A stretch of DNA of 64,000 bases from Thermodesulfobacteriota bacterium (GTDB lineage: Bacteria > Desulfobacterota_D > UBA1144 > Nemesobacterales > Nemesobacteraceae): the NCBI GenBank assembly GCA_965116075.1, contig OZ220467.1, positions 684,580 to 748,579 on the forward strand, in the 5' to 3' direction. Numbering within the stretch: the stretch's first letter is position 1; each line of letters begins with the position of its first letter. The notes beneath the pieces were generated by a model. That model was not told the origin of the DNA and did no database searches. It saw only the letters and a list, made by a program, of their open reading frames with translations. This document shows positions 1-64,000 of the stretch, piece by piece. The translations under genes and the position numbers were made by a program.

Positions 1-231
1 CTTGATGAAACTGATTCTGGACTTGACATAGACGCGCTGAAAATAGTGGCTGACGGGGTCAATTCCATGAGAGATGGGAACAGATCCTTTATCGTGATAA
101 CCCATTACCAAAGACTTCTGAACTATATAGTGCCTGATTTCGTTCATGTGATGATAGACGGCAAAATCGTGAAATCAGGGGGCAGAGAACTTGCTCACGA
201 GCTTGAGGAAAAAGGCTACGGGGATTTTTGA
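1..231 (+). CDS. sufC: Fe-S cluster assembly ATPase SufC, C-terminal part (gene runs off window start)
   Basis: Frame-1 translation from nt 1 reads [76 protein letters not shown]. This is the typical SufC C-terminus ([15 protein letters not shown]...G.IVKSG...L...LE..GY), and it is followed by a SufB/D-family gene. Confidence 0.85.
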
Positions 232-264
232 TGCGTAGCGCAAAGACTAAAGGAGTATATTACA

Positions 265-1593
265 ATGGCGATTGTTTTTGATGGTACGCGCGAGAGTTAT
301 GTCGGAGGACTTTCTGAATTTGCGCATAATGTGGGCAAAGATGACCCACAGTGGATAAGAGACCTGCGCGAAAAGGGAATCTCGGGATTTAAAAACCATG
401 GATTTCCTACTATTTTTGATGAGGAATGGAGATTTACGAATCTTGAGGCTCTTCGCAGAAATTCCTTTTTAATTGCGCAAAACGGTATCTCAGACGTATC
501 CGTAGAAACTGTGGATTCGTACGTATTTGAGGGATTGGCGACTCTACTTCTTGTTTTTGTTAACGGTAGATTCGCTCCTTCGTTTTCAAACGCGGACCAA
601 AGCCAGAGCGGAGTTGCGGTTACAAATCTTCGCGAGGCTATATTTACGCAAGAGGAATTGGTAAGGAAACACTTAGCCAAATACGCAGATTACAATAAAG
701 ACCCTTTTATCTCACTTAATACTTCTTATTTTACCGATGGAGCGTTCATTCACATTTCTCCAAATACAGTTCTTGATACGCCAGTGCATGTTCTCCACAT
801 ATCAACTGATCAAGGACAACCGCAATTTATCAATCCGAGAAATCTTATAATTATCGGTAAAAATGGAGCCACAAAAGTCATAGAACACTACGTTTCTACC
901 TCCAAAGGAGTTTATTTTTCAAATGTGGTGACAGAGATCGTATGCGCAGAGAATTCTGACATTGAACATTATAGGCTTGAGTTTGAAAGCCCGAATGCGT
1001 TTAATTTCCTGAATCTGAGGACAAATCAGCAAAAAGACAGCAATGTGACTTCCCATTCGGTTCTCTATGGAGGGGCGATCGTGAGAAACACGGTTCATCC
1101 AGTCCTCCAAGGGCAAGGTGGAAACTCTGATATATACGGTCTTTTCATGTCAGAAGGACGTCAGCACATGGACAATTTCATGCGGGTTGAGCACGCAAGT
1201 CCTCACTGCGACAGTCGTCAGTTTTACAATGGGGTTCTTGATGATCGCTCAAAGGGAGTTTTTCATGGAAGAATACTTGTACACGAAGGTTCAGAAAAAA
1301 CTGACGCTAAGCAGACCAACAGGAACCTTCTTCTTTCAGATGCCGCGCAGATAGATACAAAGCCCCAACTTGAGATATACAACAGTGATGTGAAATGCAC
1401 GCATGGGGCCACCATAGGACGGATGGATGAGCAAGCTATTTTCTATCTTCGCTCTAGAGGTATTTCCGCAAAAAAATCTAAGATGATTATGCTCCGCGCT
1501 TTTACCGGAGAAACTCTCGAAAACATGTCGATAGAACCTGTAAGGCAGGCGCTTGAGGGTGAGACTACGACTTGGTTTGATCGGAGACTATAA
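265..1593 (+). CDS. sufD: SufB/SufD-family Fe-S cluster assembly protein, probably SufD (442 aa)
   Basis: The C-terminal region NRNLLLSDAAQIDTKPQLEIYNSDVKCTHGATIGRMDEQAIFYLRSRGI is the conserved SufB/SufD signature. The call as SufD rests on its position directly after sufC and its size; SufB cannot be excluded. An RBS (aaaggagt) lies 8 nt upstream of the ATG. Confidence 0.8.
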   Translation: MAIVFDGTRESYVGGLSEFAHNVGKDDPQWIRDLREKGISGFKNHGFPTIFDEEWRFTNLEALRRNSFLIAQNGISDVSVETVDSYVFEGLATLLLVFVNGRFAPSFSNADQSQSGVAVTNLREAIFTQEELVRKHLAKYADYNKDPFISLNTSYFTDGAFIHISPNTVLDTPVHVLHISTDQGQPQFINPRNLIIIGKNGATKVIEHYVSTSKGVYFSNVVTEIVCAENSDIEHYRLEFESPNAFNFLNLRTNQQKDSNVTSHSVLYGGAIVRNTVHPVLQGQGGNSDIYGLFMSEGRQHMDNFMRVEHASPHCDSRQFYNGVLDDRSKGVFHGRILVHEGSEKTDAKQTNRNLLLSDAAQIDTKPQLEIYNSDVKCTHGATIGRMDEQAIFYLRSRGISAKKSKMIMLRAFTGETLENMSIEPVRQALEGETTTWFDRRL

Positions 1594-1615
1594 CGCAAGA
1601 TCAGGAGGCCAATCC

Positions 1616-1930
1616 ATGTCCGATTTTGAGAAAGTGGCTAAGGTTTTGGATGTGCCGGAAGGAGAAGTGAAAGCTTTTTTCGCTGGTGGAGAATCCATAG
1701 CAATATGCAGAGTTGATGGGAACTTTTACGCTTTTAAAGATGAGTGCACGCATCAGGCGTTTACGATTTCAGATGGAGATCTCAACGGAGACTGCATTAA
1801 GTGTTGTTATCACGGAGCGGAGTTTAACGTGAAAACTGGCGAAGCTCTATGCCTCCCAGCGGTGGAACCTCTGGAAACTTATGAAGTGAAGGTCCAGGGA
1901 GAAGACATACTCGTAAAGGTTGAATACTAG
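1616..1930 (+). CDS. Rieske [2Fe-2S] domain ferredoxin-like protein (start moved to ATG 1616)
   Basis: Contains CTHQAFTISDG...CIKCCYHGAEF, i.e. the CXH...CXXH Rieske motif. AGGAGG at 1603-1608 precedes ATG 1616, and the 4-nt overlap with the sufD stop suggests an operon. The tracked ORF start at 1553 is probably an upstream extension. Confidence 0.8.
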   Translation: MSDFEKVAKVLDVPEGEVKAFFAGGESIAICRVDGNFYAFKDECTHQAFTISDGDLNGDCIKCCYHGAEFNVKTGEALCLPAVEPLETYEVKVQGEDILVKVEY

Positions 1931-1982
1931 AAGACAGCGTGATTAAGCGTGTTATTGAAGCATCGTTTTTTGAATATGGTCC

Positions 1983-2003
1983 CAACTTAAACTGTGAAGC
2001 GCA
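1983..2003. repeat. solo IS30-IR-like motif cttaaactgtgaagcgcaacac
   Basis: The same ~20-nt motif forms the tip of the IS30 element at 4449-4470 (inverted) and of the IS30 end fragment at 9750-9770. Confidence 0.4.
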
Positions 2004-2689
2004 ACACTTAGGGTTGGGTTCACTACGTTCTGATAAGATTTAGCACAACCTCGCGGAAATTGCCCTGCGGAAGTCGCCGCCAAACGCAAACTGAATTCCG
2101 AATCGACAGCCAAGACTACACCCCCAAACGACCGACACCTTTATACACTGTTCTGGGAGACTTTCTCAAAGAATGATGTTAATGTCCTTTGTTGACTAGA
2201 CGGAACTTGCGGAACAATTTTGAGATAAGGCATTGGTATTATTGATAAAGTAGAAAAATAAAATGTTCTTTACTGGACAGGTTTTAGTTTAACCCCAGAT
2301 GAGTCAGAAACAGCGTGGTCGCCTTTGAATAGTACATGCAATCCTTGAATAACTTTGGGTGAACATTTGGATAAACTAGAGATGGTACGTTTATGGGCTT
2401 TTCTGTTTTTCGATAGGACTCACATAGCAGGATAGCGGGTGGAGAATTTCTGTTTGGGATGCGATCTACATACATGCACAGGATAATATATAAGAAAATG
2501 AAGCCTGTCAAGTGGAAAAAGCAAATAAACTACAAATATACATGGACAGAATATTACACGAAAAACAGATAAAAGTAAACTAATATGAATAAGTTACACT
2601 CAAAAAAAGGTAGATTTTTCCCACAAGTTCAGACTAGAGAAAGCATAGTTGGTGTTCGCCAGAAAACCCCCTTTTTACAGGGATGTATT

Positions 2690-2844
2690 CTAGTGTTGCG
2701 TCAAGGGCATATTTCCTGTACAATGTGTTTCAAAGCGAGGAATTTGCGGTCCAAGCCGTCCTTGCACAACCAAGGATCAGTTGCCGATGTCCGCTACAGA
2801 CACAAGTCCATCTACCCCCAAATCATTATTTGACGGAACACTAG
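2690..2844 (+). mobile_element. 155-bp MITE derived from the IS630-family element (terminal inverted repeats, no transposase)
   Basis: Starts ctagtgttgcgtcaag and ends ttgacggaacactag. Its internal sequence matches both extremities of the full IS630 copies with the middle deleted (for example gtccgctacagacacaagtccatctaccccc versus the revcomp of 6258-6320). Confidence 0.7.
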
Positions 2845-3292
2845 GTTTGAGGTTCAATTCAATGTTTTCAATGCGAATCTTGCCGAATTCTAGTTGTGTA
2901 TTGCGTACTTGTTTCATACTTTCCTCCCGAAGAATTGCTAAAATTGGTCAATTTGTGCATAAATGGCCCAAAAACGGCTTTTTTGCCTCAATTTTCGGAT
3001 AAAAACACCTGATTAGTTAAGTAAAAACAATGCATAATGTCTTTTTCTGACAAACACTAGTTTACCTGCCAATCACCTCTACTACGGACGTGATCTCTTC
3101 TCTGGGAAGATGAATCTATTATGCAACCTGATTGCTACACTCTCATCTCGGGTTGCAATTCCTCTCGGCCTTCTGTCGGCACGCTTACTCTATGAGCCGA
3201 CTTAACGATACAAGGTGATGGACCTACGTTGGAAGCGCACAGGTATGCAAATGCCACAACCAACACAAGCAATTCACCTAATCCCCTATGAC

Positions 3293-4472
3293 CCCTAAAC
3301 TCTATGCGTTTACCACGTCCCCACAATCATCATACTATCCTGTCCGCTGAACTTTGCTGACCACGTTTACAATCGCTTCTTGAACCGAACACCCTCTGTT
3401 CTCCAGCGCTTGCTCAAATACTTCCTGGGGCGTACAGAATCCCAGAACTTTACGTGGACGATTATTCAGCAAGTCTTGTACTCGTTGTACCTCTGCATCT
3501 TTTAACCGACTCAAGTCCGTCCCCTTCGGCCAGTACTGCCGAATTAACCCATTGCTGTGTTCGCTCAACCCTCGCTCCCACGAATGAACGGTATCGCAAA
3601 ATAAAACCCAGCTCCCAATGCTTTAGATACATCCTCGTGATCCGCAAACTCCTTGCCGTTGTCAGACGTCAGCGTCAAACACAAATCCTTATTCGGCTTT
3701 AACTTCTTCTTTATCGCACCGCTTACTTCCTGCGCTGTCTTTCGCTTTACCTTCTGCATCAATACAAACTTTGACCCTCGCTCTACTAACGTCACCAACA
3801 CCCCACAATGCTTAGACCCTATCATCGTGTCAAACTCCCAGTCCCCAACCCGATTCTTCTCCTCCACCACCTCCGGTCGTTCCCTTATATCTATCCTGTT
3901 CTTTATCACTCCACGGCCTGCCCCCTTGCCACTACGGTTATACTTCTTCCCACGATGTCGTAGATGACAATATAGGTCGCCTCCTTGTTCACGGTCCTGC
4001 CAAATGTGTTGATATATCCTTGTATGGCTTATATCCACTACTCCTTCCATCTTCAAACGACCCGCTATCTGTTCAGGACTAAACTGATAAACTGTCAACA
4101 ACTCCTCTATTATCGTCAGCACCTCTGCTGTTATTTTGCGACAACACGATGACGCTTCTCTTCGCCTATTCTCTGATAGCTCTTGGGCCTGCTCGTGATT
4201 ATAACTTCTTCATCCATGATTCCTTCTCAGCTCCCAGCTGATCGCGGAAACAGAACGTCCAAGTCGCTTGGCAATCTGCCGAAGCGACAACCCCACACTA
4301 ATCATAATTTCTATCTGGACTCGTTCATCGCAACTAAGGTGATGATAGCATGATGACATAAGAGACTCCTCCTTTAGTACAGTCTCGGAGCGTATCACCA
4401 TCCCTCAGCCCTTTCAACTACTCGCTTTTAAGAACCCTCTTCGTTATAATCGTTGTGTTGCGCTTCGCAGTT
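3293..4472 (-). mobile_element. IS30-family insertion sequence (~1.18 kb) with frameshifted transposase
   Basis: It encodes an IS30 transposase in three consecutive minus-strand ORFs. The imperfect terminal repeats are cccctaaactctatgcg at 3293 and ccattaaactgcgaagcgcaac (revcomp) at 4449-4472. The element abuts the hsdS fragment. Confidence 0.75.
3335..4401 (-). pseudogene. IS30-family DDE transposase broken by two frameshifts (ORFs 4210-4401, 3565-4122, 3335-3568)
   Basis: The N-terminal HTH ORF contains RQIAKRLGRSVSAISWELRRN. The central ORF contains the DDE region WEFDTMIGSKHCGVLVTLVERGSKFVLMQKV. The C-terminal ORF contains GLIRQYWPKGTDLSRLKDAEVQRVQDLLNNRPRKVLGFCTPQEVF. All three are IS30 hallmarks. 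Confidence 0.8.
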
Positions 4473-4660
4473 TAATGGACGTTCCAAAATTGGAAGAACA
4501 AACAGCCATCGCTGGCATCCTCTCCGACATGGACAGCGAAATCAATACCCTCGAACAGCGCCTTGAAAAAGCCCGCAACCTCAAAACCGGCATGATGCAA
4601 GAACTTTTAACTGGCAAAACACGATTAATCAAAACCGGTAAAAAGCAGGAGGTAGCATGA
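4473..4660 (+). pseudogene. hsdS: Type I restriction-modification HsdS specificity subunit, C-terminal ~60 aa only (truncated by IS30)
   Basis: Reads VPKLEEQTAIAGILSDMDSEINTLEQRLEKARNLKTGMMQELLTGKTRL, the conserved C-terminal helix of HsdS target-recognition domains. It begins exactly at the IS30 end. Confidence 0.6.
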
Positions 4661-5508
4661 AAAAAGAGCTCATCACCACACTTACAGATAATTTTGAGCT
4701 TCATGCCCAGCAGACCGAAATCGGTATTGAATACTGGCTTGCCCGTGATCTGCAGCACCTTCTGGGTTATGATCAGTGGCGAAACTTTGCTCAGGTGATT
4801 TCCAAGGCCAAAGTGGCTTGCGAAGTGAGTGGCCATGAAGTTTCAGACCATTTTGCTGACGTCGGCAAAATGGTCAATCTAGGTTCCGGCGGTAAGCGAG
4901 AGATCGATGATGTGATGCTCACCCGATACGCTTGCTATCTTATTGCCCAGAATGGCGATCCACGAAAAGAGCAGATTGCTTTTGCTCAGACGTACTTTGC
5001 CATGCAAACGCGCAGAGCTGAGCTGATCGAGCAACGTATCCTAGAGCAAGAACGCCTTTCTGTCCGTAAGAAGCTAATACAGACAGAAAAAGAACTCTCC
5101 GAGGTCATATACGAGCAAACAGAACAAGATCGCAACTTTGGGATTATTCGCAGCAAAGGTGACCAAGCGCTCTTTGGTAAAAGCACGCAGCAAATGAAAG
5201 CGCAGTGGAAAGTGCCTAACAGCCGCCCACTTGCTGATTTTGCACCAACCATCATCCTCAAGGCAAAAGACTTTGCTACGGAAATCACCATTCACAATGC
5301 CTGTGAGAAGAACATGAGCACTGAATCGGCTATATCCGGAGAACATATTACCAACAATCAGGCGGTACGCAGAACCTTGATTGAACGGGGCATCCGTCCT
5401 GATGCCTTGCCGCCATCAGAAGATATCAAGAAGCTAGAGCGACGCATTGCATCGCAGGAGAAGAAAGCACTTAAATCACCAGATAGTTTGGACAGTAATG
5501 ATGAGTAA
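4657..5508 (+). CDS. dinD: DNA-damage-inducible protein D (DinD) homologue, 283 aa
   Basis: GIEYWLARDLQHLLGYDQWRNFAQV, RYACYLIAQNGDPRKEQIAFAQTYFAMQTRR and other blocks align with E. coli DinD (GQEYWSARELAPLLGYRDWRNFQKV...RYACYLVVQNGDP...QTYFAIQTRR). AGGAGG lies 5 nt upstream of the ATG. The gene is embedded in the R-M locus remnant. Confidence 0.85.
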   Translation: MKKELITTLTDNFELHAQQTEIGIEYWLARDLQHLLGYDQWRNFAQVISKAKVACEVSGHEVSDHFADVGKMVNLGSGGKREIDDVMLTRYACYLIAQNGDPRKEQIAFAQTYFAMQTRRAELIEQRILEQERLSVRKKLIQTEKELSEVIYEQTEQDRNFGIIRSKGDQALFGKSTQQMKAQWKVPNSRPLADFAPTIILKAKDFATEITIHNACEKNMSTESAISGEHITNNQAVRRTLIERGIRPDALPPSEDIKKLERRIASQEKKALKSPDSLDSNDE

Positions 5509-6257
5509 GGTTGGAGCCATAGAGCGCGTTATGCGAAACCGCATCGTTAAACTGTTTAAAGAACAACTTGGATACGAATATCTGGGAGACTGGAAAGACC
5601 GCGCCGATAACAAAAACATTGAAATAAGCCTGTTAAAGCCATTTTTTCGGAAGCAAGGTTATAGCGAAAAGCTAATTGAACGCGCCTTGCGGGAACTGGA
5701 TAAAGCTGCCGCGCTTGGCGATGGCCGAAGCCTCTATGATGTCAACAAGGATGTTTACCGACTGCTGTGCTATGGCATCAAGGTCAAAGAAGGTGGCGGG
5801 GAGCAAAAAAACCGTCTGGTTGGTTAACTGGAAAAACCCGGAAAAGAATGACTTTGCTATTGCAGAGGAAGTCACCGTCAAAGGCAACAATACCAAACGC
5901 CCGGATGTGGTAATTTACCTCAACGGCATTGCCATTGGTGTGATTGAACTGAAACGCTCCATCATTGGTCTAACGGAAGGCATTTGCCAGAACCTGCTCA
6001 ATCAGCGCAGGGACTTTATCCGCCCATTCTTCACCACCATGTAGCTGGTGATGGCCGGAAACCATACGCAAGGCTTGCGCTATGACACTATCAAGACCAG
6101 CGAGAAGTATTATCTGGAATGGAAAGAAAATGGCGGCATTGGTAAATACAAACTAGATCGACACCTTTCCCTCATGTGTGAGAAGCGCCGTTTTCTTGAG
6201 TTGATCCATGATTTCATTGTATTTGAAGCTGGCACCAAAAAGATCTGCCGCCAGAAC
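5501..6257 (+). pseudogene. hsdR: Type I restriction enzyme HsdR, N-terminal ~250 codons; frameshifted near 5810, stopped near 6044, truncated by IS630 at 6257
   Basis: Three consecutive frames read MMSKVGAIERVMRNRIVKLFKEQLGYEYLGDWKDRADNKNIEISLLKPFFRKQGY..., then KKTVWLVNWKNPEKNDFAIAEEVTVKGNNTKRPDVVIYLNGIAIGVIELKRS (the classic HsdR N-terminal nuclease-domain motif), then a further fragment ending at the IS630 terminal repeat. Confidence 0.75.
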
Positions 6258-6267
6258 TAGTGTTGCG

Positions 6268-6936
6268 TCAAGCAATGATTTTGGGGTAGATGGATTTGAG
6301 TCTGCAGCGGGCATCGGCAACCGACATACGCCAATTCACACCACGCTGGCTTGCGTTGACATGTTGCGACCACGCCGCCGCCTCGGCCCGCAACTCGTCC
6401 AGGTCCCCGATCCGTCGACCCTTCAGACACTGCCGCGTCAGACAACTCAACTCACACTCAGCCACGTTCAGCCAACTCGCGTGCTTTGGGGTGTACTGGA
6501 ACTTGATGCGCTGCCTCAACCGCCTCGCCCGCTTCGGCTCAAAAGCCTCGTACAACGCTCCCGGTGTATGCGTGTTAAGGTTGTCCAGCACCAGTGTAAT
6601 TCTCTCGCAGTTTGCATAGCGACTCTCCAGCAGAGCCGACACCTCCTCCGCCCAGTCCAATTTAGTGCGCCGCTCTCGCACCGTCACCGTGCGCCAACCT
6701 GCCAGCGGTTCACAGAACAGGAACACCGAGGCCATGCCAGCCCGTTGATACTCATAGTCCACACGGCGCGGATGCTCCGTGGTTGCAGGCAATGGCTGGC
6801 GGGTTTCCCCCACCATCTGTACCGGCTGTTCGTCCATACAGACCACTGGCCGTCGCTCATCGTAAGGCTCTTCGTAGGTCGACAGAACATCTTCCATGGC
6901 CGCCACATACTCCCCGTCCGCCTTCGGCGGAATCAC
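6268..6936 (-). CDS. IS630-family transposase, DDE catalytic part (orfB)
   Basis: The 222-aa product contains LVLDNLNTHT...KFQYTPKHASWLNVAECELSCL, the DDE_3 (Tc1/IS630) motifs. Confidence 0.8.
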   Translation of the reverse strand: MIPPKADGEYVAAMEDVLSTYEEPYDERRPVVCMDEQPVQMVGETRQPLPATTEHPRRVDYEYQRAGMASVFLFCEPLAGWRTVTVRERRTKLDWAEEVSALLESRYANCERITLVLDNLNTHTPGALYEAFEPKRARRLRQRIKFQYTPKHASWLNVAECELSCLTRQCLKGRRIGDLDELRAEAAAWSQHVNASQRGVNWRMSVADARCRLKSIYPKIIA

Positions 6937-7404
6937 CCAGTACTGCAGATAGCGCCCCGCAATGCCGTTTTTTTTAACGTCTGGTTGACGGTTTCGTGGC
7001 TGATTGATTCACAGATGCCAACCTCAACCGCCTCGCTTGCCAGCAGCCGTAGCGACCATTGGCCGTAGCCGACCGGTGGCGGCCCCAGCCGTAGCGCGAT
7101 CAGCGCGGCTTCCTGCCGCCCGTCCAAGAGCTTCGGTGGCCAAGTGGACGGGTCCCGTTGCCGCCCGTTGAGAGCCAACTCAAAACCTTCCAGCACGCAA
7201 CATTTACGCACGTTCGCAACAGTGCGCTCCTGACAACCATATGCCTCCGCAACCTGGTGGTCGCACCAGTTTGACCCGTCCGCATCAACTTGTAGCAGAA
7301 TACGTGCCCGGCGCGCTTTCTGACTGCTACCCTTGAGCTTCTTGATGACCTCCTGACATGTCTTGCGTTCGGCCTCCGACAGCCGCACAATGTACTTCTT
7401 CATG
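6933..7404 (-). CDS. IS630-family transposase, N-terminal HTH part (orfA); likely fused to orfB by programmed frameshift
   Basis: Begins MKKYIVRLSEAERKTCQEVIKKLKGSSQKARRARILLQVDADGSNWCDHQVAEAYG. An A8 run (plus-strand tttttttt at 6963-6970) sits exactly at the orfA/orfB junction and is a candidate slippery site. Confidence 0.7.
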
Positions 7405-7567
7405 GTGTTCCTCCTCCTTTGTTGTAGAAAGACGGCTTGGGACATGAATCCCTCGCCTTGAAACACATTATACAAGAAATGTTGCCATTGACGCAACACT
7501 AGTTGAATTTTTTCCCTTCTTTCAGCATACCCGCCCCCTCGGGAACAGGAAGGTCAAATCATCATGA

Positions 7568-7722
7568 CTAGTGTTGCGTCAAGTAATGGTTTTTGAGTAG
7601 ATGGACTTAAGTCTGCAACGGGCATCGGCGACCGACCCTTTTTTGTGCAAAAACGGCTCGGACCACGGAGTCATCGCCTTGGACACATTGCACAAAAAAT
7701 ATAGCCCTTGACGCAACACTAG
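7568..7722 (-). mobile_element. 155-bp MITE derived from the IS630-family element
   Basis: Bounded by ctagtgttgcgtcaag and cttgacgcaacactag, with ~120 bp of internal sequence, no ORF, and the same length as the MITE at 2690. Confidence 0.75.
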
Positions 7723-8013
7723 GTGGTTTTGCTACGCTTGTGCACAACCATGATCTTGACCGGACGATTAAACTTAAACTGACACTTGATGTTTCCAGTG
7801 AGCAGAATAGTAGTTTCCTATCTCTGAAAAAAGGGGTTTTCTGGCGAACACTTGCTTGTTGGCTTCTAGGTGGTTTTGCTACGCTTGTGCACAACCATAA
7901 TCTTGACCGGACGATTAAACTTAAACTGACACTTGATGTTTCCAGTGAGCAGAATAGTAGTTTCCTATCTCTGAAAAGGGGGTTTTCTGGCGAACACTTG
8001 CTTGTTGGCTTCT
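7722..8013. repeat. direct tandem duplication, 2 x ~147 bp
   Basis: ggtggttttgctacgcttgtgcacaacca...gggggttttctggcgaacacttgcttgttggcttc is repeated at 7722 and 7869 with 2-3 mismatches. The second unit overlaps the 3' end of the 7965-8237 gene. The fragment ggggttttctggcgaacac also occurs (inverted) at 2651-2680. Confidence 0.8.
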
Positions 8014-8237
8014 TCCAGCAACCCAGCCAAAGCCTTATAAATATCTTCAATGCCACCCTGCATTAGTTCCCTAGTATCAACAGGTGATTCACCATAAAGG
8101 CTCACATATAAATCAGATAGCCTCTTGGATATTTTCTGATCTATGACCTCTCTCTCTTGCAAGAGGTTGGTGATCTCACCCATCTTGTTCCAGTTTTCTT
8201 TATATGAAATAAAATCTACATTTTGAGCCATGATCAT
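7965..8237 (-). CDS. hypothetical small protein (90 aa)
   Basis: The ORF is intact in the low-GC region, MIMAQNVDFISYKENWNKMGEITNLLQEREVIDQKISKRLSDLYVSLYGESPV.... No recognisable family; coding status uncertain. Confidence 0.4.
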   Translation of the reverse strand: MIMAQNVDFISYKENWNKMGEITNLLQEREVIDQKISKRLSDLYVSLYGESPVDTRELMQGGIEDIYKALAGLLEEANKQVFARKPPFQR

Positions 8238-8314
8238 ATTATAACCATTTCCTTCAGGTTGTCAACAGTTATGTGCGTGATGTAAGTTATTGGGGCAAAA
8301 TGGGAGACTTAAAA

Positions 8315-8437
8315 ATGAAGAAGATTTTCTTGGTTATCTACATACTGCTTGGTTCTGTTGCTTGTGGTGGCGGTGATGGCGGTGGCGAAAATGTAGATGG
8401 AGAGACTGCGATGCGGTTGCTGTGCGAGAACTTTTGC
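8315..8437 (+). pseudogene. small lipoprotein gene interrupted by IS630 copy B
   Basis: MKKIFLVIYILLGSVACGGGDGGGENVDGETAMRLLCENFC carries a signal peptide plus lipobox (LGSVA-C). The reading frame runs straight into the IS terminal repeat at 8438. Confidence 0.4.
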
Positions 8438-9686
8438 CTAGTGTTGCGTCAAGTAATGATTTTTGGATAGATGGACTTGAGTCTGCAGCGGGCATCGGCA
8501 ACCGACATACGCCAGTTCACACCACGCTGGCTTGCGTTGACACGTTGCGACCACGCCGCCACCTCAGCCCGCAACTCGTCCAGGTCCCCGATCCGTCGAC
8601 CCTTCAGACACTGCCGCGTCAGACAACTCAACTCGCACTCAGTCACGTTCAGCCAACTCGCGTGCTTCGGAGTGTACTGGAACTTGATGCGTTGCCTCAG
8701 CCGCCGCGCCCGCTCCGGCTCAAAAGCCTCGTACAACGCTCCCTGCGTGTGCGTGTTGAGGTTGTCCAGCACCAGCGTGACCATCTCGCAGTCTGCATAG
8801 TGACTCTCCAGCAGAGCCGCCACTTCCTCCGCCCAGTCCAACTTGGTGCGCCGCTCTCGCACCGTCACCGTGCGCCAACCTGCCAGCGGTTCATAGAACA
8901 GGAACACCGAGGCCATGCCGGCCCGCTGATACTCGTAGTCCACACGGCGCGGATACTCCATGGTTGCGGGCAATGGCTGGCGGGTTTCCCCCACCATCTG
9001 TACCGGCTGTTCGTCCATGCAAACCACTGGCCGCCGCTCATCATAAGGCTCCTCGTAGGTCGACAGAACATCTTCCATGGCCGCCACATACTCCCCGTCC
9101 GCCTTCGGCGGAATCACCCAGTACTGCAGGTAGCGTCCCGCTATACCGTTTTTTTTAATGTCTTGTTGACGGTTTCATGGCTGATCGATTCACAGATGCC
9201 GACCTCAACCGCCTCGCTTGCCAGCAGACGTAGCGACCATTGGCCGTAGCCAGAGCAGCCGGTGGCGGCCCCAACCGCAACGCGATCAGCGCGGCTTCCT
9301 GCCGCCCGTCCAGAAGCTTCGGCGGCCAGGTGGATGGGTCCCGTTGCCGCCCGTTGAGGGCCAACTCAAAACCTTCCAGCACGCAACATTTACGCACGTT
9401 CGCGACAGTACGCTCCTGACAACCGTAGGCCTCCGCAACCTAGTGGTCGCACCAGTTCGGCCCGTCCGCATCAACTTGTAGCAGAATACGCGCCCGGCGC
9501 GCTTTCTGACTGCTACCCTTGAGTTTATTGATGACCTCCTGACATGTTTTGCGTTCAGCCTCCGACAGGCGCACAATGTACTTCTTCATGGTTCCTCCTC
9601 CTTTGTTGTAGAAAGACGGCTTGGGACACGAAGCCCTCGCCTTGAAACACATTATACAAGAAATGTTGCCTTTGACGCAACACTAG
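8438..9686 (-). mobile_element. IS630-family insertion sequence, copy B (degenerate)
   Basis: Same terminal repeats as copy A and ~93-95% identity. The DDE ORF 8449-9117 is intact, but the N-terminal part is split into 9155-9397 and 9440-9652 by extra indels. Confidence 0.85.
8449..9652 (-). pseudogene. IS630-family transposase of copy B, multiply frameshifted
   Basis: The N-terminal ORF begins ...MKKYIVRLSEAERKTCQEVINKLKG, the middle fragment reads MRKCCVLEGFELALNGRQRD..., and the C-terminal DDE ORF is 222 aa. Confidence 0.75.
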
Positions 9687-9744
9687 TATTTCGGCATCGG
9701 GGAGGCGCAAGATGATATTCGCCGCCGTCAAGGTGGTATTATTT

Positions 9745-9860
9745 GGCGCCCATTAAATTGTGAAGCGCAACGAAACAATTATAACGAAGAGGGTTCTTAA
9801 AGGCGAGTAGTTGAAGGGACCAAGAGATGGTGATACGCTCCGAGACTGTACTAAAGGAGG
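9745..9860 (+). mobile_element. IS30 end fragment (~115 bp: terminal repeat plus first codons of the transposase), inverted relative to the IS30 at 3293-4472
   Basis: 9745-9860 is the reverse complement of 4360-4475 (ccattaaattgtgaagcgcaac...atggtgatacgctccgagactgtactaaaggagg), then diverges. Confidence 0.6.
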
Positions 9861-10142
9861 TTCGCCATTTCTAGAGCTTCAACCAAAAATGGATCAGGAT
9901 AATTCACAGACATACCATGAAACTGAACTAAGTACCTGTCTGATTCCGTTTTCTTTGGAACCCTGTTGTAAACGTAATCACCGAGGGGGGCGAGTTCTTA
10001 TACAAATGACCTTTGATCTGGAACCTTAAAAGAACTTGTTACGGCGGCGTTAAGCGTTTTCTCGCTAGGAGAATGCGGGGGTCATCGGGCAATTCGTCTA
10101 GTTTCTCCTACTCGCTTTGATAAAGTATATTATCCGATCAAT

Positions 10143-11243
10143 ATGGAACTCGGATATTTCTCAATACCTCTTCATCCTGCCGGTTCTCCGCTTTTTCTGA
10201 CGCTTGACCAAGACCTAGAGCAGATGGTCTTTCTTGACCAGGTTGGTTTTTCAGAAGTGTGGATAGGGGAGCATTTCACCGCAGGTTGGGAGAATATCGC
10301 GGCCCCCGATCTGTTCATAGCGAAAGCTTCTACTCTTACGGAAAAAATAATATTTGGTACAGGTGTTTCCTGTTTACCTGAGCATGACCCTTTTATGCTT
10401 GCGCATAGAATCGCGGTTCTAGACAATCTGCTCAAGGGAAGGTTCTACTGGGGTGTGGGAGCGGGAAGTTTTATAGGGGATTTTGAGGCATTTGGCATAA
10501 ATCCAAAAACAGGAGAGCAGAGACAACTGATGAATGAAGCGCTTGAGGCGATACTGGACCTCTGGGATAACCCTACTCCGGGTACGTATAGTGGCTCAAA
10601 GTGGAGGTACACGGTTCCTAATCCTGTGGAAGAAGTTGGTCTCGGAGTGCACACAAAACCTTTCCAAAAGCCTCATCCTCCCATAGCTGTCGCGGGGATT
10701 TCTGAAGGTTCTTTGAGTCTGAAAACAGCGGGGGAGCACGGCTGGATGCCGATGAGCATAAATTTTGTGATTCCAGATGTCCTTAAATCTCACTGGGAGA
10801 TGTACGAGCAGGGAGCTTTTGCTGTGGGAAATAGTAATCCTGACAGGAAAAAATGGAGAATCTCAAGGGATATTTACGTGGCGGATACAACAGAGCAAGC
10901 TAGAAGGGATGTTAAGGGAAGCACTTTAGCAAGAGATTTCCGTGATTATTTTTTCAAGATAGTTCCAATGATAAGAAAAAACCTAGACTTGTTCAAAATT
11001 GATAAGTCAATGCCTGATAGTGAAGTTACGATTGACTATATGATTGACAACATGTGGCTTGTCGGAAGTCCAGAAGATGTAGCCGCAAAGATAGTACGGC
11101 TTTACGAATTTGTTGGAGGATTCGGAGTGCTTTTGGTAATGGGACACGAATGGAATCCAAAAGAGAAATGGGAGAAGTCTCTGACTCTTCTTAGAGAACA
11201 AGTCATTCCCATGGTGAAAAAGAATCTACGGGTAAAGGACTAA
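10143..11243 (+). CDS. LLM-class (luciferase-like) flavin-dependent oxidoreductase
   Basis: 366 aa containing GEHFTAGWENIAAPDLFIAKASTLTEKIIFGTGVSCLPEHDPFMLAHRIAVLDNL, typical of bacterial luciferase-like monooxygenases. Confidence 0.85.
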   Translation: MELGYFSIPLHPAGSPLFLTLDQDLEQMVFLDQVGFSEVWIGEHFTAGWENIAAPDLFIAKASTLTEKIIFGTGVSCLPEHDPFMLAHRIAVLDNLLKGRFYWGVGAGSFIGDFEAFGINPKTGEQRQLMNEALEAILDLWDNPTPGTYSGSKWRYTVPNPVEEVGLGVHTKPFQKPHPPIAVAGISEGSLSLKTAGEHGWMPMSINFVIPDVLKSHWEMYEQGAFAVGNSNPDRKKWRISRDIYVADTTEQARRDVKGSTLARDFRDYFFKIVPMIRKNLDLFKIDKSMPDSEVTIDYMIDNMWLVGSPEDVAAKIVRLYEFVGGFGVLLVMGHEWNPKEKWEKSLTLLREQVIPMVKKNLRVKD

Positions 11244-11265
11244 AACTGGCAAAAAACCGGCAATC

Positions 11266-11997
11266 TCATTTAGAATCCACAGTTGGGTCGAAATGAAGCC
11301 CACACTCCTTATCCGTTCCTTGTTCCCACCACCACCTGCCCGCTCTTGGATCTTCACCTTCTTTAATGGCTCTTGTACATGGAGCGCATCCGATGCTCGG
11401 ATAGCCCTTGTCGTGTAGTTCATTGTATGGGACTTTGTTTTCCATTATATAATCCCAGACTTGGTCTACGCTCCAATCAAGAAGTGGATTTACCTTAAGT
11501 ATCTTTCCGTGAAGGTAGTCAAGTTCAAATTTCTTAGCTACCGCCCGCTGTTCGGTCTGATCTTTTCTTATAGAAGTGATCCAGCAGTCAAGAGTCTTGA
11601 GATACGCGGTAAGAGGATTGGTCTTTCGTATCATACAACAACGTCTTCTATTTTCCTTGCTTTTATAGAAAAGATTCACTCCATAACGAGCCACCATCTC
11701 CTCCACTTCCACTTTTTTAGGGAAAATCACGTCAATGACGATTCCGTATTGGTTCCTTGCCTTGTCCATAATCTTGTATGTTTCTGATGGAAGTCTTCCA
11801 GTGTCTAAAGCGAAGACCCTAGCGTCAGAGTCAATCTTTACAAACATATCAAGAAGCACCATTCCTTGAATCTGGAAACTTGTTGAAAGAGCGGCTGAAG
11901 AACCAAGATTTCTAGACACCCAAGCAAGTATCTCTTGAGGGGAACTCGCCTCAAACTCTGAGTTGAGTTTTTCCACTTCTTTTTCAGAAAAATTCAT
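11266..11997 (-). CDS. cysH: Adenylyl-sulfate / phosphoadenylyl-sulfate reductase (CysH family; Cys-rich Fe-S type)
   Basis: 243 aa; the PAPS_reduct fold is visible. RRRCCMIRK plus ECGLHF give the CC...CxxC cluster cysteines typical of APS reductases. Confidence 0.85.
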   Translation of the reverse strand: MNFSEKEVEKLNSEFEASSPQEILAWVSRNLGSSAALSTSFQIQGMVLLDMFVKIDSDARVFALDTGRLPSETYKIMDKARNQYGIVIDVIFPKKVEVEEMVARYGVNLFYKSKENRRRCCMIRKTNPLTAYLKTLDCWITSIRKDQTEQRAVAKKFELDYLHGKILKVNPLLDWSVDQVWDYIMENKVPYNELHDKGYPSIGCAPCTRAIKEGEDPRAGRWWWEQGTDKECGLHFDPTVDSK

Positions 11998-12001
11998 AAT
12001 A

Positions 12002-13009
12002 TCAGAAAAGAGAACTTAAATGCGAAGCCAAGTTGTACTTGATGTAGATCATGCATATATAATAACTCACTCCGACAGTTATTAATGGGACAACAAACCA
12101 GAAAAATCCAATCCTAACGACATGTCTATTTTTCGAAGTCTGCGCAAATCCATGTTGAGCGCATGAAAAACCCACTACGCCTGCTGTGACTATTTCGGCG
12201 ATTGAAACTGGAATTCCATAGATTGACGCAAGTAATATTATCGTTGCGGCGGTGAATTCAACCGAGATGGCCCTTATTATGCATATCTCTGTGATCTTTT
12301 TTCCAACCGTATCAAGAACTCTGCCTCCTAGTAGAATAGCTCCCACTCCCATCGCCACGCCGGCAAGAATCGCCCCAGGAAAGGAATCTATCAGACCAAG
12401 ACTTACTATAGGGGCTATCGCGTTTGCTGAATTGTTGGCGCCTCCTGAAAACGCGATAAAAGTTCCTGATATGGTGACCAGCACGGTCAGTATTCCATTC
12501 ACTCTTTTTTCTGAGAAGTTACTCGCCAGATAATGCACTATTTTGAAATAAAAGAACTTGGCTACAGCGAAGTTTATTAACCAAGCCACTATTGGCGCGA
12601 CTATCCACCATTTGAGTACGCGGAAAAAACTGTCATGAGCAAGAGTGTTGGTATAAAGTCCAATACCAACTATTGCGCACACTATCGCGTGGGTCGTGGC
12701 TATTGGCGTGCGTTCAATGTTCGCCCAAGAGATAAATACTATTCCTACGAGCAAAATTATGAATATGAAACCTATTTCAGAGGAAAGAGTTTCAGATGGC
12801 ACTATACCCTTACCGACAGTTTCCACCACTGGAGCCCCGGCGGTAATAGCTCCCAAAAGAGCAAAAACAGCTATAAGCCACACAGCCTGTCTTTTGGATC
12901 TTACCCCGGCGCCATATGAGGTTGCCATGGATGCCGCGGAATTGTTAGCTCCTATGTTAAGGGCTAGAAAACCCGAAAGCAACAATATTACAATCAGTAA
13001 AGCGCTCAA
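12002..13009 (-). CDS. cysP: PiT-family inorganic anion (sulfate/phosphate) permease; by context CysP-like sulfate permease
   Basis: 335-aa polytopic protein with duplicated GANNSA(A/N)A signatures (PHO4/PiT). It ends 4 nt upstream of cysH, as in the Bacillus cysH-cysP arrangement. Confidence 0.75.
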   Translation of the reverse strand: MSALLIVILLLSGFLALNIGANNSAASMATSYGAGVRSKRQAVWLIAVFALLGAITAGAPVVETVGKGIVPSETLSSEIGFIFIILLVGIVFISWANIERTPIATTHAIVCAIVGIGLYTNTLAHDSFFRVLKWWIVAPIVAWLINFAVAKFFYFKIVHYLASNFSEKRVNGILTVLVTISGTFIAFSGGANNSANAIAPIVSLGLIDSFPGAILAGVAMGVGAILLGGRVLDTVGKKITEICIIRAISVEFTAATIILLASIYGIPVSIAEIVTAGVVGFSCAQHGFAQTSKNRHVVRIGFFWFVVPLITVGVSYYICMIYIKYNLASHLSSLF

Positions 13010-13111
13010 TAAATTTCTCCTAATCTACATTACTGGCAAAAACGGTTGAATAAAAATTAGTTGGTATCCTGATTTTCATGAAAGAATTAACGGATTTCAG
13101 AAGGAACTTTT

Positions 13112-13303
13112 TCAGAGAAGTTCCGAAATCCTGAATATGGAAAAGACGCTACACTCTATGTCCGAAAAATCCTTCTCGGTTCCCCTTTTGTGGTCAACTA
13201 GGCAGAATGCCCACTTGATCGAGGGTTCCGCGGACTCAACAAGATCAATCGTCTTTACCATGGAACCACACCCAGTTGTTCTTAAATCTTCTACAACCAC
13301 CAC
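13112..13303 (-). pseudogene. orotate phosphoribosyltransferase-like C-terminal fragment (remnant paralogue of pyrE)
   Basis: VVVVEDLRTTGCGSMVKTIDLVESAEP...SVFSIFRISELL parallels the C-terminus of the intact pyrE at 27103 (VVMVEDVINTGGSVLTAIEQAEAEG...KFFSIFKLSELL). An in-frame stop lies immediately upstream of the fragment. Confidence 0.4.
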
Positions 13304-13456
13304 ACTCCTGTCTCCTTTCCCAAACTCGCCTTACGTTAGCGTAAATGCCCCAAGCGGGATTGATTTGCTATTGGGAATTAGTTTTAATCCTTCTTTGCTT
13401 GTTCCCATATTGAGGGATTTCGAACTGAATGAAATTTAATCCCGGTATTTTACCCG

Positions 13457-14878
13457 TTGAAAAGAAAAATCAACAAAACCAATTTCCTTCTTCTATTGTG
13501 TGGAACCGCTATATTCGTTGTTCTATCTATTATCGCTAGGATTTCCATACGACTTCCTTCAGACGAATTCGAAAAAGACGTCATACCGTTTTTTGTAGCC
13601 CTTTTAGTCATGGCGGGAGTTTTTTATCTCGTAGCGGTGAAATTTTCTTGGAAAAACCGCAGTTGTTCCATTTTTTTAATACTGCTTTTCGGACTGGCCT
13701 TCCGAGTTACGTTTGTAAATTCAACTCCAATTCTTGAAAACGATTTTTACCGTTATCTGTGGGATGGAGCGGTTGTGGCGAGCGGAGTCAATCCGTATGA
13801 GCATTCGCCTCACAGTGTAAGCGAAGAGTTTCTGGGTGAGAAGCTTGAGAATCTGAAACAGCGATACGGCGCGACGCTTGAAAAAATAAATCATCCACAT
13901 ATAAAGACGATCTATCCGCCAGTCGCGCAATTCTTTTTCACCTTGTCCTATTGGATATCTCCCATGAATCTTGAGGCGTGGAGGATTTTGTTGCTTCTGT
14001 TTGATCTTACGACCTTCGCCCTTGTTCTACTGAGTTTGAAGAAATTGGGACTGCCTTTGCAGAACTCTTTGATCTACTGGTGGAATCCACTTTTGGTAAA
14101 AGAAATATTTAACTCTGTTCACATGGATGTTCTCGTTTTGCCGTTCGCGCTTGGCGCAATGCTTCTTTTTCTCTACGGAAGGAAAAAACTCTGGGCGCCG
14201 GCGCTTTCTATTGCTGCAGGAATTAAGTTGTGGCCCGCGCTTCTCTTTGGAGTGTTTATAAAAACATTGACAGGAAAACGGGAAAGGGTTGTGGCGGTAG
14301 CGCTTTTTATTTTTACTCTCGCGATTGTATTTTCCCCTATGATGGTGGCGCAAATCGATTCTTCTTCAGGCATTGTGGCGTATGGAAAAAGTTGGCAGAA
14401 CAATAGCCCGTTTTTTAGTCTGGTTGTCGGGGGGTCCAGATCTGTTTTACAAACGCTTGATATACACCCGGGGCATGCGCATTGGTATTCCAGAGTCGTC
14501 ATTTTGCTTATTATGCTTTTTTGGAAATTCTACGTAGTGTTTATGTGTAGGGACTTAGATATTTATAGAAAAACCCTTCTTATAGCAGGGGGGTTGTTTC
14601 TTTTGAGTCCGACGCAGTTTCCATGGTATTACACGTGGGTTGTTCCGTTTCTCTGCGTGGCTCGGAGTCCGGGTTTTTTACTACTTACCGCGCTACTTCC
14701 GCTTTACTACCTTCAGTACTGGCTTATTGATGGCAAGCATGGCGCGTTCACGAATATGGTAGTGTGGATAGAGTTTGCGCCCGTATGGATATTACTTGTT
14801 TGGGAATGGTTAAGATTCCGGCCGCAACGCAAAGAGTTGCTGACAGATCGCGATAAATCGCGTTTAGCGAATATGTAA
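13457..14878 (+). CDS. polytopic membrane protein, GT-C-like glycosyltransferase (DUF2029/GT87-like)
   Basis: 473 aa with at least 10 predicted TM helices, conserved acidic loops (ENDFYRYLWDG) and aromatic-rich periplasmic loops typical of lipid-linked sugar transferases. Confidence 0.45.
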   Translation: MKRKINKTNFLLLLCGTAIFVVLSIIARISIRLPSDEFEKDVIPFFVALLVMAGVFYLVAVKFSWKNRSCSIFLILLFGLAFRVTFVNSTPILENDFYRYLWDGAVVASGVNPYEHSPHSVSEEFLGEKLENLKQRYGATLEKINHPHIKTIYPPVAQFFFTLSYWISPMNLEAWRILLLLFDLTTFALVLLSLKKLGLPLQNSLIYWWNPLLVKEIFNSVHMDVLVLPFALGAMLLFLYGRKKLWAPALSIAAGIKLWPALLFGVFIKTLTGKRERVVAVALFIFTLAIVFSPMMVAQIDSSSGIVAYGKSWQNNSPFFSLVVGGSRSVLQTLDIHPGHAHWYSRVVILLIMLFWKFYVVFMCRDLDIYRKTLLIAGGLFLLSPTQFPWYYTWVVPFLCVARSPGFLLLTALLPLYYLQYWLIDGKHGAFTNMVVWIEFAPVWILLVWEWLRFRPQRKELLTDRDKSRLANM

Positions 14879-14893
14879 GGGTTTTTATTCCTG

Positions 14894-16246
<1,353 letters not shown>

Positions 16247-16393
16247 CTAAAAAATACATTTTGCCATTTTTACTGTCAACGAACAAAAAAATCTCCAAGT
16301 TATAGAGTCTTTTAAGTCTAGGCTTTTGCCGTAGTCAAATAATCCTTGCGATTGACACTTACGCGCCCTTTCGGTAATCTGGGAAAAGTGAAT

Positions 16394-16672
16394 ATGGAAC
16401 AGCGGGCGGTTATTCTCGTAAAGGGTAGGGTGCAGGGAGTATGCTTTAGGGCATTGACTGCGCGTGTCGCTAAAAAACTCTATCTCAAAGGGCGTGTGGA
16501 AAATCTTAGGAATGGGGATGTGAGAATAGAGGCGGAAGGAGAGACGGAGAATTTAAGAGAACTTGCCAAATGGTGCCGCAAAGGTCCTCCTTTGGCAAAA
16601 GTGGACTCGGTCGAATTCAGTTTATTGCCTCCTAGCGGATCATATTCGGATTTCCAGATAAAAAGATCATAG
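16394..16672 (+). CDS. acyP: Acylphosphatase (start moved to ATG 16394)
   Basis: ILVKGRVQGVCFRALTARVAKKLYLKGRVENLRNGDVRIEAEGE...WCRKGPPLAKV matches the VQGVGFR...G.V.N..DGSV acylphosphatase signatures. Confidence 0.85.
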   Translation: MEQRAVILVKGRVQGVCFRALTARVAKKLYLKGRVENLRNGDVRIEAEGETENLRELAKWCRKGPPLAKVDSVEFSLLPPSGSYSDFQIKRS

Positions 16673-16684
16673 AGGAGTTCAAAA

Positions 16685-17323
16685 TTGATACTTAAATGCA
16701 TTCCTGGCGGAATATTTGCTGAGAACTGCTACATCATAGGGGATGAGCGAACAGGGGAAGCGATGCTTGTTGACCCTGGAGAACAGATAAGAGAAATAGA
16801 GCAGGAAATTGAAAGATCTGGGGTTAAAGTAAAAAAGATAGTTAACACCCATGCGCATCTTGACCATGTGGCTGGCGTTGAGTTTTTCAAAAAGCGTTTC
16901 GGCATCCCTTTTTACATACACCGTGAGGAGCAGCGCGTGCTTGATGCGCTCCCTGAGGCTAAGCAGCGGTTCCCTGGATTTGATTTCGTTGAAGTTCCCC
17001 AAGTGGATGGCTACGTTCAGGAAGGGGACTTTGTTTCAGTTGGAAATCTCAGGGGTGAGATACTGCTTGTTCCGGGGCACACTTGGGGACATATATGCTT
17101 TGTTTTTGGGGAAACGATATTAGCGGGAGATACTGTTTTCGCCGGAAGCGTTGGAAGAGTGGACCTCACTGGTGGGACCAACATGGAAGAACTTGTTGGA
17201 GCGATTCGCTCCCAGATACTCAGGTATCCAGAACACTACCAAATTCATCCTGGTCACGGCCCCAGCACCACAGTGGGGATTGAGAAAAAATCTAATCCTT
17301 TTATTCTCGAAATGGGCGTATAA
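16685..17323 (+). CDS. MBL-fold metallo-hydrolase (glyoxalase II-like)
   Basis: THAHLDHVAG (HxHxDH) together with downstream H/D ligands (PGHTWGHICF, DTVFAGSVGRVD). Confidence 0.85.
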   Translation: MILKCIPGGIFAENCYIIGDERTGEAMLVDPGEQIREIEQEIERSGVKVKKIVNTHAHLDHVAGVEFFKKRFGIPFYIHREEQRVLDALPEAKQRFPGFDFVEVPQVDGYVQEGDFVSVGNLRGEILLVPGHTWGHICFVFGETILAGDTVFAGSVGRVDLTGGTNMEELVGAIRSQILRYPEHYQIHPGHGPSTTVGIEKKSNPFILEMGV

Positions 17324-17329
17324 AAAGGA

Positions 17330-17606
17330 GATGGAGCTGCAGAGATTTGTCAAAATTGCGGCGTTAGCGGTAGTTGTTCTCGTTGTGGGCGCTTTATTTT
17401 TTCGCGAGATATCTGAGCTCTTTATGCTGAAGAATGAAAACAAAAAAATAGAAAAAAACATAGAGGAACTCAGAAAGCAGAACGAAGAGTACAGACGGGA
17501 GATAGAAGCTGTAAAAAATGACAAGAAATACCTTGAGAAAATACTTAGAGAAGATCTCGGAATGATAAAAGAACGGGAAAAAATATTCAGGTTCAATGAA
17601 GAATAA
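17330..17606 (+). CDS. ftsB: FtsB/DivIC-like septum formation initiator (short TM plus coiled coil)
   Basis: MELQRFVKIAALAVVVLVVGALFF has one TM helix and is followed by a heptad-rich NENKKIEKNIEELRKQNEEYRREIEAVKNDKKYLEKILREDLGMIKEREKIFRF. The tracked ORF 17151-17606 overlaps the MBL gene, so ATG 17330 is preferred. Confidence 0.6.
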
Positions 17607-18850
17607 CGCATTGGATCTGACTAACTCTGTATCTCTCTAAATTCTGCATAATCTCTTAGCAGAGCCGAGATGTAAAAACTTCTGTAAAACCGCAATTTAA
17701 GTTCACCTGTCTATTTCTTGAGGCATTTGAGTTATAGCGATTTTTGGGGAGTGGTTTTGACGTAATGAGGACATATGAACAGTATGTTCACCACTGTTTG
17801 AGTCCGTATTGATTCGTATTTGAGTAATCTGACGGGCGGATTTCTTGATTTCCCCGCAGTTTGCTGCTGATTTCCGCCCAATTATCAGCCTTTGGGCGCA
17901 ACAATCCATTCACCGTCATTGCCGCTAAATTCCTCTGGTCAAATTTCCGTATTACCCGTATTACTGAGAAAAACCTTACCAACCTGAGGATGACGCCCAG
18001 AAACAAGAGACCTCATCTTGTCAGCCTTTGAGGTTATTTGTTCTATAGAATTCCTAAGCTTGTACCCCCTCTCCCATATTACAGAACCATGCGGAGTCGG
18101 CGTAAAAATACGAGGTTTCTTCTCCAACGAGACGCGTATTGATAATCCATATTCACTGTTCTTACGACCCGTATCTTTGTGACGCTTCTTCCTGCCTATA
18201 CAATTCAGTTTATGCGCTGCCGGAGAACAACGAAACTTCAAGGTCCCTCGCTTATCTTCACGTTCCCCCCTCACCAACTTACTCTTGGTCTTGTGTTGTA
18301 GGACAGCGACACCAACCCTCGCCCTCCTCCATGTAGAATGTGTTGTTAATATCTTCTCAAAAGTCTTATGATCTTTTGCCCAGCGAAATAGTCCTAATTC
18401 TGCTTCTCCTGCCTACACATAATGATTTATATCAATAATTGGGGTCAGTTCTATATTCATTCCAAAACTTTCTCTTCAATTCTCTACTGTCAAGCCCCGG
18501 GTCCCCCGCTGAAATATTCGCATTGCTCCACCAACTCACGGTTCTGTGGAAGCAACTTGTCTATCATCCTGCCCAACTCCTTAACCTCTGACACAGAAGC
18601 ATTGGTAAGACTCATCTAGTATCTCATATTTGCTATCGCCAATTACGTGCAGTTTATAACCAAACGACTTTGATTTCTCTACGATTGAGCCAACCTAGAA
18701 CCGAACTCTATTACTCACATACAACCGAGAAAGGAAAGATAGACACACCAGTGACAACGTACTTGGCAAGACAGAAACCAAAAAATGCAGAGTCCTTCTT
18801 CAAAAGTGATTTCCTTATGCTATGTCCGAAAAAGTATGGGGTTGAAAACA

Positions 18851-19333
18851 CTATGACAACTCAAGCATCTTTTTCAGTCGAATACCACTTTGACTGAGTT
18901 GCCTGGCCTGAGGAGAGTTTTTTGGCATTTTCATGCTACCGCTGGCAATCCAGGTATATCGAATATCTTTATTGGTGCGGGCGGTCATCTTTTTGAGTTG
19001 TTCAGCATCTTTATTCAACCAGTCTTTTAGCCATTGTAATTTTTTGAGAACCGCTGAAACTTCCTTTGTCGTAGCCGGATGAACCTCTACCCAAACTGCC
19101 CATTGGCTCTTATGCTTTGGATGTTTATATCCTATACCATAGTCCCATCGGGGCGAATTAGCGTGGCGAGGCTCAAGTTTAAGAGCCAAGTCGAGATTTA
19201 TACTTCCTGTCAATCGTCGCGGGTTTGCGCATTTTATCAATTTCCCGTGCTTTTTACCTGATGCTTGCTTTTCACTTCGGTATGCGCAGTTCACCGGATG
19301 TGACGTAGACCTCACCGCATCTTTGAAATTCAT
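18851..19333 (-). CDS. 160-aa partner protein of the upstream ATPase (RloB/DUF4276-like?)
   Basis: Its start overlaps the ATPase stop by 4 nt (translational coupling). The product is basic, with no TM helix or signal peptide, and has no strong motif. Confidence 0.55.
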   Translation of the reverse strand: MNFKDAVRSTSHPVNCAYRSEKQASGKKHGKLIKCANPRRLTGSINLDLALKLEPRHANSPRWDYGIGYKHPKHKSQWAVWVEVHPATTKEVSAVLKKLQWLKDWLNKDAEQLKKMTARTNKDIRYTWIASGSMKMPKNSPQARQLSQSGIRLKKMLELS

Positions 19334-20517
19334 AATCCTTTAGATAATCCCTTCCCGGCTACTTCGGCGACAACATCTCCAACTCTTCCGGAAAACTCTG
19401 TCAGACCACCCCACCCCTCTTCGGCAACGTTCTTTGAGCCGGGATCAAGGTTTGATATATCACAAACCTTACCATCGCGTTTAAAGTAGTAAGTCTTAAA
19501 TTTGCTTTTGAGCGAACAGGTTGCGAGATCTTTTGTCTTTTGCGTACTGGGAAGATTAAGAAGTTTGACAATATCTCCAGAACTACCGCCATTTTTTTGC
19601 AAGAATTGGATTGCCCAAACGATATCAAGAACATGAGACGAATGCGTGGAGAGACAAATCCGATAACCTCGTAGTCGCAACTCCAAGATAAGGTTGATCA
19701 CAGCGCCAATACCGTTTGGATGCAAACCCATCTCAGGCTCTTCAATTACTACCCATTCAAGTTTTTCGCGCTTAGCTACCTTTGATGAGGGTAAAAGCCA
19801 GTAGATCCCAAGTAATAACGGTACGAACTCTCGCTGCCCAGCTGACCAAACCAAGTATGGTAGAGCATGTTCAGCATCTGCGCGTGCACGTAACACTAAG
19901 CGGCTTTGGTGGTATCTAGACGTTTGAGTACGAAGACGAAACCCACCGAAGATGTGCTCTTCAATCGGTCCTCGTAGAACCTTATCTAGCCGTTGGGAAC
20001 GCGGAAAAACTTTCTCATTAAAACCAATCTCATTCTGCACTATATAATGGAGTTTATCGCCAAAGTCTCGCAGAACGAATGGGTCGCCCGCTTTGAAGTC
20101 GGAAAACGGATATGGCATACCGTCTCGTAAACTCATGACTCGTTGAGCTGGAATATAAAACATTTTTTCTGAAGGTATAACTCTTGGCGTACGAGAATGA
20201 GTTAAGGTTGATATTTTGACTTCCTTTTGCGAATTGCCCAAAAACAGGCGGCTCTTTTCTTTTGACCAAATTGAGGACATCCCTTCCCCAAGGTACAGAT
20301 CAAAGAAACTATGGAAATTATCATCTTGATCTTTGATCACCAAACCAGACTTGCGCATAGTTTGGTGTATCGCCTGTTTGTCTTCAAGAAGTTTTAGAAG
20401 TTGCAAAAAGATGCTTTTTCCAGTGGCTTGTGGTCCGACAAATATAGTCAGATCACCAAACCTTACGTCCGCTTCCTTGATCGGTCCGATTTCATGCGCT
20501 CTTATCCGTTTAATCAT
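19330..20517 (-). CDS. AAA_21/AAA_15-type ABC-like ATPase (OLD/PtuA/AbiL-like family)
   Basis: Walker A FVGPQATGKS, Walker B-like VVIEEPEMGLHP and H-loop LSTHSSHVLD, 395 aa. This is the architecture of ATPases found in two-gene phage-defence systems. Confidence 0.85.
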   Translation of the reverse strand: MIKRIRAHEIGPIKEADVRFGDLTIFVGPQATGKSIFLQLLKLLEDKQAIHQTMRKSGLVIKDQDDNFHSFFDLYLGEGMSSIWSKEKSRLFLGNSQKEVKISTLTHSRTPRVIPSEKMFYIPAQRVMSLRDGMPYPFSDFKAGDPFVLRDFGDKLHYIVQNEIGFNEKVFPRSQRLDKVLRGPIEEHIFGGFRLRTQTSRYHQSRLVLRARADAEHALPYLVWSAGQREFVPLLLGIYWLLPSSKVAKREKLEWVVIEEPEMGLHPNGIGAVINLILELRLRGYRICLSTHSSHVLDIVWAIQFLQKNGGSSGDIVKLLNLPSTQKTKDLATCSLKSKFKTYYFKRDGKVCDISNLDPGSKNVAEEGWGGLTEFSGRVGDVVAEVAGKGLSKGL

Positions 20518-21265
20518 ACTCTTTGTATCGCCTTAACTATAACTCCGCATCATACCACAGATTACAACTACAAACTTACACGCTAAAAACTCGCCAATTA
20601 AACTATAAAATATAACACACAAAAAAGCCGAGGCATTTGCGCTGTCCAAAATGTGGATGCATATCAAAGGCTTTTAGAAGCCCCCAAAATACCCAAAAAA
20701 AGTCCTAAAATCGGCTAATGTAAGCCAAACCCCACAAATTCACTCCTCACTAAAATCGGTTGATATAACCTCTGTAAAAATTCCCCAAAAATAGAAATAA
20801 CTTGATAATCTCACTTGTTTTTAATGTCACTATAAAAGCGTCTTCATAGGTTGAAATTATAATTTGCTAGCAGAATCTTCTCTTCTCCTATAAGAGTGAG
20901 TGAATGTTGTTTTTGGTCATCCTCAAGGAAAAAGCCCCCACCCCAAAATCGTTGTAGCGTAATTATCTCAAGTTAACAACAAATTTATCATCTACAAAAG
21001 AAGTAAACCCGTAGCGGTTCCACAATCATCAAAGGGAATCAGCATCAAGCATCACTACATCGCAAATGCCTTTTTCTTTTTTTAGCTTTGCTCCTTTAGT
21101 TGATTTGTTATTCTTTGCGGTACGCTTTTTAGTTGGTAAAGTCCTTGAGAGTAAATTTTCAAGAATTGCGCGCAGGGCTGAGTTTGGAAAAAAGTCTAAT
21201 CAATGTCAGATGCGAAAAATGACTTTACAATTTTTTTTGTATCTGAGGGTGCCGGAGAATAAAAG

Positions 21266-22102
21266 ATGGATGACGCTGAGAGAGCAGAGGTATTTTATCA
21301 GAGAAAGAAACTCGGACAGAATTTCCTGAGAGACAAAAACGTTCTCCGCAAAATCTGCGATGTGGCGCAACTGCGTGAACAAGACGCAGTAATTGAGATT
21401 GGACCGGGAAAAGGGTCCCTAACCGAACATATCGCAAACCGCGCGGCAACGGTTATTGGAATTGAAAAAGACGACAGGCTTTGGTCTTTTCTTGATCAAA
21501 AATTCAAAGATTCCAAAAATATATCAATTCTCTATCAAGACGTTCTTCAGACCCGTTTTGAGCGATTTTTTTCTGGGGATAGAATAAAACTGGTTTCAAA
21601 CCTTCCCTATAACATTTCCACCCCTGTGTTGCTAAAGATATTTGAAGAGAGAAGACTTTTTTCAAAAATAGTAGTGATGTTACAAAAGGAAGTGGCGCAG
21701 AGAATATCTTCCCCTAGTGGAAGCAAAACCTATGGATCGCTATCTGTAGTTCTGCAGAGTTGCTTTGCGGTGAAATTGCGCTTTGAGGTTTCTCGTCATC
21801 TGTTCTTTCCTACCCCCAAAGTGGATTCAGCAGTAGTGACTCTTGATCCTCTGCCAGAGGATTTGCTTACTTCTACATGTGAAGAGACTTTCAGAACTGT
21901 CGTAAGGCAGGCGTTTTCATCACGTAGAAAGACATTGAGAAATTCACTCGGTAGTTTTTTCACAAAGGATGTGGCCCAACGCGCGCTTGCAGACTCGGAG
22001 ATAGACTATGGTAGGAGAGCAGAGTCTCTTTCAGTAGAAGAATTTGTGAGACTTTCACAGAGCTTTTGCCAGATAATCAATACACAAGCTCCCGTAAAAT
22101 AA
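21266..22102 (+). CDS. rsmA: 16S rRNA (adenine1518/1519-N6)-dimethyltransferase
   Basis: LGQNFLRDKNVLRKI...EIGPGKGSLT...SNLPYNISTP are the canonical KsgA/RsmA motifs. Confidence 0.9.
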   Translation: MDDAERAEVFYQRKKLGQNFLRDKNVLRKICDVAQLREQDAVIEIGPGKGSLTEHIANRAATVIGIEKDDRLWSFLDQKFKDSKNISILYQDVLQTRFERFFSGDRIKLVSNLPYNISTPVLLKIFEERRLFSKIVVMLQKEVAQRISSPSGSKTYGSLSVVLQSCFAVKLRFEVSRHLFFPTPKVDSAVVTLDPLPEDLLTSTCEETFRTVVRQAFSSRRKTLRNSLGSFFTKDVAQRALADSEIDYGRRAESLSVEEFVRLSQSFCQIINTQAPVK

Positions 22103-23468
22103 TTTCTTGAAGTTTTCTTGTCGTATTGGATGAGCCACCGTTTGCTATGATGGAAAATATATAGACTTGGCCATTTCTACCGTATGCATATCCAGAAAGA
22201 GCTCTGACTCCATCCAGATAACCAGTTTTGGCGAATACTTGGTTTTTAAGCGTACGAAATCTTTTTTTCAATGTTCCATCCACCCCAGCGATGGGAAGAG
22301 ATGATATGAATTCAGAGGAGAGATCCCGATTTTTGTAAATATTGGCAAGTACTAGGGTGAGACCTTCAGCGGATACTTTGTTCAGATTTGAGAGTCCAGA
22401 GCCGTCCACCACCGAAGTATCTTCATTAATCCCGATTCTTCTCAAGTAGTTCTTTATTACATAAGATCCGTTCTCCCACGTGCCTGGAGTGCCCATAAAC
22501 TCTGCGGCAAGAGTCTTTATTATACTGTCGCCGATTATGTTTATGCTTTCCTTATTGTACTCTTTGAGAACAGTCTCCAATGGCTTGGAATAATGGGTGA
22601 ATATCAAACCTGCCCACTTGGGAACTTTTTCTCTTTTTATCTCTCCTTTAATTTTTATCCCGTTTTTTGCAAAAACGCTTTTCATCATAGATCCAAAATA
22701 AAGTAACGGGTCTGGCACTGAAATCTCCAGAGTCTCTGACCTTCTCTTAGGGTGAACAAATCCTGAAAGTCGAATGTGGTTTTCAGCATCGAATTTTGCG
22801 GATACTCCTGATTTTTTAGTGGATGTAGAGACCATATTGCTTATCCGAAAAGGAAACGGGGATGGGTCGGTTGTTATCTGTGCGGGGAGTCCTTGTACGG
22901 CTGATGCGGAAACTTTTAGTTTGACCGTATTGTAGTTAAAAGATACTGCGGTTATAGGAGGACAATAAGATTTTCCTATCCAATCCTTTTCCCATCCCGG
23001 TCCGTAATAGTTATTGTCAAAATAGGAAGCGTCAATTGAGATGCCGCCGTTTATCTCATTTATTCCAAGCGCTTTTATCTCTCTTGCGATTTTATTTATC
23101 GCTTTAAGATCAACTGTGGGGTCTCCGTATCCTTTGACGTAAAGACTTCCGTATCCCGCGCCTGAGTGTATGCCGCCGCCGAGGTAGAATTCAGTTTTAA
23201 AACGAAAATCTTTTCCCAAAAGCGTAAGCGCCGCCAAAGATGACAATATCTTGTTATTGGATGCTGGAATAAACATCTTTTGACTGTTGTAGCGGAAAAG
23301 AGATTTACCGGTGTTGGCAGATCGGACCATGATGCCGACCTGTTGTTTTTTGGGCATGTTATTTGAGATAAACAAAAGGATTTTCCTCTCGTTTATCTCT
23401 GCTTGGGAAATGGCGGGAGAGAGGGCGAGCAATGCTACCGCAAGGCGCAGAATCAGATTTTTTCTCAT
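22077..23468 (-). CDS. dacB: D-alanyl-D-alanine carboxypeptidase/endopeptidase (PBP4 family, peptidase S13) with signal peptide
   Basis: Signal peptide MRKNLILRLAVALLALSPAISQA, with SNNK and DGSGLS motifs. The gene overlaps rsmA convergently by 26 nt. Confidence 0.85.
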   Translation of the reverse strand: MRKNLILRLAVALLALSPAISQAEINERKILLFISNNMPKKQQVGIMVRSANTGKSLFRYNSQKMFIPASNNKILSSLAALTLLGKDFRFKTEFYLGGGIHSGAGYGSLYVKGYGDPTVDLKAINKIAREIKALGINEINGGISIDASYFDNNYYGPGWEKDWIGKSYCPPITAVSFNYNTVKLKVSASAVQGLPAQITTDPSPFPFRISNMVSTSTKKSGVSAKFDAENHIRLSGFVHPKRRSETLEISVPDPLLYFGSMMKSVFAKNGIKIKGEIKREKVPKWAGLIFTHYSKPLETVLKEYNKESINIIGDSIIKTLAAEFMGTPGTWENGSYVIKNYLRRIGINEDTSVVDGSGLSNLNKVSAEGLTLVLANIYKNRDLSSEFISSLPIAGVDGTLKKRFRTLKNQVFAKTGYLDGVRALSGYAYGRNGQVYIFSIIANGGSSNTTRKLQEIILRELVY

Positions 23469-23487
23469 AAGAGTTGGTTGTTTTTCG

Positions 23488-26184
23488 TTAATGGACGTCA
23501 GCCCAGTTTTGTCCCTCTCTGATCTCCACCCTAAAAGGCACTGCGAGGTCCCATGCGTTTTCCATTTCCTCTTTTACGCAGACCCGAAGTCGCTCAAGTT
23601 CATCTTCGTAAACTTCAAAGAGAAGTTCATCATGCACTTGTAAAATCATCTTGGAAGAAAATCCTTGCTTTTCGAATCTTCTGAATATGCGTACCATACC
23701 GAGATTTATTATATCTGCAGCAGACCCTTGTATAGGGGTGTTTATAGCTTCTCTCTCCCCTCTTGATCTCTCGATTTTATTTTTTGAGAATAGCTCCGGT
23801 ATAGGCCTTCTTCTCCCTACTAGAGTTTCTGCGTATTTCTTAGTCCTCGCGCTTTCAATAGATGAGCGCATATATTCTTTGACTTTCGAATATTTTTCAA
23901 AGTACCTGTCTATATAGTTTTTTGCTTCGGAAACAGGCATTCCAAGTTGTTTTGAGAGCCGGAAGGGGCTTATGCCATAGATTATGCCGAAGTTTATCGT
24001 CTTGGCATGGTTTCTCAACTCAGAGGTGATTTCGGCTTCACCTGCGTTAAAGATTTCACATGCGGTGGTGAGATGAACGTCTTTTCCGCTTCGCAAGGAC
24101 TGTAGTAAAGTTGGGTCTCCGGAGAAATGAGCAAGTAGTCGGATCTCTATTTGAGAGTAGTCGGCTGAGAGTATTAGACATTCGTTTTTCGCTGCGAACG
24201 CCCTTCTTATTCTTTTCCCTTCTGAGGTTTTTATGGGGATGTTTTGAAGGTTTGGGTCGCTTGAACTCAGTCTCCCGGTTAAAGTGCCTGCGGGGTTAAA
24301 CGATGTATGGATTCTTTTTGTTTTAGGGTTAACGAGTTTGGGAAGTTGATCAACGTATGTGGATTTAAGTTTGGAGAGAAGTCTGTGTTTGAGTAGCAGG
24401 TTGGGCACTTCATGCATAGTTGAGAGATTTTGAAGAACTTCTGAGTCTGTTGAGAAAGCCCCTTTTGCGGTTTTTCTCCCGGCGGGAAGCCCGAGTTTTT
24501 TAAACAGTATTTCCGCAAGTTGCTTTGTTGAGTTTATGTTGAATCGCTGCTCGGTCTTTTCATATATTCGAGTCTCTATAGAGTTTAAGTCCCGTTCAAA
24601 CTCTTCTGACATTTGTTCAAGAATCATGTTGTCCACGGCTACGCCGGTGAACTCCATATCGCAGAGCACGCAAAGAAACTCAAGAACATTTTTTTCGTAG
24701 AACTCAAAAAGATTTTCCTTTGAAAGAGTCTGTAGAAGTTCCTTTGAGAGCGCTAGCGCGACATTGGATTTTTCGCAGGAATAGTTTTTCGCGGTTTTGA
24801 TGTCAACTTCCGCATAGTTTTTTTTATGCTTTCCTTTTCCGGTGATTTCCTCGTGGGGAATCAACCTTCGACCTAGAATCGTTCTTGAGAGTTCGCCAAG
24901 TTTGTAATTATTGCGAGAAGAGTCAAGAAGATGCCCCGCCAACATGGTGTCAAAATAAGCGCCTTTGAGCGTAACGTCATGATTGCGAAGCGCAAGCATT
25001 TCGTATTTTATGTTATGGCCGATTTTTTTAATGTCTTTAGATTCAAGTATTGGTTTGAGCGTCAATAGCGCTTCCTCAAGCTTCATCTGCCCAAATACGG
25101 GAATGTTTCCAACATGATGTCCCACCGGGACGTAAAAAGCTCTCTCCAAAGAAAAGCAAAGAGAAAAACCCGCTATCTTTGCGTTCATCGGGAGTTCCGA
25201 GTCGGTCTCAATCTTTATTGACAGCTCTTTTGCCTTTTCGGCGCCCGCTATCACTTCTTCGAGTTTGTCCCTGCTAGAAACAATCTCATAGCGGTCGTAT
25301 TGCGCTTCTTCACCCTGTTTGTTCGTGTTCTCGTCACTCAGTTCTTTGAGCAGATTGTTGAACTCAAGTTCTTTGAATATTTGCGCAAGACGTTTCGTTT
25401 CGCTGTCTTCATATTTGAAGTTTGTGATTTCTGTTGGCACAGGCACATCGGTTTTTATAGCGACCAGTTCCCGGCTCATGTATGCGACTTCTTTGTGGGC
25501 GCTGAGTCTTTTTGCTACAGAACCCCTTATTTTGTCAAGATTATCATATACGCCATCAAGGTTCTCGTAGTCAGAAATAAGTTTCGCCGCTGTTTTCACC
25601 CCTACGCCCAAAACTCCCGGCACGTTGTCTGACTTATCTCCCACAAGCGCGAACAAATCAACCATCTGCTCTGGAGATACCCCGTATTTTTGTTGTACTT
25701 GCTGAGGGTCGGTCTTTGTGTTTTTCATTGTGTCAAGAAGAGTTATGCGTTTAGATACCAATTGGCAAAAGTCTTTATCTCCTGTGACGAGCACAACTTC
25801 CGTTTCTCCCTTTGCGTTGGCCGTGGCGATGGTTCCCATGATGTCATCAGCTTCGTATCCTTCAATGCTAAACATAGGGATTGAAAACGCCTCCACCAGT
25901 TCGAATATCTTGGGAAACTGAATCTTGAGACTCTCTGGAGCCTCATCCCTGTTGGCCTTGTATTCAGGGTATATATTGTTTCTAAAGACCTTCCCTTTAG
26001 GATCAAACACCATAGCTAAGTAACGTGGTCTGTTTTCCTTTAGGAATTTAAGCAACATTGTCACAAACCCGTAGGTGGCGTTTGTTGGAAATCCCTTGGA
26101 GGTGGAAAGATCCGCCTTTATTCCGTAATACGCCCTGAATACGTAAGAACTTCCGTCGATCAGATAAAGCGTATTGTCGGGCAT
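23488..26184 (-). CDS. polA: DNA polymerase I
   Basis: 898 aa with an N-terminal 5'-3' exonuclease (LIDGSSYVFRAYYG), a 3'-5' exonuclease domain and polymerase motifs DYSQIEIRLLAH and QVHDELLFE. Confidence 0.95.
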   Translation of the reverse strand: MPDNTLYLIDGSSYVFRAYYGIKADLSTSKGFPTNATYGFVTMLLKFLKENRPRYLAMVFDPKGKVFRNNIYPEYKANRDEAPESLKIQFPKIFELVEAFSIPMFSIEGYEADDIMGTIATANAKGETEVVLVTGDKDFCQLVSKRITLLDTMKNTKTDPQQVQQKYGVSPEQMVDLFALVGDKSDNVPGVLGVGVKTAAKLISDYENLDGVYDNLDKIRGSVAKRLSAHKEVAYMSRELVAIKTDVPVPTEITNFKYEDSETKRLAQIFKELEFNNLLKELSDENTNKQGEEAQYDRYEIVSSRDKLEEVIAGAEKAKELSIKIETDSELPMNAKIAGFSLCFSLERAFYVPVGHHVGNIPVFGQMKLEEALLTLKPILESKDIKKIGHNIKYEMLALRNHDVTLKGAYFDTMLAGHLLDSSRNNYKLGELSRTILGRRLIPHEEITGKGKHKKNYAEVDIKTAKNYSCEKSNVALALSKELLQTLSKENLFEFYEKNVLEFLCVLCDMEFTGVAVDNMILEQMSEEFERDLNSIETRIYEKTEQRFNINSTKQLAEILFKKLGLPAGRKTAKGAFSTDSEVLQNLSTMHEVPNLLLKHRLLSKLKSTYVDQLPKLVNPKTKRIHTSFNPAGTLTGRLSSSDPNLQNIPIKTSEGKRIRRAFAAKNECLILSADYSQIEIRLLAHFSGDPTLLQSLRSGKDVHLTTACEIFNAGEAEITSELRNHAKTINFGIIYGISPFRLSKQLGMPVSEAKNYIDRYFEKYSKVKEYMRSSIESARTKKYAETLVGRRRPIPELFSKNKIERSRGEREAINTPIQGSAADIINLGMVRIFRRFEKQGFSSKMILQVHDELLFEVYEDELERLRVCVKEEMENAWDLAVPFRVEIREGQNWADVH

Positions 26185-26272
26185 GCGAAGAAGGTTGTCT
26201 CTTAGGCGTTTGATAGAACTTCTATATGAGAACTATAACTGAAAAGAGATGTCGTGCGTGAGATGTCTGTCT

Positions 26273-26923
26273 TTATTTTTCCGCGCAGTAAACAAATGCG
26301 GGAGGAAAATTGGACCATACGGTTTTTGATTTCCCTACTTTTGCGAATCTGCTCTGCATCATTGAGCGGAACCTGCGCGCGCCAGGGGTCATCATGCTGA
26401 TTGAATAGGCATATGTTATCATTCTGCCTCCTGGTCTAAGCGCGTCTAATATAATTTCAAGCAGATTTTTCTGGGTTTTCCGGTCAAATATCGTCCATGG
26501 AAGACTAGAGATTACGCAATCGCAAGAGTCCTTGCCATGCCGCAGCAGATATTTTTTTAAGTTTTCCGCGGAATCCAGATAGACGGTGACTGAAGGACAA
26601 CGGAATCTTGTAGCTTGGCAGAACTCAGAGTTTATCTCTATTGCGAAGAACGTAGACCCAGGTTTTCTCTTTTCTACGATCTTCTCGGTAAAAATTCCAG
26701 TTCCCGGACCCAACTCCACCACCGTCTCCGTTTCTTCTAGGCGGGCAGTTTTGGCGACAAGTTGCGCGAGTTCTTCGTTGGAAGGAACTATGGAACCCGT
26801 GCTTTTTGGACTTTTGACAAACTGTTTTATGTAGCCATATGCGCCCAGTTTCAATTTTATCTCCGCAAAATCGCGCGTTGAAAGATGATTGCAATTATCA
26901 ATGGGTTGCGCGGCTTTGTCCAC
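26273..26923 (-). CDS. class I SAM-dependent methyltransferase (small rRNA-adenine-MTase-like fold)
   Basis: VVELGPGTGIFT is the glycine-rich SAM motif I; 216 aa. Confidence 0.6.
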   Translation of the reverse strand: MDKAAQPIDNCNHLSTRDFAEIKLKLGAYGYIKQFVKSPKSTGSIVPSNEELAQLVAKTARLEETETVVELGPGTGIFTEKIVEKRKPGSTFFAIEINSEFCQATRFRCPSVTVYLDSAENLKKYLLRHGKDSCDCVISSLPWTIFDRKTQKNLLEIILDALRPGGRMITYAYSISMMTPGARRFRSMMQSRFAKVGKSKTVWSNFPPAFVYCAEK

Positions 26924-27102
26924 TTAAGATACCTGCTCTGTCCAAAATACGCATATAAATCAACTTTGGATTGGTCTCTGAAAACCAACTCTTTTTCCTA
27001 GCCAGAATCAGTTGGAGAGAGTACTCGCCTGTTGGGACCTAGACGCTTCAAAATATTAAGAACCGTTCTTAAATCTATATTTTTTGCCGGCATATATTTA
27101 CC

Positions 27103-27627
27103 TTAGAGAAGTTCTGAAAGCTTAAAGATAGAGAAGAACTTGTACCCCTTTTCCTTAAAGGTCTTTTCCGTATCTTTTCCTCTGTCAATGACGCAAAGAA
27201 CGCGATCAACCTCTGCGCCCTCTGCTTCCGCTTGCTCAATAGCCGTTAATACGGACCCTCCAGTGTTAATCACATCCTCAACCATAACAACCTTACAACC
27301 ATCTATCGGTTCGCCTTCTACGGCTTTTTTAGTTCCGTGCTCTTTTTTTTCTTTTCTCACTATGAATCCGCGAAGTGGAGAGTCTTCAGCGTTCTCTGAA
27401 TTATAACTTCTAAGAACAGTCGCCCCTACGATGGAACACGCTCCTACGGACAAAACGCAACCCACCGCTTTTATTTCCTTATCACTCGCAATCTCATCAA
27501 GGAATATTTTTGATATTAGGTTTATTCCTTTTGGAGATAGCGCGGTAATTCTAACATCAACATAAAAATCACTTGACTCCCGCGAAGCCAAAGTGAAATT
27601 TCCGCGCAGAACAGACTTGCTCCTCAA
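27103..27627 (-). CDS. pyrE: Orotate phosphoribosyltransferase
   Basis: The PRPP-binding motif VVMVEDVINTGGS is present. The N-terminus GNFTLASRESSDFYVD matches PyrE (GEFTLKSGRKSPYFFN). TTG is the only canonical start codon in frame. Confidence 0.85.
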   Translation of the reverse strand: MRSKSVLRGNFTLASRESSDFYVDVRITALSPKGINLISKIFLDEIASDKEIKAVGCVLSVGACSIVGATVLRSYNSENAEDSPLRGFIVRKEKKEHGTKKAVEGEPIDGCKVVMVEDVINTGGSVLTAIEQAEAEGAEVDRVLCVIDRGKDTEKTFKEKGYKFFSIFKLSELL

Positions 27628-27872
27628 GATTCCCCTTAACTCTTCTCTATCTCTATTGATTGGGCTAAATCTCCTAGATAACGCGACTGGAGATCCTGAG
27701 AAAAACGATTAGACTCAGGCAACAAAAGCGTATTACTGAACTGAACTATAACAAAATAAAGTTTTTGGTCAAAAAAGTAAGGACTTCTTAGCGATTCGGA
27801 GTAGTCTTCATGGAAATCACGAAAAACCCTACCAAACGCACATGCGCGTTCTCAATAGCGTAAACTTCTATT

Positions 27873-27902
27873 TTGACAGAAATCATTAAAGTGTGGTAAA
27901 CT
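27873..27902 (+). promoter_or_regulatory. candidate sigma70 promoter of the giant gene (TTGACA - 18 nt - TGgTAAACT extended -10)
   Basis: ttgaca at 27873-27878 and tg.taaact at 27894-27902. The predicted +1 falls at ~27909, the A of an ATG, which would give a leaderless transcript. Confidence 0.4.
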
Positions 27903-27908
27903 GACAAA

Positions 27909-27983
27909 ATGACTCCTGTTACTCTACCTGCTGCTGCCCCCCCCCCCCCCTTAAAAATTCAGATGCGGGGCCGAAGCGCGTGA
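27909..27983 (+). promoter_or_regulatory. 24-codon uORF (MTPVTLPAAAPPPPLKIQMRGRSA*) containing the poly-C tract; its TGA overlaps the GTG start of the giant gene (GTGA)
   Basis: ATG 27909 is in frame 3 and the stop falls at 27981-27983. Adding one C to the tract would put this ATG in frame with the signal-peptide ORF. Confidence 0.35.
27937..27950 (+). repeat. homopolymeric C14 tract 30 nt upstream of the giant-gene start
   Basis: ctgctg-cccccccccccccc-ttaaaa. It lies exactly at the GC-content boundary. Confidence 0.9.
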
Positions 27984-28453
27984 GAGACCTGCGCGGGACG
28001 CTTCGCTTGGCGGCGCTGGCCGCCGTTCTCCTGTTCGCGCTGAGCGCGGGCCTTGCGCCCCAGGCTGCGCATGCCACGTGGGGGGTCTTGACGGCCACCC
28101 CGGGCGATGGGCAGGTTACGCTGACCTGGACTTGGACGCACTCAAGACCTAACTTCAGCCACTGGTTTTTCAGGTATGTAAGAGCTGGCCAACCTTATCC
28201 CGGGTATGACTGTTTGCCTAGATTTAATATCTGCTCCATTGACGACCCAAAGTACAGACTGACAGGGGCTCATCATCGCACCCAGACGATTACCGGACTC
28301 ACCAATGGGGTCGAGTACGTGTTTGAGGTACGCGCCCATGTTCCTAATACGGTTTTGGAGGTGAGGGCGACCCCGTCGCGCTATCCCATTGCCCCGAAGG
28401 GCGTACGCGACGCCGGGAACCAGCCAGGTCACCTTGTCCTGGGACGCTCATAA
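27980..28453 (+). CDS. giant secreted repeat protein, N-terminal segment (signal peptide plus first FN3-like domain), frame 2; separated from the main frame by a +/-1 frameshift
   Basis: MRDLRGTLRLAALAAVLLFALSAGLAPQAAHA-TWG... has the n-, h- and AHA-cleavage regions of a Sec signal peptide. It is followed by an FN3-like fold (TITGLTNGVEYVFEVRA). The frame ends at TAA 28451, while frame 3 opens at 28365. Confidence 0.7.
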   Translation: MRDLRGTLRLAALAAVLLFALSAGLAPQAAHATWGVLTATPGDGQVTLTWTWTHSRPNFSHWFFRYVRAGQPYPGYDCLPRFNICSIDDPKYRLTGAHHRTQTITGLTNGVEYVFEVRAHVPNTVLEVRATPSRYPIAPKGVRDAGNQPGHLVLGRS

Positions 28454-31400
28454 CGACTCGCGCGTCACGCGCTGGGAGTACGAGCAGACCAGCGGGGGCA
28501 CAACCGGGAACTGGAAGAAGATCTCCGCGAGCAATGCCTCAACCACCAGCCACACGGTGACGGGTCTGACCAACGGCACGCGGTACGGCTTCAGGGTCCG
28601 CGCGGCAAGCGATGGTCTCGGCGCCCCGTCGGCCTCCGTGTTCGCAACGCCACGGCCCGCTCCCTGCGCTTTGAGAATTGCCAGTGTCAGTGGGCCGGGT
28701 CCGACGGTCGCGTTCCGTTGGGGGCCCACCAAGGCAAATTGCGGCGACATCAGCCGGACGCAGGTTCAGAAGAAACTCGCCAGCAGCCCGGACTGGAGCG
28801 GGAGTGTCTGGGAAACCCTGTCCACGAATTACTATCGAAACTCCGGTGTCGCATTTACCGTGGACGACACCTTGCGGGTGAGTCTTGCCGAGGGCAACAG
28901 CTACCATGTGCGCGTCCGCGCGGTCAACGAAGGCCTCACCGTCACGTCCGAGGAAGGCGTCGCCGGCCCGCCGTCCTCGGAAACTCTTCTGTGGCTCGGT
29001 CCTCCAGGGTCTCCAACCGGGCTGAAAGCCGCGCCCTTTCAGGCTGCGATCCAGCTCACCTGGAACCAGCAGGCGTCAGGACAGAAGGTGACCGGGTGGG
29101 ATGTTCGGAGGAAGGAGGGCGCCGGCAGTTACGGCGAATGGGGCCGTATTACGGGTTCCGGCGCGAACACCGTCCTCCATTCGGCGAGCGGGCTGACGTC
29201 CGGGGTCGACTACACGTTTCAGATTCGGGCGGTGAACGCCGCCGGCGACGGTCGGGCTTCCGAAGAAGTGACCGAAACGCCGACCGGCGTGACGATCTCC
29301 CAACCCGCGCTGACGGTAGAAGAAGGTAGCAGCAGCACCTATACGGTGGTGCTTGATGCCGAGCCGTCGGCCGACGTCACGGTGATCGTGGGCGGCGCTG
29401 CGGCCGGCGTGTCGGTGAATCCGCCGTCGCTGGTCTTCTCGCTGCTGAACTGGAACCAGCCGCAGACGGTCACGGTCTCCGCGGCCGAGGACGACAACGC
29501 GGTTTCCGAACCGGTGACACTGACCCACAGCGCCAGCGGCGGAGGCCTGGACTCGGTGCTCATCCGCACGGTCGTGGTGACCGTGACGGAGAACGAAACG
29601 GCCGGATTCGCCCTGTCGGAGTCCGATCTGGAGCTGGAGGAGGGCGAGTCCGGCTCCTGGACGGTGGCGCTGACCTCCGAGCCGACCGCCGATGTGACGG
29701 TCACCATCAGCGGCGCCCCGAGCGGCGTGACGGTGACTCCGCCCACGCTGACGTTCACGGCCGCGGACTGGCAGACGCCGCAGACGGTGATGGTCGCGAC
29801 GGTCGACGATGAAGACGCGGCGCCGTTGCCCGCGGTGACGCTGACCCACAGCGCGTCCGGCGGCGACTACGGCTCGCTCACCGCCTCGGTTGCGTTGACC
29901 GTGACCGAGAACGACACGGCTGGGCTGACGTTCTCGGATGGCGACAAGGAGATCAGCCAGCTGGAGGTCATCGAGGACGGGTCGGGCAACTACATGGTGG
30001 CGCTGACGTCCGAGCCGACCGCCGATGTGACGGTGACCATCACGCCGGGGCCGGGCGACGTGACGGTGCAGTCGGGGTCGCTGACCTTCACTGCCCTCAA
30101 CTGGAGCGCCGCGCAGCAGGTGGTTGTCCTCGCGGCCGATGACGACGACGCGAAGACGGATCCTGCGGTGACACTGACCCACAGCGCGTCCGGCGGCGAT
30201 TACGGCTCGGTGACCGGCGTGCTCACGGTGGCCGTGCTGGAACATGATCCGCCCAGGAAGCCCGTGAACTTCAGCGCGACGGCGGGCGACAGCCAGGTGA
30301 CGCTGTCCTGGAACGATCCGCAGAATCCCGACATCAGCGGCTGGGAGTTCCAGCAGGCCGTGCGCGGCGCCAGCTTCGGCGCGTGGACGCCCATCCCCGA
30401 TTCCGACGCCGCGACCACCAGCCACACGGTCACGGGTCTGACCAACGGCGTCTTCTACAGTTTCAAGCTCCGCGCCGTCGCCCAGCTCCGGGAGTCCCTC
30501 AGGGGGGAGAAGGAAGACGCCGAGGGCGTCAGCTCCGACGAGATCAGCGCGCTGCCGCGCCGGGTGGGCAAGAACGTCACCCTGTTCGTCTCCGACGCAC
30601 AAATTGAAGAAGGACAGGCCGGCACGACACCTGTCTTGATCCGTCTCGTTCTCGGTGAGCCGGCGCCCGCTGGCGGGCTCGGCCTCGCCTTCGAGGTCGA
30701 TGGAACCTCGACGGCAACGGCGAGCGCGCCGGTCGCGACCAGTTGCTCGGCGCCAAACCCGATGGATGCGGACATGTGCTGGCCGCGGGGCGCCCGTGTT
30801 CTTGTGCCCGCAGCCCAGGACGTTGCCGTGCATCAAGTCGCTGTCCGAGGCGACCGGGCGATCGAGCCGAACGAGACCCTCGTGCTGAATGTCGTGCCCG
30901 CCATCGATGGCTGGACCGGGGACTCGGCCACCATCACCATCGTCGACGACGAGGTGGCGCCCGCCGCGCCGACGGGCCTCGCCGCCGGGCCGCGCAACGA
31001 ACAGGCGCTCCTCACCTGGGACGACCCGCAGAATCCCGGCATCACGCGCTGGGAGTTCCAGCAGAAGGAAGGCTCGGGCGGCAGCTACGGCGCCTGGACG
31101 GCCATCCCGGGTTCCGATGCCGCGACCACCAGCCACACGGTGACGGGCCTGACCAACGGCACGGAGTACGGCTTCAAGGTGCGCGCGGTGAGCCCCCGCG
31201 GCAACGGCGCCGAATCGGCCGAGGCGACGGTGACGCCGGGAGCGGTTCCCGCCGCGCCCACTGGCTTCAGGGCGACCCCAGGCGACGCGCAGTTAGAGCT
31301 GTTCTGGGATGCTGCCCCGGACAACTCCGGCATCCTTCGTTGGGAAGTGCGGTTCAGGAAGGGCAGTGAGGACTACCAACAACCGTGGGCGCCGATCCCG

Positions 31401-34400
31401 GGCGGCGCCGCAACAACGAAATTGGGGCCGCTCACCGCTGAAAACGGCATCGTGCGCACCTACCAGTTGCGCGCAGTGAATGCCGCCGGCCCCGGAGAGG
31501 CCGCCGAACTGACCGCGACGCCGCTTCCGCCCTTGCCCCGGAAGCCGGCGGCGCTGAAGGCGACCGCTGGCAACGCGCAGGTGGCTCTCGCCTGGGATCA
31601 TCCCCCTATCGTCCCTGGGAGTGATTTGCGCAAATACGAACTCCAGCGCAAGCAAGGCGCCAGCGTCAGCTACGGCGCCTGGACGCGGGTCGACATCGTT
31701 CGGGAAGATCTGGGATTCCTTCGGTACGAGGCGCGCCATGTGGTCACGGGCCTGACCAACGGTGAGACCTACAGCTTCAGGGTGCGCGAGTTGAATGAGG
31801 CCGGCGCCGGCCCCGCATCGGACGAGGTGACGGTGACGCTGCCGGCCGTCGTGCCCGCTGAACCGACCGGAGTCCGCGCCATCGCCAGCAACCGTCAGGT
31901 GCTGCTGCGCTGGGACGACCCGAACAACCCCGGCATCACCCGCTGGGAATTCCAGGGGAAGGAAGGCCCCAGCGTCAGCTACGGCCCCTGGGCGCCCATC
32001 TCCGGTTCCGACGCTGAGACCACCAGCCACACGGTGACCGGTCTGACGAACGACACCGTCTACGCCTTCAAGGTGCGCGCCGTGAACGCGACCGGCGCCG
32101 GCGCCGCGTCTTCCGAGGTCACGGCGACGCCGATCGCCGTGCCGGCGCCGCCGTCGGGCTTCCGGGCGACGCCGGACCACCGCAGCGTGATCCTGACCTG
32201 GGACGACCCGAAGGACAGCAGCATCACGCGCTGGCAGGTACGGTTCTTGCCGGAGACAGAGGAGTTCCAGGATGCGAACTCGAACTGGCTGGACATCCGC
32301 GGTTCCGGCGCGACCACCACGCGGCACGAAGTGGGCCGCTTGCCGTCCGGCCAGATCCACCGCTTCCAGGTGCGTGCTGTCAGCAATGCCGGCGTCGGGC
32401 CCGCGTCGGACGAGGCGCTCGCCGGCCCGGCGGATCCCGGCGTGACCGTCTCGACCTCCAGCCTGACGGTGGAGGAAGGCGGCAGCGGCGAGTACACGGT
32501 GAAGCTGAACACCTCGCCCCTGGGCCGCCAGGTGGTGATCGCCGTGGCCGGCGCGTCCGGCGAGCTGAGCGCGGCGCCGGCGACCCTCACCTTCACCGGC
32601 GCGAACTGGATGGAAGCGCAGACGGTCACGGTGACCCTGGCCGAGGACGGCGACGCGCAGACCGATGCCGCGCAGACCCTGACCCACAGCGCCCGGGGCG
32701 GCGGCTACGACCATGTGGACATCGCCTCGGTGACGGTGACGCTGGCGGAGAACGACCCGCCCCTGAAACCGGCGAACTTGCGCGCCATCGCGGGCAACGG
32801 CCAGGTCATGCTGTCCTGGGACGACCCGGAGAATCCCGACATCACCGGCTGGGAGTTCGCGCAGAAGACGGGCGACGGTAGCTATGGCGGCTTCACGGCC
32901 ATTTCCGGTTCCGACGCTGAGACCACCAGCCACACGGTGACGGGGCTGACGGACGGCACGCGGTACGGCTTCAAGGTCCGCGCCGTGAGCGCCGTCGGCG
33001 ACGGCGCCGAGTCGGACGAGGCGACCGCGACCGCGGGGCGGCCGAGTCTGAGCGTGGCGGATGTGACCGCGGCCGAGGACGGCACGTTCACCTTCACGGT
33101 GACGCTGGATCCGGCGGCGCCGGCGGACGTGACCTTCAAGTACGCAGTGACCGCGGAGAGCGGCGACACCGCGACGGCGGACACGGACTTCACCGAGGTG
33201 GCGGCGACCGCGGCCACCATCTCGGCGGGCGATACCACCTTCACGTTCACGGTGACGGTGGCCGACGACAAGCTCGACGAGGACGACGAGACCTTCACCG
33301 TGACGCTGTCGGAGCCGTCCGCCAACGCCCAGCTCGGCGACGCCGCGGCGACCGGCACGATTACCGACAACGACGCCTCGCCGGTGCTGGCCGATATCGA
33401 CAACCTCACGCTCAGGCTCGGCCGGACCGTGGACATCACCGCCACGGCGACGGACGCCGACGCCGGCGACACGATCACCTACGCCTGGACGCGCAAGGCC
33501 GGCGAGACCACGCCGCCGCTGCCGAGCAGCCCGGCCCCGGACCTGGACAAGGCCCGGCTCACCTTCACCCCGACCGAGGCCGGCGTCTACACGATGACGG
33601 TGACGGCGAGCGACGGCGACAGCAACGGCAACAAGCACGGCAACACGGACACCGGGGAAGTGGTCATCACCGTGGTCGGCAAGGCCGCGGTGTCCGTGCC
33701 GGCGGCGCTGTCCGTCACCGAGGGCACGGACACGAACGCCACGGTGACGGTGACCACCGAGGAGGCGTTCGGCGAGGACGTGACCTTCGACGTGAGCTAT
33801 GGCGACACCAGCGCCACCGGAGCGACCAATGCGGCAGACGGCGACTACGACAACGACGCCGTGACGTCGGTGACGTTCTCGGGCGCCGACACCACGAAGA
33901 CCATCGCGATCCCGATCAACGACGACGGGCTCGACGAGGACGACGAGACCTTCACGGTCATCATCGCGCTGGCGGAGGGCAGCGCCCTGCCGGCCGGTTT
34001 CGCGGACGGCAACCTCACGACGACGGTGACGATCGTCGACAACGACCACTCGCCGGTGCTGCCCGACTATCCACCCACCGGAACGATCCGGGTGGGCCAG
34101 GAGGTGGATCTCTCGGCCGAGGCGACGGACGAGGACGGGGACACGGTGACGTACACCTGGACGCGCAAGGCCGGCGAGACCACGCCGCCGCTGCCGGACG
34201 GCACGAACCTGAATCAGGCCCAGCTACTCTTCACGCCGACCGAAACCGGCGCCTACACGATGACGGTGACGGCGAGCGACCCGTACGGCAACACCGACAC
34301 CGCGACGGTGGCCCTCACGGTGGTCCGAGCGCACGTGGTCTCGGCGCCGCCGGCGCTGTCGGTGACCGAGGGCACGGACGCGAACGCCACAGTGACGGTG

Positions 34401-37400
34401 ACGACGGAGGCCGTGTTCGGCGAGGACGTGACCTTCAACGTGAGCTACGGCGGCACGAGCGCGACCGGCGCGGCCGATCCGGCGAACGGCGACTACGAGA
34501 ACGACGCCGTGACATCGGTGACGTTCTCAAGCGCCGAGACGACGAAGGACATCGCGGTCCCGATCACCAATGACGACCTCGACGAGGACGACGAGACCTT
34601 CACGGTCACCGTCGCCCTGCCGGAGGGAGCCTCCCTGCCGGTCGGCTTCGCGCCCGGCAACCTCGCGACGACGGTGACCATCGCCGACGACGACCACTCG
34701 CCGGTGCTGGCGGAGATCAAGGACCGGATGGTCACGCCGGGCGATGACATCGACATCACCGCGTCCGCAACCGACGAGGACGGGGACACGGTGACGTACG
34801 CTTGGACGCGCAAGGCGGGCGAAACGCCGGCAATCCCGAACGGCACGGATCTGAACGCCGCGCGCCTGATGTTCACGCCTGAGGTCGGCGCCTACACGAT
34901 GACGGTGACGGCGAGCGACCCGCACGGCAACACGGACACCGAAGAGGTGACGATCACGGTGGCCAGCGTGGAGGCGCCGGTGCTGACCGGGGTCACCTCG
35001 ACGAGCGCCGCCGTGGTCAACCTCGCGTGGACGCACTCCGGTACGGCCCCGGGCGATTTCATCGGCGACCCCGGCGGCGCTCTGCGGATCTACTGGGAAG
35101 CGGAACATCGGCTGAAAGGCGCCGGCGACAGCGACTGGGACGATTACTCGAACGCCAGCCCCAGCGTGGGCGGAGGCAACACCCGGCGCACCATGGCGGT
35201 CACTGTTGTGAGCGATTACCCGCACGGCGCGGCGGTTGAGTGGCGGGTGCGAGCCTCGGTCGGCGGCGGTTCGCATGGTCCCTGGTCGAACGTTCGGGAA
35301 GTTACGTTGCAGAACAGCGAGCTGGCGGCGCTGACGTTCACTGGTGCGCCGGTGACGGTGGCGCCGGGTTCCAGCAAGACCTACACGGTGGCCCTGACCG
35401 AGGCGTTTGCCGGCACGCTCAGCATCACGAGTTCGGACACGGCGACGGCGACGATCAATCCGCCCAGCCTGACGTTCACGGCGCAGAATTACAACATGGC
35501 GCAGGACGTGACGGTGACCGGCGTCAAGGCCGGCAGCGCCACCATCGGCCACGCCTTCCGTCTGACCGGCGCCACGGCGGATGCGATTGCGGACGCTGGT
35601 ACGGTGGCGGTGACGGTGGTCGCCACACCCGCGGCGCCGGCGGGCCTGACGGCGACGGCGGGCGACGCGCAGGTGGAACTGTCGTGGACCGACCCGGGTA
35701 ATGCCGGCATCACCGTCTGGGAATTCCAGCAGAAGGAAGGCTCCGCCGGCAGCTACGGCGCCTGGACGGCGATTTCCAATTCGGACGCCGAGACCACGAG
35801 CCATACGGTGATGGGTCTGACCAACGACACGCTCTATGGCTTCAAGGTGCGGGCGGTGAATGGTGCGGGCGCCGGCACGGCCTCGGCCGAAGTGACGGCG
35901 ACGCCGGAGAAGCCAGTTTCGCTGAGCATTGCGGACGTGACGGCGTTGGAGAACGCGGGGACGATGTCGTTCACGGTGACAGCGGACCCGGCGCCGGCCT
36001 CGCCGATCACGTTCAGTTATAGGGTGACGGCGGAGAGCGGCAACACGGCGACGGCGGGCGTGGACTTCACGGAGGTGGCCACGGCGACCGAGTTGACCAT
36101 TGCGGCGAGCGCGACCACGGCGACGATCGCAGTGACGGTGACGGACGACGACCTCGACGAGGACGACGAGACCTTCACGGTGACGCTGTCGGGGCAGTCC
36201 GCCGGCGTGCTCCTGGGCGACGACAAGGCGACGGAGGCGATCACGGCGATGGGCACGATCACCGACGACGACCACTCTCCGGTATTGAAGGAGATCAAGG
36301 ACCAGAGGATCACGCTGGGCGAGGCCGTAGACATCACGGCGTCCGCCACGGACGAGGACGGGAACACGGTGACGTACGCCTGGACGCGCAAGGCGGGCGA
36401 GACGACGCCGTTGCTGCCGGACGGCACGGTGGAGAACGTGGCTCGCCTGACGTTTACGCCGCCCGATGTCGGTGCCTATACGTACACGGTGACGGCCTCG
36501 GACGGCAACGGCAACACGGACACCGAGGAGGTGACCATCCGGGTGGTGGCGGCCGTGACGGCGCCGGTACTGACCGGCGCCACTTCGTCGAGCGCCGCCG
36601 TGGTCACGCTCACCTGGACGCACTCCGGTACGGCCCCGGGCGATTTCATCGGCGACCCCGGCGGCGCTCCGCAGATCTACTGGGAAGCGGAACATCGGCT
36701 GAAAGGCGCCGGCGACAGCGACTGGGACGATTACTCGAACGCCAGCCCCAGCGTGGGCGGAGGCAACACCCGGCGCACCATGGCGGTCACTGTGGTGAGC
36801 GATTACCCGCACGGCGCGGCGGTTGAGTGGCGGGTGCGAGCCTCGGTCGGCAGTTCGCATGGTCCCTGGTCGAACGTTCGGGAAGTTACGTTGCAGAACA
36901 GCGAGCTGGCGGCGCTGACGCTGACCGGTGCGCCGGTGACGGTGGCGCCGGGTTCCAGCAAGACCTACACGGTGGCCCTGACCGAGGCGTTTGCGGGCAC
37001 GCTCAGCATCACCAGTTCGGACACGGCGACGGCGACGATCAATCCGCCCAGCCTGACGTTCACAGCGCAGAATTACAACATGGCGCAGGACGTGACGGTG
37101 ACCGGCGTCAAGGCCGGCAGCGCCACCATCGGCCACGCCTTCCGTCTGACCGGCGCCGCGGCGGATGCGATTGCGAACGCCGGCGCGGTGGCGGTGACGG
37201 TCGCAGCCGCCACCAAGCCCGCCGAGCCGACCGGTCTGGAGGCGACCCCGGGCGACACCCAGGTGACGTTGTCCTGGGACGACCCGGACGATGATTCCAT
37301 CACCGGGTATCGGGTACAGCGACATGGAGGAAGTCGCTGGGGCAGGTGGACAGACATCGCCAATTCGGACGCCGACACCGTGAGCCACACGGTGACGGGC

Positions 37401-40400
37401 CTGACCAACGGCACCAAGTACCGTTTCCGCATCCGGGCGGTGAACGACGTCGGTAACGGCGCCGAGTCTTCGGTGGTGCGGGCGACGCCGACGTTCGTCG
37501 AGCCTGTCACCCTCACCGCCACGGCCGGACCGCGCGGCGCCGTGACGTTGAACTGGACCGTCAAGAGCAGCAACCCCAATCGGCTGGTCAAGGGTGCCGA
37601 CCGCGTCAGCGGGTGGGAAAGCCGGTACCGGCTGAAAGGAAGACAGGACTGGAACGGATTCGTCCGCCACACAACCACCGGAGGCGATTCGCGGACCGTC
37701 TCGACGAACATGTCGGATCTCATTCCGCATGGCGGGATCGTGGAGATTCAGATCCGGCCGGCCGGTTCCTCCGGCGCCTCGGTCTCGACGCGAACAGGCC
37801 CCTGGTCGAACACGGCGACGGTCACCCTCAACGACGTGGACGACGCCAATACCGCCCTCAAGTTCACCGGTGTTCCGATCACGGTGGCGCCGGGCGAGGA
37901 TGCCACCTACACGGTCCGGCTGACCAAGCCATACGCGGCGGGTACTGTGTCAATCACGAGCGACGCCACGGGCAAGGCGACGGTGGACCCGGCGTCCCTG
38001 ACGTTCACGGCGCAGAATTACAATGTGGCGCAGGACGTGACGGTGAGCGGCGTGGAGGCCGGCACGGCGACCCTCAACCACTCGTTCCGGGTGACCGGCG
38101 CCAGCGCCGATGCGGTTCCCGACGCGGGTACGGTGGCGGTGACGGTCAGCGCGGCCCCCGCCCCCGGCGTGACGCTCTCGTCGACCGAGCTGACGGTGGA
38201 GGAAGGCGCCAGCGGCGAGTACACGGTGAAACTGGACACGGCGCCGTCGGCGAACGTGACGGTGACGGTGGGCGGCGAATCGGGTGAGGTGACGGTGGAC
38301 CCGTCTTCGCTGACGTTCACGCCGTCGAACTTCGGCACGGCGCAGACGGTTACGGTCAACGCCGGGGCTGACGAGGACACGACGGACGACACGGCGACGC
38401 TGACGCATAAGGCTTCCAGTAGCGACATGGGCTACGGCGACTCCCTGGACATCGACGATGTCACGGTCATGGTGACGGACACGACGCCGATATTGCAGCT
38501 ATTGACGGATCCTGCGGCGGTGATGGAGGGCTCGGACATCAGCCTGATGGTGACGTCGGACCGCGCGTTGACGGGCGATCTGACGGTGAGTCTGACGCTT
38601 TCGGGTCGGGGTTTGAGCGGTTTCGACGCGGACGACATCCCGGGTATGCTGGGTCCGCGGCCCTTCACCGCGTCGTTCGGCAACAGCGCCAGCACGACGG
38701 GTACGGTGACGATCCCGACCAGCACGGACTCGGATGCGGAGGGCGCGGAGACCTACACGATCACGCTGAACGACGGGACCGGCTACGCGCTCGGCGCCGA
38801 CAAGACGGCGGACGGCACGCTGAACGACCCGCCGCAGTCCACCGCGCTGAGCATCGCGGACGTGACGGCGGCGGAGGACGGGACGTTTACATTCACGGTG
38901 ACGGCGGCGCCGTCGCCGTCCTCGCAGGTGACGTTCAAGTACACGGTGACGGCGGAGAGCGGCGACACGGCGACGGCGGATACGGACTTCACGGCGGTGG
39001 CGACAGCGACCGCGGCGACCATCGCGGCGAACGCGAGCAGCGCGACGATCACGGTGACGGTAACGGACGACGCCCTCGACGAATCGGACGAGACGTTCAC
39101 GGTGACGCTGTCGGAGCCGTCGTCCGGCGTGACGCTCTCTGACGCCACCGCAACGGGCACGATCCAGGACAACGACCCCTCGCCGGCCCTGTCGATCGCG
39201 GCGCCGGCGGCGGTCGCGGAAGGCGACAGCGGTAGCGCCGATATGATATTCACGGTCACGCTGGACGCGCCCAGCGGTCGTGCGGTGACGGTGGACTACG
39301 CGGTGGATGAGACCTCGACTGCGACGGCGGGGACGGACTTCAGCGGTGGCGCCGGCACGCTAACCTTTGCGGCGGGTGAGACCAGCAAGACGATTACGGT
39401 TGCGGTTGCGGGCGACGAGTTGGACGAGGTGGACGAGACGGTGACGCTTAAGCTTTCGAACGCGACCAACGCCAGCATCGCCACCGCGACGGCGACGGGG
39501 ACAATCACGGACGACGATCCGGCCCCTGGCGTGACGGTTTCCGTCTCCGAACTGACGGTGACGGAAAGCAGCACCGCCAACTACACCGTGGTGCTGAATA
39601 CGCGGCCGGCGGGTGAGGTGACGGTCACGCCGCGCAGCGACGACCCCGGAGCGGCGACGGTGTCCGGTCCGCTGACCTTCACCCGCTTTAATTGGAACAG
39701 GCCCCGGACGGTGACGGTCACGGCGGTGCCGGATGGCGATACCGGCGACGAGAGCGTCACTGTGAGTCATGCCGTGACCGGCTACGGTAGTGTGAGCGCG
39801 GCCCCGTCCGTATCGGTGACGGTGACGGACACGACGCCGACGCTACAGTTATCGACGGATCCGGCGGCGGTGACCGAGGGTGAGGCGATCAATCTGACAG
39901 TGACATCGGACAAGGCGCTGGCGGGTGGTCTGGCGGTGAGTCTGACGCTGGAGGACCGTGACACGAGCGGTTTCAAGGCGGAGGACATCCAGGGATCCTT
40001 GGGTCCGCGCGACTTCATCGCATCCTTCGGCGCCACCGCCAGCACAACAGGGACGGTGACGATCCCGACCAGCACGGACTACCTTGAGGAGGGCCAGGAG
40101 ACCTACCGAATCACGCTGAACGAGGGCGCCGGCTACGCGGTAGACGAGGACAACAACACGGCCGACGGCGCGCTGAACGATGGCACGCCGGCCCTGGGCG
40201 CCGGTGCGATTGCGCTGTTCATTTCGGACACGGAGGCGGCGGAGGGCGAGAAGATGTTGTTCACGGTGTCGGTGGCGCCGGCGTCGTCCTTGCCGATCAC
40301 GTTCAAGTACACGGTGACGGCAGAGAGCGGCGACACCGCGACCGCCGGCTCGGACTTCACGGCGGTGACGATGCCGATGGAGGCGACGATTGCGGCGAGC

Positions 40401-43400
40401 GCGACGAGCGCGACGATCAGCGTGTCGCTCCTCCAGGACACCGAGGTCGAGGGCGACGAGACGTTCACGGTGACGCTGTCCGAGCCGTCTTCGGGCGTGA
40501 CGATCACGGATGCGACGGCGACCGGAACGATCGCTGACGACGACGAGGGCATCGCCAGGCCGACCTCGTTGCGCATCACGGCGGTGGAGGACGCGATCAC
40601 GCTGCGGTGGACCGCCCGGACCGACCCCGAGATCGACAAGTGGCAGTACCGGTTCAAGAACAAGGAGCGCAGCTGGCGCGGCTGGAACCCGTTTGATGTC
40701 AGGAACAGCACGGCGTCGACCCGATCCGTCACCCTGAACAAGAGGGGTACATTGCACGGGGGCGTGGGTCAGTATCAGGTCCGGGCGGTGGTTGTCGTCC
40801 CGATCCGGCCGGAGTTTGGCGGAGGCGAGGAGGAGACCTTCGGTCCGTGGTCGGAACTGGCGGAGGTGAGCATTGTCAACACCGACAACCTGGGTCTGGA
40901 GTTCAGCGGCGGCGGGATCACGAGGACGGGAGGCGCCAGCGTTGCCTGGAACGCAAGCGTTGCGCAGGATGCCAGCATAACCTATGGCGTGAGGCTGAGC
41001 GCCGCGGCGCTGCCCTACCTGGATCGGACGGCGGAGGTGACGCTGACGGGCGGCAGCGGTGTGCGGGTAAGCCCGGCCTCGCTGACGTTCACCCGTGCCA
41101 CCGCCCGGACCGCGCAGCCGGTGACGATCACGGGGGTTGCCGCCGGCAGCGCCGCCATTGAGCACGCCGTCCGTTTTCCGGCGCTGGCGCTGCTTGATCC
41201 CGCGGGGACGATTGCGGTGACGGTGACGGAGGAGGAAGCGGTGTCGCTGAGCGTGGCGGACGTGACAGCGGCGGAGGGTGGTACGTTTACGTTCACGGTG
41301 ACGGCCAATCCGGCGCCTTCGGCAGAGGTGACGTTCAAGTACAAGGTGACGGCTGAGAGCGGTGACACGGCGACTGCGGATACGGACTTCACGGTGGTGA
41401 CGACGGCAACGGCAAAGACGATTGCGGCGAACGCGAGCAGCGCGACGATCACTGTGTCGGTGACGGACGACACCCTGGATGAGGCTGATGAGACGTTTAC
41501 GGTGACGTTGTCGGACCCGTCCTCCGGGGTGACGCTCTCGGACGCCACCGCAACAGGCACGATTACGGACAACGACGATCCGCCTGCTCTGTCGATCGCG
41601 GCGCCGGCTACGGCGGTTGCGGAAGGCGACAGCGGCAGCGCGGATATGACGTTCACCGTCACGCTGGATGCGGCCAGCGGTCGTGCGGTGACGGTGGATT
41701 ACGCGGTGGATGCGACCTCGACTGCGACTGCAGGGACGGACTTCAGCGGTGGCGCCGGCACTCTAACCTTTGCGGCGGGTGAGACCAGCGAGACGATTAC
41801 GGTTGCGGTGACGGGCGACGAGTTGGACGAGGTGGACGAGACGGTGGTGTTGAAGCTTTCGAATGAGAGCAACGCCACGATCCCCACTGCGACGGCGACG
41901 GCGAGTGGAACGATAACGGATGACGACGCATCGCCGGTGCTGGCGGCGCTGACGGCTCAGACGGTGACGGTCGGCGAGGACGTGGACATCACGGCGTCGG
42001 CAACGGACGGAGATGGGGACACGGTGACGTACGTCTGGACGCGCAAGGTGGGCGAGACGACGCCGGCGATTCCGAATGACACTGTGCTGGACGAGGATCA
42101 ACTGACGTTCACGACGACGGCGCCGGGCACGTACACGATGACAGTGACGGCCTCAGACGGCAACGGCAACGAGGACACCGAGACTGTGACGATCACGGTG
42201 ACGACGTCCACAGTCATGGCGGCGCCGTGCAGGATTGCGATTTCGTCGTTGAGTAGTCCGAATCAGCGGATACTGTTTGTGACGGTGAGCGTACCGGCCA
42301 ACTGCGGACCAGTTCCGAAGGCGGAGATACAGGTCAAGACCGCGGCTCAGGAGTGGAGCGACGTGTCCTGGATTGCCTTGGGGAACCTGGCCCTGTCCAA
42401 CAGCGATCAGCCGCAGACGGTCTCTAGAGTGTTCAACCTGTCGCCACCGGGCCTTCCGCCGCTGACGGGTTTGCGCAATGTGCGGGCGCGGGCGCTCAAC
42501 GGGGATAAGGCGGGTCCGGAATCGGTGGTTGCGCACATCTGGTTTGGTCCGCTGTCGCAGCCGGCAGGTTTGCAGGCGGTGGCGGGCAACCGGCACGTGA
42601 AGTTGAGTTGGACGGACGCGGCGAACCCGACGTTGACGGGTTGGGAGTACCGACAGAAGCCGGATGGCGGTGAGTACGGCGAGTGGACGGCGATGAGCGG
42701 TTCCGGCGCGGGGACGACCAGTTATCCGGCGCCGGGGCTTACGAACGGTACGGAGTACGCGTTCCAGATTCGCTCAAGGAGCGGGAGCGCCGCCAGCGCG
42801 GCTTCTTCGGAAGTGACGGCGACGCCGACGGGGGGCGTACCCAGGCAGCCGGAGCTCACGTCCGGCGAGCCGGGCGACGGTCAGGTACGGGTGTTGTGGC
42901 GCGCCCTTGGGGACCCGAGCGTGACGAAGTGGCAGTCGCGACGGAAGCTGGACAGCGCTACCAACTGGCCTGATACCTGGATGGACATCAGCGGTTCCGA
43001 TGCGGAGACGACGAGTCATACGTTCACCGGTCTGACGAACGGTACGCCGTACGCGTTCCAGGTCCGCGCGGTGAACGACCAGGGCGCGGGTCCGGCTTCG
43101 ACGGGTTTGAGCGCGACGCCGAGCGTTGAGCCGTTCGTGAGGCCTGTGGGCGTGGCCGCGAAGGCGGGCAATGGTCAGGTGACGCTGTCATGGACGGACC
43201 CGGGCAACGCGTCAATCACGAAGTGGCAGTATCGTTGGAAGCTTGCCAGCGTGAGCGCTTGGGGCGCGGTGAAGGACGTGTCCGATTCGGATGCGGAGAC
43301 GACGAGCGTGGAGGTGACGGGGCTTACGAACAGCGCGGCGTATGACTTCCAGGTGCGCGCGTTCGGTACCGTGAGTGGTTACTGGTCGTTGGTGGTGTCG

Positions 43401-46400
43401 GCGACGCCGCTTACGCCGCCTGGGGCTCCGCAGAACCTGGCGACGAGTGACGGCGACGGTCAGGTGATATTGCGGTGGCGTAATCAGGGTGATAGTACGA
43501 TCACCGGCTGGGAGTACCGGCAGAAGCCGGATGGCGGTGAGTACGGTGAGTGGATGGCGATCGACGGTTCCGGTTCGGGGACGACGACCCACACGGTGAC
43601 GGGGCTTACGAACGGCACCCGGTACACGTTCGAGGTGCGCGCGGAGAACGGCGGTGGCAAGGGGGCGTCGTCGGAGGTGATGGCGACGCCGGTACGGGGT
43701 CCTGCCGAGGCGCCGACGGGTTTCACGGTGACGCCGGGGGACGGTCAGGTGACGTTGTCTTGGGACAGTTCGGATGATGATCGTATCAGCCGCTGGAGCT
43801 ACCGGCAGAAGGCGGGCGACGGCGAGTACGGCAGGTGGACCGCTATTCCGGGTGATGCGACGACGACGAGCCACACGGTGACGGGGCTTACGAACGGCAC
43901 GAAGTACACGTTCCAGGTTCGGGCGTGGCAGAAGGACAGTGTGGCGGGCAAGTCTACCGCCGGGATCACAGTGACGCCGACGCCGGCCCCAGCGACGGCG
44001 GTTTCGCTAAGTATCGCGGATGCGACGGTAGCGGAGGCTGCGGGTACGATGTCGTTCACGGTGACGGCGACTCCGGCGCCGAGTTCGCTGATAACGTTCC
44101 AGTACGCGGTGACGGCGGAGAGTGGGAACACGGCGACTGCGGGTACGGATTTCACCGGGGTGTCGACGCCGACTGAGGTGACGATTGCGGCTAACGCGAG
44201 TAGCGCGACGATTGCGGTTGCGGTGACGGACGATGTTCTGGTAGAGGGTGATGAGACGTTTACGGTGACGTTGTCAGCGCCGTCTGCCGGAGTGACGATT
44301 TCCGATGCTACGGCGACGGGTACGATCACCGATGACGACTTCTTGCCGGGCAAGCCTGCGGGATTTGAGGCGACGGGAGGCAACGCTCAGGTGGCCCTGT
44401 CGTGGGACGATCCGGAGGACGCGAGCATCACGCGTTACGAGTTGCAGCAGAAGGAGAGGAGCAACGCCTGGGGTTCGTGGACTGCGATATCGGATTCGGA
44501 CGCGGAGACGACGACCCATACGGTGACGGGACTGGATAACGGCAGTGAGTATCGCTTCCGCATCCGTGCGGTAAACCCGAGCGGCGCGGGCGCGCAGTCT
44601 TCGGTGGTGAAGGCGACGCCGCAGGCGAATCCCGCAAAGCCTGTGCTGACGGCGACGGCGGGCAACGCTCAGGTGACGTTGAGTTGGCAGTTGCAGCCGG
44701 GCATTGCGATCGCGACCTGGACGTATCAGTACAGCAGCGACGGCGGTTCTACGTGGAGCGCGTCGCAGACGGTGACGGGCGCGAGCGCGACGAGCACGGT
44801 GGTGACGGGGCTTACGAACGACACGGAGTACGCGTTCCGTATGTTCGCTGCGGTGGGTCCGGGCGCGCAGTCCGCGTGGTCGGACTTTGTGAAGGCGACG
44901 CCGAGGGCGCCGGCGCCTGCCGCCCCGGCGAATTTCAGCGCGAGTCCCGGCAACGCCCAGGTGAAGTTGACGTGGGATGATCCTGAGGACGCGAGCATCA
45001 GCGTCTGGCAGTTGCGCTACGGCAAGCAGGGTGAGGACTGGGGTTCATGGAAGAGGATGTCGGGATCGGACGCGAGCACGACCACTCACACGGTGACGGG
45101 TCTTGAGAACGGCAGCGCGTACCGTTTTCGGATTCGGGCGAAGAACAGCAGTGGCTTGGGCGCGCGGTCGCCTGCGGTGACGGCAACGCCCCGGGTGCTG
45201 GTGAAGCCTGTGGTGACGGCGCAAGCGGGCGACGGTAAGGTGACGTTAAGCTGGTCTGCGCAGCCGGGTTCCGGCGTGACGGCCTGGGTCTACCAGTCGA
45301 GTAGCGATGGTGGTTCTACGTGGAGCGCGTCGCAGACGGTGACGGGCGGCAGCGTGACGAGCGTGGTGGTGACGGGACTTACGAACGACACGGAGTACGC
45401 GTTCCGTATGTTCGCCCGCGCTGGCAGCGCGCAGTCTTCGTGGTCGGACCATGTGAAGGCTACGCCGAAAGCGGCATCGCTGAGCGTTGCGGACGTGACG
45501 GCTGCGGAGGATGGCGCGTTCACATTCACGGTGACGGCTGATCCTGCGCCGGCCTCGGAGATCAGTTTCAAGTACACGGTGACGGCGGAGACCGGCGATA
45601 CGGCGACTGCGGGTACGGACTTCACGGCGGTTACGACAGCGACGGAGAAGACGATTGCTGCGAACGCGACCAGCGTGTCGATAACGGTGACGGTGACGGA
45701 TGATGATATTGACGAGGACAATGAGACGTTTACGGTGACGTTGTCAGAGCCGTCCTCCGGGGTGACGCTCACCGACGCTACGGCGACGGGTACGATAACG
45801 GACAATGACACGGCGGGCGTGACGATCTCGCCGACCTCGCTGACGGTGGAGGAAGGTGATAGCGGCGAGTACACGGTGGCGCTGGACACGGAGCCGACGG
45901 CGGACGTGACGGTGACGGTGGGCGGAGAATCAGGCGAGGTGACGGTGGACCCGTCTTCGCTGACGTTCACGTCGTCGAACTACGGCACGGCGCAGACGGT
46001 GACGGTGAGCGCCGGGTCGGATGCGGACGCGACGGACGATACTGCGACGCTGACGCATGAGGCGTCCGGCAGCGACACGAACTACGGCTCGTCGCTTGAC
46101 ATAGACGAAGTCTCGGTGACGGTGACGGACACGACGCCGACGTTGCAGTTATTGACGGACCCTGCGGCGGTGACGGAGGGGACGGCGATCAGTCTTTCGG
46201 TGACGTCGGACCGGGCGCTGACGGGTAATCTGACGGTGAGCCTGACGCTTTCGGGCCGTGGTTCGAGCGGTTTCGATGCGGACGACATTCCGGGCGGGTT
46301 GGGTCCGCGTGACTTCACCGCATCGTTTGGCAACACCGCCGGCAGGACGGGCGTGGTGACGATCCCGACCAGCACGGACTCGACCACGGAGGGCGCGGAG

Positions 46401-49400
46401 ACATACCGGATCACGCTTAGCGATGCCGACGGCTATGCGGTTGGCGACGATGTGACGGCTGACGGCACGTTGAACGACGGCGCGGCGACGCCCTGCAAGG
46501 TGTCGGTGACGAACTACCGCGCGATTGACGACAGTGGTTTTCTGCCGGTTTACTCGATTTCGTTCGGTTTGCGGATACCGGCGAACTGTGGTCCGATCAC
46601 GGGGATGCAGCGTCAGATCAAGACCTTGAGTCAGGGCTGGGGCGATGTGGAGTGGGTGGACCTGGAGAATGCGGGTCTGCGTACGTTTGCTAACAGCGCC
46701 ACTGCCAGGACGCCTTCCGGAATCGAGCTGGTCTTCCTGAATTCCGGCAGCGGCAAGCATCAGGTTCGGGTGCGCGCGCAGAACGGCGCGCGAGTCGGTC
46801 CGGCATCCGACGAGGTGTCGGTGACGTTCGAAGTCCCGCCCACACCGAGCGGGCTGAGCGCGACCCCTGGCGCTGCCTCGGTGACGCTGACCTGGAATGC
46901 GCAGTCCGGGGAGCAGATCACGTCGTGGAACGTCCAGTACAAGCGGGGTTCCGAGTCGTACCGGAACCTGCACGTGGCGGATGCCGGGGACGGCAGCACG
47001 ACGACGGCTACGGTGACGGGTCTGTCGGCAGAGGAGTACACGTTCCGTTTGCAGGCTAGGAACGAGAACGGTCTGAGCGCGGCCTCGTCGACGGTGACGG
47101 CGACGCCGACAGCAGCGACCGTGGTTCCGCCCGCTCCGACGGGCGTGAGGGCGACGGGGGGTGACGGCGAGGTGACGCTGTCGTGGACCGACCCGCAGAA
47201 CGATACGATCACGAAGTGGCAGTACCGGCAGAAGACGGGTAGCGGCGCTTACGGTGAGTGGACGGACCTTGAGCACAGCCGGACACGTAGCGCGTTTCCG
47301 ACGCTGACGGGTACGGTTGGTGATCTGACGAACGGGAGTTCGTATACGTTCGAGCTTCGCGCGGTGAACGGTGTCGGCGCTGGCGCGGCTTCTTCTGAGG
47401 TTACGGTGACGCTGGGCGCGGATGCGGATGCGGTATCGCTGAGCGTTGCGGACCTGACGGCGGCGGAGGGCGGTACGTTCGCGTTCACGGTGACGGCGAC
47501 GCCTGCGCCGGCCTCGGAGATCAGCTTCAAGTACACGGTGACGGCGGAGACCGGCGATACGGCGACTGCCGATACGGATTTCACAGAGGTTGATACGGCG
47601 ACCGAGGTGACGATTGCGGCGAACGCGACCACGGCGACGATAACGGTGTCGGTGACGGATGACGATCTTGATGAGGACAATGAGACGTTTACGGTGACGT
47701 TGTCAGAGCAGACCTCCGGGGTGACGCTCTCTGACGCCACTGCGACAGGGACGATAACGGATGATGATAATTCCCCGGTATTGGAAGATATAGAGGATTT
47801 AACGATAAGGCTGGGGCAGTCGGTGGATATAACTGCGGTGGCGACGGATGCGGACGACGATGACATCGGCTATGTCTGGACGCGTAAGTCCGGGGAGACG
47901 TCCCCTGCGATACCTGGTAGCGCGGATCTGGAAGTGGCTCGGTTGATGTTCAAGTCTACCTCGGTGGGTACGTACACGATGACGGTGACCGCATCTGACG
48001 GCAATGGGAACAGCGATACGGAGGAAGTGGAGATCACGGTGGTACGGGCGCGCGTGGTCTCGGTGCCGGCGACGCTGTCGGTGGCGGAGGATGATGGCGA
48101 TGCGGTGGTGACGGTGACGACGGAGGGCGCGTTTGGTGAGAATGTGACGTTTAACGTGACGTACGGTGGTACGAGCGCGACGGGGCACAACGACCCTGCC
48201 AGCGGCGACTATGACAATGATGCGGTGACGGCGATAACGTTTGGAGCGGGCGACCTGACAAAAGACATTGAGGTGCCGATAACGGATGATAATCTTGAAG
48301 AGGCTGATGAGACGTTCACGGTGACGATTGCCCCTGCGACCGCCACGCTGCCTGATGGTTTCGCAATGGGAGATGCCACGACGACGGTGACGATAGAGGA
48401 CAATGATACGCAAGCGCCGTGTAAGGTGGAGGTGGTGGATGTATCAACGACGGCGGATGCCAGTCCGTTCCCCGGCGGTCAATCAATTTACTCAATATCG
48501 TTTAAGGTGAGGATACCTGCGGATTGCGGCGCTATAACCAATATGCAGAGGCGTATAAAGACGAACGGGCAGTGGGGTGAATGGACGGATAATGAGGTGT
48601 TGCGCAGTTTTGCTGACAGCGCTACGGCAAGGACGCCTGCGGAGATGGAGTTGATACTCGTAGCGGATGGTAGCGCGAGGGAGGTGCAGGTTCGGGCGTT
48701 AAACGGTAGTAAGACAGGTCCTGAGTCAGAAGCTGTTGGCGTCACGTTTACCGCGCCGGGCAAGCCGGGTGGTTTGAGCGCTACAGGCGGGGCTGGTTCC
48801 GCAGCGTTGAGTTGGGATGGGCAGACGGGAGAGCAGATCACGGCATGGGTGGTGGAGTACAAGCGTGGTTCAGAGAGTTATAAGAGTAAGGTGATAGTGG
48901 ATGCTGGAGATGGTAGCGCTACAGCGACGACTATCACGGGTTTAGCGTCTGAGGAATACACTTTTCGTATAAAGGCGCGTAATCCAAACGGAGACAGTCC
49001 TTATTCAGATGAGACGACAGCTACGCCAGAGGCGGTGACCGCTGCTCCTGCGGCGCCGACGGGAGTGACGGGCAGTCCGGGGGACGGGGAAGTGAGGTTG
49101 GAGTGGGCAGACCCAGAAGATGCGAACATAACGAAGTGGCAATATGAGCAGAAGGCCGGTAGCGGCGCTTATGATGGGGCTTGGACGGACATCACGGTAT
49201 CAAAGAGCGGATCTCTTTCCAGGTTAACGGGTACGGTCACGGGTTTGACAAATGGCGTCAGTTATACGTTTAAGGCGCGCGCGGTGAATAGCGCGCTAAA
49301 TAGCGCTGTCGCCGGCTCGGGCAACGGCGCGGAATCGGATGAGGTGACGGTAGTGCCGATAGCGGCGCCGACGGGATTAACGGTGACGCCTGCGGGCAGT

Positions 49401-52400
49401 GGCAAGTTGCGTTTGAGGTGGACGGCGCCGACGGATGCGTCCCGTACGGGATGGGAGGTTAGGCACAGGGCGTCTGGAGGTGAATGGGGTGAGTGGGCTG
49501 CCATAACGGGCGCGGGTACGACGAGTCATCTTCTTACGGGATTAACGACGGGGACTTACTACAGGGTGCAGGTTAGAGCGGTGAACGGTAATGTAAAGAG
49601 CGCGACGGCGTTTGGTACTGCGGAGGTGAGAGGGACCGTATCGTTGAGCGTTGCGGACGTGACGGCTGCGGAGGATGGCGCGTTCGCATTCACGGTGACG
49701 GCGACGCCTGCGCCGGCTTCGGATATAAGCTTTAAGTACACGGTGACGGCGGAGAGTGATGACACTGCGACTGCGGGTACGGACTTCACGGCGGTTGAGA
49801 CGGCGACCGAGGTGACGATTGCGGCGGGTGAGACCACGGCGACGATAACGGTTGTGGTGACGGATGATGACATTGATGAGTCGGATGAGACGTTCACGGT
49901 GACGTTGTCAGACCTTCCGGAATGGGTGGAGTTGGGTGATCCCACCGCGACAGGGACGATAACGGACAACGATGAGACGCCAGCGCCGTGTAAGGTGGAG
50001 GTGGTGGATGTATCAACGACGGCGGATGCCAGTCCGTTCCCCGGCGGTCAATCGATTTACTCAATATCATTTAAGGTGAGGATACCTGCGGATTGCGGCG
50101 CTATAACCAATATGCAGAGGCGTATAAAGACGAACGGGCAGTGGGGCGAATGGACGGATAATGAGGTGTTGCGCAGTTTTGGGGACAGCGCTACGGCAAG
50201 GACGCCTGCGGAGATGGAGTTGATACTCGTAGCGGATGGAAGCGCGAGGGAGGTGCAGGTTCGCGCGTTAAACGGTAGTAAGACAGGTCCTGAGTCAGAA
50301 GCTGTTGGCGTCACGTTTACCGCGCCGGGCAAGCCGGGTGGTTTGAGCGCTACAGGCGGGGCTGGTTCCGCAGCGTTGAGTTGGGATGGGCAGACGGGAG
50401 AGCAGATCACGGCATGGGTGGTGGAGTACAAGCGTGGGTCAGAGAGTTATAAGAGTAAGGTGATAGTGGATGCTGGAGATGGTAGCGCTACAGCGACGAC
50501 TATCACGGGTTTAGCGCCTGAGGAATACACTTTTCGTATAAAGGCGCGTAATCCAAACGGAGACAGTCCTTATTCAGATGAGACGACGGCTACGCCGGGC
50601 GCGGTGACCGCTGCTCCTGCGGCGCCGACGGGAGTGACGGGCAGTCCGGGGGACGGGGAAGTGAGGTTGGAGTGGGCAGACCCAGAAGATGCGAACATAA
50701 CGAAGTGGCAATATGAGCAGAAGGCCGGTAGCGGCGCTTATGATGGGGCTTGGACGGACATCACGGTATCAAAGAGCGGATCTCTTTCCAGGTTAACGGG
50801 TACGGTCACGGGTTTGACAAACGGCGTCAGTTATACGTTTAAGGCGCGCGCGGTAAATAGCGCGCTAAATAGCGCTGTCGCCGGCTCGGGCAACGGCGCG
50901 GAATCGGATGAGGTGACGGTAGTGCCGATAGCTGCGCCGACGGGATTAACGGTGACGCCTGCGGGCAGTGGCAAGTTGCGTTTGAGGTGGACGGCGCCGA
51001 CGGATGCGTCCCGTACGGGATGGGAGGTTAGGCACAGGGCGTCTGGAGGTGAATGGGGTGAGTGGGCTGCCATAACGGGCGCGGGTACGACGAGTCATCT
51101 TCTTACGGGATTAACGACGGGGACTTACTACAGGGTGCAGGTTAGAGCGGTGAACGGTAATGTAAAGAGCGCGACGGCGTTTGGGACTGCGGAGGTGAGA
51201 GGGACCGTATCGTTGAGCGTTGCGGACGTGGAGGCTGCGGAGGATGGCGCGTTCACGTTCACGGTGACGGCGACGCCGGCGCCGGCTTCGGATATAAGCT
51301 TTAAGTACACGGTGACGGCGGAGAGTGATGATACTGCGACTGCGGGTACGGACTTCACGGCGGTTGAGACGGCGACCGAGGTGACGATTGCGGCGGGAGA
51401 GACCACGGCGACGATAACGGTTGTGGTGACGGATGATGACATTGATGAGTCGGATGAGACGTTCACGGTGACGTTGTCAGACCTTCCGGAATGGGTGGAG
51501 TTGGGTGATCCCACCGCGACAGGGACGATAACGGACAATGATGAGACTCCTGCGCCGTGTAAGGTGGAGGTGGTGGATGTATCAACGACGGCGGATGCCA
51601 GTCCGTTCCCCGGCGGTCAATCGATTTACTCAATATCGTTTAGGGTGAGGATACCTGCGACTTGCGGCGCTATAACCAATATGCAGAGGCGTATAAAGAC
51701 GAACGGGCAGTGGGGCGAGTGGACGGATAATGAGGTGTTGCGCAGTTTTGGGGACAGCGCTACGGCAAGGACGCCTGCGGAGATGGAGTTGATACTCGTA
51801 GCGGATGGTAGCGCGAGGGAGGTGCAGGTTCGGGCGTTAAACGGTAGTAAGACAGGTCCTGAGTCAGAAGCTGTTGGCGTCACGTTTACCGCGCCGGGCA
51901 AGCCGGGTGGTTTGAGCGCTACAGGCGGGGCTGGTTCCGCAGCGTTGAGTTGGGACGGGCAGACGGGAGAGCAGATCACGGCATGGGTGGTGGAGTACAA
52001 GCGTGGTTCAGAGAGTTATAAGAGTAAGGTGATAGTGGATGCTGGAGATGGTAGCACTACAGAGGCGACTATCACGGGTTTAGCGCCTGAGGAATACACT
52101 TTTCGCATAAAGGCGCGTAATCCAAACGGAGACAGTCCTTATTCAGATGAGACGACGGCTACGCCAGAAGCGGTGACCGCTGCTCCTGCGGCGCCGACGG
52201 GAGTAATGGGCAGTCCGGGGGACGGGGAAGTGAGGTTGGAGTGGGCAGACCCAGAAGATGCGAACATAACGAAGTGGCAATATGAGCAGAAGGCCGGTAG
52301 CGGCGCTTATGATGAGGCTTGGACGGACATCACGGTATCAAAGAGCGGATCTCTTTCCAGGTTAACGGGTACGGTCACGGGTTTGACAAACGGCGTCAGT

Positions 52401-55400
52401 TATACGTTTAAGGCGCGCGCGGTGAATAGCGCGCTAAATAGCGCTGTCGCCGGCTCGGGCAACGGCGCGGAATCGGATGAGGTGACGGTAGTGCCGATAG
52501 CGGCGCCGACGGGATTAACGGTGACGCCTGCGGGCAGTGGCAAGTTGCGTTTGAGGTGGACGGCGCCGACGGATGCGTCCCGTACGGGATGGGAGGTTAG
52601 GCACAGGGCGTCTGGAGGTGAATGGGGTGAGTGGGCTGCCATAACGGGCGCGGGTACGACGAGTCATCTTCTTACGGGATTAACGACGGGGACTTACTAC
52701 AGGGTGCAGGTTAGAGCGGTGAGTTCTAATGGAAGAAGCGCGACGGCGTTTGGTACTGCGGAGGTGAGAGGGACCGTATCGTTGAGCGTTGCGGACGTGG
52801 AGGCTGCGGAGGACGGCGCGTTCGCATTCACGGTGACGGCGACGCCTGCGCCGGCTTCGGAGATAAGCTTTAAGTACACGGTGACGGCGGAGAGTGATGA
52901 CACTGCGACTGCGGGTACGGACTTCACGGCGGTTGAGACGGCGACCGAGGTTACGATTGCGGCGGGTGAGACCACGGAGACGATAACGGTTGTGGTGGCG
53001 GATGATGACATTGATGAGTCGGATGAGACGTTCACGGTGACGTTGTCAGACCTTCCCGAATGGGTGGAGTTGGGTGATCCCACCGCGACAGGGACGATAA
53101 CGGACAATGACAATTCACCTGTGGTGGCGGCGATAGAGGATAAGACGATTAGTTTGGGGCAGCCGGTGGATATAACGGCGTCTGCGACGGATGCGGACAG
53201 TGGCGATACGATCAGCTACGCATGGACGCGTAAGTCCGGGGAGACGTCCCCTGCGATACCGGATGGCACGGCGCTGGACGCTGCGCGGTTGATGTTCACG
53301 CCGCTTGCGAAGGGTAAGTACACGATGACGGTGACTGCAAGTGACGGCAACGGCAACACGGGCGTTGAGGAAGTGACGGTCACGGTAAGCGATAAGGGTA
53401 CGGTGTCGGTGTCGCCGACGGCGTCGGTGACGGAGGGTACGGACGCGGCGGCGGTGAGGGTAACGGCTTCGTCGGCGTTGGGTAAGTCTGTGACGTTTAA
53501 CGTGACGTATGGTGGTACGAGCGCGACGGGGCACAACGACCCTGCCAGCGGCGACTATGACAACGATGCGGTGACGGCGGTAACGTTTGGAGCGGGTGAT
53601 CTGACAAAAGACATTGCAGTGCCGATAACGGATGATGATCTGGACGAAGATGACGAGACGTTCACGGTAACAATCGCCCTGGCGGGGGGCAGTTCGCTGC
53701 CTGCGGGTTTTGAGTTAGGGAATGTCCGAACGACGGTGACGATAACGGATGATGATAGTTCTCCGGAGTTGGAGGAGATAGATGATAGTACGGTGAAGCG
53801 AGGGGGTGAAGTGGACATCACTGCGGTGGCGACGGATGCGGACGGTGATACGGTGACGTACGCCTGGACGCGCAAGGCGGGTGAGACGTCACCGGCGCTT
53901 CCGAACGGCGTGGCGTTGAATGCGGCTCGTCTGACGTTCACTACGACCGAGGTGGGTAAGTACACGATGACGGTGACGGCATCTGACGGCAATGGGAACA
54001 GCGATAGTGAAGAGGTGGTGATAACGGTCAGTAACCCTCCCGCAAAGCCTAAGGGGTTTGAAGTCAGTGCGGGCAACGCGCGTGTGGTGTTGTCGTGGAG
54101 AGACCCTGAAGACGATAGCATAACCGGTTGGGAGATGCGGCAACGGAAGGGTAGCGCGTCTTGGGGGCAGTGGGCAGGCATTGCGGATTCCGACGCTGAT
54201 ACTACCACTCACGCGGTGACGGGGCTTACGAACGGTAGCGAGTACCGTTTTCAGATACGAGCGGTGAACGACGCTGGTAAGAGTAAACCGTCGCCGGCGC
54301 TGGCAGCGACGCCGAAGGAGAGTTTGCTGGTCAAGCCGGTGTTGACGGCGACTGGTGGCGACAGATCAGTGACATTGAGTTGGACGCACCCGGACACGGG
54401 GATTACCAGTTGGGTTTACCAGTACAAAAGCGGTACGCAGGAGTGGAGTACGGACCGACAGGAGACTATAACAGGAGGGAGCGGGACGAGCAAAGTGGTG
54501 ACGGGGCTTACGAACGGAACGGAGTACATGTTCCGCGTATTCGTTCGCGCAGGGCTGACGTCGCAATCCGGATGGTCGTCGGAGGCGACGGCGACGCCGG
54601 GCGCGCTTACGATTTCCGTGGAGGCTATGACGGTGGAGGAGGGGGATTCCGGGGAGACGCCGATGGATTTTCAGGTGAGGTTAAGCGGTTCTCCGAGCGA
54701 TAGGGTGGAGATAGAAGTTACGGCGTGGGCGAAGGGGGTTACGGGAGCGGCGGCAAAGGGAGGTAAAGGGGCTGGTCAGGATTTCATAGGGTTTAGGGCT
54801 CGGAGGATAGTTTTTGCCGCAGGCGCGACGGGCGCTGATTTAAGTAAGACGGTGCGAGTGAAGGTATTGGGAGATGAGGTGGATGAGGAGGATGAGAAGT
54901 TTATCCTGCGACTCAACTATATACGTACTAATTTGACAGGCGTGGGTTTTGCGGGAGGTGAGTCCAAGTTGGAAGTGACAGGCACGATAACGGATGATGA
55001 TGAGGCTACGGCTAGCGGGCATGAGATTTCGGTAGAGGATGTGACGATAGCCGAGGGTGACGTGGGAGAGAAGGAGATGAGTTTCACGGTGACGCTAAGC
55101 GGGACTCCGAGTCACGAGGTGGGGATAGAAGTTACGGCGTGGGCGAAGGGAGTTACGGGAGAGGCGGCTAAGGGAGGCAGGGGGCCTGGGCGTGATTTCA
55201 TAGGTTTTAGGGCTCGGAAGATAGCTTTTGCCGCAGGCGCGACAGGCGCTGGTCTAAGTAAGACAGTGCGAGTGAAGGTACTGGGAGATGAGGTGGATGA
55301 GGAAGATGAGGAGTTTATCCTGCTACTCAACAACCTAAGGACGGAAGATACCCGCGTGGTTTTTGCGGGAGGTGAGTCCAAGTTGGAAGTGACAGGCACG

Positions 55401-58400
55401 ATAACGGATGATGACGAGGCTACGGCTAGCGGGCATGAGATTTCAGTGGGGGATGCGACGGTAACCGAGGGTGACTCTGGCGCGCGTACGAGTATGAATT
55501 TCACCGTGACGTTAAGTGGTACGCCGAGTCATGAGGTTAAGGTTCGCGCTGTTGCCAAGGACGGTACGGCAGAGGAAGGCGCTGGGAAGGACTTCAGGCA
55601 GTACTCTGGAAACAAGGAGGTGGTTTTTGCCGCGGGCGCGACGGGTAGTGGATTAAGTAAGACGGTGGTGGTGCAGGTACTGGGGGATGATATAGATGAG
55701 GGAGAACAAGAGGAGTTTACTCTGCAGTTGAGTAGCATAAGGACGGAAGATGCGCGTGTGGTATTTGCCGGGAACAAAGGGAACATAGAAGCCACTGGTA
55801 CGATAACGGATGATGATACGGCGGGCGTGACGTTGTCTGAGTCTGCGCTGACGGTGGAAGAAGGTGGTAGCGGGACCTACGAGGTGAAGCTTGACACTAA
55901 ACCTTCAAGTGAAGTGACGGTGACGGTGAGCGGTGAGTCAGGTGAAGTGACGGTTATGGGTTCGCCGCTGACGTTCACGCCGGCCAACTACAACGTGGCG
56001 CAGACGGTGACGGTGAATGCGGGGACGGATGCGGACGCGACGGATGACACTGCGACGCTGACGCATGCGGCATCCAGTACCGATACGAACTACGGTTCTT
56101 CTCTGGAAGTGGAAGACCTTTCGGTGACGGTGACGGATACGACGCCGACGTTGCAGCTATTGACGGACCCTGCGGCGGTGACGGAGGGGACAAGCATAAG
56201 TCTCTCGGTGTCTTCGGACCGCGCGTTAACGGGCGATCTGACGGTGAGTCTGACGCTTGCGGACCGTGGACCAAGCGGTTTTGATGCGGACGACATTCAG
56301 AGTACGCTGGGTCCGCGGGACTTCACCGCTTCGTTCGGCGACACCGCCGGCACGACAGGTACGGTGAGTATTCCGACTATCTCAGATGCCACTTCAGAGG
56401 GCGCGGAGACATACCGGATAACGCTTAACGACGGTACGGGGTACGTAGTGGGCGCCAAGACTACGGCGGATGGGGCGGTGAATGACCCGCTGGCAAAGCC
56501 GGCGGGACTTACGGCCAGTCCCGGCAATACGCGGGTGGAGTTGTCGTGGGACGACCCTGAGAACGGTAGCATAACGGTTTGGCAGGCGCAGCATAGCAAG
56601 GTAGGCGAGAGTTGGGGTTCCTGGACGGATATTAGCGGTTCTGACGCGAGCACTACCACTCACGCGGTGACTGGTCTGGATAACGGTAGCGAGTACCGTT
56701 TCAGGATACGAGCGAAGAGCAGTAGTGAGGTGGGACCGCAGTCGGCTGTGGTGAGAGCGACGCCGCGTGTAGTGGTGAAGCCGGTGGTGACGGCGACTGC
56801 GGGCGCCGGGTCGGTGACGTTGAGTTGGCCTGCGCAGCCGGGTTCCGGCGTGACGGCGTGGGGCTACCAGTCGAGTAGCGATGGTGGTACGAGCTGGACG
56901 TCGACGAAGATCGTGAACGACGGCAGCGCGACGAGCGTGGTGGTGAAGGGGCTTACCAACGGTACGGAGTACACGTTCCGGGTGTTTGGTCGCGCTGGCT
57001 CTGCGCAGTCGTCCTGGTCAGACCACGTGAAGGCGACCCCGTTGGCGAAGCCTGGAAGGCCGGCGGGTTTTTCGGTAAGCGGTGGTGACGCGCAGGTGGA
57101 GTTATCGTGGAACGACCCTGACAACGACACTATAACGGTTTGGCAGGCGCGTTACGGCAAGGTGGGCGAAGACTGGGGCGATTGGACAGATATAGAAAGT
57201 TCTGACGCCGATACTACGAGTCACACGGTGAGTGGGCTTGATAACGGCAGCGAGTACCGTTTCAAGGTACGGGCGGTGAACAGTAGCGGTAACGGTCGTG
57301 AGTCGGCTACGCTTAAAGCGACGCCGGAGGAGAATAGGGTAGCCAAGCCGGTCTTGAGAGCTACGGCAGGTGACGGGTCAGTGACATTGAGGTGGAAGAG
57401 ACAGGCCGGAGTTACGAGTTGGGTATATCAGTACAAAAGCGGTACGCAGGAGTGGAGCGCGCGACCACAGAAGACTGTAACAGGAGGAAACACGACGAGC
57501 GTGGTGGTGACGGGGCTTACGAATGATACGGAATACACGTTTCGGATGTTTGCCCGCGCTGACTCTGCGCAGTCTGCGTGGTCGGACTTCGCGAAGGCGA
57601 CGCCGAAGGCGCCGGCGCCCGCTATGCCGACGGGGCTTGTGGCAAGCGCGGGCAATGCGCAGGTGGAGTTGTCATGGTCCGACCCTGAGAACGACAGCAT
57701 AACGGTTTGGCAGGCGCGTTACGGCAAGGTAGGGGGATCATGGGGCGCTTGGACGGACATCTCCGGTTCTGACGCGGATACCACAAGCCACACCGTATCA
57801 GGGCTTACCAACGGCAGCGAGTATCGTTTCCGAATCCGGGCGAAGAACAGCAGTGGGCCAAGCGACCCGTCGGCTGTGGTGAGAGCGACGCCGGAGCAGC
57901 CGGAGACCGCGGGCGTGACGGTGTCAGTGTCGTCGCTGACGGTGAAGGAAGGAGGCAGCAGGACCTACAAGGTGAAGCTTGACACCGCGCCGGGGGCGAA
58001 TGTGACGATAACGGTGGGTGGCGCATCGGGTGATGTGACGGTGGACCCGGCTTCCCTTACGTTCACGGCGGGCAACTACAACACGGCGCAGACGGTGACG
58101 GTGAGCGCGGCTGCGGACGCGGACACGACGGATGATGCGGTGACGCTGACGCATACGTCGGCCAGCACCGATACGAACTACGGCGCCTCGCTTGACATAG
58201 ACGACGTCTCGGTGACGGTGACGGATACGACGCCGACGTTACAGCTATTGACGGCTCCTGCGGAAGTGGCGGAGGGGTCAAGCATAAGTCTTTTGGTGAC
58301 ATCGGACAAGGCCCTGCGTGGTACGTTAAAAGTGAAGTTGACGTTATCTGACCGGGACTCAAGTGGATTTACAGCGGCGGATATTGTTGGTACGCTCGGG

Positions 58401-61400
58401 CCGCGAGAGTTCACGGTGAACTTCGGCAATACCCGTAGAACGACAGGTACGGTGAGCATTCCGACCAGCGCGGACGCGACTGCGGAGGGAGAGGAGACAT
58501 ACCGGATAACGCTTAACGCCGGTACGGGCTATGCGGTGGGTGACGATGCGACGACGGAGGGCGCGGTGAAAGACCCGCTGACAAAGCCGACGGGCTTTAG
58601 CGTGAGTCCTGGCAATGCGCAGGTGGAGTTGTCGTGGAACGACCCGGATAACGACACCATAACGGGTTGGCAGGTACAGTACGGCAAGGCAGGGAAGTCA
58701 TGGGGTTCCTGGACGGATATTAGCGGTTCTGACGCGAGCACCACTACTCACACCGTGAGTGGGCTTACGAACGGTAGCGAGTATCGGTTCAGGATACGAG
58801 CGGTGAACAGTCTGGGCGATGGACCGAAGTCGTCTATAAAAACCACGACGCCGCGTGTAGTGGTGAAGCCGGTGGTGACGGCGACTGCGGGCGCCGGGTC
58901 GGTGACGTTGAGTTGGCCTGCGCAGCCGGGTTCCGGCGTGACGGCGTGGGGCTACCAGTCGAGTAGCGATGGTGGCACGAGCTGGACGTCGACGAAGATC
59001 GTGAACGACGGCAGCGCGACGAGCGTGGTGGTGAAGGGGCTTACGAACGGTACGGAGTACACGTTCCGGGTGTTTGGTCGCGCTGGCTCTGCGCAGTCAT
59101 CCTGGTCAGACCACGTGAAGGCGACCCCGTTGGCGAAGCCTGGAAGGCCGGCGGGTTTTTCGGTAAGCGGTGGTGACGCGCAGGTGGAGTTATCGTGGAA
59201 CGACCCTGACAACGACACTATAACGGTTTGGCAGGCGCGTTACGGCAAGGTGGGCGAAGACTGGGGCGATTGGACGGATATAGAAAGTTCTGACGCCGAT
59301 ACTACGAGTCACACGGTGAGTGGGCTTGATAACGGCAGCGAGTACCGTTTCAAGGTACGGGCGGTGAACAGTAGCGGTAACGGTCGTGAGTCGGCTACGC
59401 TTAAAGCGACGCCGGAGGAGAATAGGGTAGCCAAGCCGGTCTTGAGAGCTACGGCGGGTGACGGGTCAGTCACATTGAGGTGGAAGAGACAGGCCGGAGT
59501 TACGAGTTGGGTATATCAGTACAAAAGCGGTACGCAGGAGTGGAGCGCGCGACCACAGAAGACTGTAACAGGAGGGAGCGCGACGAGCGTGGTGGTAACG
59601 GGGCTTACGAATGATACGGAATACACGTTTCGAATGTTTGCCCGCGCTGGCTCTGCGCAGTCTGCGTGGTCGGACTTCGTGAAGGTGACGCCGAAGGCGC
59701 CGGCGCCCGCTGCGCCGACGGGACTTACGGCAAGCGCGGGCAATGCGCAGGTGGAGTTGTCATGGTCCGACCCTGAGAACGACAGCATAACGGTTTGGCA
59801 GGCGCGTTACGGCAAGGTGGGAAGATCATGGGGCGCTTGGACCGACATCTCCGGTTCTGACGCCGATACCACAAGCCACACCGTATCAGGGCTTACCAAC
59901 GGCAGCGAGTATCGTTTCCAAATCCGCGCGAGAAACAGCAGTGGACCAAGCGACCCGTCGGCTGTGGTGAGAGCGACGCCGGAGCAGCCGGAGACCGCGG
60001 GCGTGACGGTGTCAGTGTCGTCGCTGACGGTGAGGGAAGGAGGCAGCAGGAACTACAAGGTGAAGCTTGACACCGCGCCGGGGGCGAATGTGACGATAAC
60101 GATAGGTGGCGCATCAGGCACGGATGTGACGGTGGACCCGGCTTCCCTTACGTTCACGCCGGCCAACTACAACACGGCGCAGACGGTGACGGTGAGCGCG
60201 GCCGCGGATGAGGACACGACGGATGATGCGGCGACGCTGACGCACGCCGCATCTGGCGCTGATGGCTACGATGCCTCACTAGTAATAAAAAGCGTCTCGG
60301 TGACGGTGACGGATACGACGCCGACGTTACAGCTATTGACGGCTCCTGCGGAAGTGGCGGAGGGGTCAAGCATAATCCTGACGGTGACATCGGACAAGGC
60401 CCTGCGTGGTACGTTAAAAGTGAAGTTGACGTTATCTGACCGGGACTCAAGTGGATTTACAGCGGCGGATATTGTTGGTACGCTCGGGCCGCGAGAGTTC
60501 ACGGTGAACTTCGGCAATACCCGTAGAACGACAGGTACGGTGAGCATTCCGACCAGCGCGGACGCCACTGCGGAGGGAGAGGAGACATACCGGATAACGC
60601 TTAACGACGGTACGGGCTATGCGGTGGGTGACGATGCGACGACGGAGGGCGCGGTGAAAGACCCGCTGACAAAGCCGACGGGCTTTAGCGCCACTAAGGG
60701 TGACAGGCAGGTGGAGTTGTCATGGAACGACCCGGATAACGACACTATAACGGGTTGGCAGGCGCAGTACGGCAAGGTAGGGCAGTCATGGGGCGCTTGG
60801 ACGGATATTAGCGGTTCTGACGCGAGCACCACTACTCACACGGTGAGTGGGCTTACGAACGGTAGCGAGTATCGGTTCAGGATACGGGCGGTGAGCAGTC
60901 TGGGCGATGGACCGAAGTCGTCTATAAAAACCGCGACGCCGAAGGCGGTATCGCTAAGCGTGGCTAACGTGACGGCGGATGAGGATGGGACGTTCGCGTT
61001 CACGGTGACAGCCAGGCCGGCGCCATCATCAGAGGTGAGTTTTAAGTATACGGTGACGGCAGAGAGTGGAGACACGGCGACTGCGGGTACGGACTTCACG
61101 GCGGTTGAGACAGCGGCAGCGAAGACGATTGCGGCAAACGCGACCACAGCGACGATAACGGTGTCGGTGACCGATGATGGTCTTGATGAGAAAAACGAGA
61201 CGTTCACGGTGACGCTATCGGAGCCATCCGAAGGCGTGATGATAAGCGATGCCACGGCGAAGGGCAGGATAAGGGATAATGACAGTTCACCGGAGTTGGC
61301 GGAGATAACAAACAAGACGGTCATGCTGGGAGATGATGTGGATATTACAGCTTCTGCGACGGATGCGGACGGCGATGCCATAAGTTACGCCTGGACGCGT

Positions 61401-64000
61401 AAGTCCGGAGAGACATCGCCTGCCATACCGGGTGGCGCCAGCGTGAGCCAGGCGCGGTTAACGTTTACGCCACCGGATATAGGTACGTACACGATGACGG
61501 TGACGGCGTCTGACGGCAACGGCAACAGCGATACGGAGAGCGTGGTGATCACGGTCACCAACGTTGCGCCGGCCCAGCCGACGGGTTTATCGGCCAAGGC
61601 GAGACATGGACAGGTGGAGTTGTCATGGACAGACCCGGACAACGACAGTATAACGGTTTGGCAGGCGCAGTACGGCAAGGTGGGCGCCGCCTGGGGTGGT
61701 TGGACGGACATCACCGGTTCCGACGCTGATACGACGAGGCACACGGTGACGGGACTTGACAACGGTAGCGAGTACCGCTTCCGAATCCGGGCGAAGAACA
61801 GCAGTGGAACGAGCGACCCGTCAGTTGTGGTGAGAGCGACGCCGACCGCCTCAGGCGTGACGATCTCACCGACCGCGCTTAGGGTGGATGAAGGGAGTAG
61901 CAATACCTACACGGTGGCGCTGGACACGGAGCCTTCAAGTAACGTGACGATAACGGTTGGCGGCGCATCGGGTGAAGTGACGGTGGACCCGGCTTCCCTG
62001 ACGTTCACGCCGGCGAACTACAACACGGCGCAGACGATAACGGTGAACGCCGCAGCCGACGGAGATGCGGACGACGATACGGCGACGCTGACGCACGCCG
62101 CATCCGGTAGCGATACGAACTACGGCGCCTCACTCAACATAGACGATGTCTCGGTGACGGTGACGGACACGACGCCAACGCTGCAGCTGCTAACCGACCC
62201 GGCGGCGGTGACCGAGGGTACGGATATAAGCCTCACGGTGACCTCCGACCGAGAGCTGACGGGTGATCTGACGGTGAGTCTGACCCTGGCGGCTCGTGGT
62301 TCAAGCGCCTTCGACGCCGATGACATTACCGGCGCGCTCGGTCCACGGAACTTCACCGCCAGCTTCGGCAACACAGCCAGCTCTACCGCCACGGTGACGA
62401 TACCGACCAGCCCGGATTCAGATGTGGAGGACGACGAGACCTACCGGATAACGCTTGGCGACGGGACCGGTTATGCGGTCGGCGACGATGTGACCGCCGA
62501 CGGTACGCTAAACGACAGTACCGCGAAGACGGTTTCAGTGCCAACGGCGTTAACGGTGGCGGAGAATGCGGGCACTGCGCAAGTAACGATAACGGCATCT
62601 AAAGCTTTTGGTGAAGCGGTGACGTTTAACATCACTTACGGCGGCACGGCGACAGGGGCGTCAGACCCGTCAAACGGAGACTACGACAATGATGCGCTCG
62701 CCTCTGTGAGTTTTAACGCGACTGAAACGACTAAGGACATAGCGATACCGATAACGGATGATGACGAAGCTGAGTCCGACGAGACTATAACGGTAACGAT
62801 AGCGTCAGCAAGCGCGCTACCCGATGGGTTTACGCTGGGTAACTCAACCACCACGGTGACAATCACGGACAATGATACGCCGGAGCCCTTGGGTACGATG
62901 AGCGTGACGGTGGGCGATGGGCAAGTGACGTTAACATGGGAAGACCCCTCAGATGACAGAATAGCCAAGTGGCAATACCAACAGAAGCCCGCAGGGGGTG
63001 GAGAGGGTAGTTCCGGGAATAGTCTCCGCCTTCAATCTCAGAATGCAGGGGAAGAGAGTTACGGGCCCTGGATAGATATTCCGAATTCAGGGCCAACCAC
63101 GACCAGTCATACGGTGACGGGATTGACCAATGGCACGCAATACAGCTTCAGGGTAAGAGCCCTAGATTCTTCCGGAAACGTGCTTAAGACCTATCAGGAG
63201 GCAAGCGCCACGCCAAGAGTAAAGACCACCGGCGTCTCACTGAGCATTGCGGATGTGTCAGCGGATGAAGGCGGGACGTTCGCATTTACGGTGACGGCTA
63301 CGCAAGCGCCATCGTCACAAATAAGTTTCAAATACACGGTAACAGCGGAAGGAGAAGATACTGCGGTGGCAGGAGAGGACTTCACTGCGGTTAGTACGGC
63401 TACGGAGGGGAGCATACTGGCTGACGCCACTACGACGACAATAACGGTGTCGGTGACGGATGACAGCGTTGATGAGGATGATGAGACGTTCACGGTGACG
63501 CTGTCAGAACCGTCCGAAGGGGTAAGCATTTCAGACGGAGTGGCCAAAGGGACGATAATAGATAATGACATAGCGGCTGCGGTGACGGTTGCGCCGACTG
63601 AATTGGTAGTGGAAGAAGGAGCGAGCGGCGCGTATACGGTGGCGCTGGATGCTAAGCCCACGGGTGAGGTGACGATAACGGTAAGCGGGATGGCGGGAGA
63701 TGTGACGGTGGATAACTCATCGCTTAAGTTCACCGTGGACAGTTGGGATACTGAGCAGACGGTGACGGTAAACGCGTCGGAAGATGATGACGCGGTTGCG
63801 GATGCCGCGGTAATGCTGACGCATAGCGCGTCAGGCGGTGGTTACGATGCGGTAGAGATAGACTCGGTGGAGATAACGGTAACGGAAGATGACACCGCAG
63901 GGGTGAAGGTGGAGCCTACGTCGTTGACAGTGAAGGAAGGGTCAAGCGGTACATACGCGGTAGCGCTTGAGACCGAGCCTACGGATGAGGTGACGATAAC
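28365..64000 (+). CDS. giant secreted multi-domain adhesin-like protein, main reading frame (frame 3), >=11,878 codons, 3' end beyond the window
   Basis: No stop codon in frame 3 from 28365 to 64000; the frame was checked at 29280, 35640, 50211 and 63900. The translation is a continuous array of FN3 (..QVTLSWDDP.N..IT.WEYQQK....YG.WT.I.GSDA.TTSHTVTGLTNGT.Y.F.VRAVN..G), Calx-beta (..DDDLDEDDETFTVTLSEPS.GV.L.DATATGTITDND), cadherin-like (D.DGDTVTY.WTRK.GETTP) and other beta-sandwich modules. It was not listed in the ORF track because it has no stop in the window. Confidence 0.85.
29283..30250 (+). repeat. three tandem ~105-aa 'TLTH' modules (Calx-beta-like variant: LTVEEG.SG.YTV.L...P.A.VTV.V.G..G.V.V.P.SLTFT..NW...QTVTV.A..D.D.....TLTH.ASG..Y)
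   Basis: Seen directly in the frame-3 translation. The same module recurs at roughly 32440, 38160, 39530, 45810, 55810, 57900, 59990, 61860 and 63590. Confidence 0.6.
30947..32440 (+). repeat. run of five consecutive FN3 domains
   Basis: Each ~95 aa with the W..D/NP.N..IT.WE.Q start and the Y.F.VRAVN..G...S..V.ATP end. Confidence 0.7.
33041..33375 (+). other. canonical Calx-beta domain (example; more than 20 in the gene)
   Basis: PSLSVADVTAAEDGTFTFTVTLDPAAPADVTFKYAVTAESGDTATADTDFTEV...TFTVTVADDKLDEDDETFTVTLSEPSANAQLGDAAATGTITDND. Confidence 0.75.
33376..33680 (+). other. cadherin-like / He_PIG-type Ig domain (example; about 9 copies)
   Basis: ASPVLADIDNLTLRLGRTVDITATATDADAGDTITYAWTRKAGETTPPLP....ARLTFTPTEAGVYTMTVTASDGDSNGN. 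The same DxDGDTVTY.WTRK.GET motif recurs at about 34060, 34700, 36280, 41925, 47770, 53110, 53760 and 61270. Confidence 0.65.
34967..37205 (+). repeat. dispersed duplicate of a ~650-bp unit (FN3-variant plus Big_2-like Ig) at 34967-35625 and 36543-37205, ~97% identical
   Basis: VLTGVTSTSAAVVNLAWTHSGTAPGDFIGDPGGA...SITSSDTATATINPPSLTFTAQNYNMAQDVTVTGVKAGSATIGHAFRLTGA occurs twice. The off-frame ORFs 35240-35701 and 36827-37294 in the track are near-identical. Confidence 0.8.
38840..41915 (+). repeat. duplicated pair of Calx-beta domains (38840-39525 and 41225-41915, ~85-90% aa identity)
   Basis: ALSIADVTAAEDGTFTFTVTA...ELDEVDETVTLKLSNATNASIATATATGTITDDD matches VSLSVADVTAAEGGTFTFTVTA...ELDEVDETVVLKLSNESNATIPTATATASGTITDDD. 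Confidence 0.7.
42565..43990 (+). repeat. run of five to six consecutive FN3 domains
   Basis: Repeated ..GQVTLSWTDP.N..IT.W.YR.K....YGEW....GS...TTSHTVTGLTNGT.Y.FQVRA. Confidence 0.7.
48415..53121 (+). repeat. three near-identical (>98%) tandem copies of a 1,569-bp unit (523 aa: two-Cys FN3-like, FN3, FN3, FN3, Calx-beta)
   Basis: The unit boundaries gcgccgtgtaaggtggaggtggtggatgtatcaacg recur at 48415, 49984 and 51553. The artefactual minus-strand ORFs 48488/50057/51626, 49262/50831/52400 and 49559/51128/52697 are spaced exactly 1569 apart and are almost identical. An older diverged copy lies at ~46490-48414. Confidence 0.9.
54600..55818 (+). repeat. three tandem Calx-beta domains
   Basis: The block ISVE(D/A)(M/V)T(V/I)(E/A)EGD.G......FTVTLSG.PS..V.......DG.........DF........F.AGATG..LSKTV.V.VLGD..DEE.E.F.L.L..........F.......TGTITDDD occurs three times. 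Confidence 0.7.
56488..60950 (+). repeat. tandem repeat of a ~2,088-bp unit (696 aa: FN3a, FN3b, FN3a, FN3b, FN3a, TLTH module, Calx-like module), 2 copies plus a partial third, 95-100% identical
   Basis: Unit starts (PLAKPAGLTASPGN.../PLTKPTGFSVSPGN.../PLTKPTGFSATKGD...) lie at 56488, 58573 and 60661. The artefactual minus ORFs 56864/58952, 57428/59516, 57805/59893 and 58529/60617 are spaced 2088 apart. Confidence 0.85.

Follow-up and report, generated by a model that had tools for sequence, protein, structure and literature searches.

Two full copies of an IS630-family insertion sequence, here called copy A and copy B, and two short elements, M1 and M2, lie in the window, by which we mean the whole 64,000-nucleotide stretch of DNA that was analysed. 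All four are bounded by one terminal sequence. The 16-mer CTAGTGTTGCGTCAAG, with up to 3 mismatches allowed, occurs eight times in the window against 0.40 occurrences expected, and eight occurrences were reached in none of 100 shuffles. These occurrences are the element ends, at positions 2690/2844, 6257/7502, 7568/7722 and 8438/9686, all eight exactly where an earlier note on this DNA had placed them, and at 8/8 ends the terminal 13–16 nucleotides match in inverted orientation. The full copies measure 1246 and 1249 bp, and each of the two short elements 155 bp; no additional copies or fragments of the IS630 element were found elsewhere in the window. The same note described a terminal repeat of 16 nucleotides, which has to be shortened: because the TA sits within CTAG, inside the 16-mer, the 16-mer takes in target sequence, and the inverted repeat proper is about 13 nucleotides long (GTGTTGCGTCAAG). 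Coordinates of the features are given in Table 1.

Table 1. Positions of the four elements and their parts in the window
Feature	Position	Strand	Remarks
MITE M1, 155 bp	2690..2844	-	Opposite in orientation to M2 and to copies A and B; ends match the 16-mer at 16/16 and 14/16
Copy A, full-length IS630-family element, 1246 bp	6257..7502	-	Length counts flanking C-TA-G on each side; both ORFs open, both ends present
orfB-distal end of copy A, CTAGTGTTGCGTCAAG	6257..6272	+	Transposase TGA stop inside
orfB part of copy A, -1 frame, DDE_3 catalytic domain	6268..6967	-	Stop TGA 6268-6270, within terminal repeat
orfA of copy A, 156 aa, HTH DNA-binding part	6933..7403	-	ATG 7403, TGA 6933-6935
Putative A8 recoding site of copy A (plus-strand T8)	6968..6975	-	Inside orfA/orfB overlap; zero frame TTA AAA AAA ACG
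orfA-proximal end of copy A, CTAGTGTTGCGTCAAT	7487..7502	-	C-TA is flank plus target; inverted repeat proper from G
MITE M2, 155 bp	7568..7722	+	Same orientation as the full copies; 16/16 match to the 16-mer at each end
Copy B, 1249 bp, defective	8438..9686	-	Oriented as copy A; 93.6% identical to copy A
A8 run of copy B, kept	9149..9156	-	Sequence
5-bp insertion in orfA of copy B (plus-strand CAGAG)	9251..9255	-	Frame shifted; sequence
TAG nonsense codon in orfA of copy B (WCDH*)	9440..9442	-	Sequence

The full copies and their transposase

Copy A is intact and may be autonomous. Its ends match the 16-mer at 16/16 and 15/16 positions, a 156-aa orfA is also called in two related copies (L182 and L187), and its orfB is an exact match to database protein P0130. 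The plus-strand T8 run lies at 6968-6975, five nucleotides from the position first given for it (6963-6970). Copy B differs from copy A by 80 mismatches and 7 gap columns. In addition to the nonsense codon and the 5-bp insertion in orfA, it has lost 2 bp from the stretch that separates the ribosome-binding site from the ATG. The orfB of copy B is undamaged and matches database protein P0122 exactly. The suspicion in the earlier note that further indels had probably killed this copy is thus borne out at least for orfA, and a copy B that lacks a working orfA would be mobile only in trans.

Conceptual fusion of orfA and orfB by a -1 shift gives a 378-aa protein, which was compared with profiles and with homologues. 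With the NCBIfam model NF033545 (transpos_IS630) the score is 192.4 bits, where the cutoff is 100; the alignment runs from residue 31 to residue 349 and takes in profile positions 1-298 of 299, unbroken across the orfA/orfB junction. Pfam DDE_3 scores 85.7 bits (cutoff 28.6), and the helix-turn-helix domains HTH_23 and HTH_32 are found at residues 28-68 and 61-143. The DDE triad (D191, D274 and E316 in the numbering of the fusion protein) is invariant in an alignment of 17 sequences that are 48-67% identical. The best protein matches are single-ORF homologues of 377-380 aa (60-67% identity, 99% coverage), which read TLKKNGIxGRKLQYWVIPPKA where the -1 fusion reads TLKKNGIAGRYLQYWVIPPKA, and the homologues carry IS630 annotation. 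The assignment to the IS630 family made in the earlier note is upheld by these profile matches and annotations. Within the family, the closest named relative found is ISPna1, with 49.5% amino acid identity.

Evidence on movement is mixed. A sister genome has an intact copy, 98.8% identical, at another site, and the 2,386,527-bp contig that holds P0130 and P0122 contains at least 11 orfB variants, some of them one residue apart; together with the presence or absence of M1 between genomes, these observations point to fairly recent movement. To that extent the description of the element as 'actively proliferating' is supported, but only in part. Against it, the two full copies in the window are 6.4% apart and the MITEs about 20%, and inactivating lesions are present in B, L103, L104 and L096, four of the seven full copies examined. 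Judged from these sequences, the element may be active at the present day.

Common origin of the 155-bp elements, and their target

M1 and M2 are short and non-coding, and each is made up of about 69 nt from the orfB-distal end joined to about 86 nt from the orfA-proximal end. The deletion junction is identical in the two, with little microhomology, and they share 7 derived positions at which they differ from both full copies. M1 and M2 are 80% identical to one another, and either is about 86% identical to the ends of the IS. A motif of 24-29 nt is common to M1 and M2, near the same end of each; their flanks are otherwise unrelated. A sister genome retains an empty site for M1: locus L187, positions 978-1179, corresponds to window positions 2652-2689 followed directly by 2845-3002, and a single CTAG stands where the two meet. 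No MITEs were found in four 20-kb loci of a sister genome. Short multicopy elements bounded by the same termini occur in other genomes; in one MAG a 79-bp element occurs 8 times, with at least 7 of the copies identical.

M1 and M2 are of common origin. A single internal deletion that kept both ends would have given rise to both 155-bp elements, the product then moving in trans as a MITE, and the proposal in the earlier note that the MITE itself had transposed agrees with the single junction, the 7 derived positions, the unrelated flanks and the empty site. It could be argued instead that the 155-bp elements do not form a family of mobile MITEs, and that they arose through independent deletions of two full copies or through segmental duplication. 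Two copies were seen, 20% diverged from each other, and the motif near the same end of both is a further point that would suit this account. It is, however, very hard to reconcile with an identical junction that has little microhomology to guide it, with derived positions common to M1 and M2 but found in neither full copy, with flanks that are otherwise unrelated, with a homologous site in L187 that lacks M1 and has one CTAG precisely where M1 is inserted in the window, and with the short multicopy elements that have the same termini in other genomes. We consider it highly improbable.

CTAG stands on both sides, with unrelated sequence beyond, of the 4 elements in the window, of 5 related full copies and of about 25 short elements elsewhere. 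The insertion of M1 is discrete and at CTAG and, because the empty site in the sister genome has a single CTAG, we take CTAG to be the target. Insertion into the TA of CTAG, with duplication of the TA, would leave CTAG...CTAG around every copy. The duplicated unit is probably the TA, although a 4-bp duplication of CTAG gives the same sequence pattern as one of 2 bp. A search for TA duplications at the ends, which the earlier note had recommended, revealed no TA outside the 16-mer but a TA inside CTAG at every end examined.

A conserved A-run between the two transposase frames

In the zero frame the A8 run is read TTA AAA AAA ACG, with A_AAA_AAA in register. A -1 shift, or the addition of one A to the mRNA, leads to L-K-K-N-G and restores the conserved LKKNG...YWVIPP motif. 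The run is kept in 5/5 close copies (B, L103, L104, L182 and L187, 91-99% identical to copy A in nucleotide sequence), and A9 is found in none of them. A wider survey covered 62 metagenomic relatives with both halves detectable. In 55 of the 62, orfB is offset to the -1 frame at a run of A7 or A8 in the same Leu-Lys-Lys motif; in none is it in frame with orfA. Adding one A gives a complete ORF of 365-390 aa in 46 of these 55, and an ORF open to the contig end in 6 more. Across the relatives, the run is A7 in 40 and A8 in 13. The remaining 7 relatives are in the +1 frame, at A6 or A7 runs, and removal of one A yields an ORF of at least 362 aa in 5 and shorter open stretches in 2. Comparison of copy A with L182 puts dN/dS at 0.11 in the orfA part and 0.10 in the orfB part, at a dS of 0.24-0.30; both frames are under purifying selection.

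Since the run is deeply conserved, the flanking ORFs are intact and dN/dS is 0.10, we read it as programmed: it looks like a programmed -1 recoding site from which the fusion protein would be made. This is what the earlier note had put forward, and the 1133-nt frameshifted CDS of ISPna1 agrees with it. Production of the active 378-aa enzyme would depend entirely on a -1 shift at the A8 run, with orfA bringing helix-turn-helix DNA binding and orfB, in the -1 frame, DDE catalysis. Most translation would end after orfA, an arrangement that would keep transposase scarce, and the orfA-only product could serve as a DNA-binding regulator; this role is suggested by analogy with IS1, IS3 and IS911.

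It is also conceivable that the A8 run is an inactivating frameshift mutation, or an on/off switch set by replication slippage, that the frameshifted copies are dead, and that the element moves by means of in-frame relatives (A9 or run-free) acting in trans or of rare A8-to-A9 revertants. In-frame relatives are known that are one A apart, as in a copy from Candidatus Parabeggiatoa with A9 (TTA AAA AAA AAC), or that have a broken run, GAA GAA AAC in another; the clade therefore does not require the frameshifted state. The top protein matches are likewise single ORFs, and numerous copies are decayed. Such an account would, however, have to explain why none of the 62 relatives surveyed is in frame, when 55 show the -1 arrangement, 46 of them with both halves otherwise intact, and why A8 persists in every close copy. 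The low dN/dS of the downstream frame, the two intact A8 copies that are 98.8% identical yet occupy different sites, and the RefSeq record of the ISPna1 transposase as one CDS, of a length that fits a -1 frameshift, also speak against it. We regard a mutation or replication switch as unlikely and retain programmed recoding as the explanation of the A8 run.

The shift could be made by a ribosome stepping back one base on A_AAA_AAA or by RNA polymerase adding one A, with L-K-K-N-G at the junction either way. The earlier note had assumed -1 frameshifting by the ribosome; the recoding itself stands, while transcriptional slippage is an equally live mechanism. In that case, slippage on the T8 template would add one A to some transcripts, and normal translation of these would produce OrfAB. 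Several observations are consistent with a mainly transcriptional frame change. The feature conserved among the relatives is the length of the run, and in 34 of the 55 in the -1 state it begins at codon position 1 (N_AAA_AAA_A, not the canonical tandem-slippage heptamer), so that no X_XXY_YYZ heptamer is in register. No stimulatory structure was found near the run by single-sequence folding (z = -0.26 and -0.21 on the two sides), RNAalifold on 52-53 relatives gave no consensus pairs around it, and no conserved SD-like element was found near it. The 7 relatives in the +1 frame would not be rescued by a simple -1 ribosomal slip but could be by transcript slippage, and an in-frame A9 relative exists. 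Transcriptional realignment has been demonstrated in a Roseiflexus IS630 element (PMC5009743) and proposed for IS elements of Deinococcus and Nostoc with A8-A10 runs (PMC1088944).

On the other side, the A8 run here is a perfect zero-frame A_AAA_AAA, a proven motif for -1 ribosomal frameshifting in other IS elements (PMC4066793), and A7, the commonest run in the relatives, falls below the length of 8-9 nt generally given for productive slippage by the polymerase (PMC3711429, PMC5009743). The register data discriminate only weakly, because the need to encode L-K-K-N could fix the register of the run under both models. For this copy we lean slightly to the ribosome, to which we give roughly an even chance, and a mainly transcriptional frame change is a serious candidate at somewhat below even. 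A broader generalization is doubtful: that the A-run is a register-independent, length-tunable slippage switch, probably transcriptional, with states seen at A7/A8 (-1 frame), A9 (in frame) and A6/A7 (+1 frame), and that it is common to a cross-phylum IS630 clade with conserved 13-16-nt termini that has repeatedly and independently yielded MITEs of 79 to 300 bp. These termini were found in a Dadabacteria-like genome, Acidobacteriota, Proteobacteria, Bacteroidota, Cyanobacteria and a Methanosarcinaceae MAG.

Annotation of the locus and likeness to known systems

The four elements are best explained as copies of one IS630-family IS of the ISPna1-like group, one intact, one broken and two reduced to MITEs. 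We hold this explanation to be very probable as a whole, counting jointly its anatomy, family, -1 recoding by either machine, state of the copies, MITE origin and CTAG target. For annotation, the two 'genes' of copy A are better recorded as a single transposase read through a programmed -1 shift, copy B as a pseudogene, and the two 155-bp elements as MITEs instead of unannotated intergenic DNA. The CTAG pairs mark exact insertion boundaries in the region of a type I restriction-modification locus that has been broken up by mobile elements. The relatives, with 55 of 62 in the -1 state and A7, A8 and A9 variants, provide a comparative data set for an IS630 recoding site, and one conserved terminus appears as a source of MITEs across phyla. 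The element itself is an ordinary member of the IS630 family, for which a frame slip on an A-run was already known, and it leaves knowledge of the family unchanged.

IS630 from Shigella sonnei and ISY100 from Synechocystis are experimentally studied members of the IS630/Tc1/mariner group, which move by cut-and-paste at TA and duplicate the TA. By description, their DDE transposases have N-terminal HTH domains, as does the protein studied here. According to Tenzen and Ohtsubo (1991), as cited in PMC2170065, IS630 inserts at the TA of CTAG, a preference that matches the CTAG at every end and at the empty site here. IS630-family elements have been described as having single transposase genes (PMC2170065), in contrast to the two frames that must be joined in the present element.

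Frameshifting is on record for the family, and in the Roseiflexus IS630 element (PMC5009743), as in the IS elements of Deinococcus radiodurans and Nostoc PCC 7120 (A8-A10 runs, on which slippage was proposed; PMC1088944), transposase is obtained only after a frame change at a homopolymeric or slippery run that separates the DNA-binding from the catalytic part, as would be the case here. The Roseiflexus element does so by programmed transcriptional realignment, with one C lost from T5C5 next to a nascent-RNA hairpin (PMC5009743), whereas the run here is a plain A8 without a detectable hairpin. Bacterial IS630-type MITEs and eukaryotic Stowaway-type elements (Tc1/mariner) resemble M1 and M2 in being short and non-coding, with the termini of their parents, a TA target, mobilization in trans and an origin by internal deletion. 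M1 and M2 are two diverged copies, in contrast to the much shorter and more uniform families with the same termini in other genomes (79 bp, 8 copies).

The closest parallel is ISPna1 from plasmid pPNAP02 of Polaromonas naphthalenivorans CJ2, after which RefSeq names the group ('IS630-like element ISPna1 family transposase'). Its transposase of about 378 aa is likewise encoded in two frames, with a -1 shift at an A-run within L-K-K-N, and RefSeq records it as a single CDS of 1133 nt, which is not a multiple of 3, with the junction CTC AAA AAA ACG. The element is about 1.2 kb long and bounded by CTAG, its ends are CTAGTGTCGCGTCATGA...CATGACGCGACACTAG, of which CTAGTGTCGCGTCATGA is very similar to CTAGTGTTGCGTCAAG here, and the TGA stop lies inside the terminal repeat in both. 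The two differ in that their transposases are no more than half identical, and in having A7 rather than A8 and a host among the Betaproteobacteria rather than a Dadabacteria-like genome.

Element ends, target site and surroundings

The 16-mer CTAGTGTTGCGTCAAG, the terminal repeat shared by the two full IS630-family elements (copies A and B) and by the two 155-bp MITEs derived from that IS (M1 and M2), was found eight times in the window with up to three mismatches, against 0.4 expected by chance. The matches form inverted pairs at exactly the boundaries that the earlier note had drawn for the four elements, and a sensitive BLAST search of the window revealed no additional element pieces. Copy A shares 93.6% identity with copy B, and the GC content of the IS is 58%, compared with ~43% for host DNA.

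Features of the window (window coordinates)
Feature	Position	Strand	Length	Remark
Copy A	6257-7502	genes on minus	1246 bp	inverted 16-mer pair
Copy A orfA	ATG 7403 to TGA 6933-6935	minus	156 aa	
Copy A orfB	stop TGA 6268-6270	minus		-1 frame; stop within terminal repeat
Copy A T8 run	6968-6975			
Copy B	8438-9686		1249 bp	inverted 16-mer pair
Copy B T8 run	9149-9156			
Copy B orfA lesion	9440-9442			TAG nonsense codon
Copy B orfA lesion	9251-9255		5 bp	insertion
Copy B lesion	upstream of orfA ATG		2 bp	deletion
M1	2690-2844		155 bp	inverted 16-mer pair
M2	7568-7722		155 bp	inverted 16-mer pair
Motif GTGTTCGCCAGAAAACCCCCTTTTT	2652-2680 (minus); 7827-7851; 7969-7997		24-29 nt	three occurrences
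Tandem duplication	7719-8012		147-bp unit	97% identical
Small ORF	7965-8237	minus		
Degenerate IS30-like element	~3290-4480	minus		
Type I restriction-modification remains	4475-6260			include hsdS C-terminal fragment
Bro-N domain gene	4657-5508			within the remains
Inverted copy of IS30-like 5' end	9747-9860		114 nt	89% identical
Long ORF	28365-64000	plus, frame 3	at least 11,878 codons	continues past window end

Duplication of a TA at each end had been proposed as a check; no TA lies outside the 16-mer of the window elements, but one lies inside a CTAG at every end. All ends examined read C-TA-G with unrelated sequence beyond (the four window elements, five related full copies and at least about 25 short elements). 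IS630 itself is cited in PMC2170065 as preferring TA within CTAG and duplicating the TA. Since CTAG flanks all ends and IS630 targets and duplicates its TA, the true inverted repeat is 13 nt, GTGTTGCGTCAAG; the 16 nt of the earlier note are present at all eight ends with up to three mismatches, the repeat proper being 13 nt and the other three (C-TA) belonging to flank and target. The duplication would be 2 bp (TA), and the sequence is equally compatible with one of 4 bp. In L187, a contig of a sister genome (ENA ERZ24894574), positions 978-1179 align at 95-97.5% identity to window 2652-2689 followed immediately by 2845-3002, with a single CTAG precisely at the M1 position; because this site lacks M1 and has one CTAG, M1 is a discrete insertion into CTAG. 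Flanking ORFs intact across the copy A (hsdR) or copy B insertions were not seen, with an in-frame TAG at both sites, and these flanks are unsuited as empty-site tests because the region is too rearranged. Copies A and B with the intervening 935 bp were also considered as a composite transposon, a reading neither supported nor opposed because all ends are CTAG.

The type I restriction-modification locus around the elements is decayed, and an IS30-like element interrupts it too. A frameshift and a stop disrupt the hsdR N-terminus, which copy A then truncates, while the IS30-like element, consisting of frameshift-split HTH_38 and integrase-core pieces, cuts hsdS; an inverted copy of its 5' end lies just past copy B. 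Rfam gave no match over window 2000-10500. The window's SufD is 100% identical to a protein of the 2.39-Mb contig that also encodes the orfB proteins of copies A and B, and its nearest named relatives are Candidatus Dadabacteria proteins (71-73%). The long ORF contains fibronectin type III, Calx-beta and PKD repeats and has a GC content of 55-71%, compared with ~43% in the rest of the window. Three 20-kb sister-genome loci (L104, L182 and L187) contain at least seven pairs in which an ORF matching the Pfam family DruA (297 aa when complete) comes after an IS66-family transposase gene.

The transposase and its A-run

In copy A, orfA (the HTH DNA-binding part) and orfB (the DDE catalytic part) meet at an A8 run, which had been placed at 6963-6970 in the earlier note, five nucleotides from its actual position. 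Frame 0 reads TTA AAA AAA ACG, and a -1 shift or one added A yields a 378-aa fusion with the junction TLKKNGIAGRYLQYWVIPPKA. This fusion carries the Pfam domains HTH_23, HTH_32 and DDE_3 and matches the NCBIfam IS630 model with 192 bits (cutoff 100), in an alignment unbroken over the junction, confirming the family assignment made earlier. In the database it comes closest to single-ORF transposases of 377-380 aa (60-67% identity), which have TLKKNGIxGRKLQYWVIPPKA at the position matching the junction, and an alignment of 17 homologues shows no variation at D191, D274 or E316. These data are evidence that the predicted 378-aa fusion is a real transposase product. In copy B orfB is intact; the three lesions of this copy, two of them in orfA, bear out the earlier view that it is probably dead. 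A promoter scan of the orfA-proximal end flagged none, though a TGTATAAT box is visible there.

The A8 run is kept in all close copies (copy B and those at L103, L104, L182 and L187; 91-99% identity to copy A), and both ORFs are intact in the L182 and L187 copies. Comparison of copy A with the L182 copy gave a dS of 0.30 and dN/dS ratios of 0.11 (orfA part) and 0.10 (orfB part); the latter value indicates purifying selection on the downstream frame. A metagenome scan retrieved 77 relatives, and the 62 with both halves detectable were used for frame counts. orfB was in the -1 frame in 55, in the +1 frame in seven and in-frame in none, and the junction was every time an A-run within a common Leu-Lys-Lys motif. 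Run lengths in the 55 were A7 (n = 40), A8 (n = 13) and A6 (n = 2); adding one A gave a complete ORF of 365-390 aa in 46, and six others were open up to the contig end. Annotated plasmids gave a two-piece match like that of the metagenomic relatives. The closest named relative found, ISPna1 of Polaromonas naphthalenivorans, is a single 1133-nt CDS in RefSeq, equal to 378 codons minus one base, and its junction reads CTC AAA AAA ACG. Frameshifting is already on record for the IS630 family (PMC5009743). We concluded from these comparisons that the A-run is a programmed recoding site, as the earlier note had proposed; the frame counts, the retention of A8 and the orfB dN/dS all bear that proposal out.

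The seven +1-frame relatives (L155, L159, L115, L119, L165, L171 and L181) have A6 or A7 runs, and near-identical versions occur in independent metagenomes. Mutation, homopolymer sequencing errors or another recoding state could account for them.

Slippage of the ribosome at the run has roughly an even chance of being the route taken: the run of copy A is a perfect in-register A_AAA_AAA heptamer, and A7, the commonest length among relatives, is short for polymerase slippage. Transcriptional slippage, by RNA polymerase at the same run, is a serious possibility that we place a little short of even. In its favour, 34 of the 55 -1-frame relatives have N_AAA_AAA_A, which is no canonical heptamer, and no stimulatory structure was detected around the run; a search for a frameshift stimulator on either side found none, in single sequences or across 52-53 relatives. 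Removal of one A opens an ORF of at least 362 aa in five of the seven +1-frame variants (A6/A7), and a Candidatus Parabeggiatoa copy is an in-frame A9 version. Transcriptional realignment is used by a Roseiflexus IS630 element (PMC5009743), and A8-A10 runs of other IS elements have been ascribed to transcriptional slippage (PMC1088944). The protein product is identical by either route.

Short derivatives and age of the family

In both M1 and M2, ~69 nt from the orfB-distal end are joined to ~86 nt from the orfA-proximal end. The two MITEs are 80% identical, have a common deletion junction, and are alike at seven positions where neither full copy agrees with them, while their flanks are unrelated. 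This fits one deletion event, after which the short element itself would have moved; the earlier note had argued as much, and the common junction, the common positions and the unrelated flanks support it. Their 20% divergence shows that both insertions are old. AT-biased decay was rejected as a reason for the low GC content of the MITEs (48% vs 58%), GC-to-AT changes numbering 10 and AT-to-GC changes 8-9.

The 147-bp tandem duplication begins exactly at the TAG of the terminal CTAG of M2 and overlaps the 3' end of the small ORF. The GTGTTCGCCAGAAAACCCCCTTTTT motif lies near the same end of M1 and M2; at L187 975-1005 it has CTAG before it (CTAGTGTTCGCCAG) and resembles an IS630-type terminus. 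A further small mobile element may terminate at this motif.

The orfB proteins of copies A and B have exact database matches on a 2,386,527-bp contig, where at least 11 orfB variants occur, some one residue apart. An intact copy with 98.8% identity to copy A occupies another site in L187, and M1, present in the window and absent from L187, is an insertion polymorphism. The full copies in the window differ by 6.4%, damage is present in four of the seven examined, and several orfB database variants are truncated. Expansion of the family is clear, and it may still be mobile; of the 'actively proliferating' element described earlier, expansion is upheld, while the divergence of copies and MITEs, the damaged copies and the truncated variants weigh against that description.

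Relatives in other genomes

A scan of genome contigs for the 16-mer gave at least 102 loci, the source genome not being among the matches listed. About 280 chance matches to the exact 16-mer were estimated in this collection, so single matches are little informative, and multi-match genomes and inverted pairs alone were used. Among the matches listed, the exact 16-mer forms the ends of short MITE-like elements from many unrelated genomes, including Neolewinella (157-169 bp), Desulfobacterales and Desulfobulbaceae (166 bp in both), Bryobacterales (172 bp) and a Methanosarcinaceae MAG (88 bp); this IS630 clade has thus given rise to MITEs repeatedly. A 79-bp element has at least eight copies in JALYRU01 (Pseudomonadota MAG MDV bin97; L002, L009, L011, L012, L030, L053, L056 and L089). 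It is CTAG-bounded and ends in the same 16-mer, at least seven copies are sequence-identical and all flanks differ; these copies appear to form a MITE family with recent activity.

The closest DNA relative among species-representative genomes is a decayed copy with 81.6% identity on a Bryobacterales (Acidobacteriota) chromosome, which suggests that the IS has passed between phyla. At this locus (L096 2056-4530, OZ220485.1) two related elements stand head to tail with one CTAG in common, the first being the decayed copy. Nothing in the element, its recoding site or its MITEs would be unexpected for a specialist; the element is a new IS of the ISPna1-like group of IS630, and its type of recoding site is already known.

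What the first reader, a model, noticed from the sequence alone, without database searches (positions are those of the whole stretch)
3293..9860. A type I R-M locus reduced to wreckage by three IS events, with only dinD left intact
Only the last ~60 codons of hsdS survive, starting exactly at the IS30 end. They are followed by an intact dinD, a frameshifted hsdR N-terminus cut off by IS630 copy A, a MITE, a tandem duplication, a small gene, a lipoprotein gene cut by IS630 copy B, and finally an inverted IS30 end fragment. No hsdM is present. The two IS30 ends are inverted relative to each other and bracket the whole 5.3-kb segment, giving a composite-transposon-like arrangement. The locus is a good candidate for a decaying defence island.
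Basis: partly seen in the sequence, partly recalled or inferred. Interest (0 to 1): 0.55.

Follow-up and report, generated by a model that had tools for sequence, protein, structure and literature searches.

The report
IS-bounded type I restriction remnant, dinD kept
A dead 1.8-kb piece of a type I restriction-modification operon sits between two IS30 ends and is split by one IS630 composite insertion in a Dadabacteria chromosome; only its embedded dinD gene is still intact, apparently through selection, and the case is otherwise an ordinary one of insertion-sequence-driven gene decay.

Summary
These are the hsdS tail (last 58 codons), an intact dinD, a broken hsdR N-terminus, two IS630 copies, an IS630-derived MITE, a 147-bp tandem duplication, an ORFan, a lipoprotein start and an inverted 114-nt IS30 end. 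No hsdM lies anywhere in the 64 kb.

Three points are wrong.
1. hsdR is not cut off by IS630 A. It resumes directly after IS630 B (9686-9746). IS630 A, the 937-bp passenger and IS630 B are therefore one 3.4-kb composite insertion at a single CTAG/TA site.
2. The IS30 element does not end at 3293. Its IRR is at about 1979-2010, 50 bp after the suf-operon Rieske gene.
3. The locus is not an ancestral syntenic R-M. In 22 related Dadabacteria loci the Rieske-LLM gap holds 0.1-5.4 kb of other DNA and never R-M. Intact hsdM-hsdS-dinD-hsdR-ygjP operons exist elsewhere.

On the window's own branch, hsdR shows relaxed constraint and dinD does not, so dinD is probably retained by selection.

The fragment most likely arrived as an IS30-bounded unit. 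Decay in place is not excluded.

Verdict: an ordinary remnant with new members of known IS families. Interest is low.

The parts
1979..4483 (-). IS30-family element of about 2.5 kb. IRR is at about 1979-2010 and IRL at 4454-4483. The transposase pseudogene runs 4359->3338, with an in-frame TGA at 4210-4212 and a frameshift near 3590. About 1 kb of extra DNA lies between the transposase stop and the IRR.
   Evidence: NCBIfam transpos_IS30 scores 177 bits. tblastn with P0121 shows the stop and the frameshift. Window 4482-3429 and 2041-1987 align to the 1.43-kb IS of L036, which has perfect 30-bp IRs. Only three IR matches occur in the window, against 0.04 expected by chance.
2693..2841 (-). Second IS630-derived MITE (149 bp, flanked by TA in CTAG), inserted inside the IS30 3' region.
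   Evidence: 80% identical to MITE1, with the same terminal repeats.
4484..4660 (+). hsdS remnant: the last 58 codons plus the stop, starting at the IS30 IRL terminus.
   Evidence: tblastn against intact HsdS of L033/L034/L035. PADLOC Specificity_I E 2.9e-25. Alignment.
4657..5508 (+). Intact dinD (283 aa, Bro-N domain), with its own AGGAGG ribosome-binding site. Its ATG overlaps the hsdS stop.
   Evidence: NF008573 376.5 bits. Pfam Bro-N. PADLOC PDC-S13 388 bits. 94% aa identity to P0001. Purifying pattern on the window's branch.
5498..6257 (+). hsdR pseudogene, codons 1-253 of about 1030. It has a 2-nt deletion at 5807^5808 and a TAG at 6042-6044.
   Evidence: Pfam HSDR_N and TIGR00348. tblastn and nucleotide alignment to L033/L034/L035.
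6260..7499 (-). IS630-family copy A (1240 bp), flanked by TA at 6258-6259 and 7500-7501. The HTH ORF, the DDE ORF and the A8 slippery run are all intact, so it may be autonomous.
   Evidence: Pfam DDE_3, HTH_32 and NF033545. The same two-frame layout with an A7-8 run is seen in 14 of 14 metagenome relatives.
7502..8438 (.). Passenger DNA of the IS630 composite, about 40-45% GC. It holds a 67-bp stretch, MITE1, the tandem duplication, an ORFan and a lipoprotein start.
   Evidence: It lies between the inner ends of IS630 A and B. The outer flanks are contiguous hsdR. GC.
7571..7719 (+). IS630-derived MITE1 (149 bp), flanked by TA in CTAG.
7719..8012 (+). Two tandem copies of a 147-bp unit (98% identical). 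The unit includes the last base of MITE1 and its TA, so the duplication is later than the MITE insertion.
   Evidence: the repeat finder family D4. blastn 147/147 at 98%. Sequence read.
7965..8237 (-). 90-codon ORF with no family and no homologue other than itself. Its last 16 codons lie in the duplicated unit.
   Evidence: The only hit among 5.8 billion proteins is the identical protein from the source contig. No Pfam, NCBIfam or PADLOC hit.
8315..8438 (+). Start of a probable lipoprotein gene (MKKIFLVIYILLGSVAC...), ending at the left end of IS630 B. The rest of the gene is absent from the window.
   Evidence: ORF. I read the signal peptide and Cys by eye. No significant family hit.
8441..9683 (-). 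IS630-family copy B (1243 bp), flanked by TA at 8439-8440 and 9684-9685. It is defective: a 2-nt deletion and a 5-nt insertion lie in the HTH ORF.
   Evidence: Alignment of A and B shows 82 mismatches and 2 indels. Broken ORFs.
9686..9746 (+). hsdR pseudogene continued, codons 254-274, ending at the IRL terminus of the second IS30.
   Evidence: blastn to L034 1964-2024 and L035 11613-11682. tblastn residues 252-274. Alignment.
9747..9860 (+). Fragment of a second IS30-family copy: the IRL plus the 5' leader up to the ribosome-binding site. It is inverted relative to the first copy and 89% identical to it.
   Evidence: the repeat finder I1. Alignments. IR match.
9861..10115 (.). 255 bp of unassigned DNA between the truncated IS30 arm and the conserved LLM upstream region.
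   Evidence: No similarity to any fetched locus. Homology to L001 starts at 10116.

Best explanation
**Context (shown).** The window comes from a Candidatus Dadabacteria chromosome. Between the suf-operon Rieske gene and the LLM oxidoreductase gene lies an 8.1-kb block of mobile-element DNA, from about 1979 to at most 10115.

**The R-M fragment (shown).**
- Its core is a 1.83-kb fragment of a type I R-M operon: the last 58 codons of hsdS, the whole of dinD and the first 274 codons of hsdR.
- Both edges of the fragment coincide with the IRL termini of two inverted, diverged IS30-family copies.
- The left copy is full length but dead and stuffed with other debris. The right copy is cut down to 114 nt.

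**The IS630 composite (shown).**
- hsdR is split once, at a CTAG site where the reference Gln codon reads TAG.
- The insertion is a 3.4-kb IS630 composite: IS630 A, 937 bp of foreign passenger DNA and IS630 B, with one TA duplication around the whole unit.

**Consequences.** The R-M system cannot work. It has no HsdM, no HsdS target-recognition domains and no HsdR motor.

**Inferred steps.**
- dinD remains under purifying selection and is presumably still expressed from its own ribosome-binding site, as a stand-alone gene.
- The R-M fragment was bounded by two IS30 insertions in a complete operon elsewhere and then moved here as an IS30-bounded (composite-transposon-like) unit. The right IS30 arm was later truncated.
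- The IS630 composite transposed into hsdR using its two outer ends.
For: **Fragment identities and exact edges**
- tblastn and blastn against the intact operons L033, L034 and L035.
- PADLOC, Pfam and NCBIfam hits.

**Single-site composite**
- Window 6257 aligns to L034 1960 and window 9687 to L034 1964. TA lies on both outer sides.
- All eight IS630 and MITE ends sit in C-TA-G.
- Precedent: an IS630-associated composite transposon prefers TA in CTAG (Tenzen & Ohtsubo 1991, cited in PMC2170065).

**IS30 ends**
-.

**Not ancestral at this site**
- 22 related loci carry both flanking genes and none has R-M or these IS elements.
- Those gaps hold either nothing, a thiolase/ChsH2-like gene pair, or other transposases.
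- Intact HTH-hsdM-hsdS-dinD-hsdR-ygjP operons exist at other loci.

**Selection on dinD**
- Changes on the window's own branch are 42 synonymous and 5 nonsynonymous in dinD, against 29 and 17 in hsdR (Fisher p = 0.003).
- Private replacements at sites invariant in the five references are 7 of 238 in dinD and 19 of 196 in hsdR.
Against: - Arrival as an IS30 composite cannot be shown. The right arm lacks its IRR, so no outer target duplication can be checked.
- The two IS30 arms differ by 11%.
- The IS30-hsdS junction was not found in JGI metagenomes.
- Only 64 kb of the 2.39-Mb source contig is visible, so the donor site is unknown.
- In the third reference trio the dinD versus hsdR contrast is weak (p = 0.56).
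- No sigma-70-like promoter was found upstream of dinD. That scan is of little weight for this phylum.
Confidence: 0.6

Rival explanations
1. Decay in place. A complete type I R-M island once sat between the suf operon and the LLM gene. IS30 copies inserted in hsdS and hsdR. Deletions next to or within them then removed hsdM, most of hsdS, most of hsdR and ygjP.
For: The same two IS30 insertions are needed under either model. IS-adjacent deletion would also leave an IRR abutting native DNA, as seen at 1979. The gap is a recurrent site of insertions in relatives.
Against: None of the 22 related loci has R-M DNA here, and the closest has a 105-bp spacer. No integrase, tRNA or other island-integration signature is present. 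The model needs one more event than the composite model.
Confidence: 0.3
2. The IS630 A-passenger-IS630 B structure did not transpose as a unit. A single IS630 sat in hsdR, and a circle carrying one IS630 plus the passenger integrated into it by homologous recombination.
For: This gives the same final structure, with the same single TA duplication on the outside. Direct IS repeats readily excise such circles.
Against: It needs an extra excision and an extra recombination step. The two copies differ by 6.8%, with no obvious mosaic block. Composite transposition to CTAG is documented for IS630.
Confidence: 0.25
3. dinD is intact only by chance. The whole fragment is neutral junk and dinD has simply not yet been hit.
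For: dinD is only 852 bp. From the disruption density in its neighbours I estimate a chance of roughly 10% that it would escape disruption. One reference trio shows no significant contrast.
Against: The nonsynonymous/synonymous ratio of dinD on the window's branch (5/42) matches that of intact references, while hsdR next to it shows 17/29. Replacements at reference-invariant sites are 2.9% in dinD against 9.7% in hsdR.
Confidence: 0.15
4. Assembly artefact: repeats were mis-joined in a metagenome-assembled chromosome.
For: The region is dense in repeats, and the source is a metagenome assembly.
Against: Both outer IS630 junctions return to the same codon of hsdR. The two copies differ by 82 substitutions and 2 indels, so they are not collapsed. 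Both IS30 edges fall at exact IR termini.
Confidence: 0.03

Closest known systems
Type I R-M operons with an embedded dinD gene (hsdM-hsdS-dinD-hsdR-ygjP)
   Same: Same gene order and overlaps (hsdS stop overlapping the dinD start; the dinD end overlapping the hsdR start). Nucleotide identity is 77-83% to intact operons L033-L041. A dinD-domain CDS between type I core genes is recorded in PMC9881135.
   Different: Only 1.83 kb of about 8 kb survives. There is no hsdM, no target-recognition domains, no HsdR motor and no ygjP. hsdR carries a frameshift and two stop codons.
IS630-associated composite transposon inserting at TA in 5'-CTAG-3' (Tenzen & Ohtsubo 1991, J Bacteriol 173:6207, cited in PMC2170065)
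   Same: Two directly oriented IS630-family copies flank passenger DNA. The unit is inserted at one CTAG site, with the TA duplicated.
   Different: This is a natural example in a Dadabacteria genome. The transposase is at most 68% identical to any metagenome relative found. One arm is defective. The passenger itself carries a MITE of the same family.
Tn6330 (ISApl1-mcr-1-ISApl1), an IS30-family composite transposon that decays by loss of its arms (PMC5821093)
   Same: IS30-family copies bracket a short captured segment, and one arm has been partly lost.
   Different: The arms here are inverted with the IRLs facing inward (direct repeats in Tn6330, from my own knowledge). They are 11% diverged. 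The cargo is a broken R-M fragment. Mobility is not demonstrated.
E. coli DinD (NF008573) and PADLOC candidate PDC-S13
   Same: Full-length equivalog-level match (376.5 bits). PDC-S13 scores 388 bits. As in E. coli, the gene now stands without working R-M partners.
   Different: Its function here is untested. E. coli DinD is SOS-regulated and modulates RecA (my own knowledge, not checked here). No regulatory site was examined.

Membership tests
Functional type I R-M system | HsdM methyltransferase gene present | tested here: not met
   tblastn with HsdM of L033 and L035 finds nothing in the 64-kb window at E <= 0.01.
Functional type I R-M system | HsdS with two target-recognition domains | tested here: not met
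   Only the last 58 residues (the C-terminal conserved region) are present.
Functional type I R-M system | Full-length HsdR with nuclease, motor and C-terminal domains | tested here: not met
   Residues 1-274 of about 1030 only, with a 2-nt deletion, a TAG at 6042-6044, a TAG at the IS630 target and a 3.4-kb insertion.
HsdS and HsdR families (fragment identity) | Significant profile or sequence match to the family | tested here: met
   hsdS fragment: PADLOC Specificity_I E 2.9e-25; tblastn E down to 1e-27. hsdR fragment: Pfam HSDR_N 83 bits; PADLOC REase_I E 3.5e-37.
DinD (NCBIfam NF008573 equivalog) | Score above the curated cut-off over the full length | tested here: met
   376.5 bits against 242; residues 1-278 match profile positions 1-287 of 288.
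IS30 family | IS30-type transposase | tested here: met
   NF033563 177 bits against a cut-off of 80. 60% aa identity to P0121. The gene is a pseudogene.
IS30 family | Terminal inverted repeats of about 20-30 bp | tested here: met
   IRL at 4454-4483 and IRR at 1979-2010 share a 20/21 core. Both match the perfect 30-bp IRs of the L036 element.
IS30 family | 2-3 bp target duplication flanking one element | tested here: not met
   The flanks of 1979 (..ATGG) and 4483 (TTCC..) differ. This is expected if the two sides come from different DNA (read).
IS630 family | DDE_3 / IS630 transposase, terminal IRs, TA duplication | tested here: met
   NF033545 134 bits and Pfam DDE_3 87 bits. The 16-nt IR occurs 8 times against 0.01 expected. 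TA within CTAG at every end.
Composite transposon (IS630 arms) | Two IS copies around a passenger, with the whole unit in one target site with one duplication | tested here: met
   The outer flanks are adjacent codons of hsdR in three references, and TA lies on both sides.
Composite transposon (IS630 arms) | The same unit found at another site (proof of mobility) | tested here: inconclusive
   The passenger ORF occurs only in the source contig among 5.8 billion proteins. The rest of the genome is not available.
Composite transposon (IS30 arms) | Two complete arms with outer ends and a shared outer target duplication | tested here: not met
   The right arm is only 114 nt and has no IRR. No fourth IR exists in the window.
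Composite transposon (IS30 arms) | The same junction found in another context | tested here: inconclusive
   The 26-nt IS30-hsdS junction has no exact match in JGI metagenome contigs. The source lineage is poorly represented there.
MITE | Short, non-coding, with the ends of an autonomous IS and the same target duplication | tested here: met
   Two 149-bp elements whose two halves match the IS630 ends at 77-90%, flanked by TA in CTAG.

The most novel reading that the evidence does not exclude
dinD-type genes embedded in type I R-M operons (PADLOC candidate PDC-S13) may have a function that does not need the R-M enzyme. Here one has been kept under purifying selection after its R-M partners were destroyed, and it was moved to a new chromosomal site on an IS30-bounded fragment. 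That would make IS30 composites a vehicle for spreading orphan dinD genes among sponge-associated bacteria.
Probability: 0.3. Interest if true: 0.4.

Novelty: new member of a known kind. Interest (0 to 1): 0.2.

Why it matters
The practical value is a corrected annotation. What looks like five or six separate truncations is really two nested IS-bounded units. The proposed 'decaying defence island at a syntenic site' is a displaced fragment in a recurrent IS landing zone.

Two smaller points have some wider use.
- It is a natural IS630 composite inserted at a single CTAG site, matching behaviour shown experimentally in 1991.
- There is sequence evidence that dinD outlives its R-M operon under selection. 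This bears on whether the widespread, highly conserved R-M-embedded dinD genes act independently of restriction.

The IS30 transposase (at most 60% aa identity to anything found) and the IS630 transposase (at most 68%) represent undescribed members of their families.

Tried and rejected
- An IS30 IRR near 3293. Local alignment with the IRL gave only chance scores. The IRR was then located at about 1979 through the L036 relative.
- A long duplication of the Rieske-LLM spacer on both sides of the block, which would suggest Campbell-type integration. The similarity is not above shuffled controls.
- IS30-dimer-mediated inversion as the origin of the IRL-inward geometry. It predicts hsdR and hsdS remainders on the outer flanks, and these are native DNA instead. 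This is reasoning only.
- Exact-protein look-ups of dinD, the Rieske protein, LLM and the ORFan in the contig index all returned nothing, so the source contig could not be fetched.
- The representative search with ORF 2284-2511 returned only short fragments that share an N-terminal transposase-like motif. The family was not established.
- The promoter scan upstream of dinD found nothing on the + strand.
- TRF did not detect the two-copy 147-bp duplication.
- The IS630 IR was absent from all 121 fetched loci.

Full report
**Origin and setting**

A search of one genome per species with the LLM oxidoreductase (10143-11243) returned 31 loci. Almost all are from Candidatus Dadabacteria / 'Thermodesulfobacteriota' MAGs (74-86% aa identity); a few more distant hits (47-63% aa) are from other lineages such as Chloroflexi. 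The order SufD-Rieske-[gap]-LLM-CysH-Pit is conserved in the 22 loci that reach both sides. The window's own proteins sit on a 2,386,527-bp contig held by NCBI and ENA, but its DNA could not be fetched. The first 28 kb of the window is about 43% GC.

**Checking the observation**

ORF listing, family scans and repeat finding confirm almost every element.
- The hsdS call was weak in Pfam (18.6 bits, below the 22-bit cut-off). It is secure with PADLOC Specificity_I models (E 2.9e-25, model positions 390-439 of 443). tblastn with intact HsdS proteins also confirms it: the last 58 residues, 74-83% identity.
- dinD is a full-length equivalog-level match (NF008573, 376.5 bits against 242).
- The hsdR pieces match HSDR_N and TIGR00348.
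- The transposases are IS30 family (177 bits) and IS630 family (134 bits).
- None of these IS elements occurs elsewhere in the 64 kb. No hsdM, hsdR remainder or ygjP is present anywhere in the window.

**Reference operons**

dinD homologues are numerous and very conserved: at least 75% identity across the best 120 clusters. Looking up the contigs of close homologues gave eight loci (L033-L035, L037-L041). The complete ones read (HTH_17)-hsdM-hsdS-dinD-hsdR-ygjP-like. So dinD between hsdS and hsdR is the normal layout of this operon type. A dinD-domain CDS between type I core genes is also recorded in PMC9881135.

**The key correction: hsdR and the two IS630 copies**

Nucleotide and protein comparison with these operons gives three results.
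- Homology begins at 4484, immediately after the IS30 IRL.
- It runs without indels through dinD and continues in hsdR to 6257, which is residue 253.
- It then resumes at 9686-9746 (residues 254-274), directly after IS630 B. Window 6257 aligns to L034 1960 and window 9687 to L034 1964.

So IS630 A (6260-7499), the 937 bp that follow (7502-8438) and IS630 B (8441-9683) are a single 3.4-kb insertion at one target. TA lies on both outer sides (6258-6259 and 9684-9685). Every end of both copies and both MITEs lies in C-TA-G, the classical IS630 target. A composite IS630 transposon preferring TA in CTAG was described by Tenzen and Ohtsubo in 1991 (reference list of PMC2170065).

At the target the references read CAA or CAG (Gln) and the window reads TAG. 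The hsdR piece also carries a 2-nt deletion at 5807^5808 and a CAG-to-TAG change at 6042-6044.

The lipoprotein start, the ORFan, MITE1 and the tandem duplication are therefore passenger DNA brought in from another site. They are not neighbours of hsdR that were damaged in place.

**State of the IS630 copies**

In 23 metagenome relatives (62-68% aa) the frame of the DDE ORF never extends back into an HTH domain. In the 14 I inspected, the HTH ORF lies in another frame, with a conserved run of seven or eight A between the two. Slippage of this kind is documented for IS630-family elements (PMC5009743).
- Copy A has both ORFs and the A8 run, so it is not 'frameshifted' and may be active.
- Copy B differs from A by 82 substitutions, a 2-nt deletion and a 5-nt insertion in the HTH ORF, and is defective.

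Both copies are 59-63% GC in a 43% GC genome.

**The IS30 element**
- Its transposase (4359->3338) has an in-frame TGA at 4210-4212 and a frameshift near 3590.
- The nearest protein among 5.8 billion is only 60% identical (P0121). It lies in the genome of the closest relative (L036).
- That element is 1.43 kb long with perfect 30-bp IRs.
- The window aligns to it from the IRL (4482) to 3429, and again at 2041-1987, which covers its IRR and subterminal 55 nt.
- Only three matches to the IR core exist in the window (1987 +, 4475 -, 9753 +), against 0.04 expected by chance. There is nothing IR-like at 3293.

The IS30-related DNA therefore begins at about 1979, 50 bp after the Rieske stop codon. 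The element carries about 1 kb of extra material between the transposase stop and the IRR. This includes a second MITE (2693-2841) and a short transposase N-terminal fragment.

The right-hand IS30 piece (9747-9860) is an IRL plus leader up to the ribosome-binding site. It is inverted and 89% identical to the left copy.

**Is this an ancestral R-M site?**

It is not, as far as the data go. In the 22 related loci the Rieske-LLM gap varies.
- It is 105-304 bp in five loci, including the closest relative at 105 bp.
- It is about 1.8-2.1 kb in fifteen. In the one I examined (L002) the gap holds a thiolase / ChsH2-like gene pair.
- It is 4.7-5.4 kb in two, where DDE transposase genes have been added.

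None contains hsdS, dinD, hsdR, IS30 or IS630 sequence. The gap is a recurrent landing place for IS elements, and the R-M piece is foreign to it.

**How the fragment got there**

Two models remain.
- **(a) Movement as a unit.** Two IS30 copies inserted in hsdS and hsdR of a complete operon elsewhere. The IS30-fragment-IS30 unit then moved here, and the right arm was later truncated.
- **(b) Decay in place.** A whole operon was once here and was trimmed by IS30-associated deletions.

Model (a) needs one event fewer and no unexplained island integration. The precedent is the IS30-family composite Tn6330 and its loss of arms (PMC5821093). The outer target duplication cannot be checked because the right IRR is gone. 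The junction was not found in JGI metagenomes. I put (a) at roughly 0.55 and (b) at 0.3.

**Why dinD is intact**

I compared the window with two intact references at a time and counted changes private to each branch.
- dinD on the window branch has 42 synonymous and 5 nonsynonymous changes, like the references.
- The adjacent hsdR piece has 29 and 17 (Fisher p = 0.003 against dinD and 0.0002 against reference hsdR).
- A second trio gives the same direction (p = 0.05). A third, more distant trio is not significant.
- At sites invariant in five references, the window has 19 private replacements of 196 in hsdR and 7 of 238 in dinD.

So dinD has stayed under purifying selection while hsdR decayed. 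dinD has its own AGGAGG ribosome-binding site. It matches the PADLOC single-gene defence candidate PDC-S13 (388 bits). Its promoter and function here are not established.

**Small features**
- The 147-bp duplication (98% identical) starts with the last base of MITE1 plus its TA and ends in CT microhomology. It is a later tandem duplication, not a transposition product.
- The 90-codon ORF has no homologue but itself.
- The 'lipoprotein' is only a 41-codon signal-peptide/Cys start.

**Verdict**

The object is an ordinary product of IS activity: a displaced, dead type I R-M fragment nested in IS30 and IS630 units, with one gene still under selection. It contains new members of the IS30 and IS630 families and a natural IS630 composite. 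Nothing lies outside known kinds.

Noticed in passing
window 28365-63998 (+), running off the window end: One stop-free reading frame of at least 11,878 codons, at 58-70% GC against about 43% for the preceding 28 kb, with a sharp step at about 28 kb. The three 1500-residue samples I scanned are full of fibronectin type III domains; the two later samples also carry Calx-beta and PKD domains. It is a giant repeat protein gene of anomalous composition.
   Followed up: partly
window 2410-2511 (-): A short ORF carries MYVDRIPNRNSPPAILL.ESYR. This N-terminal motif is shared with many short ORFs in the protein library. From memory it is the start of a transposase family. It is probably one more IS fragment inside the IS30 3' region.
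   Followed up: partly
window 2652-2675 (+), 7828-7851 (-), 7974-7997 (-): The 24-nt motif GTGTTCGCCAGAAAACCCCCTTTT occurs three times (none expected by chance). One copy lies next to MITE2 and one lies inside each copy of the 147-bp duplication. Its nature is unexplained.
   Followed up: partly
window 6957-6964 (IS630 A), 9138-9145 (IS630 B); L042-L120: This IS630 clade has a conserved run of 7-8 A between an HTH ORF and a DDE ORF that lie in different frames. It was seen in 14 of 14 relatives inspected, which points to programmed slippage rather than decay.
   Followed up: yes
window 6258-6260 and 9684-9686: The hsdR codon at the IS630 target is TAG where intact relatives have CAA or CAG. 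One C-to-T change from CAG would create both a stop codon and the preferred CTAG target, so hsdR may already have been dead when the composite landed.
   Followed up: partly
L011 6249-8027; L012 4651-6393 and 7069-8511: In two related Dadabacteria the same Rieske-LLM gap is enlarged by DDE transposase genes. The one in L011 has an N-terminal match to the Druantia DruA Pfam family.
   Followed up: partly
L039 9279-10004; L041 2036-2761: Some intact operons of this type carry an extra TIR-domain gene (CAP12-PCTIR_TIR) between hsdS and dinD. In L037-L039 and L041 the operon lies next to a GmrSD gene, and L034 has a GmrSD_N-domain gene close to hsdR.
   Followed up: no
window 9861-10115: 255 bp between the truncated IS30 arm and the conserved LLM upstream region match nothing that was fetched. 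Their origin is unknown.
   Followed up: partly

Follow-up and report, generated by a model that had tools for sequence, protein, structure and literature searches.

The intergenic region between divIC/ftsB and rsmA in the window analysed here, a stretch of 64,000 nucleotides from a Thermodesulfobacteriota bacterium, harbors two tightly packed genes, A and B, which raises the question of what these genes encode, how they came to lie at this site and whether they could act together against phages. The DivIC/FtsB-type gene ends at position 17606 and rsmA begins at 21266, both flanks being identified by the Pfam families DivIC and RrnaAD annotated for their syntenic counterparts in relatives. A first-pass annotation had placed the pair between an ftsB-like gene and rsmA, as is the case, and regarded it as a candidate two-gene defence system on a small island. 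The features of the locus are the following:

17721 to 21071, no strand: inserted segment of about 3.35-3.4 kb, delimited by synteny with relatives, with its left edge within 17704-17721
17721 to 17746, plus strand: left arm of an imperfect terminal inverted repeat, AGGCATTTGAGTTATAGCGATTTTTG, complementary at 20/26 positions to 21046-21071
17747 to 18850, no strand: ~1.1 kb of unassigned DNA downstream of gene B in the insert, with no ORF having a detectable relative
18851 to 19333, minus strand: gene B (PDC-M56B), putative nuclease effector of 160 aa, basic, with a predicted PD-(D/E)xK-like fold
19330 to 19333, minus strand: ATGA stop/start overlap of A and B, 4 bases common to both ORFs
19330 to 20517, minus strand: gene A (PDC-M56A ATPase), 395 aa, ABC-type AAA_15/AAA_21, from the ORF list, PADLOC and Pfam
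20518 to 21045, no strand: A/C-rich leader preceding the ATPase gene within the insert, where the repeat core occurs a third time, at 20631-20641
21046 to 21071, minus strand: right arm of the imperfect terminal inverted repeat, 26 nt, pairing with the left arm

The stop codon of the ATPase gene overlaps the start codon of the small gene at the ATGA, as had been noted from the sequence, implying that A and B would be translationally coupled. Hundreds of homologues of the two ORFs were found, and comparison with the nearest relative yielded dN/dS values of 0.09 in A and 0.17 in B, next to 0.16 in rsmA. Given the many homologues and the low dN/dS, A and B are not chance ORFs, and both are under purifying selection.

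Profile searches assigned both proteins, over their full length, to one and the same entry of PADLOC-DB. A matched the model PDC-M56A with an E-value of 2.9e-137 and 455.7 bits (residues 3-387 on 2-378 of the 382 model positions), while B matched PDC-M56B with an E-value of 1.9e-42 and 142.8 bits (residues 2-158 on 7-149 of 151). The genes also follow the order of that system, A and then B, directly adjacent. Judged by these matches, the pair is a member of the phage defence candidate PDC-M56, in line with the two-gene defence system that had been proposed; as it belongs to an already catalogued candidate, it is less novel than the first-pass annotation implied. Payne et al. (bioRxiv 10.1101/2024.01.29.577857) give PDC-M56 as cassette CAS_00181 in their supplement. 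It was predicted by guilt-by-embedding, on the basis of genes lying inside BREX, DISARM or type I RM systems, and the paper counts it among 145 untested candidates. In the literature searched, neither an experimental test of PDC-M56 nor a published description of its B protein was found.

A was recognized by the Pfam families AAA_15 (49.9 bits, gathering threshold 32.1) and AAA_21 (49.1 bits, gathering threshold 27), which bears out its earlier placement in the AAA_15/21 group, and its translation contains all three motifs quoted for it, FVGPQATGKS, VVIEEPEMGLHP and STHSSHV. The full ABC motif set is present (Walker A, Q-loop, signature, Walker B and H-loop). In an alignment of 43 homologues, G28, G33, K34 and S35 of Walker A, S225, G227 and Q228 of the signature, the Walker B acids E259, E260 and E262 and H292 of the H-loop were invariant, as was the Q-loop P123-A-Q-R126 save for Q125, which is conserved in at least 90%. 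Pfam coverage of A is confined to the ABC motifs and includes no other effector domain; the protein ends after 395 aa in all, with no C-terminal extension, and a match to DUF3696 was not obtained in Pfam. Single-sequence structure prediction of A reached a pLDDT of 37, too low for a usable model.

As an ABC ATPase with a nuclease, the pair might also serve as an accessory in DNA repair or recombination, comparable to SbcCD or to RecN/RecF-type machinery. We consider this very unlikely, as the corresponding matches fall far short of what the families require (for RecN, 12.5 bits where the cut-off is 408) and a patchy distribution, variable neighbours and an empty site in close relatives (see below) argue against a core role.

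B is basic, as had been described, with a pI of 10.3 and 32 lysine and arginine against 12 aspartate and glutamate residues. The search for a minimal nuclease fold by structure prediction, which the first-pass annotation had suggested, gave a confident, restriction-endonuclease-like model containing the alpha-beta-beta-beta-alpha-beta core. Fold-comparison scores were modest: the best Foldseek matches were likewise restriction enzymes but not significant, and a viral fold library returned nothing significant. In the model, D64 immediately precedes strand 2 and E83-x-H85 lies in strand 3, 19 residues further on, a spacing that is canonical for the D...(D/E)xK motif. The lysine position of (D/E)xK is occupied by the invariant H85, and a near-invariant lysine, K98, is located on the next helix. 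Among sequence clusters at 50% identity, S44, D64, E83 and H85 are conserved in 141/141 and K98 in 140/141, which suggests a putative active site composed of D64, E83-x-H85 and K98.

Since histidine replaces the canonical lysine, catalysis by B is not assured. B might instead have a degenerate endonuclease fold and serve to bind nucleic acid, as a sensor or adaptor, while the effect would come from the ATPase or a host factor. Besides the histidine and the modest fold scores, this is favoured by a weak sequence similarity of B to the N-terminal domain of PepB, an aminopeptidase. Where the two align, PepB does not retain D64, H85 and K98, which suggests that the scaffold can be non-catalytic. 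However, the near-complete conservation of the five residues is active-site-like and hard to reconcile with a pure binding surface, and the ATPase offers no other effector domain in Pfam, so that we regard a non-enzymatic B as unlikely.

The partner had been described as unlike HNH, Toprim and RloB proteins, and the searches agree: neither A nor B matched Toprim, DUF4276 or RloB in Pfam or PADLOC profile searches, and B matched neither HNH in Pfam or PADLOC at E-values up to 1 nor the NERD domain in Pfam. PDC-M56B was the only PADLOC-DB model to recognize B at E-values up to 1. Nor was a confident match of B to a non-defence function found, and the proposal of a defence role stands in this respect.

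Among characterized systems, one of the same design is HEC-02, an ABC ATPase with a NERD-domain PD-(D/E)xK protein that has been validated as anti-phage and requires both genes. As in A-B, the ABC ATPase is followed by a partner of restriction-endonuclease fold. The HEC-02A model matched A (E-value 3.5e-10, residues 1-297), whereas the HEC-02B model gave no match to B even at E-values up to 1, and the putative D...ExH with helix lysine of B differs from the (D/E/Q)xK of the HEC-02 partner. The related candidate HEC-01 failed to protect in one study but conferred some protection in another, and because of these conflicting results candidate status does not predict activity.

After PDC-M56A, the best named ATPase model for A was NsnB of Menshen (E-value 6.3e-18, residues 1-350 on 1-323 of 345), and both are OLD-type ABC ATPases. 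Menshen is composed of three genes, encoding the ParB-DUF262 sensor NsnA, NsnB and the inPIN-plus-nuclease effector NsnC, and in NsnB a DUF3696 domain accompanies motifs that are degenerate, with EN at Walker B, R for Q and a GxG signature (PMC12065111). In contrast, A-B comprises two genes, and A lacks a match to DUF3696 and possesses a canonical Q-loop, SxGQ and EE.

PARIS, Septu, Gabija, OLD and AbiL/RloB employ ATPases of the same AAA_15/21 ABC class and share the two-gene logic of ATPase and nuclease; the AriA, Old, GajA and ATPase-Toprim models matched the C-terminal Walker B/H-loop region of A. The nuclease partners in these systems are Toprim domains in AriB, the GajA C-terminus, OLD and RloB, and HNH in PtuB. 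B has neither, which sets it apart from the partners in PARIS, Gabija, OLD and RloB as well as Septu. In one relative (L083), a true AAA_15/21 and RloB pair is located one gene from the divIC-rsmA site, showing that the two are distinct kinds of pair. The PD-(D/E)xK effectors Can2/Card1, Cap4, HamA and Shedu SduA share 6-14% sequence identity with B. Each of these nucleases comes with a CARF, SAVED or helicase sensor, either fused or as a partner, and not with an ABC ATPase, while B is a bare domain of 160 aa.

To what extent A and B belong together is seen from the homologous loci. A lies directly upstream of B in 78/79 other distinct genome loci, the stop/start overlap is present in 51/69 intact pairs (in 43 of these by 4 nt), and pairwise identities of A correlate with those of B (r = 0.86). 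A conserved third gene beside the pair was not found across the 79 loci, and the insert itself contains two genes only. Of two apparent fusion proteins, P0171 and P0249, the former looks like a frameshifted A-B read-through and is uninformative on natural fusion. The B family comprises about 1,100 clusters at 50% identity from at least 10 bacterial phyla, and many of the host genomes are of the uncultured symbiont type.

The immediate neighbours of the homologous pairs vary almost everywhere. DISARM DrmMI or type IIG methylases adjoin the pair in 3/73 loci, with single matches to other defence models; only about 10% of the immediate neighbours are defence-related, and the majority of copies are solo, amid housekeeping genes. 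One copy is carried on a mobilizable plasmid. Copies in phage genomes were not found, and thus there is no direct link to phage biology. Such contexts would also suit a selfish addiction or toxin-antitoxin-like module in which A would restrain, in an ATP-dependent manner, a toxic nuclease B, the pair persisting because its loss would be lethal to the cell and having no role against phages. Solo copies at many unrelated sites, including the one on a plasmid, the small size and tight coupling of the two-gene cassette, the inverted repeats that bound the insert here and the mention of the AbiEii type IV toxin-antitoxin system in the Pfam label of AAA_21 are all compatible with this. On the other hand, the family was defined from copies inside DISARM, BREX or RM operons, which fits defence better, and addiction grades into abortive infection, so that the distinction is partly a matter of naming. 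We consider addiction without an anti-phage role improbable.

The divIC-rsmA site is empty in three relatives (L081, L083 and L084), the gap between the two genes measuring 67-75 nt in L083 and L084. The nearest relative, L081, has its own copy of the cassette at another site, between tsaB and ilvB, and an empty divIC-rsmA site; core-genome synteny, which the first-pass annotation had named as speaking against a defence islet, is therefore not seen. Synteny with L081 in blastn ends at 17700 and resumes at 21233, and excision of 17721-21071 leaves an intergenic region of 311 nt that is colinear with the empty site of 265 nt in L081. The idea of a small island thus holds as far as a foreign insert is concerned, but its extent, from ~17704/17721 to 21071, is narrower than the whole intergenic region 17607-21265 that had been ascribed to it. 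Most likely, the insert is horizontally acquired DNA.

Both arms of the inverted repeat sit at the ends of the insert, as defined by colinearity with the empty site in L081. The repeat score of 20 was reached in 0/300 shuffles and in 1/300 control window pairs of real sequence. The repeat core, AGGCATTTGCG, occurs at 20631 (plus strand) and 21061-21071 (minus strand) and, with one mismatch, at 17721 (plus strand); across the whole window, 6 matches were counted against 1.1 expected. With 37% A, 23% C and 12% G, the stretch 20518-21000 is A/C-rich, as had been described for the spacer upstream of the ATPase gene.

The flank on the other side had been called degenerate and non-coding, and an ORF with a detectable relative was indeed not found in 17607-18850. 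Within 17747-18850, ORFs and stop-free fragments gave no match in Pfam or NCBIfam, and the stretch did not resemble the flanks at any of 80 homologous loci. Its longest stop-free stretch (157 codons, 17942-18412, minus strand) was recovered only from its own genome in a search of 5.8 billion proteins, and tblastn against plasmids yielded one weak, unannotated match (E-value 4e-3, 29% identity, 54% of the query). The region may be a decayed remnant of the carrier of the cassette. A first impression of a decayed transposase found no support in the Pfam, NCBIfam, plasmid tblastn and protein-database searches. A promoter and terminator scan of 17500-21400 gave fewer matches than in shuffles and hence no signal above chance, no Rfam family reached its gathering score in or around the insert (a sub-threshold match to the Histone3 RNA, E-value 0.066, was treated as noise), and tRNA genes are absent from the whole window.

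A further reading casts A and B themselves as the proteins that mobilize a small transposon-like element, an endonuclease-fold protein and an ATPase loosely resembling TnsA with TnsC. This is highly improbable: the DNA match to the nearest copy (L002) spans precisely the two ORFs and stops at the ORF ends, no terminal sequences are shared among the copies, the repeat core is absent beside the pair in the other loci, and the ATPase is of ABC type and not AAA+. The same halt at the ORF borders and the absence of the core elsewhere led us to reject a common mobile element around all copies. Second copies within one genome were no more helpful, since neither a 12.8-kb duplicate of 99.9% identity (L020 and L021) nor a truncated second copy in L013 outlines a small element.

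Taken together, the family match, the predicted fold and conserved residues of B, the linkage of A and B, the variable neighbours, the insertion and the analogy with HEC-02 argue for a horizontally acquired, ATPase-controlled nuclease defence module of PDC-M56 type between divIC and rsmA, which we consider the probable explanation. For this module we infer a complex of A and B, nuclease activity of B and protection against phages. Modelled on the ATPase and nuclease pairs of HEC-02, PARIS, Septu and Gabija, A would assemble with B and hold the nuclease inactive until a cue derived from a phage is read by way of the binding or hydrolysis of ATP. B, released or activated by this cue, would cut nucleic acid and halt replication of the phage, perhaps with the loss of the cell. 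It is also conceivable, with the balance tipped slightly against it, that PDC-M56 as a whole is a genuine and widespread immune system, that its effector represents an undescribed minimal branch of the restriction-endonuclease fold with D...E-x-H and a helix lysine, switched by an ABC ATPase, and that it was brought here by a small, non-autonomous element with inverted repeats at its ends.

The locus offers a clean natural pair of insertion and empty site for experiments, in which D64, E83, H85 and K98 of B and K34 and E260 of A are the residues to target. If the pair did not protect, one candidate could be struck off the lists derived from genome surveys. If it protected against phage, an untested database entry would become a named defence family present in many phyla. 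An ABC ATPase combined with a bare endonuclease-fold protein of 160 aa would then be a very compact version of the ATPase-plus-nuclease design and would help to show how such ATPases control their effectors.

An ABC-type ATPase gene (A) and a gene for a small protein (B) lie between two housekeeping genes, as follows:

ending at 17606, DivIC/FtsB-type gene, flanking the pair
18851-19333, minus strand, gene B, small protein of 160 aa
19330-20517, minus strand, gene A, ATPase of 395 aa
starting at 21266, rsmA, flanking the pair

The two ORFs overlap by four bases (ATGA). In the 1.2 kb downstream of the pair no coding content was recognisable, and the upstream spacer is A/C-rich. The first-pass annotation had described this arrangement, a coupled ATPase and small partner between housekeeping genes with about 1.2 kb of non-coding DNA on one side and an A/C-rich spacer on the other, and its ORFs, motifs and flanks were all found to be present. 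A 157-codon stop-free stretch was also noted at 17942-18412 (minus strand), within the inserted segment described below; a 111-aa piece of it is an annotated protein in the source record, and among 5.8 billion proteins no homologue was found outside its own genome.

Both proteins gave full-length matches to a PADLOC-DB system, A to PDC-M56A (E 2.9e-137) and B to PDC-M56B (E 1.9e-42), while the next-best ATPase models for A scored far lower (Menshen NsnB, E 6e-18, followed by HEC-01A, AriA, HEC-02A, Old and GajA). The pair is a member of this already catalogued family, and the earlier proposal of a candidate two-gene defence system is supported, since both proteins match a candidate of that kind. 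The letters PDC abbreviate "phage defence candidate"; Payne et al. obtained the 145 PDCs from cassettes embedded within loci of BREX, DISARM or type I RM and call them untested (bioRxiv 10.1101/2024.01.29.577857). PDC-M56 corresponds to cassette CAS_00181, FAM_00005>>FAM_02395 (supplement, bioRxiv 10.1101/2024.01.29.577857). In the literature searched, it is named in no paper's text and no test of it is reported.

The pair-bearing segment is an insertion between divIC and rsmA. The closest RsmA (79% identity) is encoded by a Thermodesulfobacteriota MAG (OZ242002.1) with the same gene order, thrC, MBL hydrolase, divIC, rsmA, dacB and polA, in which divIC and rsmA are separated by 262 nt with nothing in between; in two further relatives these genes lie 67 and 75 nt apart. 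Among the RsmA homologues at 65% identity, one bears the label Candidatus Dadabacteria; these matches make it probable that the host belongs to this lineage. Blastn synteny with OZ242002.1 ends at position 17700 and resumes at 21233, and after removal of 17721-21071 the intergenic remainder is colinear with the empty site, apart from about 25 unmatched bases at the junction. In this nearest relative a PDC-M56 pair sits elsewhere, between tsaB and ilvB (82% and 73% protein identity), and at the DNA level the two copies are similar over precisely the two ORFs. Core-genome synteny across relatives, named beforehand as evidence against a defence islet, was thus not found. In a relative whose RsmA is 65% identical (L083), a different pair, an AAA_15/AAA_21 ATPase (440 aa) with a RloB protein (203 aa), is inserted between rsmA and dacB (9070-11003), one gene from the insertion point described here; in this lineage such cassettes may land repeatedly in the neighbourhood of rsmA.

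The 17721-21071 segment is bounded by a 26-nt imperfect inverted repeat (20/26 complementary), possibly the terminal repeats of the insert. This level was reached by none of 300 shuffles and by one of 300 control window pairs drawn from the real sequence, which is only suggestive because the test windows were picked after the repeat had been seen. The 11-mer AGGCATTTGCG, with one mismatch allowed, occurs three times in the insert (17721-17731, 20631-20641 and 21061-21071) and six times in the whole window, where 1.1 hits are expected. The copies at 20631 (plus) and 21071 (minus) face each other over 441 bp, a stretch that may represent a small nested element bounded by repeats.

Scanning one genome per species with a degenerate pattern yielded 79 distinct loci from many phyla. 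In 78 of them B is directly preceded, on the same strand, by the end of an A homologue; the remaining locus is cut by a contig end. The A stop and B start overlap in 51 of the 69 intact pairs, by 4 nt in 43 of these, and pairwise identities of the two proteins correlate (r = 0.86). Relative to the nearest copy, dN/dS was 0.09 for A and 0.17 for B (rsmA, 0.16). No conserved third gene was found among the neighbours, of which the nearest represent 56 Pfam families upstream and 86 downstream, mostly metabolic or housekeeping. Defence-linked neighbours form a minority: DISARM DrmMI / type IIG methylases account for 3 of 73 upstream neighbours, and a handful downstream match PDC-S01, mad3, DpdF, DarT or PD-T4-6 models. 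A mobilizable plasmid from Opitutaceae bacterium TAV5 carries one copy; in the phage genomes searched, no copy was found. The pair is a conserved, mobile two-gene unit. A rival reading of such a unit is an addiction-type selfish module, whereas machinery for its own mobility and a repair function are poorly supported explanations. In a Terriglobia genome (L013, copies at 4672-5908 and 9267-10504), a truncated second copy, comprising the C-terminal two-thirds of A plus B and 91% identical, lies some 4.6 kb away from the intact pair.

A exceeds the gathering scores of both Pfam AAA_15 and AAA_21. Its Walker A (FVGPQATGKS), Walker B (VVIEEPEMGLHP), H-loop (STHSSHV), Q-loop (PAQR) and ABC signature (SAGQ) residues are invariant in 43 homologues, the exception being Q125 in the Q-loop, with conservation of at least 90%. 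Interruptions occur in several homologous ATPase genes, indicating that the cassette decays in some genomes: one is split by an insertion of about 5 kb (L006, 3784-4086 and 9096-9983), and four carry frameshifts (L028, L031, L035 and L074).

B is strongly basic (pI 10.3) and has no family in Pfam, NCBIfam or PHROG, and a confident non-defence match, the other result that would have spoken against the proposal, did not appear. Its own family is large and tight, with 227 clusters at 90% identity and 1,117 at 50% identity (profile search of 1.84 billion representatives, E up to 1e-3), nearly all stand-alone proteins of 145-180 aa. The AlphaFold2 model is confident (pLDDT 93.4, pTM 0.88; 119-sequence alignment). 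Several of its fold matches, with moderate scores, are proteins consisting of a single domain of this fold (2okf, 3fov, 4zqu), so that it is the nuclease fold itself, rather than a partner domain, that is matched. Foldseek ranked the same kinds highest (FokI, MspJI, HamA, Card1, BamHI), none with E below 0.1. Across 141 divergent representatives S44, D64, E83 and H85 never vary, K98 is kept in 140, and 140 have D or E at position 48. D64 lies just N-terminal of strand 2 and E83-x-H85 in strand 3, 19 residues on, the usual position and spacing of a D...(D/E)xK motif; unlike that motif, B has histidine in place of the lysine, and a conserved lysine follows on the next helix. A non-catalytic B is a further rival reading, hinted at by residues 59-120, where the family profile weakly but repeatedly matches the PepB aminopeptidase N-terminal domain (NCBIfam PRK05015, E 4e-4; PDB 6oad, E 1.3e-3), which shows no conservation at the positions matching D64, H85 and K98. 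From fold and conserved residues we infer that B is a putative active, metal-dependent nuclease.

Elsewhere in the window, one uninterrupted frame (28365-64000, plus strand, frame 3) spans at least 35,636 nt (11,878 codons) and runs past the window end; with dozens of fn3, Calx-beta, PKD and Ig-like Pfam repeats it looks like a giant adhesin-like protein. GC content switches exactly at its start, from about 43% (1-28000) to 57-71% (28000-64000), with G strongly exceeding C. Long minus-strand ORFs in 28000-64000 (686, 918 and 1067 aa) gave no Pfam match and are probably shadows of this gene. Inside the giant gene, long-period direct repeats occur at about 48400-53500 and 56090-62400 (a 1569-nt unit, 96-97% identical, at least three times; a 2088-nt unit, three times), and a 414-nt unit is repeated 2.1 times at 54669-55537.

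By analogy, the best-supported reading of the pair is a module of the HEC-02, PARIS, Septu or Gabija kind in which an ATPase controls a nuclease. In this scheme a phage cue would release the B nuclease from the hold or regulation of the ABC ATPase; complex formation, nuclease activity, trigger and protective effect are all proposed by analogy only. HEC-02, an ABC ATPase with a NERD nuclease, is protective and needs both genes, while HEC-01 gave no protection in one study and some in another. To the catalogued candidate the analysis adds a predicted fold and probable active site for B, a quantified linkage and coupling of A and B, a clean natural empty-site comparison and possible terminal repeats.

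Follow-up and report, generated by a model that had tools for sequence, protein, structure and literature searches.

An uninterrupted run of 14 cytosines precedes a foreign giant gene in a Dadabacteria genome, and poly-C tracts of differing consensus length recur upstream of near-identical copies of this gene in four of five other bacterial loci. The window, i.e., the whole 64,000-nt stretch of DNA that was analyzed, contains the tract between a promoter match and the start codon of a signal-peptide open reading frame (ORF). The element has the sequence-level attributes of a homopolymeric contingency locus, being long, pure, length-variable between copies, and located beside a surface-protein gene. 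Our preferred reading, to which we give a probability of about 0.45, is that the tract is a contingency-type repeat in the 5′ control region whose length may alter the yield of the giant protein, in this genome by way of coupling to a short upstream ORF (uORF). In terms of its general class, the comparison of copies makes the tract a credible candidate for an expression switch of a well-known kind.

The poly-C tract and the leader of the giant gene

The leader region of the window contains the following features.

27745..27772, minus strand: divergent sigma70-like promoter, TTGACC-16-TATAGT, facing the phosphoribosyltransferase gene (promoter scan)
27873..27902, plus strand: sigma70-like promoter, TTGACA(27873)-18 nt-TAAACT(27902), with an extended TG-n (promoter scan, 10/12 + TG)
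27909..27983, plus strand: 24-codon uORF MTPVTLPAAAPPPPLKIQMRGRSA, which holds the tract (ORF translation)
27937-27950, plus strand: uninterrupted C14 homopolymer, a candidate hypermutable element (sequence)
27951..27963, plus strand: AT-rich 13-mer following the tract (sequence)
27980..28453, plus strand: GTG-start ORF encoding a canonical Sec-type signal peptide (VRDLRGTLRLAALAAVLLFALSAGLAPQAAHA) and, after it, the first FN3 domain (fn3 E = 5e-4); 157 codons, cut short by the frameshift

The C14 tract is a single match in the window when both strands are considered, and it is the sole G/C run of at least 7 and the sole run of any base of at least 9 within the 64 kb; none of 100 dinucleotide-preserving shuffles contained such a tract. 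It belongs by length and purity with the G/C homopolymers of contingency loci, which are uninterrupted and about 8 or more for frequent slippage. The tract starts 35 nt 3′ of the -10 box and ends 29 nt 5′ of GTG 27980. It is thus downstream of the promoter match but ahead of the start codon, within the uORF, the frame of which depends on the tract length. The AT-rich 13-mer that follows contains both the TAA (27952-27954) that terminates the uORF at C13 or C16 and a -10-like hexamer, AAAAAT, at 27953-27958. All tract lengths given here are assembly consensus values from which ON/OFF states are not readable, and in long-read metagenome assemblies a difference of a single C is not reliable. The assembler metaMDBG works on reads in homopolymer-compressed form, and most of the errors that remain in its contigs concern homopolymers (PMC11392814), a caveat that applies if the source was assembled in the same way as the contigs of the same sample, which have metaMDBG-style names.

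The ATG at 27909 lies 7 nt past the -10 hexamer of the promoter match, and from this geometry the transcript is predicted to start at about A27909, which would make it leaderless. Since no Shine-Dalgarno sequence precedes this ATG, translation of the uORF would probably need such a leaderless transcript. The GTG at 27980 also lacks a good Shine-Dalgarno sequence, and the TGA of the uORF overlaps it as GTGA (27980-27983), the stop/start overlap expected of a coupled uORF. The products recomputed for C11 to C18 fall into three frame classes: C11, C14, and C17 give a short uORF ending at the GTGA; C12, C15, and C18 fuse ATG 27909 to the signal-peptide ORF; and C13 and C16 lead to a stop at the TAA directly 3′ of the tract. 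As assembled, the C15 product has only 181 aa.

Much of this architecture had been described in an earlier note made from the letters of the window alone. Its promoter (TTGACA/TGnTAAACT) was recovered as a sequence match by an independent scan (10/12 + TG), its placement of the C14 tract inside the uORF and before the signal-peptide ORF agrees with the coordinates and with the uniqueness of the tract in 64 kb, and its 24-codon uORF with a TGA overlapping the GTG was confirmed by sequence and translation. The early stop proposed for 13 Cs was likewise found, at the TAA directly after the tract. At 15 Cs the ATG does join the signal-peptide frame as the note stated, but the peptide given there has one proline too many, and the fusion does not reach the giant protein, ending at 181 aa with a 2-bp frameshift downstream. 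The ORF that begins at GTG 27980 is also not the giant gene as assembled, since it ends at 28453 after 157 codons and is in a different frame.

Three other properties of the leader were considered. A structured RNA element was rejected, as no Rfam family was found in window positions 1-30000 and the leader RNA folds no better than its shuffles (z = -0.08). A role of the C-run in loading Rho (a rut site) was set aside because 14 nt seems short and the sequence 3′ of the tract is G-rich. Whichever frame is read, the tract encodes four or more consecutive prolines, and therefore ribosome stalling at the proline run may add to any effect of the tract.

A 2-bp deletion separates the signal peptide from the giant ORF

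Two further features are located downstream of the GTG start.

28365..64000, plus strand: giant ORF in the other frame, at least 11,878 codons, open to the window end, with FN3, Calx-beta, PKD, and He_PIG arrays
28400..28412, plus strand: site of a 2-bp deletion, GGCGTACGCGACG here and GGCGTCACCGCGACG in six other copies (copy comparison)

The deletion is located about 420 nt 3′ of the GTG start and shifts the frame between the signal-peptide and giant ORFs; when the 2 bp are restored, one stop-free ORF of 12,007 codons runs from GTG 27980 to the window end. A signal peptide followed by arrays of FN3, Calx-beta, PKD, and He_PIG domains indicates a surface or secreted product, and adhesin-type domain arrays with a signal peptide are the usual class of phase-variable gene. 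Within the giant ORF, tandem repeats of 1569 bp are located at 48.4-53.1 kb. In the assembled sequence, the giant protein is out of reach at every tract length, owing to the 2-bp frameshift downstream. Either the gene has been inactivated very recently in this genome or the 2-bp deletion is a consensus error. A recent inactivation agrees with the giant gene having no other lesion over 35 kb and with its dN/dS of 0.44-0.62, which is close to that of the other copies. On the other hand, near-identical copies in one sample could confuse polishing, which may explain the deletion. The switch in the window genome may accordingly be defunct, given the deletion, or the deletion may be an error of the consensus.

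Genomic context of the giant gene and its exchange between phyla

The left 28 kb of the window is ordinary chromosome of 43% GC and includes polA, a D-Ala-D-Ala carboxypeptidase gene, ksgA, and genes for a methyltransferase and a phosphoribosyltransferase. The window PolA is 67-69% identical to proteins named “MAG: Candidatus Dadabacteria” (a class that the NCBI taxonomy files under Thermodesulfobacteriota). In a related Dadabacteria contig (L087, PolA 82% identical), the polA-methyltransferase-phosphoribosyltransferase synteny is kept to window position 27618, and the giant gene is absent from the syntenic position. The divergent promoter at 27745-27772 is a marker of the host's native intergenic region. 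The GC content jumps from 43% to 63-71% about 15 nt past the tract; the giant ORF ranges from 55 to 71% GC, compared with 43% for the host, and the giant gene of the window as a whole has 68% GC within a Dadabacteria genome of 43% GC. The giant gene is foreign in the window genome.

A scan with one genome per species identified five loci in which the N-terminal 413 residues are 93-94% identical to those of the window. These loci, with their poly-C tracts on the coding strand upstream of the giant gene (consensus lengths, locus coordinates), are as follows.

L001, chromosome-level MAG labelled Candidatus Binatia: C21 at 9657-9677
L002, chromosome-level MAG labelled Pseudohongiella: C14 at 9597-9610
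L003, chromosome-level MAG labelled Pseudomonadales: gene present, no homopolymer of at least 9 in the locus
L004, chromosome-level MAG labelled Thermoanaerobaculia: C16 at 9606-9621
L005, chromosome-level MAG labelled Gammaproteobacteria: C18 at 9659-9676

The five genomes span three other phyla (Binatota, Pseudomonadota, and Acidobacteriota). At the DNA level, the window gene is 94-97% identical to these copies over 7-9.5 kb, with the homology beginning at window positions 28004-28011, and the five copies are 97-99% identical among themselves; over 2,100 codons, dS is 0.02-0.05 and dN/dS is 0.4-0.6. The 5′ flanks of the five loci cease to resemble one another within a few hundred bases of the gene, and the neighboring genes differ (cysS in L002, a kinase gene in L003, and an outer membrane protein (OMP) gene in L005). 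Because the gene bodies are near-identical but the upstream DNA and neighboring genes differ, the sequences indicate that the gene has been exchanged very recently between phyla, with a different chromosomal site in each genome.

Two further relatives of the gene were found. A seventh variant (L085, P0001) is a close fragment that lacks the 5′ end because it starts inside the gene, and a copy with 51% identity and heavy frameshifting (L086) is a pseudogene in a cyanobacterial contig. Both are from one ENA assembly, with contig names in the style of long-read metagenome assemblers. A scan of viral contigs for the conserved 5′ 44-mer gave 0 hits. The mix of taxa matches that of published sponge holobiont assemblies, e.g., that of Petrosia ficiformis (PMC12648040), and on this basis a sponge holobiont is the probable source of these genomes.

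Poly-C tracts in the other copies

In each of the four loci with a tract, the poly-C run is the one homopolymer of at least 9 in 21 kb. These four tracts are on contigs OZ219754, OZ220475, OZ220482, and OZ220471. The consensus lengths in the six copies are thus 14, 14, 16, 18, 21, and absent, and such differences among copies are as expected of a slippage-prone tract. Two sets of control loci lacked comparable runs. No G/C run of at least 10 occurred in 754 kb from 79 unrelated FN3-gene loci (L006-L084), 33 of which exceed 60% GC, although these encode distant FN3 proteins (at most 48% identity) and are mostly from short-read assemblies, which may under-represent such runs. No G/C run of at least 7 occurred in 136 kb from six related Dadabacteria housekeeping loci.

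The DNA flanking the tracts has diverged much more than the gene itself, as the 5′ regions are about 70-75% identical or unalignable, compared with 94-99% for the gene bodies. The stretch from the tract to the gene is 71% identical between L001 and L005, the 5′ regions of L004 and L001 are 75% identical over 113 nt, and L002 and L003 share a different version of the 5′ region. L001 and L002 share a 27-nt block (GGCTGTTCGGCC..AGG.TTCT.GAAC) located 12-25 nt 5′ of the tract, with a score reached by 0 of 200 shuffles (p < 0.005), and are also similar just 3′ of the tract. Because this block is shared upstream of the tract, the tract lies within an old, shared, mosaic 5′ region and has been maintained there. 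The same 27 nt led us to reject the tract as the exact junction of the transferred DNA. The homology of the window 5′ region to those of the other loci is marginal, consisting of an 11-mer (CATGCGCGTTC) shared with L001 (p = 0.005, uncorrected) and TTCAGATGCGG... shared with L004 (p = 0.017, uncorrected).

In spite of a divergence of about 30% in the flanks, each of the five tracts is pure. An uninterrupted run that varies in length within such diverged flanks is the expected signature of a maintained slippage-prone repeat, and this combination of purity and length variation lends the idea of a switch, in its general form, its strongest support. The opposite possibility is that the tract has no regulatory role and is carried along passively, being a hypermutable scar or hotspot left at a recombination boundary; in the window it would stand before a recently inactivated pseudogene. 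In line with this possibility, the homology between L001 and L005 begins at the tract, the copies occupy different chromosomal sites and have mosaic 5′ ends, L003 carries the gene without a tract, and the window copy is frameshifted. However, a neutral run of 14-21 Cs would be expected to shrink or gain interruptions, the sequence shared by L001 and L002 on both sides shows that the tract is not the junction itself, and in the window the downstream ORF is intact for 11,878 codons with a dN/dS of about 0.44-0.62, near that of the other copies. We regard a passenger role as distinctly unlikely.

The tract or its adjoining junction could also be an artefact of assembly or polishing, for example a chimeric join of a 43% GC genome to a GC-rich gene. 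The rise in GC content from 43% to above 63% does take place no more than about 15 nt from the tract, and with at least seven near-identical gene copies in samples of this kind, reads are prone to being assigned to the wrong copy when the assembly is polished. Nevertheless, a chimeric join there is unlikely. Four other, independently placed copies have poly-C upstream of the gene, within a few hundred nucleotides of it, beside different and ordinary host genes (e.g., cysS and the OMP gene), and the window allele is set apart from every other copy by differences of 3-6%. Moreover, apart from the tract there is no G/C run in the host portion of the window at which a false join could have started, and an artefactual origin of the tract is very improbable overall.

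Start codons relative to the tract

Three of the orthologous loci (L001, L004, and L005) share an in-frame ATG in the context G(G/C)TGAGCCGATGACCGC, with the tract located 77, 208, and 99 nt upstream, respectively. Because these distances do not differ by multiples of three, the tract is upstream of the likely start in these loci and not part of the main ORF. From the conserved ATG to the conserved core of the signal peptide there are 71, 46, and 64 codons in L001, L004, and L005, respectively, and therefore the indels in this part are multiples of three. At the conserved ATG, the sequence TGAGCCGATGA places a TGA in both other frames, the first located 7 nt ahead of the ATG and the second sharing bases with it (ATGA), which may be seen as an echo of the GTGA overlap in the window. 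In L001 and L004, all three frames end at, or read into, the conserved ATG, and so a simple OFF frame is not conserved.

These positions bear on the exact model of the earlier note, in which C14 is OFF, C15 is ON, and the leaderless ATG must be fused to the signal-peptide ORF. Fusion does result from C12, C15, or C18, the promoter geometry suits a leaderless ATG, and L002, L004, and L005 have an ATG 5′ of the tract that is in frame with the giant ORF. The frequency of such an in-frame upstream ATG (4 of 6 loci) is, however, to be set against a chance expectation of 1/3 (binomial estimate, p ~0.1), and three loci have the conserved ATG downstream of the tract at distances that are not multiples of three apart. 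In the window, the fused product reaches only 181 aa in this assembly, and fusion would put 24 extra residues, including the proline run, before a canonical signal peptide that has its own GTG. This model is quite improbable. The broader proposal of a slipped-strand switch in the note was strengthened by the tracts in four of the five other loci, although its details were not supported. Its assignment of C14 to OFF and C15 to ON is also not the only reading, since the GTGA overlap allows C14 to be the ON state.

Proposed translational coupling and a transcriptional alternative

The reading that we prefer, a contingency-type repeat acting through uORF coupling, would operate as follows in the window genome. 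Slipped-strand mispairing would change the length of the tract and thereby the amount of giant protein. The host-type promoter at 27873-27902 would give rise to a transcript starting at or near ATG 27909, and ribosomes would read the short uORF through the tract, whose length would fix the uORF frame. At lengths of 3n+2, including the assembled C14, the uORF would end at the TGA over GTG 27980 and deliver ribosomes to this start with its poor Shine-Dalgarno sequence, resulting in coupled translation and the native signal peptide. At lengths of 3n (C15, C12), the uORF would be fused to the signal peptide with 24 additional residues, and at 3n+1 (C13, C16) ribosomes would stop at the TAA located 28 nt before the GTG and translation would be uncoupled. 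C14 would thus represent the coupled, productive state and C13 the uncoupled state.

The GTGA stop/start overlap is a classic layout for translational coupling, and the combination of an upstream promoter match, a start with a poor Shine-Dalgarno sequence, and this overlap makes the uORF-frame model the most economical. The tract itself, its uniqueness in the window, its recurrence and length differences among copies, the promoter match, and the three computed frame outcomes are the observations with which the model begins, whereas the transcription start, translation of the uORF, coupling, and any effect on expression are the steps it would predict. Several points stand against it: the uORF is not preceded by a Shine-Dalgarno sequence, the window gene is frameshifted downstream as assembled, L003 has no tract, the layout differs in the other genomes, and the leader RNA has no special structure. 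A more far-reaching version would have a portable, host-independent switch, acting in translation via the frame of the proline-coding uORF and travelling with the gene across phyla within one sponge microbiome. We consider this version unlikely.

A transcriptional switch of the Bordetella fim type is the main alternative, though still on the unlikely side. The tract would then be located 5′ of a weak -10 element (AAAAAT, 27953-27958 in the window) and would set its spacing to upstream recognition or activator sites, thereby tuning promoter strength. A hexamer with A2, A4, and T6 is found within 1-5 nt after the tract in all five tract-bearing loci (GATATT, GAGATT, GAAAAT, GAAACT, and AAAAAT), three of which pass the -10 scan threshold, and the hexamer region is an AT-rich island in the GC-rich loci. 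The implied 5′ UTRs are of normal length (about 65-195 nt in L001, L004, and L005, and 15 nt to GTG 27980), the shared DNA begins about 30-60 nt 5′ of the tract, where the promoter would sit, and GTTC(G/A) repeats are enriched 5′ of the tract in L001 and L004. The fim C-stretches are also similar in length (C7-C22) and act on transcription (PMC1891110). However, no -35-like hexamer occurs at 15-19 nt for the three loci that pass the -10 scan, the window has a much better promoter 5′ of the tract, the GTTC(G/A) motif, which was recognized post hoc, shows enrichment in no more than two of the five loci, and a single activator shared across four phyla is implausible.

Two further placements of the tract were rejected. 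A switch inside the main ORF (pilC type) does not agree with a tract located 5′ of GTG 27980 and, by 77-208 nt, of the conserved ATG. A promoter-spacer switch (porA/opc type) does not agree with the ordinary 18-nt spacer of the promoter match and a tract that starts 35 nt past the -10 box.

Comparison with known phase-variable loci

The C-stretches of fim2, fim3, and fimX in Bordetella resemble the tracts described here in that they are long, pure poly-C runs (C7-C22) of strain-variable length before genes for surface structures (PMC1891110). The fim C-stretch adjoins the -10 region and alters expression (PMC1891110). It differs in being part of a BvgA-dependent promoter and acting on transcription, whereas in the window the only good promoter match is 5′ of the tract, which is located in a uORF 29 nt before the start, and the gene has more than 12,000 codons, is horizontally acquired, and belongs to an uncultured host.

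Among the Neisseria genes with poly-G/C tracts in the 5′ coding region are pilC and lgt. Also in this group are hmbR and hpuA (hpuAB; PMC3786947). These tracts and that of the window have in common that the homopolymer is near the part of a surface-protein gene that encodes the signal peptide and that the products differ among three frame classes, but the Neisseria tracts are inside the main ORF and that of the window is upstream of the canonical signal-peptide start. The homopolymers of Neisseria porA, opc, and fetA, on the other hand, are located in promoter spacers. A similar arrangement was found in the related Dadabacteria contig L087, in which RTX-like genes have sigma70-like promoters with two G9 tracts placed precisely in their spacers (TTGACA-6 nt-G9-TAGAAT), and homopolymer switches on secreted-protein genes therefore appear to be native to the Dadabacteria lineage. 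Both of these groups resemble the window in having a G/C homopolymer at the gene for a secreted or surface protein, but their homopolymers fill the -35/-10 spacer, whereas the C14 tract is 35 nt 3′ of the -10 box.

In Moraxella catarrhalis, the 5′ untranslated region of the large adhesin gene uspA1 contains a poly-G tract whose length modulates expression, an effect reported at the mRNA level. The two systems are alike in that the homopolymer is located between the transcription start, which is a predicted one in the window, and the start codon; we know of no uORF or stop-start overlap described for uspA1. Another large adhesin gene, fhaB of Bordetella pertussis, has about 3,600 codons. A G/C tract is located in the coding region of this very large secreted adhesin gene (PMC1891110). 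It is the nearest precedent for a very large adhesin, although the tract of fhaB is in the coding region and that of the window is upstream, and the gene described here is over three times longer. A full-text literature search returned no paper joining “giant gene” with phase-variation terms. What would be new here is the retention of a tract across phyla and the proposed mechanism of uORF coupling.

Implications for probable sponge symbionts

Repeat slippage as a source of phase variation is well established in a few cultured pathogens and, to our knowledge, has hardly been studied in uncultured symbionts. That copies of a gene exceeding 36 kb are nearly identical in four phyla (dS 0.02-0.05) argues strongly for very recent exchange within a holobiont, and the giant protein, with its eukaryote-like domains, presumably contacts the host. 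If the portable version of the switch were true, it would work with any recipient promoter and would place a host-interaction protein of more than 12,000 residues under the same stochastic control in distantly related symbionts. More generally, if the tract is a working switch, sponge symbionts of several phyla could stochastically vary a giant protein with eukaryote-like domains, by means of an element that has been retained while the gene passes between phyla.

Giant-gene copies in other phyla

At the DNA level, the giant gene of the window is 94–97% identical (dS 0.02–0.05) to its copies in five other loci (L001–L005), which are in turn 97–99% identical to one another. The hosts of these five copies are chromosome-level MAGs belonging to the Binatota, the Acidobacteriota, and, in three cases, the Gammaproteobacteria. 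The shared DNA was located as follows:

Window 28004–37444 (probably beyond): giant-gene DNA shared with L001–L005
L001–L005, from ~9913 onward: the corresponding DNA in the five loci

The chromosomal site of the giant gene differs in every copy, and such near-identity at different sites means that a gene of >36 kb has been exchanged very recently across four phyla.

The 5′ regions of L001–L005 (9600–9968) are mosaic, with abrupt switches between 100% identity and none; for example, L002 and L003 have the same sequence from 9660 onward, as do L001, L002, and L003 from 9867 onward. In contrast, the gene bodies of these loci differ from one another by only 1–3%. Comparison of the sharp mosaics with this low divergence points to repeated recombination that broke at the giant gene's 5′ end.

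Composition, repeats, and integrity of the giant gene

Within ~15 nt of the C14 tract, the GC content of the window rises from 43% to 63–71% (27960–64000), and the GC skew of this region is strongly positive, reaching 0.38. Along the giant gene, the GC content falls to 55–60% past 48 kb, and the 3′ part may have a history unlike that of the recently exchanged 5′ part. Two repeats are located inside the gene:

Window 48400–53110: 1569-bp (523-codon) unit in three or four tandem copies, 95–97% identity
Window 54669–55537: 414-bp repeat, 2.1 copies

At 28400–28412, the window lacks 2 bp that are present in six other giant-gene copies. This deletion puts a break between the 157-codon signal-peptide ORF and the giant ORF, and restoring the 2 bp yields a single ORF of 12,007 codons. 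Either the copy became a pseudogene very recently, or the deletion is an error introduced by polishing.

Sequence context of the tract

A start context is conserved among three of the loci:

L001 9748–9758: TGAGCCGATGA
L004 9823–9833: TGAGCCGATGA
L005 9769–9779: TGAGCCGATGA

In all three, the in-frame ATG is flanked by stop codons of both alternative frames, so that ORFs from the tract region either end at this ATG or read into it. Upstream of the tract, GTTC(G/A) occurs five times in L001 (9507–9640) and four times in L004 (9516–9605) against a background mean of ~0.5 per 150 nt, and the two loci also have the 12-mer GTTCAGATTCGG in common. These GTTC(G/A) motifs, which were picked out post hoc, may serve as binding sites for a regulator or may be left over from rearrangement. 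Just downstream of the tract, the window reads TTCAGATGCGG (27957–27968). An imperfect inverted repeat of 21 nt (27757–27777 and 27868–27888; 76% complementary) is made up of the −35 regions of the divergent promoter pair.

Possible mobile or defense-related DNA

Three further features of the window may represent mobile or defense-related DNA:

Window 4657–5508: ORF with a BRO-N domain
Window 6257–7372 and 8438–9558: tandem duplication, ~2.18-kb spacing, 93–95% identity
Window 19330–20517: AAA_15/AAA_21 ATPase ORF

The duplication has a raised GC content (52–56%), and the ORFs within it had no Pfam match.

Homopolymers in other contigs

Homopolymeric tracts were also found in a cyanobacterial contig (L086), which shares its ENA sample with a further giant-gene fragment (L085), and in a related Dadabacteria contig (L087):

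L086 10986–10997: G12 tract within a coding sequence
L087 311–319: G9 tract
L087 10277–10285: G9 tract

The gene holding the G12 tract is 51% identical to the giant gene and is a heavily fragmented homologue, in which a frame switch falls exactly on the tract; its frame is also broken at many other points, and it contains a nonsense codon. Each G9 tract of L087 lies exactly within the spacer of a sigma70-like promoter (TTGACA-catgta-G9-TAGAAT for one, TTGACT-taaata-G9-TAGAAT for the other), and the distance from the tracts to two paralogous RTX/collagen-repeat genes downstream is ~50–65 nt. In this arrangement, the tracts resemble classic promoter-spacer switches, apparently native to the Dadabacteria lineage.

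What the first reader, a model, noticed from the sequence alone, without database searches (positions are those of the whole stretch)
27980..64000. Single open reading frame of at least 11,900 codons encoding a secreted FN3 / Calx-beta / cadherin-like mega-protein, continuing beyond the window
Frame 3 has no stop codon from 28365 to 64000 (35.6 kb). Upstream of it, in frame 2, is a 157-codon ORF with a textbook Sec signal peptide and a first FN3 domain. The translation consists almost entirely of about 100 beta-sandwich modules. Proteins of this size and architecture are at the extreme of known bacterial gene lengths, alongside the giant adhesins and the giant genes reported from Omnitrophota and Chlorobium-type symbionts. 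They are rarely assembled correctly. The ORF track missed the gene entirely because it has no stop in the window, and every tracked ORF in this region is an antisense artefact.
Basis: partly seen in the sequence, partly recalled or inferred. Interest (0 to 1): 0.8.

Follow-up and report, generated by a model that had tools for sequence, protein, structure and literature searches.

The report
Giant phase-variable adhesin gene, sponge symbiont
The window holds about 36 kb of a roughly 12,500-residue surface-fibre (adhesin) gene in a small sponge-symbiont chromosome; its first third is nearly identical to a gene in an unrelated Nitrospira, and it carries a poly-C on/off tract that recurs across this gene family.

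Summary
Frame 3 is open from 28365 to 64000 (11,878 codons). It is preceded by a 157-codon frame-2 ORF with a Sec-type signal peptide. The product has about 112 beta-sandwich modules: 55 FN3, about 48 Calx-beta-like and 9 PKD/He_PIG. No cadherin domain was found.

New findings:
- **Host.** It is a Dadabacteria-like chromosome of 2.39 Mb. Host GC3 is 0.43, against 0.88 falling to 0.66 in the gene.
- **Shared 5' part.** The 5' ~11 kb is 91-99% identical in DNA to a gene in a circular 3.0-Mb sponge Nitrospira genome. dN/dS is about 0.4 and indels are multiples of 3, which points to recent inter-phylum exchange.
- **Poly-C tract.** The C14 tract at 27937-27950 recurs as C14-C17 at the 5' end of all five relatives' genes fetched, in three other genomes. 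It lies in an N-terminal coding extension and sets the reading frame, as in a contingency-locus switch.
- **Frameshift.** The frame-2 to frame-3 break is a window-specific 2-nt deletion.

The 3' end and read-level support could not be checked.

The parts
27873..27902 (+). Promoter-like site TTGACA-18-TAAACT (10 of 12 matches, TG before the -10) in AT-rich host-type DNA
   Evidence: This is a consensus match only. It ends 7 nt before ATG 27909.
27909..27983 (+). Leader ORF (frame 3), MTPVTLPAAAPPPPLKIQMRGRSA*, which reads the poly-C tract as poly-proline. Its TGA stop overlaps GTG 27980 (GTGA). With C12, C15 or C18 it fuses in frame to the signal peptide.
   Evidence: Simulation. Homologous N-terminal extensions appear in relatives.
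27937..27950 (+). Poly-C tract (C14): candidate slipped-strand phase-variation switch
   Evidence: It is the only C/G homopolymer of 7 nt or more (or A/T run of 9 or more) in the 64 kb. About 7e-5 such tracts are expected by chance in the 28 kb of host-type DNA. C14-C17 tracts sit at the same place in all five relatives' genes fetched (L033; L034, two genes; L036; L037).
27980..28075 (+). Sec-type signal peptide (32 codons; AHA|T cleavage motif)
   Evidence: Read directly from the sequence. The h/c-region is identical to the Nitrospira-context copies, and the signal-peptide type is conserved across the family. No SignalP run was possible.
27980..28453 (+). Frame-2 ORF: signal peptide plus first, atypical FN3 module, the predicted distal tip of the fibre
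28400..28410 (+). Site of a window-specific 2-nt deletion. The window reads GGCGTACGCG where L001, L036 and L037 read GGCGTCACCGCG. This shifts frame 2 to frame 3.
   Evidence: The site is not in a homopolymer.
28365..64000 (+). Main open frame (frame 3), 11,878 codons, about 112 beta-sandwich modules, running off the window
28004..39281 (+). Segment 91-99% identical in DNA to the gene on circular Nitrospira contig ctg6925c (L036). GC3 is about 0.9.
   Evidence: dS rises from 0.009 (28.4-30.6 kb) to 0.165 (35-37.2 kb).
48367..53110 (+). Tandem repeat, three copies of 1,566 nt (97-97.5% identical), i.e. three copies of a 522-aa five-module unit
55815..60941 (+). Tandem repeat, two copies of 2,088 nt (89.5% identical)
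59625..63998 (+). Region colinear with the whole passenger of same-chromosome paralog P0245 (residues 16-1437). From 61896 onward identity is 74-100% per 100 aa. The window ends at P0245 residue 1437 of 1981.

Best explanation
This is a real chromosomal gene of a sponge-associated Dadabacteria-like bacterium, filed by NCBI under Thermodesulfobacteriota. It encodes a surface fibre of about 12,500 residues.

**How it most likely works (inferred steps marked).**
- The protein is exported by Sec through an N-terminal signal peptide.
- By colinearity with three paralogs on the same chromosome, it is anchored in the outer membrane by a C-terminal autotransporter-type domain, a linker helix plus a beta-barrel, lying about 544 residues beyond the window (inferred).
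- About 112 FN3, Calx-beta-like and PKD modules would form a rod of roughly 0.4-0.5 micrometre (inferred from typical module lengths). Calx-beta modules are calcium-binding folds, so calcium may stiffen the rod, as in other giant adhesins (inferred).
- The atypical N-terminal modules form the distal tip, which would contact sponge matrix or other cells (inferred).

**Origin (shown).** The gene is a mosaic. Its 5' third, the tip end, was very recently exchanged with a co-occurring sponge Nitrospira, and the break in homology falls inside the signal-peptide coding region. Its 3' end is shared with resident paralogs.

**Regulation (inferred from anatomy).** Expression is gated by a hypermutable poly-C tract in an N-terminal coding extension. 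Tract length decides whether the upstream ATG is in frame with the signal peptide. As sequenced (C14) it is out of frame.

**State in this assembly (shown).** This copy also carries a private 2-nt deletion. In this strain the gene may therefore be switched off or freshly inactivated.
For: **Open frame and domains.**

**Host identity and chromosomal context.**
- PolA is 100% identical to P0121 on a 2,386,527-bp contig. The nearest named PolA proteins are Candidatus Dadabacteria / Thermodesulfobacteriota MAGs.
- Gene order is conserved with those genomes.

**Foreign composition.** Host GC3 is 0.43. The gene's GC3 is 0.88 falling to 0.66.

**Near-identity to a Nitrospira-context gene.**
- L036 and L037 are flanked by gltB/gltD. 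That gltB clusters at 90% identity or more with 'Nitrospira sp. SB0678_bin_10'.
- DNA identity is 94.8% over 9.4 kb and 99% over the first 2 kb.
- It evolved as coding sequence: dN/dS is 0.38-0.41, and all shared indels are multiples of 3.

**Anchor.**
- P0245, P0250 and P0332 lie on the same 2.39-Mb contig. Each has its own signal peptide, and P0245/P0250 are 92-100% identical to the window's last 200 aa.
- Their C-terminal 472 aa match PF03797 at 39 bits (cutoff 26).
- The AlphaFold2 model has pLDDT 82.6 and shows a helix plus about 18 strands.
- 117 of the 450 fetched relatives, up to 7.8 kaa long, carry this domain at their very C-terminus.

**Poly-C switch.**
- All six tracts seen (window plus five relatives' genes) are C14-C17.
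- Length differs between strains: L036 has C16, L037 has C15.
- In L034b/P0068 the codon before GALGRT is AAG, so translation must start upstream and read through the tract.
- At least 10 family proteins read the tract as a run of 4-11 prolines.

**Junction is not a random break.** The segment from the tract through the spacer and GTG to the n-region is homologous to the family's 5' architecture. A promoter-like site lies just upstream.
Against: - The 3' end is not in the window, and the source chromosome could not be fetched. The barrel anchor and the total length rest on colinearity with paralogs.
- No reads were available, so the junction, the C14 length and the 2-nt deletion cannot be verified. 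Long homopolymers are where HiFi consensus is least reliable.
- No independent assembly spans the junction between the PRT gene (the phosphoribosyltransferase-domain gene at 27103-27627, minus strand) and the adhesin gene. L001 starts at window 28261, and the JGI scan found only 27-29% relatives.
- The closest relative of the host (L035, 82% PolA identity) has an RTX-like gene at this position, not this gene.
- No AT-amelioration is seen in the shared part: GC is 0.684 against 0.690. This fits a very recent transfer, but it would also fit a chimera.
- A passenger of 12 kaa made of beta-sandwiches is far outside experimentally studied type Va autotransporters. The modelled barrel has about 18 strands, not 12.
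- As sequenced, the gene has two frame interruptions, so function in this strain is uncertain.
Confidence: 0.6

Rival explanations
1. Assembly chimera. The 43% GC chromosome was wrongly joined at about 27.95 kb to a giant gene that really belongs to a Nitrospira in the same sample. In that case there was no transfer, and the Dadabacteria-like cell does not carry this 5' part.
For: - GC steps from 0.43 to 0.70 within about 50 nt.
- The 5' part is 96-99% identical to Nitrospira-context copies and shows no amelioration.
- The window allele lies only just outside the allele cloud of one metagenome.
- The nearest host relative lacks the gene at this site.
- No independent assembly of the junction was found.
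Against: - The break coincides with a gene start, not a random position. The segment from poly-C through the spacer and GTG to the n-region matches the family's 5' architecture. The window's n-region and leader differ from the Nitrospira copies, whose tract lies about 280 nt further upstream.
- Sequence to the left of the junction is unique, so no repeat exists there that could mediate a graph mis-join.
- The 3' end is near-identical to three paralogs on the same 2.39-Mb contig, so a chimera would need two joins.
- The related MAGs come from PacBio HiFi plus metaMDBG (PMC12648040), where reads of many kb would span the junction. That the window comes from such data is an inference.
Confidence: 0.12
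2. The gene is real but dead. The 2-nt deletion, together with the out-of-frame C14, marks a freshly pseudogenised copy of an imported adhesin that this strain no longer makes.
For: - The deletion is private to the window, not in a homopolymer, and separates the signal peptide from the other 11,878 codons.
- L036 and L037 each carry one private frameshift at a different site, and L001 carries several. Frequent inactivation may therefore be typical of these genes.
- Nothing in frame 3 downstream of 28365 provides an alternative signal peptide.
Against: - 35.6 kb remain free of stops and of further frameshifts.
- dN/dS is about 0.4.
- The frameshifts in L001 are homopolymer-type and look like consensus errors, so some of these 'frameshifts' may be assembly errors.
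- A single recent lesion cannot be told apart from a sequencing or polishing error without reads.
Confidence: 0.3
3. The poly-C tract is not a switch. It is only a conserved poly-proline-coding or 5'-UTR element, and translation starts at the GTG/ATG just before the signal peptide whatever the tract length.
For: - Most family members have GTG or ATG directly before GALGRT, and gene callers often start there.
- Window GTG 27980 gives a complete signal peptide without the extension.
- Assembled homopolymer lengths are error-prone.
Against: - A 14-17-nt homopolymer is far above the length at which slippage becomes frequent (general knowledge; PMC2831843 on coding homopolymeric tracts).
- It is kept as pure C rather than mixed proline codons in at least four genomes of different composition.
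- Length differs between loci and between two strains.
- L034b/P0068 has AAG, not a start codon, before GALGRT.
- The peptide upstream of the tract is conserved and has an SD-like GGGGA before its ATG.
Confidence: 0.3
4. The protein is a type 1-secreted RTX-type giant adhesin (LapA/MpIBP/SiiE kind), or it continues for many more kb, rather than ending in an autotransporter barrel.
For: - Tandem Ig-like and Calx-beta extender arrays are the hallmark of T1SS giant adhesins (general knowledge).
- One module type gives a sub-threshold, full-length match to the LapA-domain repeat PF20579 (E 0.004).
- The host's nearest relative encodes RTX (HemolysinCabind) proteins nearby.
- The 3' end was not seen.
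Against: - A cleavable Sec signal peptide is present. T1SS adhesins lack one (general knowledge).
- There is no HemolysinCabind hit in the 11,878 aa.
- The last 1,450 aa are colinear with paralogs that end in a PF03797 barrel 544 aa later.
- 117 relatives carry that barrel at their C-terminus.
Confidence: 0.08

Closest known systems
Classical (type Va) autotransporter adhesins and their translocators (AIDA-I, EstA, NalP, Hbp)
   Different: The passenger is an array of about 112 beta-sandwich modules, not a beta-helix. It is roughly 3-10 times longer than studied passengers (from memory). The modelled barrel has about 18 strands and 472 residues, against 12 strands and about 280 residues. For the window's own gene the barrel is inferred, not seen.
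Giant T1SS RTX adhesins (Pseudomonas LapA, Marinomonas MpIBP, Salmonella SiiE)
   Same: These are also very long surface fibres built from tandem Ig-like, calcium-binding extender modules with ligand-binding parts at the distal end. Internal tandem duplications of multi-module units are also shared. What it works like: a long-reach adhesin.
   Different: This gene has a Sec signal peptide and no RTX repeats in 11,878 aa. The predicted anchor is a C-terminal barrel, so the distal tip is the N-terminus, not the C-terminus.
FN3/cadherin 'attachment' genes of sponge symbionts and their lateral transfer (Robbins et al. 2021, PMC8163846)
   Same: That study reports FN3-domain genes enriched in sponge MAGs, including Dadabacteria and Nitrospirota lineages. 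It found attachment genes among the lateral transfers detected between distant lineages.
   Different: Here there is one concrete, near-complete locus on a chromosome-scale contig. The recombination boundary lies inside the signal peptide, identity to a different phylum reaches 99% over 2 kb, and a defined anchor type and a poly-C tract are present. None of these is described in that paper.
Homopolymer-tract contingency loci of pathogens (Bordetella fim promoters with C-stretches, Neisseria opc/opa, Haemophilus and Campylobacter surface genes). Recalled from memory; general treatment in PMC2831843.
   Same: A long C homopolymer sits at the 5' end of a surface-adhesin gene. Its length differs among loci and strains, and it determines the frame between the start codon and the mature protein.
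   Different: It is found in uncultured sponge symbionts of several phyla and is conserved across a horizontally shared gene family. Switching has not been shown, because no read-level or expression data were available.
Giant genes of 'Chlorochromatium' (Cag_0614/0616, from memory) and Omnitrophota (bioRxiv 10.1101/2023.11.21.568195)
   Same: These too are rare bacterial ORFs over 10,000 codons, interpreted as cell-cell attachment proteins of symbiotic or predatory bacteria.
   Different: Those genes are 2-7 times longer and have different domain content. PolA places this host among Dadabacteria, not Chlorobium.

Membership tests
Type Va autotransporter | Cleavable N-terminal Sec signal peptide | tested here: met
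   Positively charged n-region, hydrophobic h-region and an AHA|T site at 27980-28075. The same signal-peptide type is conserved across the family. This was judged by inspection; no SignalP run was possible.
Type Va autotransporter | C-terminal beta-domain (Pfam PF03797) at the extreme C-terminus | not testable with these tools
   The 3' end lies outside the window and the source contig could not be fetched. In same-chromosome paralogs colinear with the window's end the feature is met: 39 bits against a cutoff of 26.
Type Va autotransporter | Linker alpha-helix followed by a 12-stranded barrel | tested here: inconclusive
Type Va autotransporter | Beta-helical passenger with autochaperone | tested here: not met
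   The passenger consists of FN3, Calx-beta-like and PKD beta-sandwiches.
T1SS RTX giant adhesin | No Sec signal peptide; C-terminal RTX repeats and T1SS signal | tested here: not met
   A Sec-type signal peptide is present. There is no HemolysinCabind hit in 11,878 aa. The extreme C-terminus was not seen.
T1SS RTX giant adhesin | Long tandem array of Ig-like, calcium-binding extender modules | tested here: met
   About 48 Calx-beta-like and 55 FN3 modules, plus multi-module tandem duplications.
Cadherin-domain protein | Pfam Cadherin (PF00028) or cadherin-like domain | tested here: not met
   No cadherin family is among the Pfam hits. The orphan module's best folds are PapD/ASH and Calx CBD1/2.
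Simple-sequence contingency locus (phase-variable gene) | Hypermutable homopolymer in the promoter or 5' coding region of a surface gene | tested here: met
   C14 at 27937-27950, unique in the 64 kb. It lies between ATG 27909 and the signal peptide.
Simple-sequence contingency locus (phase-variable gene) | Tract length varies among strains or loci and changes the reading frame | tested here: met
   Tract lengths are C14, C14, C15, C16, C16 and C17 across six genes. L036 (C16+T, out of frame) and L037 (C15, in frame) are about 97.6%-identical strains. The window needs C12, C15 or C18 to be in frame.
Simple-sequence contingency locus (phase-variable gene) | Length heterogeneity within one population and matching on/off expression | not testable with these tools
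   No reads, transcripts or proteomes were available.
Horizontally transferred gene segment | Nucleotide identity far above that of the genomes, atypical composition, and a different genomic context in donor and recipient | tested here: met
   Identity is 95-99% between genomes of different phyla. GC3 is 0.88 against a host value of 0.43. The contexts are gltBD versus PRT-MT-PolA (methyltransferase = MT). The caveat is that a chimera is not formally excluded.

The most novel reading that the evidence does not exclude
Symbionts from different phyla living in the same sponge share a common pool of giant adhesin 'tip' cassettes. They swap the distal, N-terminal third of autotransporter-anchored fibres by homologous recombination between the conserved signal-peptide region and the repeated modules. 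The whole family is run as contingency loci, switched on and off by a conserved poly-C tract in an extended signal peptide. Under this reading, host attachment in the sponge microbiome would be a community-level, phase-variable, horizontally traded trait.
Probability: 0.3. Interest if true: 0.8.

Novelty: new variant of a known kind. Interest (0 to 1): 0.62.

Why it matters
How hundreds of bacterial lineages stay attached inside sponges is an open question. So far it has been addressed mainly through domain-enrichment statistics on fragmented MAGs.

This locus offers a concrete and testable model with four parts:
- a defined fibre architecture;
- a defined anchor type, a large and undescribed subfamily of autotransporter-like barrels carrying beta-sandwich arrays of up to at least 12 kaa;
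- direct evidence of recent inter-phylum exchange of the tip-encoding end;
- a simple-sequence switch that can be counted in existing HiFi reads.

It also matters for annotation. ORF finders that drop open-ended ORFs miss the gene, homopolymer and polishing errors fragment it, and protein databases capped by length omit it.

Tried and rejected
- **Chlorobium chlorochromatii Cag_0614/0616.** I considered this because the host GC is 44%. I rejected it because the PolA relatives are Dadabacteria/Thermodesulfobacteriota MAGs.
- **Fetching the source contig.** An exact 60-mer from the window end was not in the species-representative genomes. Exact-product look-ups of PolA, DacB, KsgA, P0121, P0245 and P0250 all failed. 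The downstream sequence was therefore never obtained.
- **Independent copy of the junction.** L001 starts too far in, at window 28261. The JGI metagenome scan with the N-terminal domain gave only 27-29% relatives.
- **'Host-type' n-region.** I dropped this idea because the ALGRTxRRL motif is family-wide.
- **Amelioration test.** There is no AT-ward drift in the window lineage: 154 strong-to-weak (GC to AT) against 85 weak-to-strong (AT to GC) changes, close to what a GC of 0.69 predicts.
- **Programmed +1 frameshifting at 28404.** No slippery motif is present. All three relatives are simply 2 nt longer.
- **Rfam and tRNA scans of the window.** Nothing was found.
- **PDB sequence search with the barrel domain.** No hit.
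- **Plus-strand ORFs 6208-7068 and 8422-9249.** They have no family match and turned out to be antisense to IS630-type transposases.

Full report
**1. Observation**

Frame 3 is open from 28365 to the end of the window (35,636 nt, 11,878 codons). The next longest open stretch in any frame is 3,420 nt.

A frame-2 ORF at 27980-28453 (157 codons) begins with a typical Sec signal peptide...LFALSAGLAPQAAHA|TW, and continues into an FN3-like module.

Pfam finds about 40 fn3, about 22 Calx-beta and about 10 PKD/He_PIG/K319L stretches, and no cadherin. HMMs built from the protein itself resolve 112 modules covering 88% of it: 55 FN3, 31 Calx-beta, 17 of a Calx-like 'TVxEG' type and 9 PKD.

The 'TVxEG' module is an orphan in Pfam. 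Its only match is a sub-threshold hit to the LapA-domain repeat. It models confidently (pLDDT 92.5) as an Ig-like sandwich closest to PapD/ASH and Calx CBD1/2 folds.

The long antisense ORFs have no family match.

**2. Host and context**

The upstream 28 kb is ordinary chromosome: SufD, DinD, CysH, ThrC, KsgA, DacB, PolA, a methyltransferase and a phosphoribosyltransferase-domain gene (PRT).

PolA is 100% identical to a protein on a 2,386,527-bp contig held by NCBI and ENA. The nearest named relatives (67-69% identity) are Candidatus Dadabacteria, labelled 'Thermodesulfobacteriota bacterium' MAGs, with chromosomes of 1.5-2.4 Mb.

Gene order is conserved with those genomes, but none has a giant gene beside the methyltransferase and polA. 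The nearest relative (82% PolA identity, L035) shares the PRT-methyltransferase-PolA order but has a 488-aa RTX-like gene beyond PRT.

Such UUID-named MAGs and 'ctgNNNNl/c' contigs come from PacBio HiFi plus metaMDBG sponge metagenomes (PMC12648040). That the window shares this origin is an inference.

**3. Composition**

GC jumps from 0.43 to 0.65-0.70 within about 50 nt at 27.95 kb. Pooled host genes have GC3 of 0.43.

| Region of the gene | GC3 | Third-position bias |
|---|---|---|
| 28-40 kb | about 0.9 | G3 about equal to C3 |
| 41-47 kb | about 0.8 | G3 0.55, C3 0.25 |
| 48-64 kb | 0.6-0.7 | G3 0.46, C3 0.17 |

The gene is thus compositionally foreign and internally heterogeneous.

**4. 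Relatives of the 5' part**

The N-terminal 2,000 aa find a 90%-identity cluster (P0001, P0241, P0242), all from ENA assembly ERZ24894574.

P0242 lies on a circular 3,010,340-bp contig, downstream of gltB/gltD. That gltB clusters at 90% or more with 'Nitrospira sp. SB0678_bin_10' and other sponge Nitrospira MAGs. There the gene is called as 1,309 + 9,323 aa.

L036 aligns to window 28004-37414 at 94.8% DNA identity, and then to 34975-39281 at 91%, because of a module copy-number difference. Homology starts inside the signal-peptide coding region, and upstream sequences are unrelated.

Synonymous divergence rises from 0.009 (28.4-30.6 kb) to 0.165 (35-37.2 kb). dN/dS is 0.38-0.41, and all shared indels are multiples of 3. 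This is the pattern of real coding alleles under purifying selection with a recent recombination tract.

In Nitrospira the gene (GC3 0.82-0.91) is only moderately above its flanks (0.73). The window lineage shows no drift toward AT. The window allele sits just outside a 2-3% allele cloud formed by L001, L036 and L037.

**5. Frame interruptions**

All three relatives read GGCGTCACCGCG where the window reads GGCGTACGCG. This 2-nt deletion is what separates the frame-2 ORF from frame 3. It is not in a homopolymer.

L036 and L037 each have one private frameshift elsewhere. L001 has several of homopolymer type, which are probably consensus errors. Without reads I cannot say whether the window's lesion is a mutation or an error.

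**6. The 3' end and the anchor**

The last 2,000 aa have no relative at 90% or more. They do hit P0245 (1,981 aa) and P0250 (2,148 aa) on the same 2,386,527-bp contig, and P0332 (2,070 aa) is a third such protein.

These are separate genes with their own signal peptides. Residues 10420-11877 of the open-frame translation are colinear with P0245 residues 16-1437. Identity is 74-100% per 100 aa over the last 700 aa and 92-100% over the last 200. The window ends at P0245 residue 1437 of 1981.

The evidence on the remaining part of P0245 is as follows:
- Its last 472 aa pass Pfam's Autotransporter beta-domain cutoff.
- With a 19-sequence alignment they model (pLDDT 82.6, pTM 0.81) as a 33-residue helix followed by about 18 long strands.
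- Foldseek gives only generic outer-membrane barrels.

The same domain closes 117 of the 450 relatives fetched, including proteins of 6-7.8 kaa.

I infer that the window's gene ends about 544 aa downstream in such a barrel. That gives about 12,550 aa and about 37.7 kb, or 1.6% of the chromosome.

The module family as such is very common: 50,456 representative proteins at E <= 1e-3 and 7,052 at E <= 1e-30.

**7. The poly-C tract**

C14 at 27937-27950 is the only long homopolymer in the window. About 7e-5 are expected by chance in the 28 kb of host-type DNA.

All five relatives' genes for which I hold DNA have one at the 5' end:

| Locus | Tract |
|---|---|
| L033 | C14 |
| L034, gene a | C17 |
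| L034, gene b | C16 |
| L036 | C16 |
| L037 | C15 |

In each locus it is the only or nearly the only such run.

In L033 and L034 the tract lies in a conserved N-terminal extension, MT.T.(D/G)NIGM...SASRA.TPV-Pn-NESG.GAEPV-GALGRT.... That extension has an SD-like GGGGA before its ATG and a conserved TTGATA-17-TATCAT promoter.

In the window, the segment from the tract through the spacer and GTG to the n-region aligns with this architecture.

Simulating tract lengths gives these results:
- Window ATG 27909 joins the signal peptide only with C12, C15 or C18, giving MTPVTLPAAAPPPPLKNSDAGPKRVRDLRG....
- As sequenced (C14), the 24-codon leader ORF ends in a TGA that overlaps GTG 27980.
- L034a (C17) and L037 (C15) are in frame.
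- L036 (C16+T) is out of frame, although it is a strain only 2.4% diverged from L037.

In L034b/P0068 the codon before GALGRT is AAG, so translation must begin upstream of the tract. At least ten family proteins read the tract as a run of 4-11 prolines.

This is the anatomy of a slipped-strand contingency switch. Switching itself is not shown, and HiFi homopolymer lengths are uncertain.

I found no paper describing this in sponge symbionts. Homopolymeric tracts in coding genes as a general regulatory device are treated in PMC2831843.

**8. Chimera or transfer?**

Arguments against a mis-join:
- The boundary falls at a gene start that has family-type 5' architecture.
- The sequence to its left is unique.
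- The window's leader and n-region differ from the Nitrospira copies.
- The 3' end matches same-chromosome paralogs.

Arguments for it:
- No independent assembly or reads were available.
- The shared part shows no amelioration.

I put a chimera at about 0.12.

Lateral transfer of FN3/cadherin attachment genes between sponge-symbiont lineages has been reported statistically (PMC8163846). The phenomenon is therefore expected. This locus is a concrete, high-resolution case of it.

**9. Verdict**

This is a real and very large, though not record-size, member of a widespread and undescribed family of autotransporter-anchored beta-sandwich fibres of sponge symbionts. It is mosaic through recent inter-phylum exchange. 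It probably phase-varies through a conserved poly-C tract. In this assembly it is interrupted by a private 2-nt deletion.

Giant genes over 10 kaa are documented elsewhere (bioRxiv 10.1101/2023.11.21.568195).

I rate novelty as a new variant of a known kind, and interest at 0.62.

Noticed in passing
window 6254-7510 and 8435-9694: Two direct copies (93-97% identical) of an IS630-type insertion sequence. The transposase (HTH_32 plus DDE_3) is on the minus strand. The plus-strand ORFs 6208-7068 and 8422-9249 are antisense artefacts. The local GC of 0.53 stands out from the host's 0.43.
   Followed up: yes
window 3565-4122 (-): Fragment of an rve-type integrase (weak Pfam hit), probably the remnant of another mobile element.
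   Followed up: partly
window about 16300-21200: This stretch is absent from the syntenic region of the Dadabacteria relatives L002, L022 and L024. It contains a metallo-beta-lactamase-fold gene, several ORFs without family matches, and an AAA_15/AAA_21 (AbiEii-like) ATPase at 19330-20517 (-). It may be a small defence or accessory island.
   Followed up: partly
window 40000-64000: Along the gene, third-position C falls from about 0.5 to about 0.17 and T rises, while G stays at 0.45-0.55. GC skew reaches +0.3. This is a strand-asymmetric shift, either C-to-T on the coding strand or a different donor codon usage (NNG-rich). It remains unexplained.
   Followed up: partly
L036 about 13851; L037 about 15100; L001 several sites: L036 and L037 each carry one private frameshifting indel at a different position, and L001 carries several. 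Those in L001 are in G/C homopolymers and look like consensus errors. The one in L036, on a circular 3-Mb contig, is a complex change.
   Followed up: partly
L033 17670-19037; L034 8544-9863, 18790-20076, 20356-21696: In two other sponge-metagenome genomes (1.62 and 2.23 Mb), the 2.5-2.7-kaa family members are each flanked by genes of about 440 aa with AAA_16 (PF13191) domains on the opposite strand. No such gene is next to the window's copy.
   Followed up: no
L033 about 10025-10040 versus L034 about 10072-10090: Just upstream of the poly-C tract there is a (CG)n dinucleotide run that differs by one unit between genomes, (CG)4 against (CG)5. This is a second simple-sequence site that would also change the frame.
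   Followed up: no
window 27979-27983: The stop of the 24-codon leader ORF overlaps the GTG of the signal-peptide ORF (GTGA). This arrangement is typical of translational coupling, so the C14 state might allow low-level reinitiation rather than being fully off.
   Followed up: no
L035 386-1852 and 10337-11641: The host's nearest relative carries two genes of about 450 aa with collagen-like GxP repeats and HemolysinCabind (RTX) repeats. One of them sits exactly where the window has the giant gene.
   Followed up: no
window 42201-42575 (open-frame residues 4612-4736) and about 28668-28965: Two stretches of about 100-125 aa, each with a pair of cysteines (CxxxIxS...NCG motif), resemble each other and are not covered by the four module HMMs. 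They may be a distinct insert domain.
   Followed up: no
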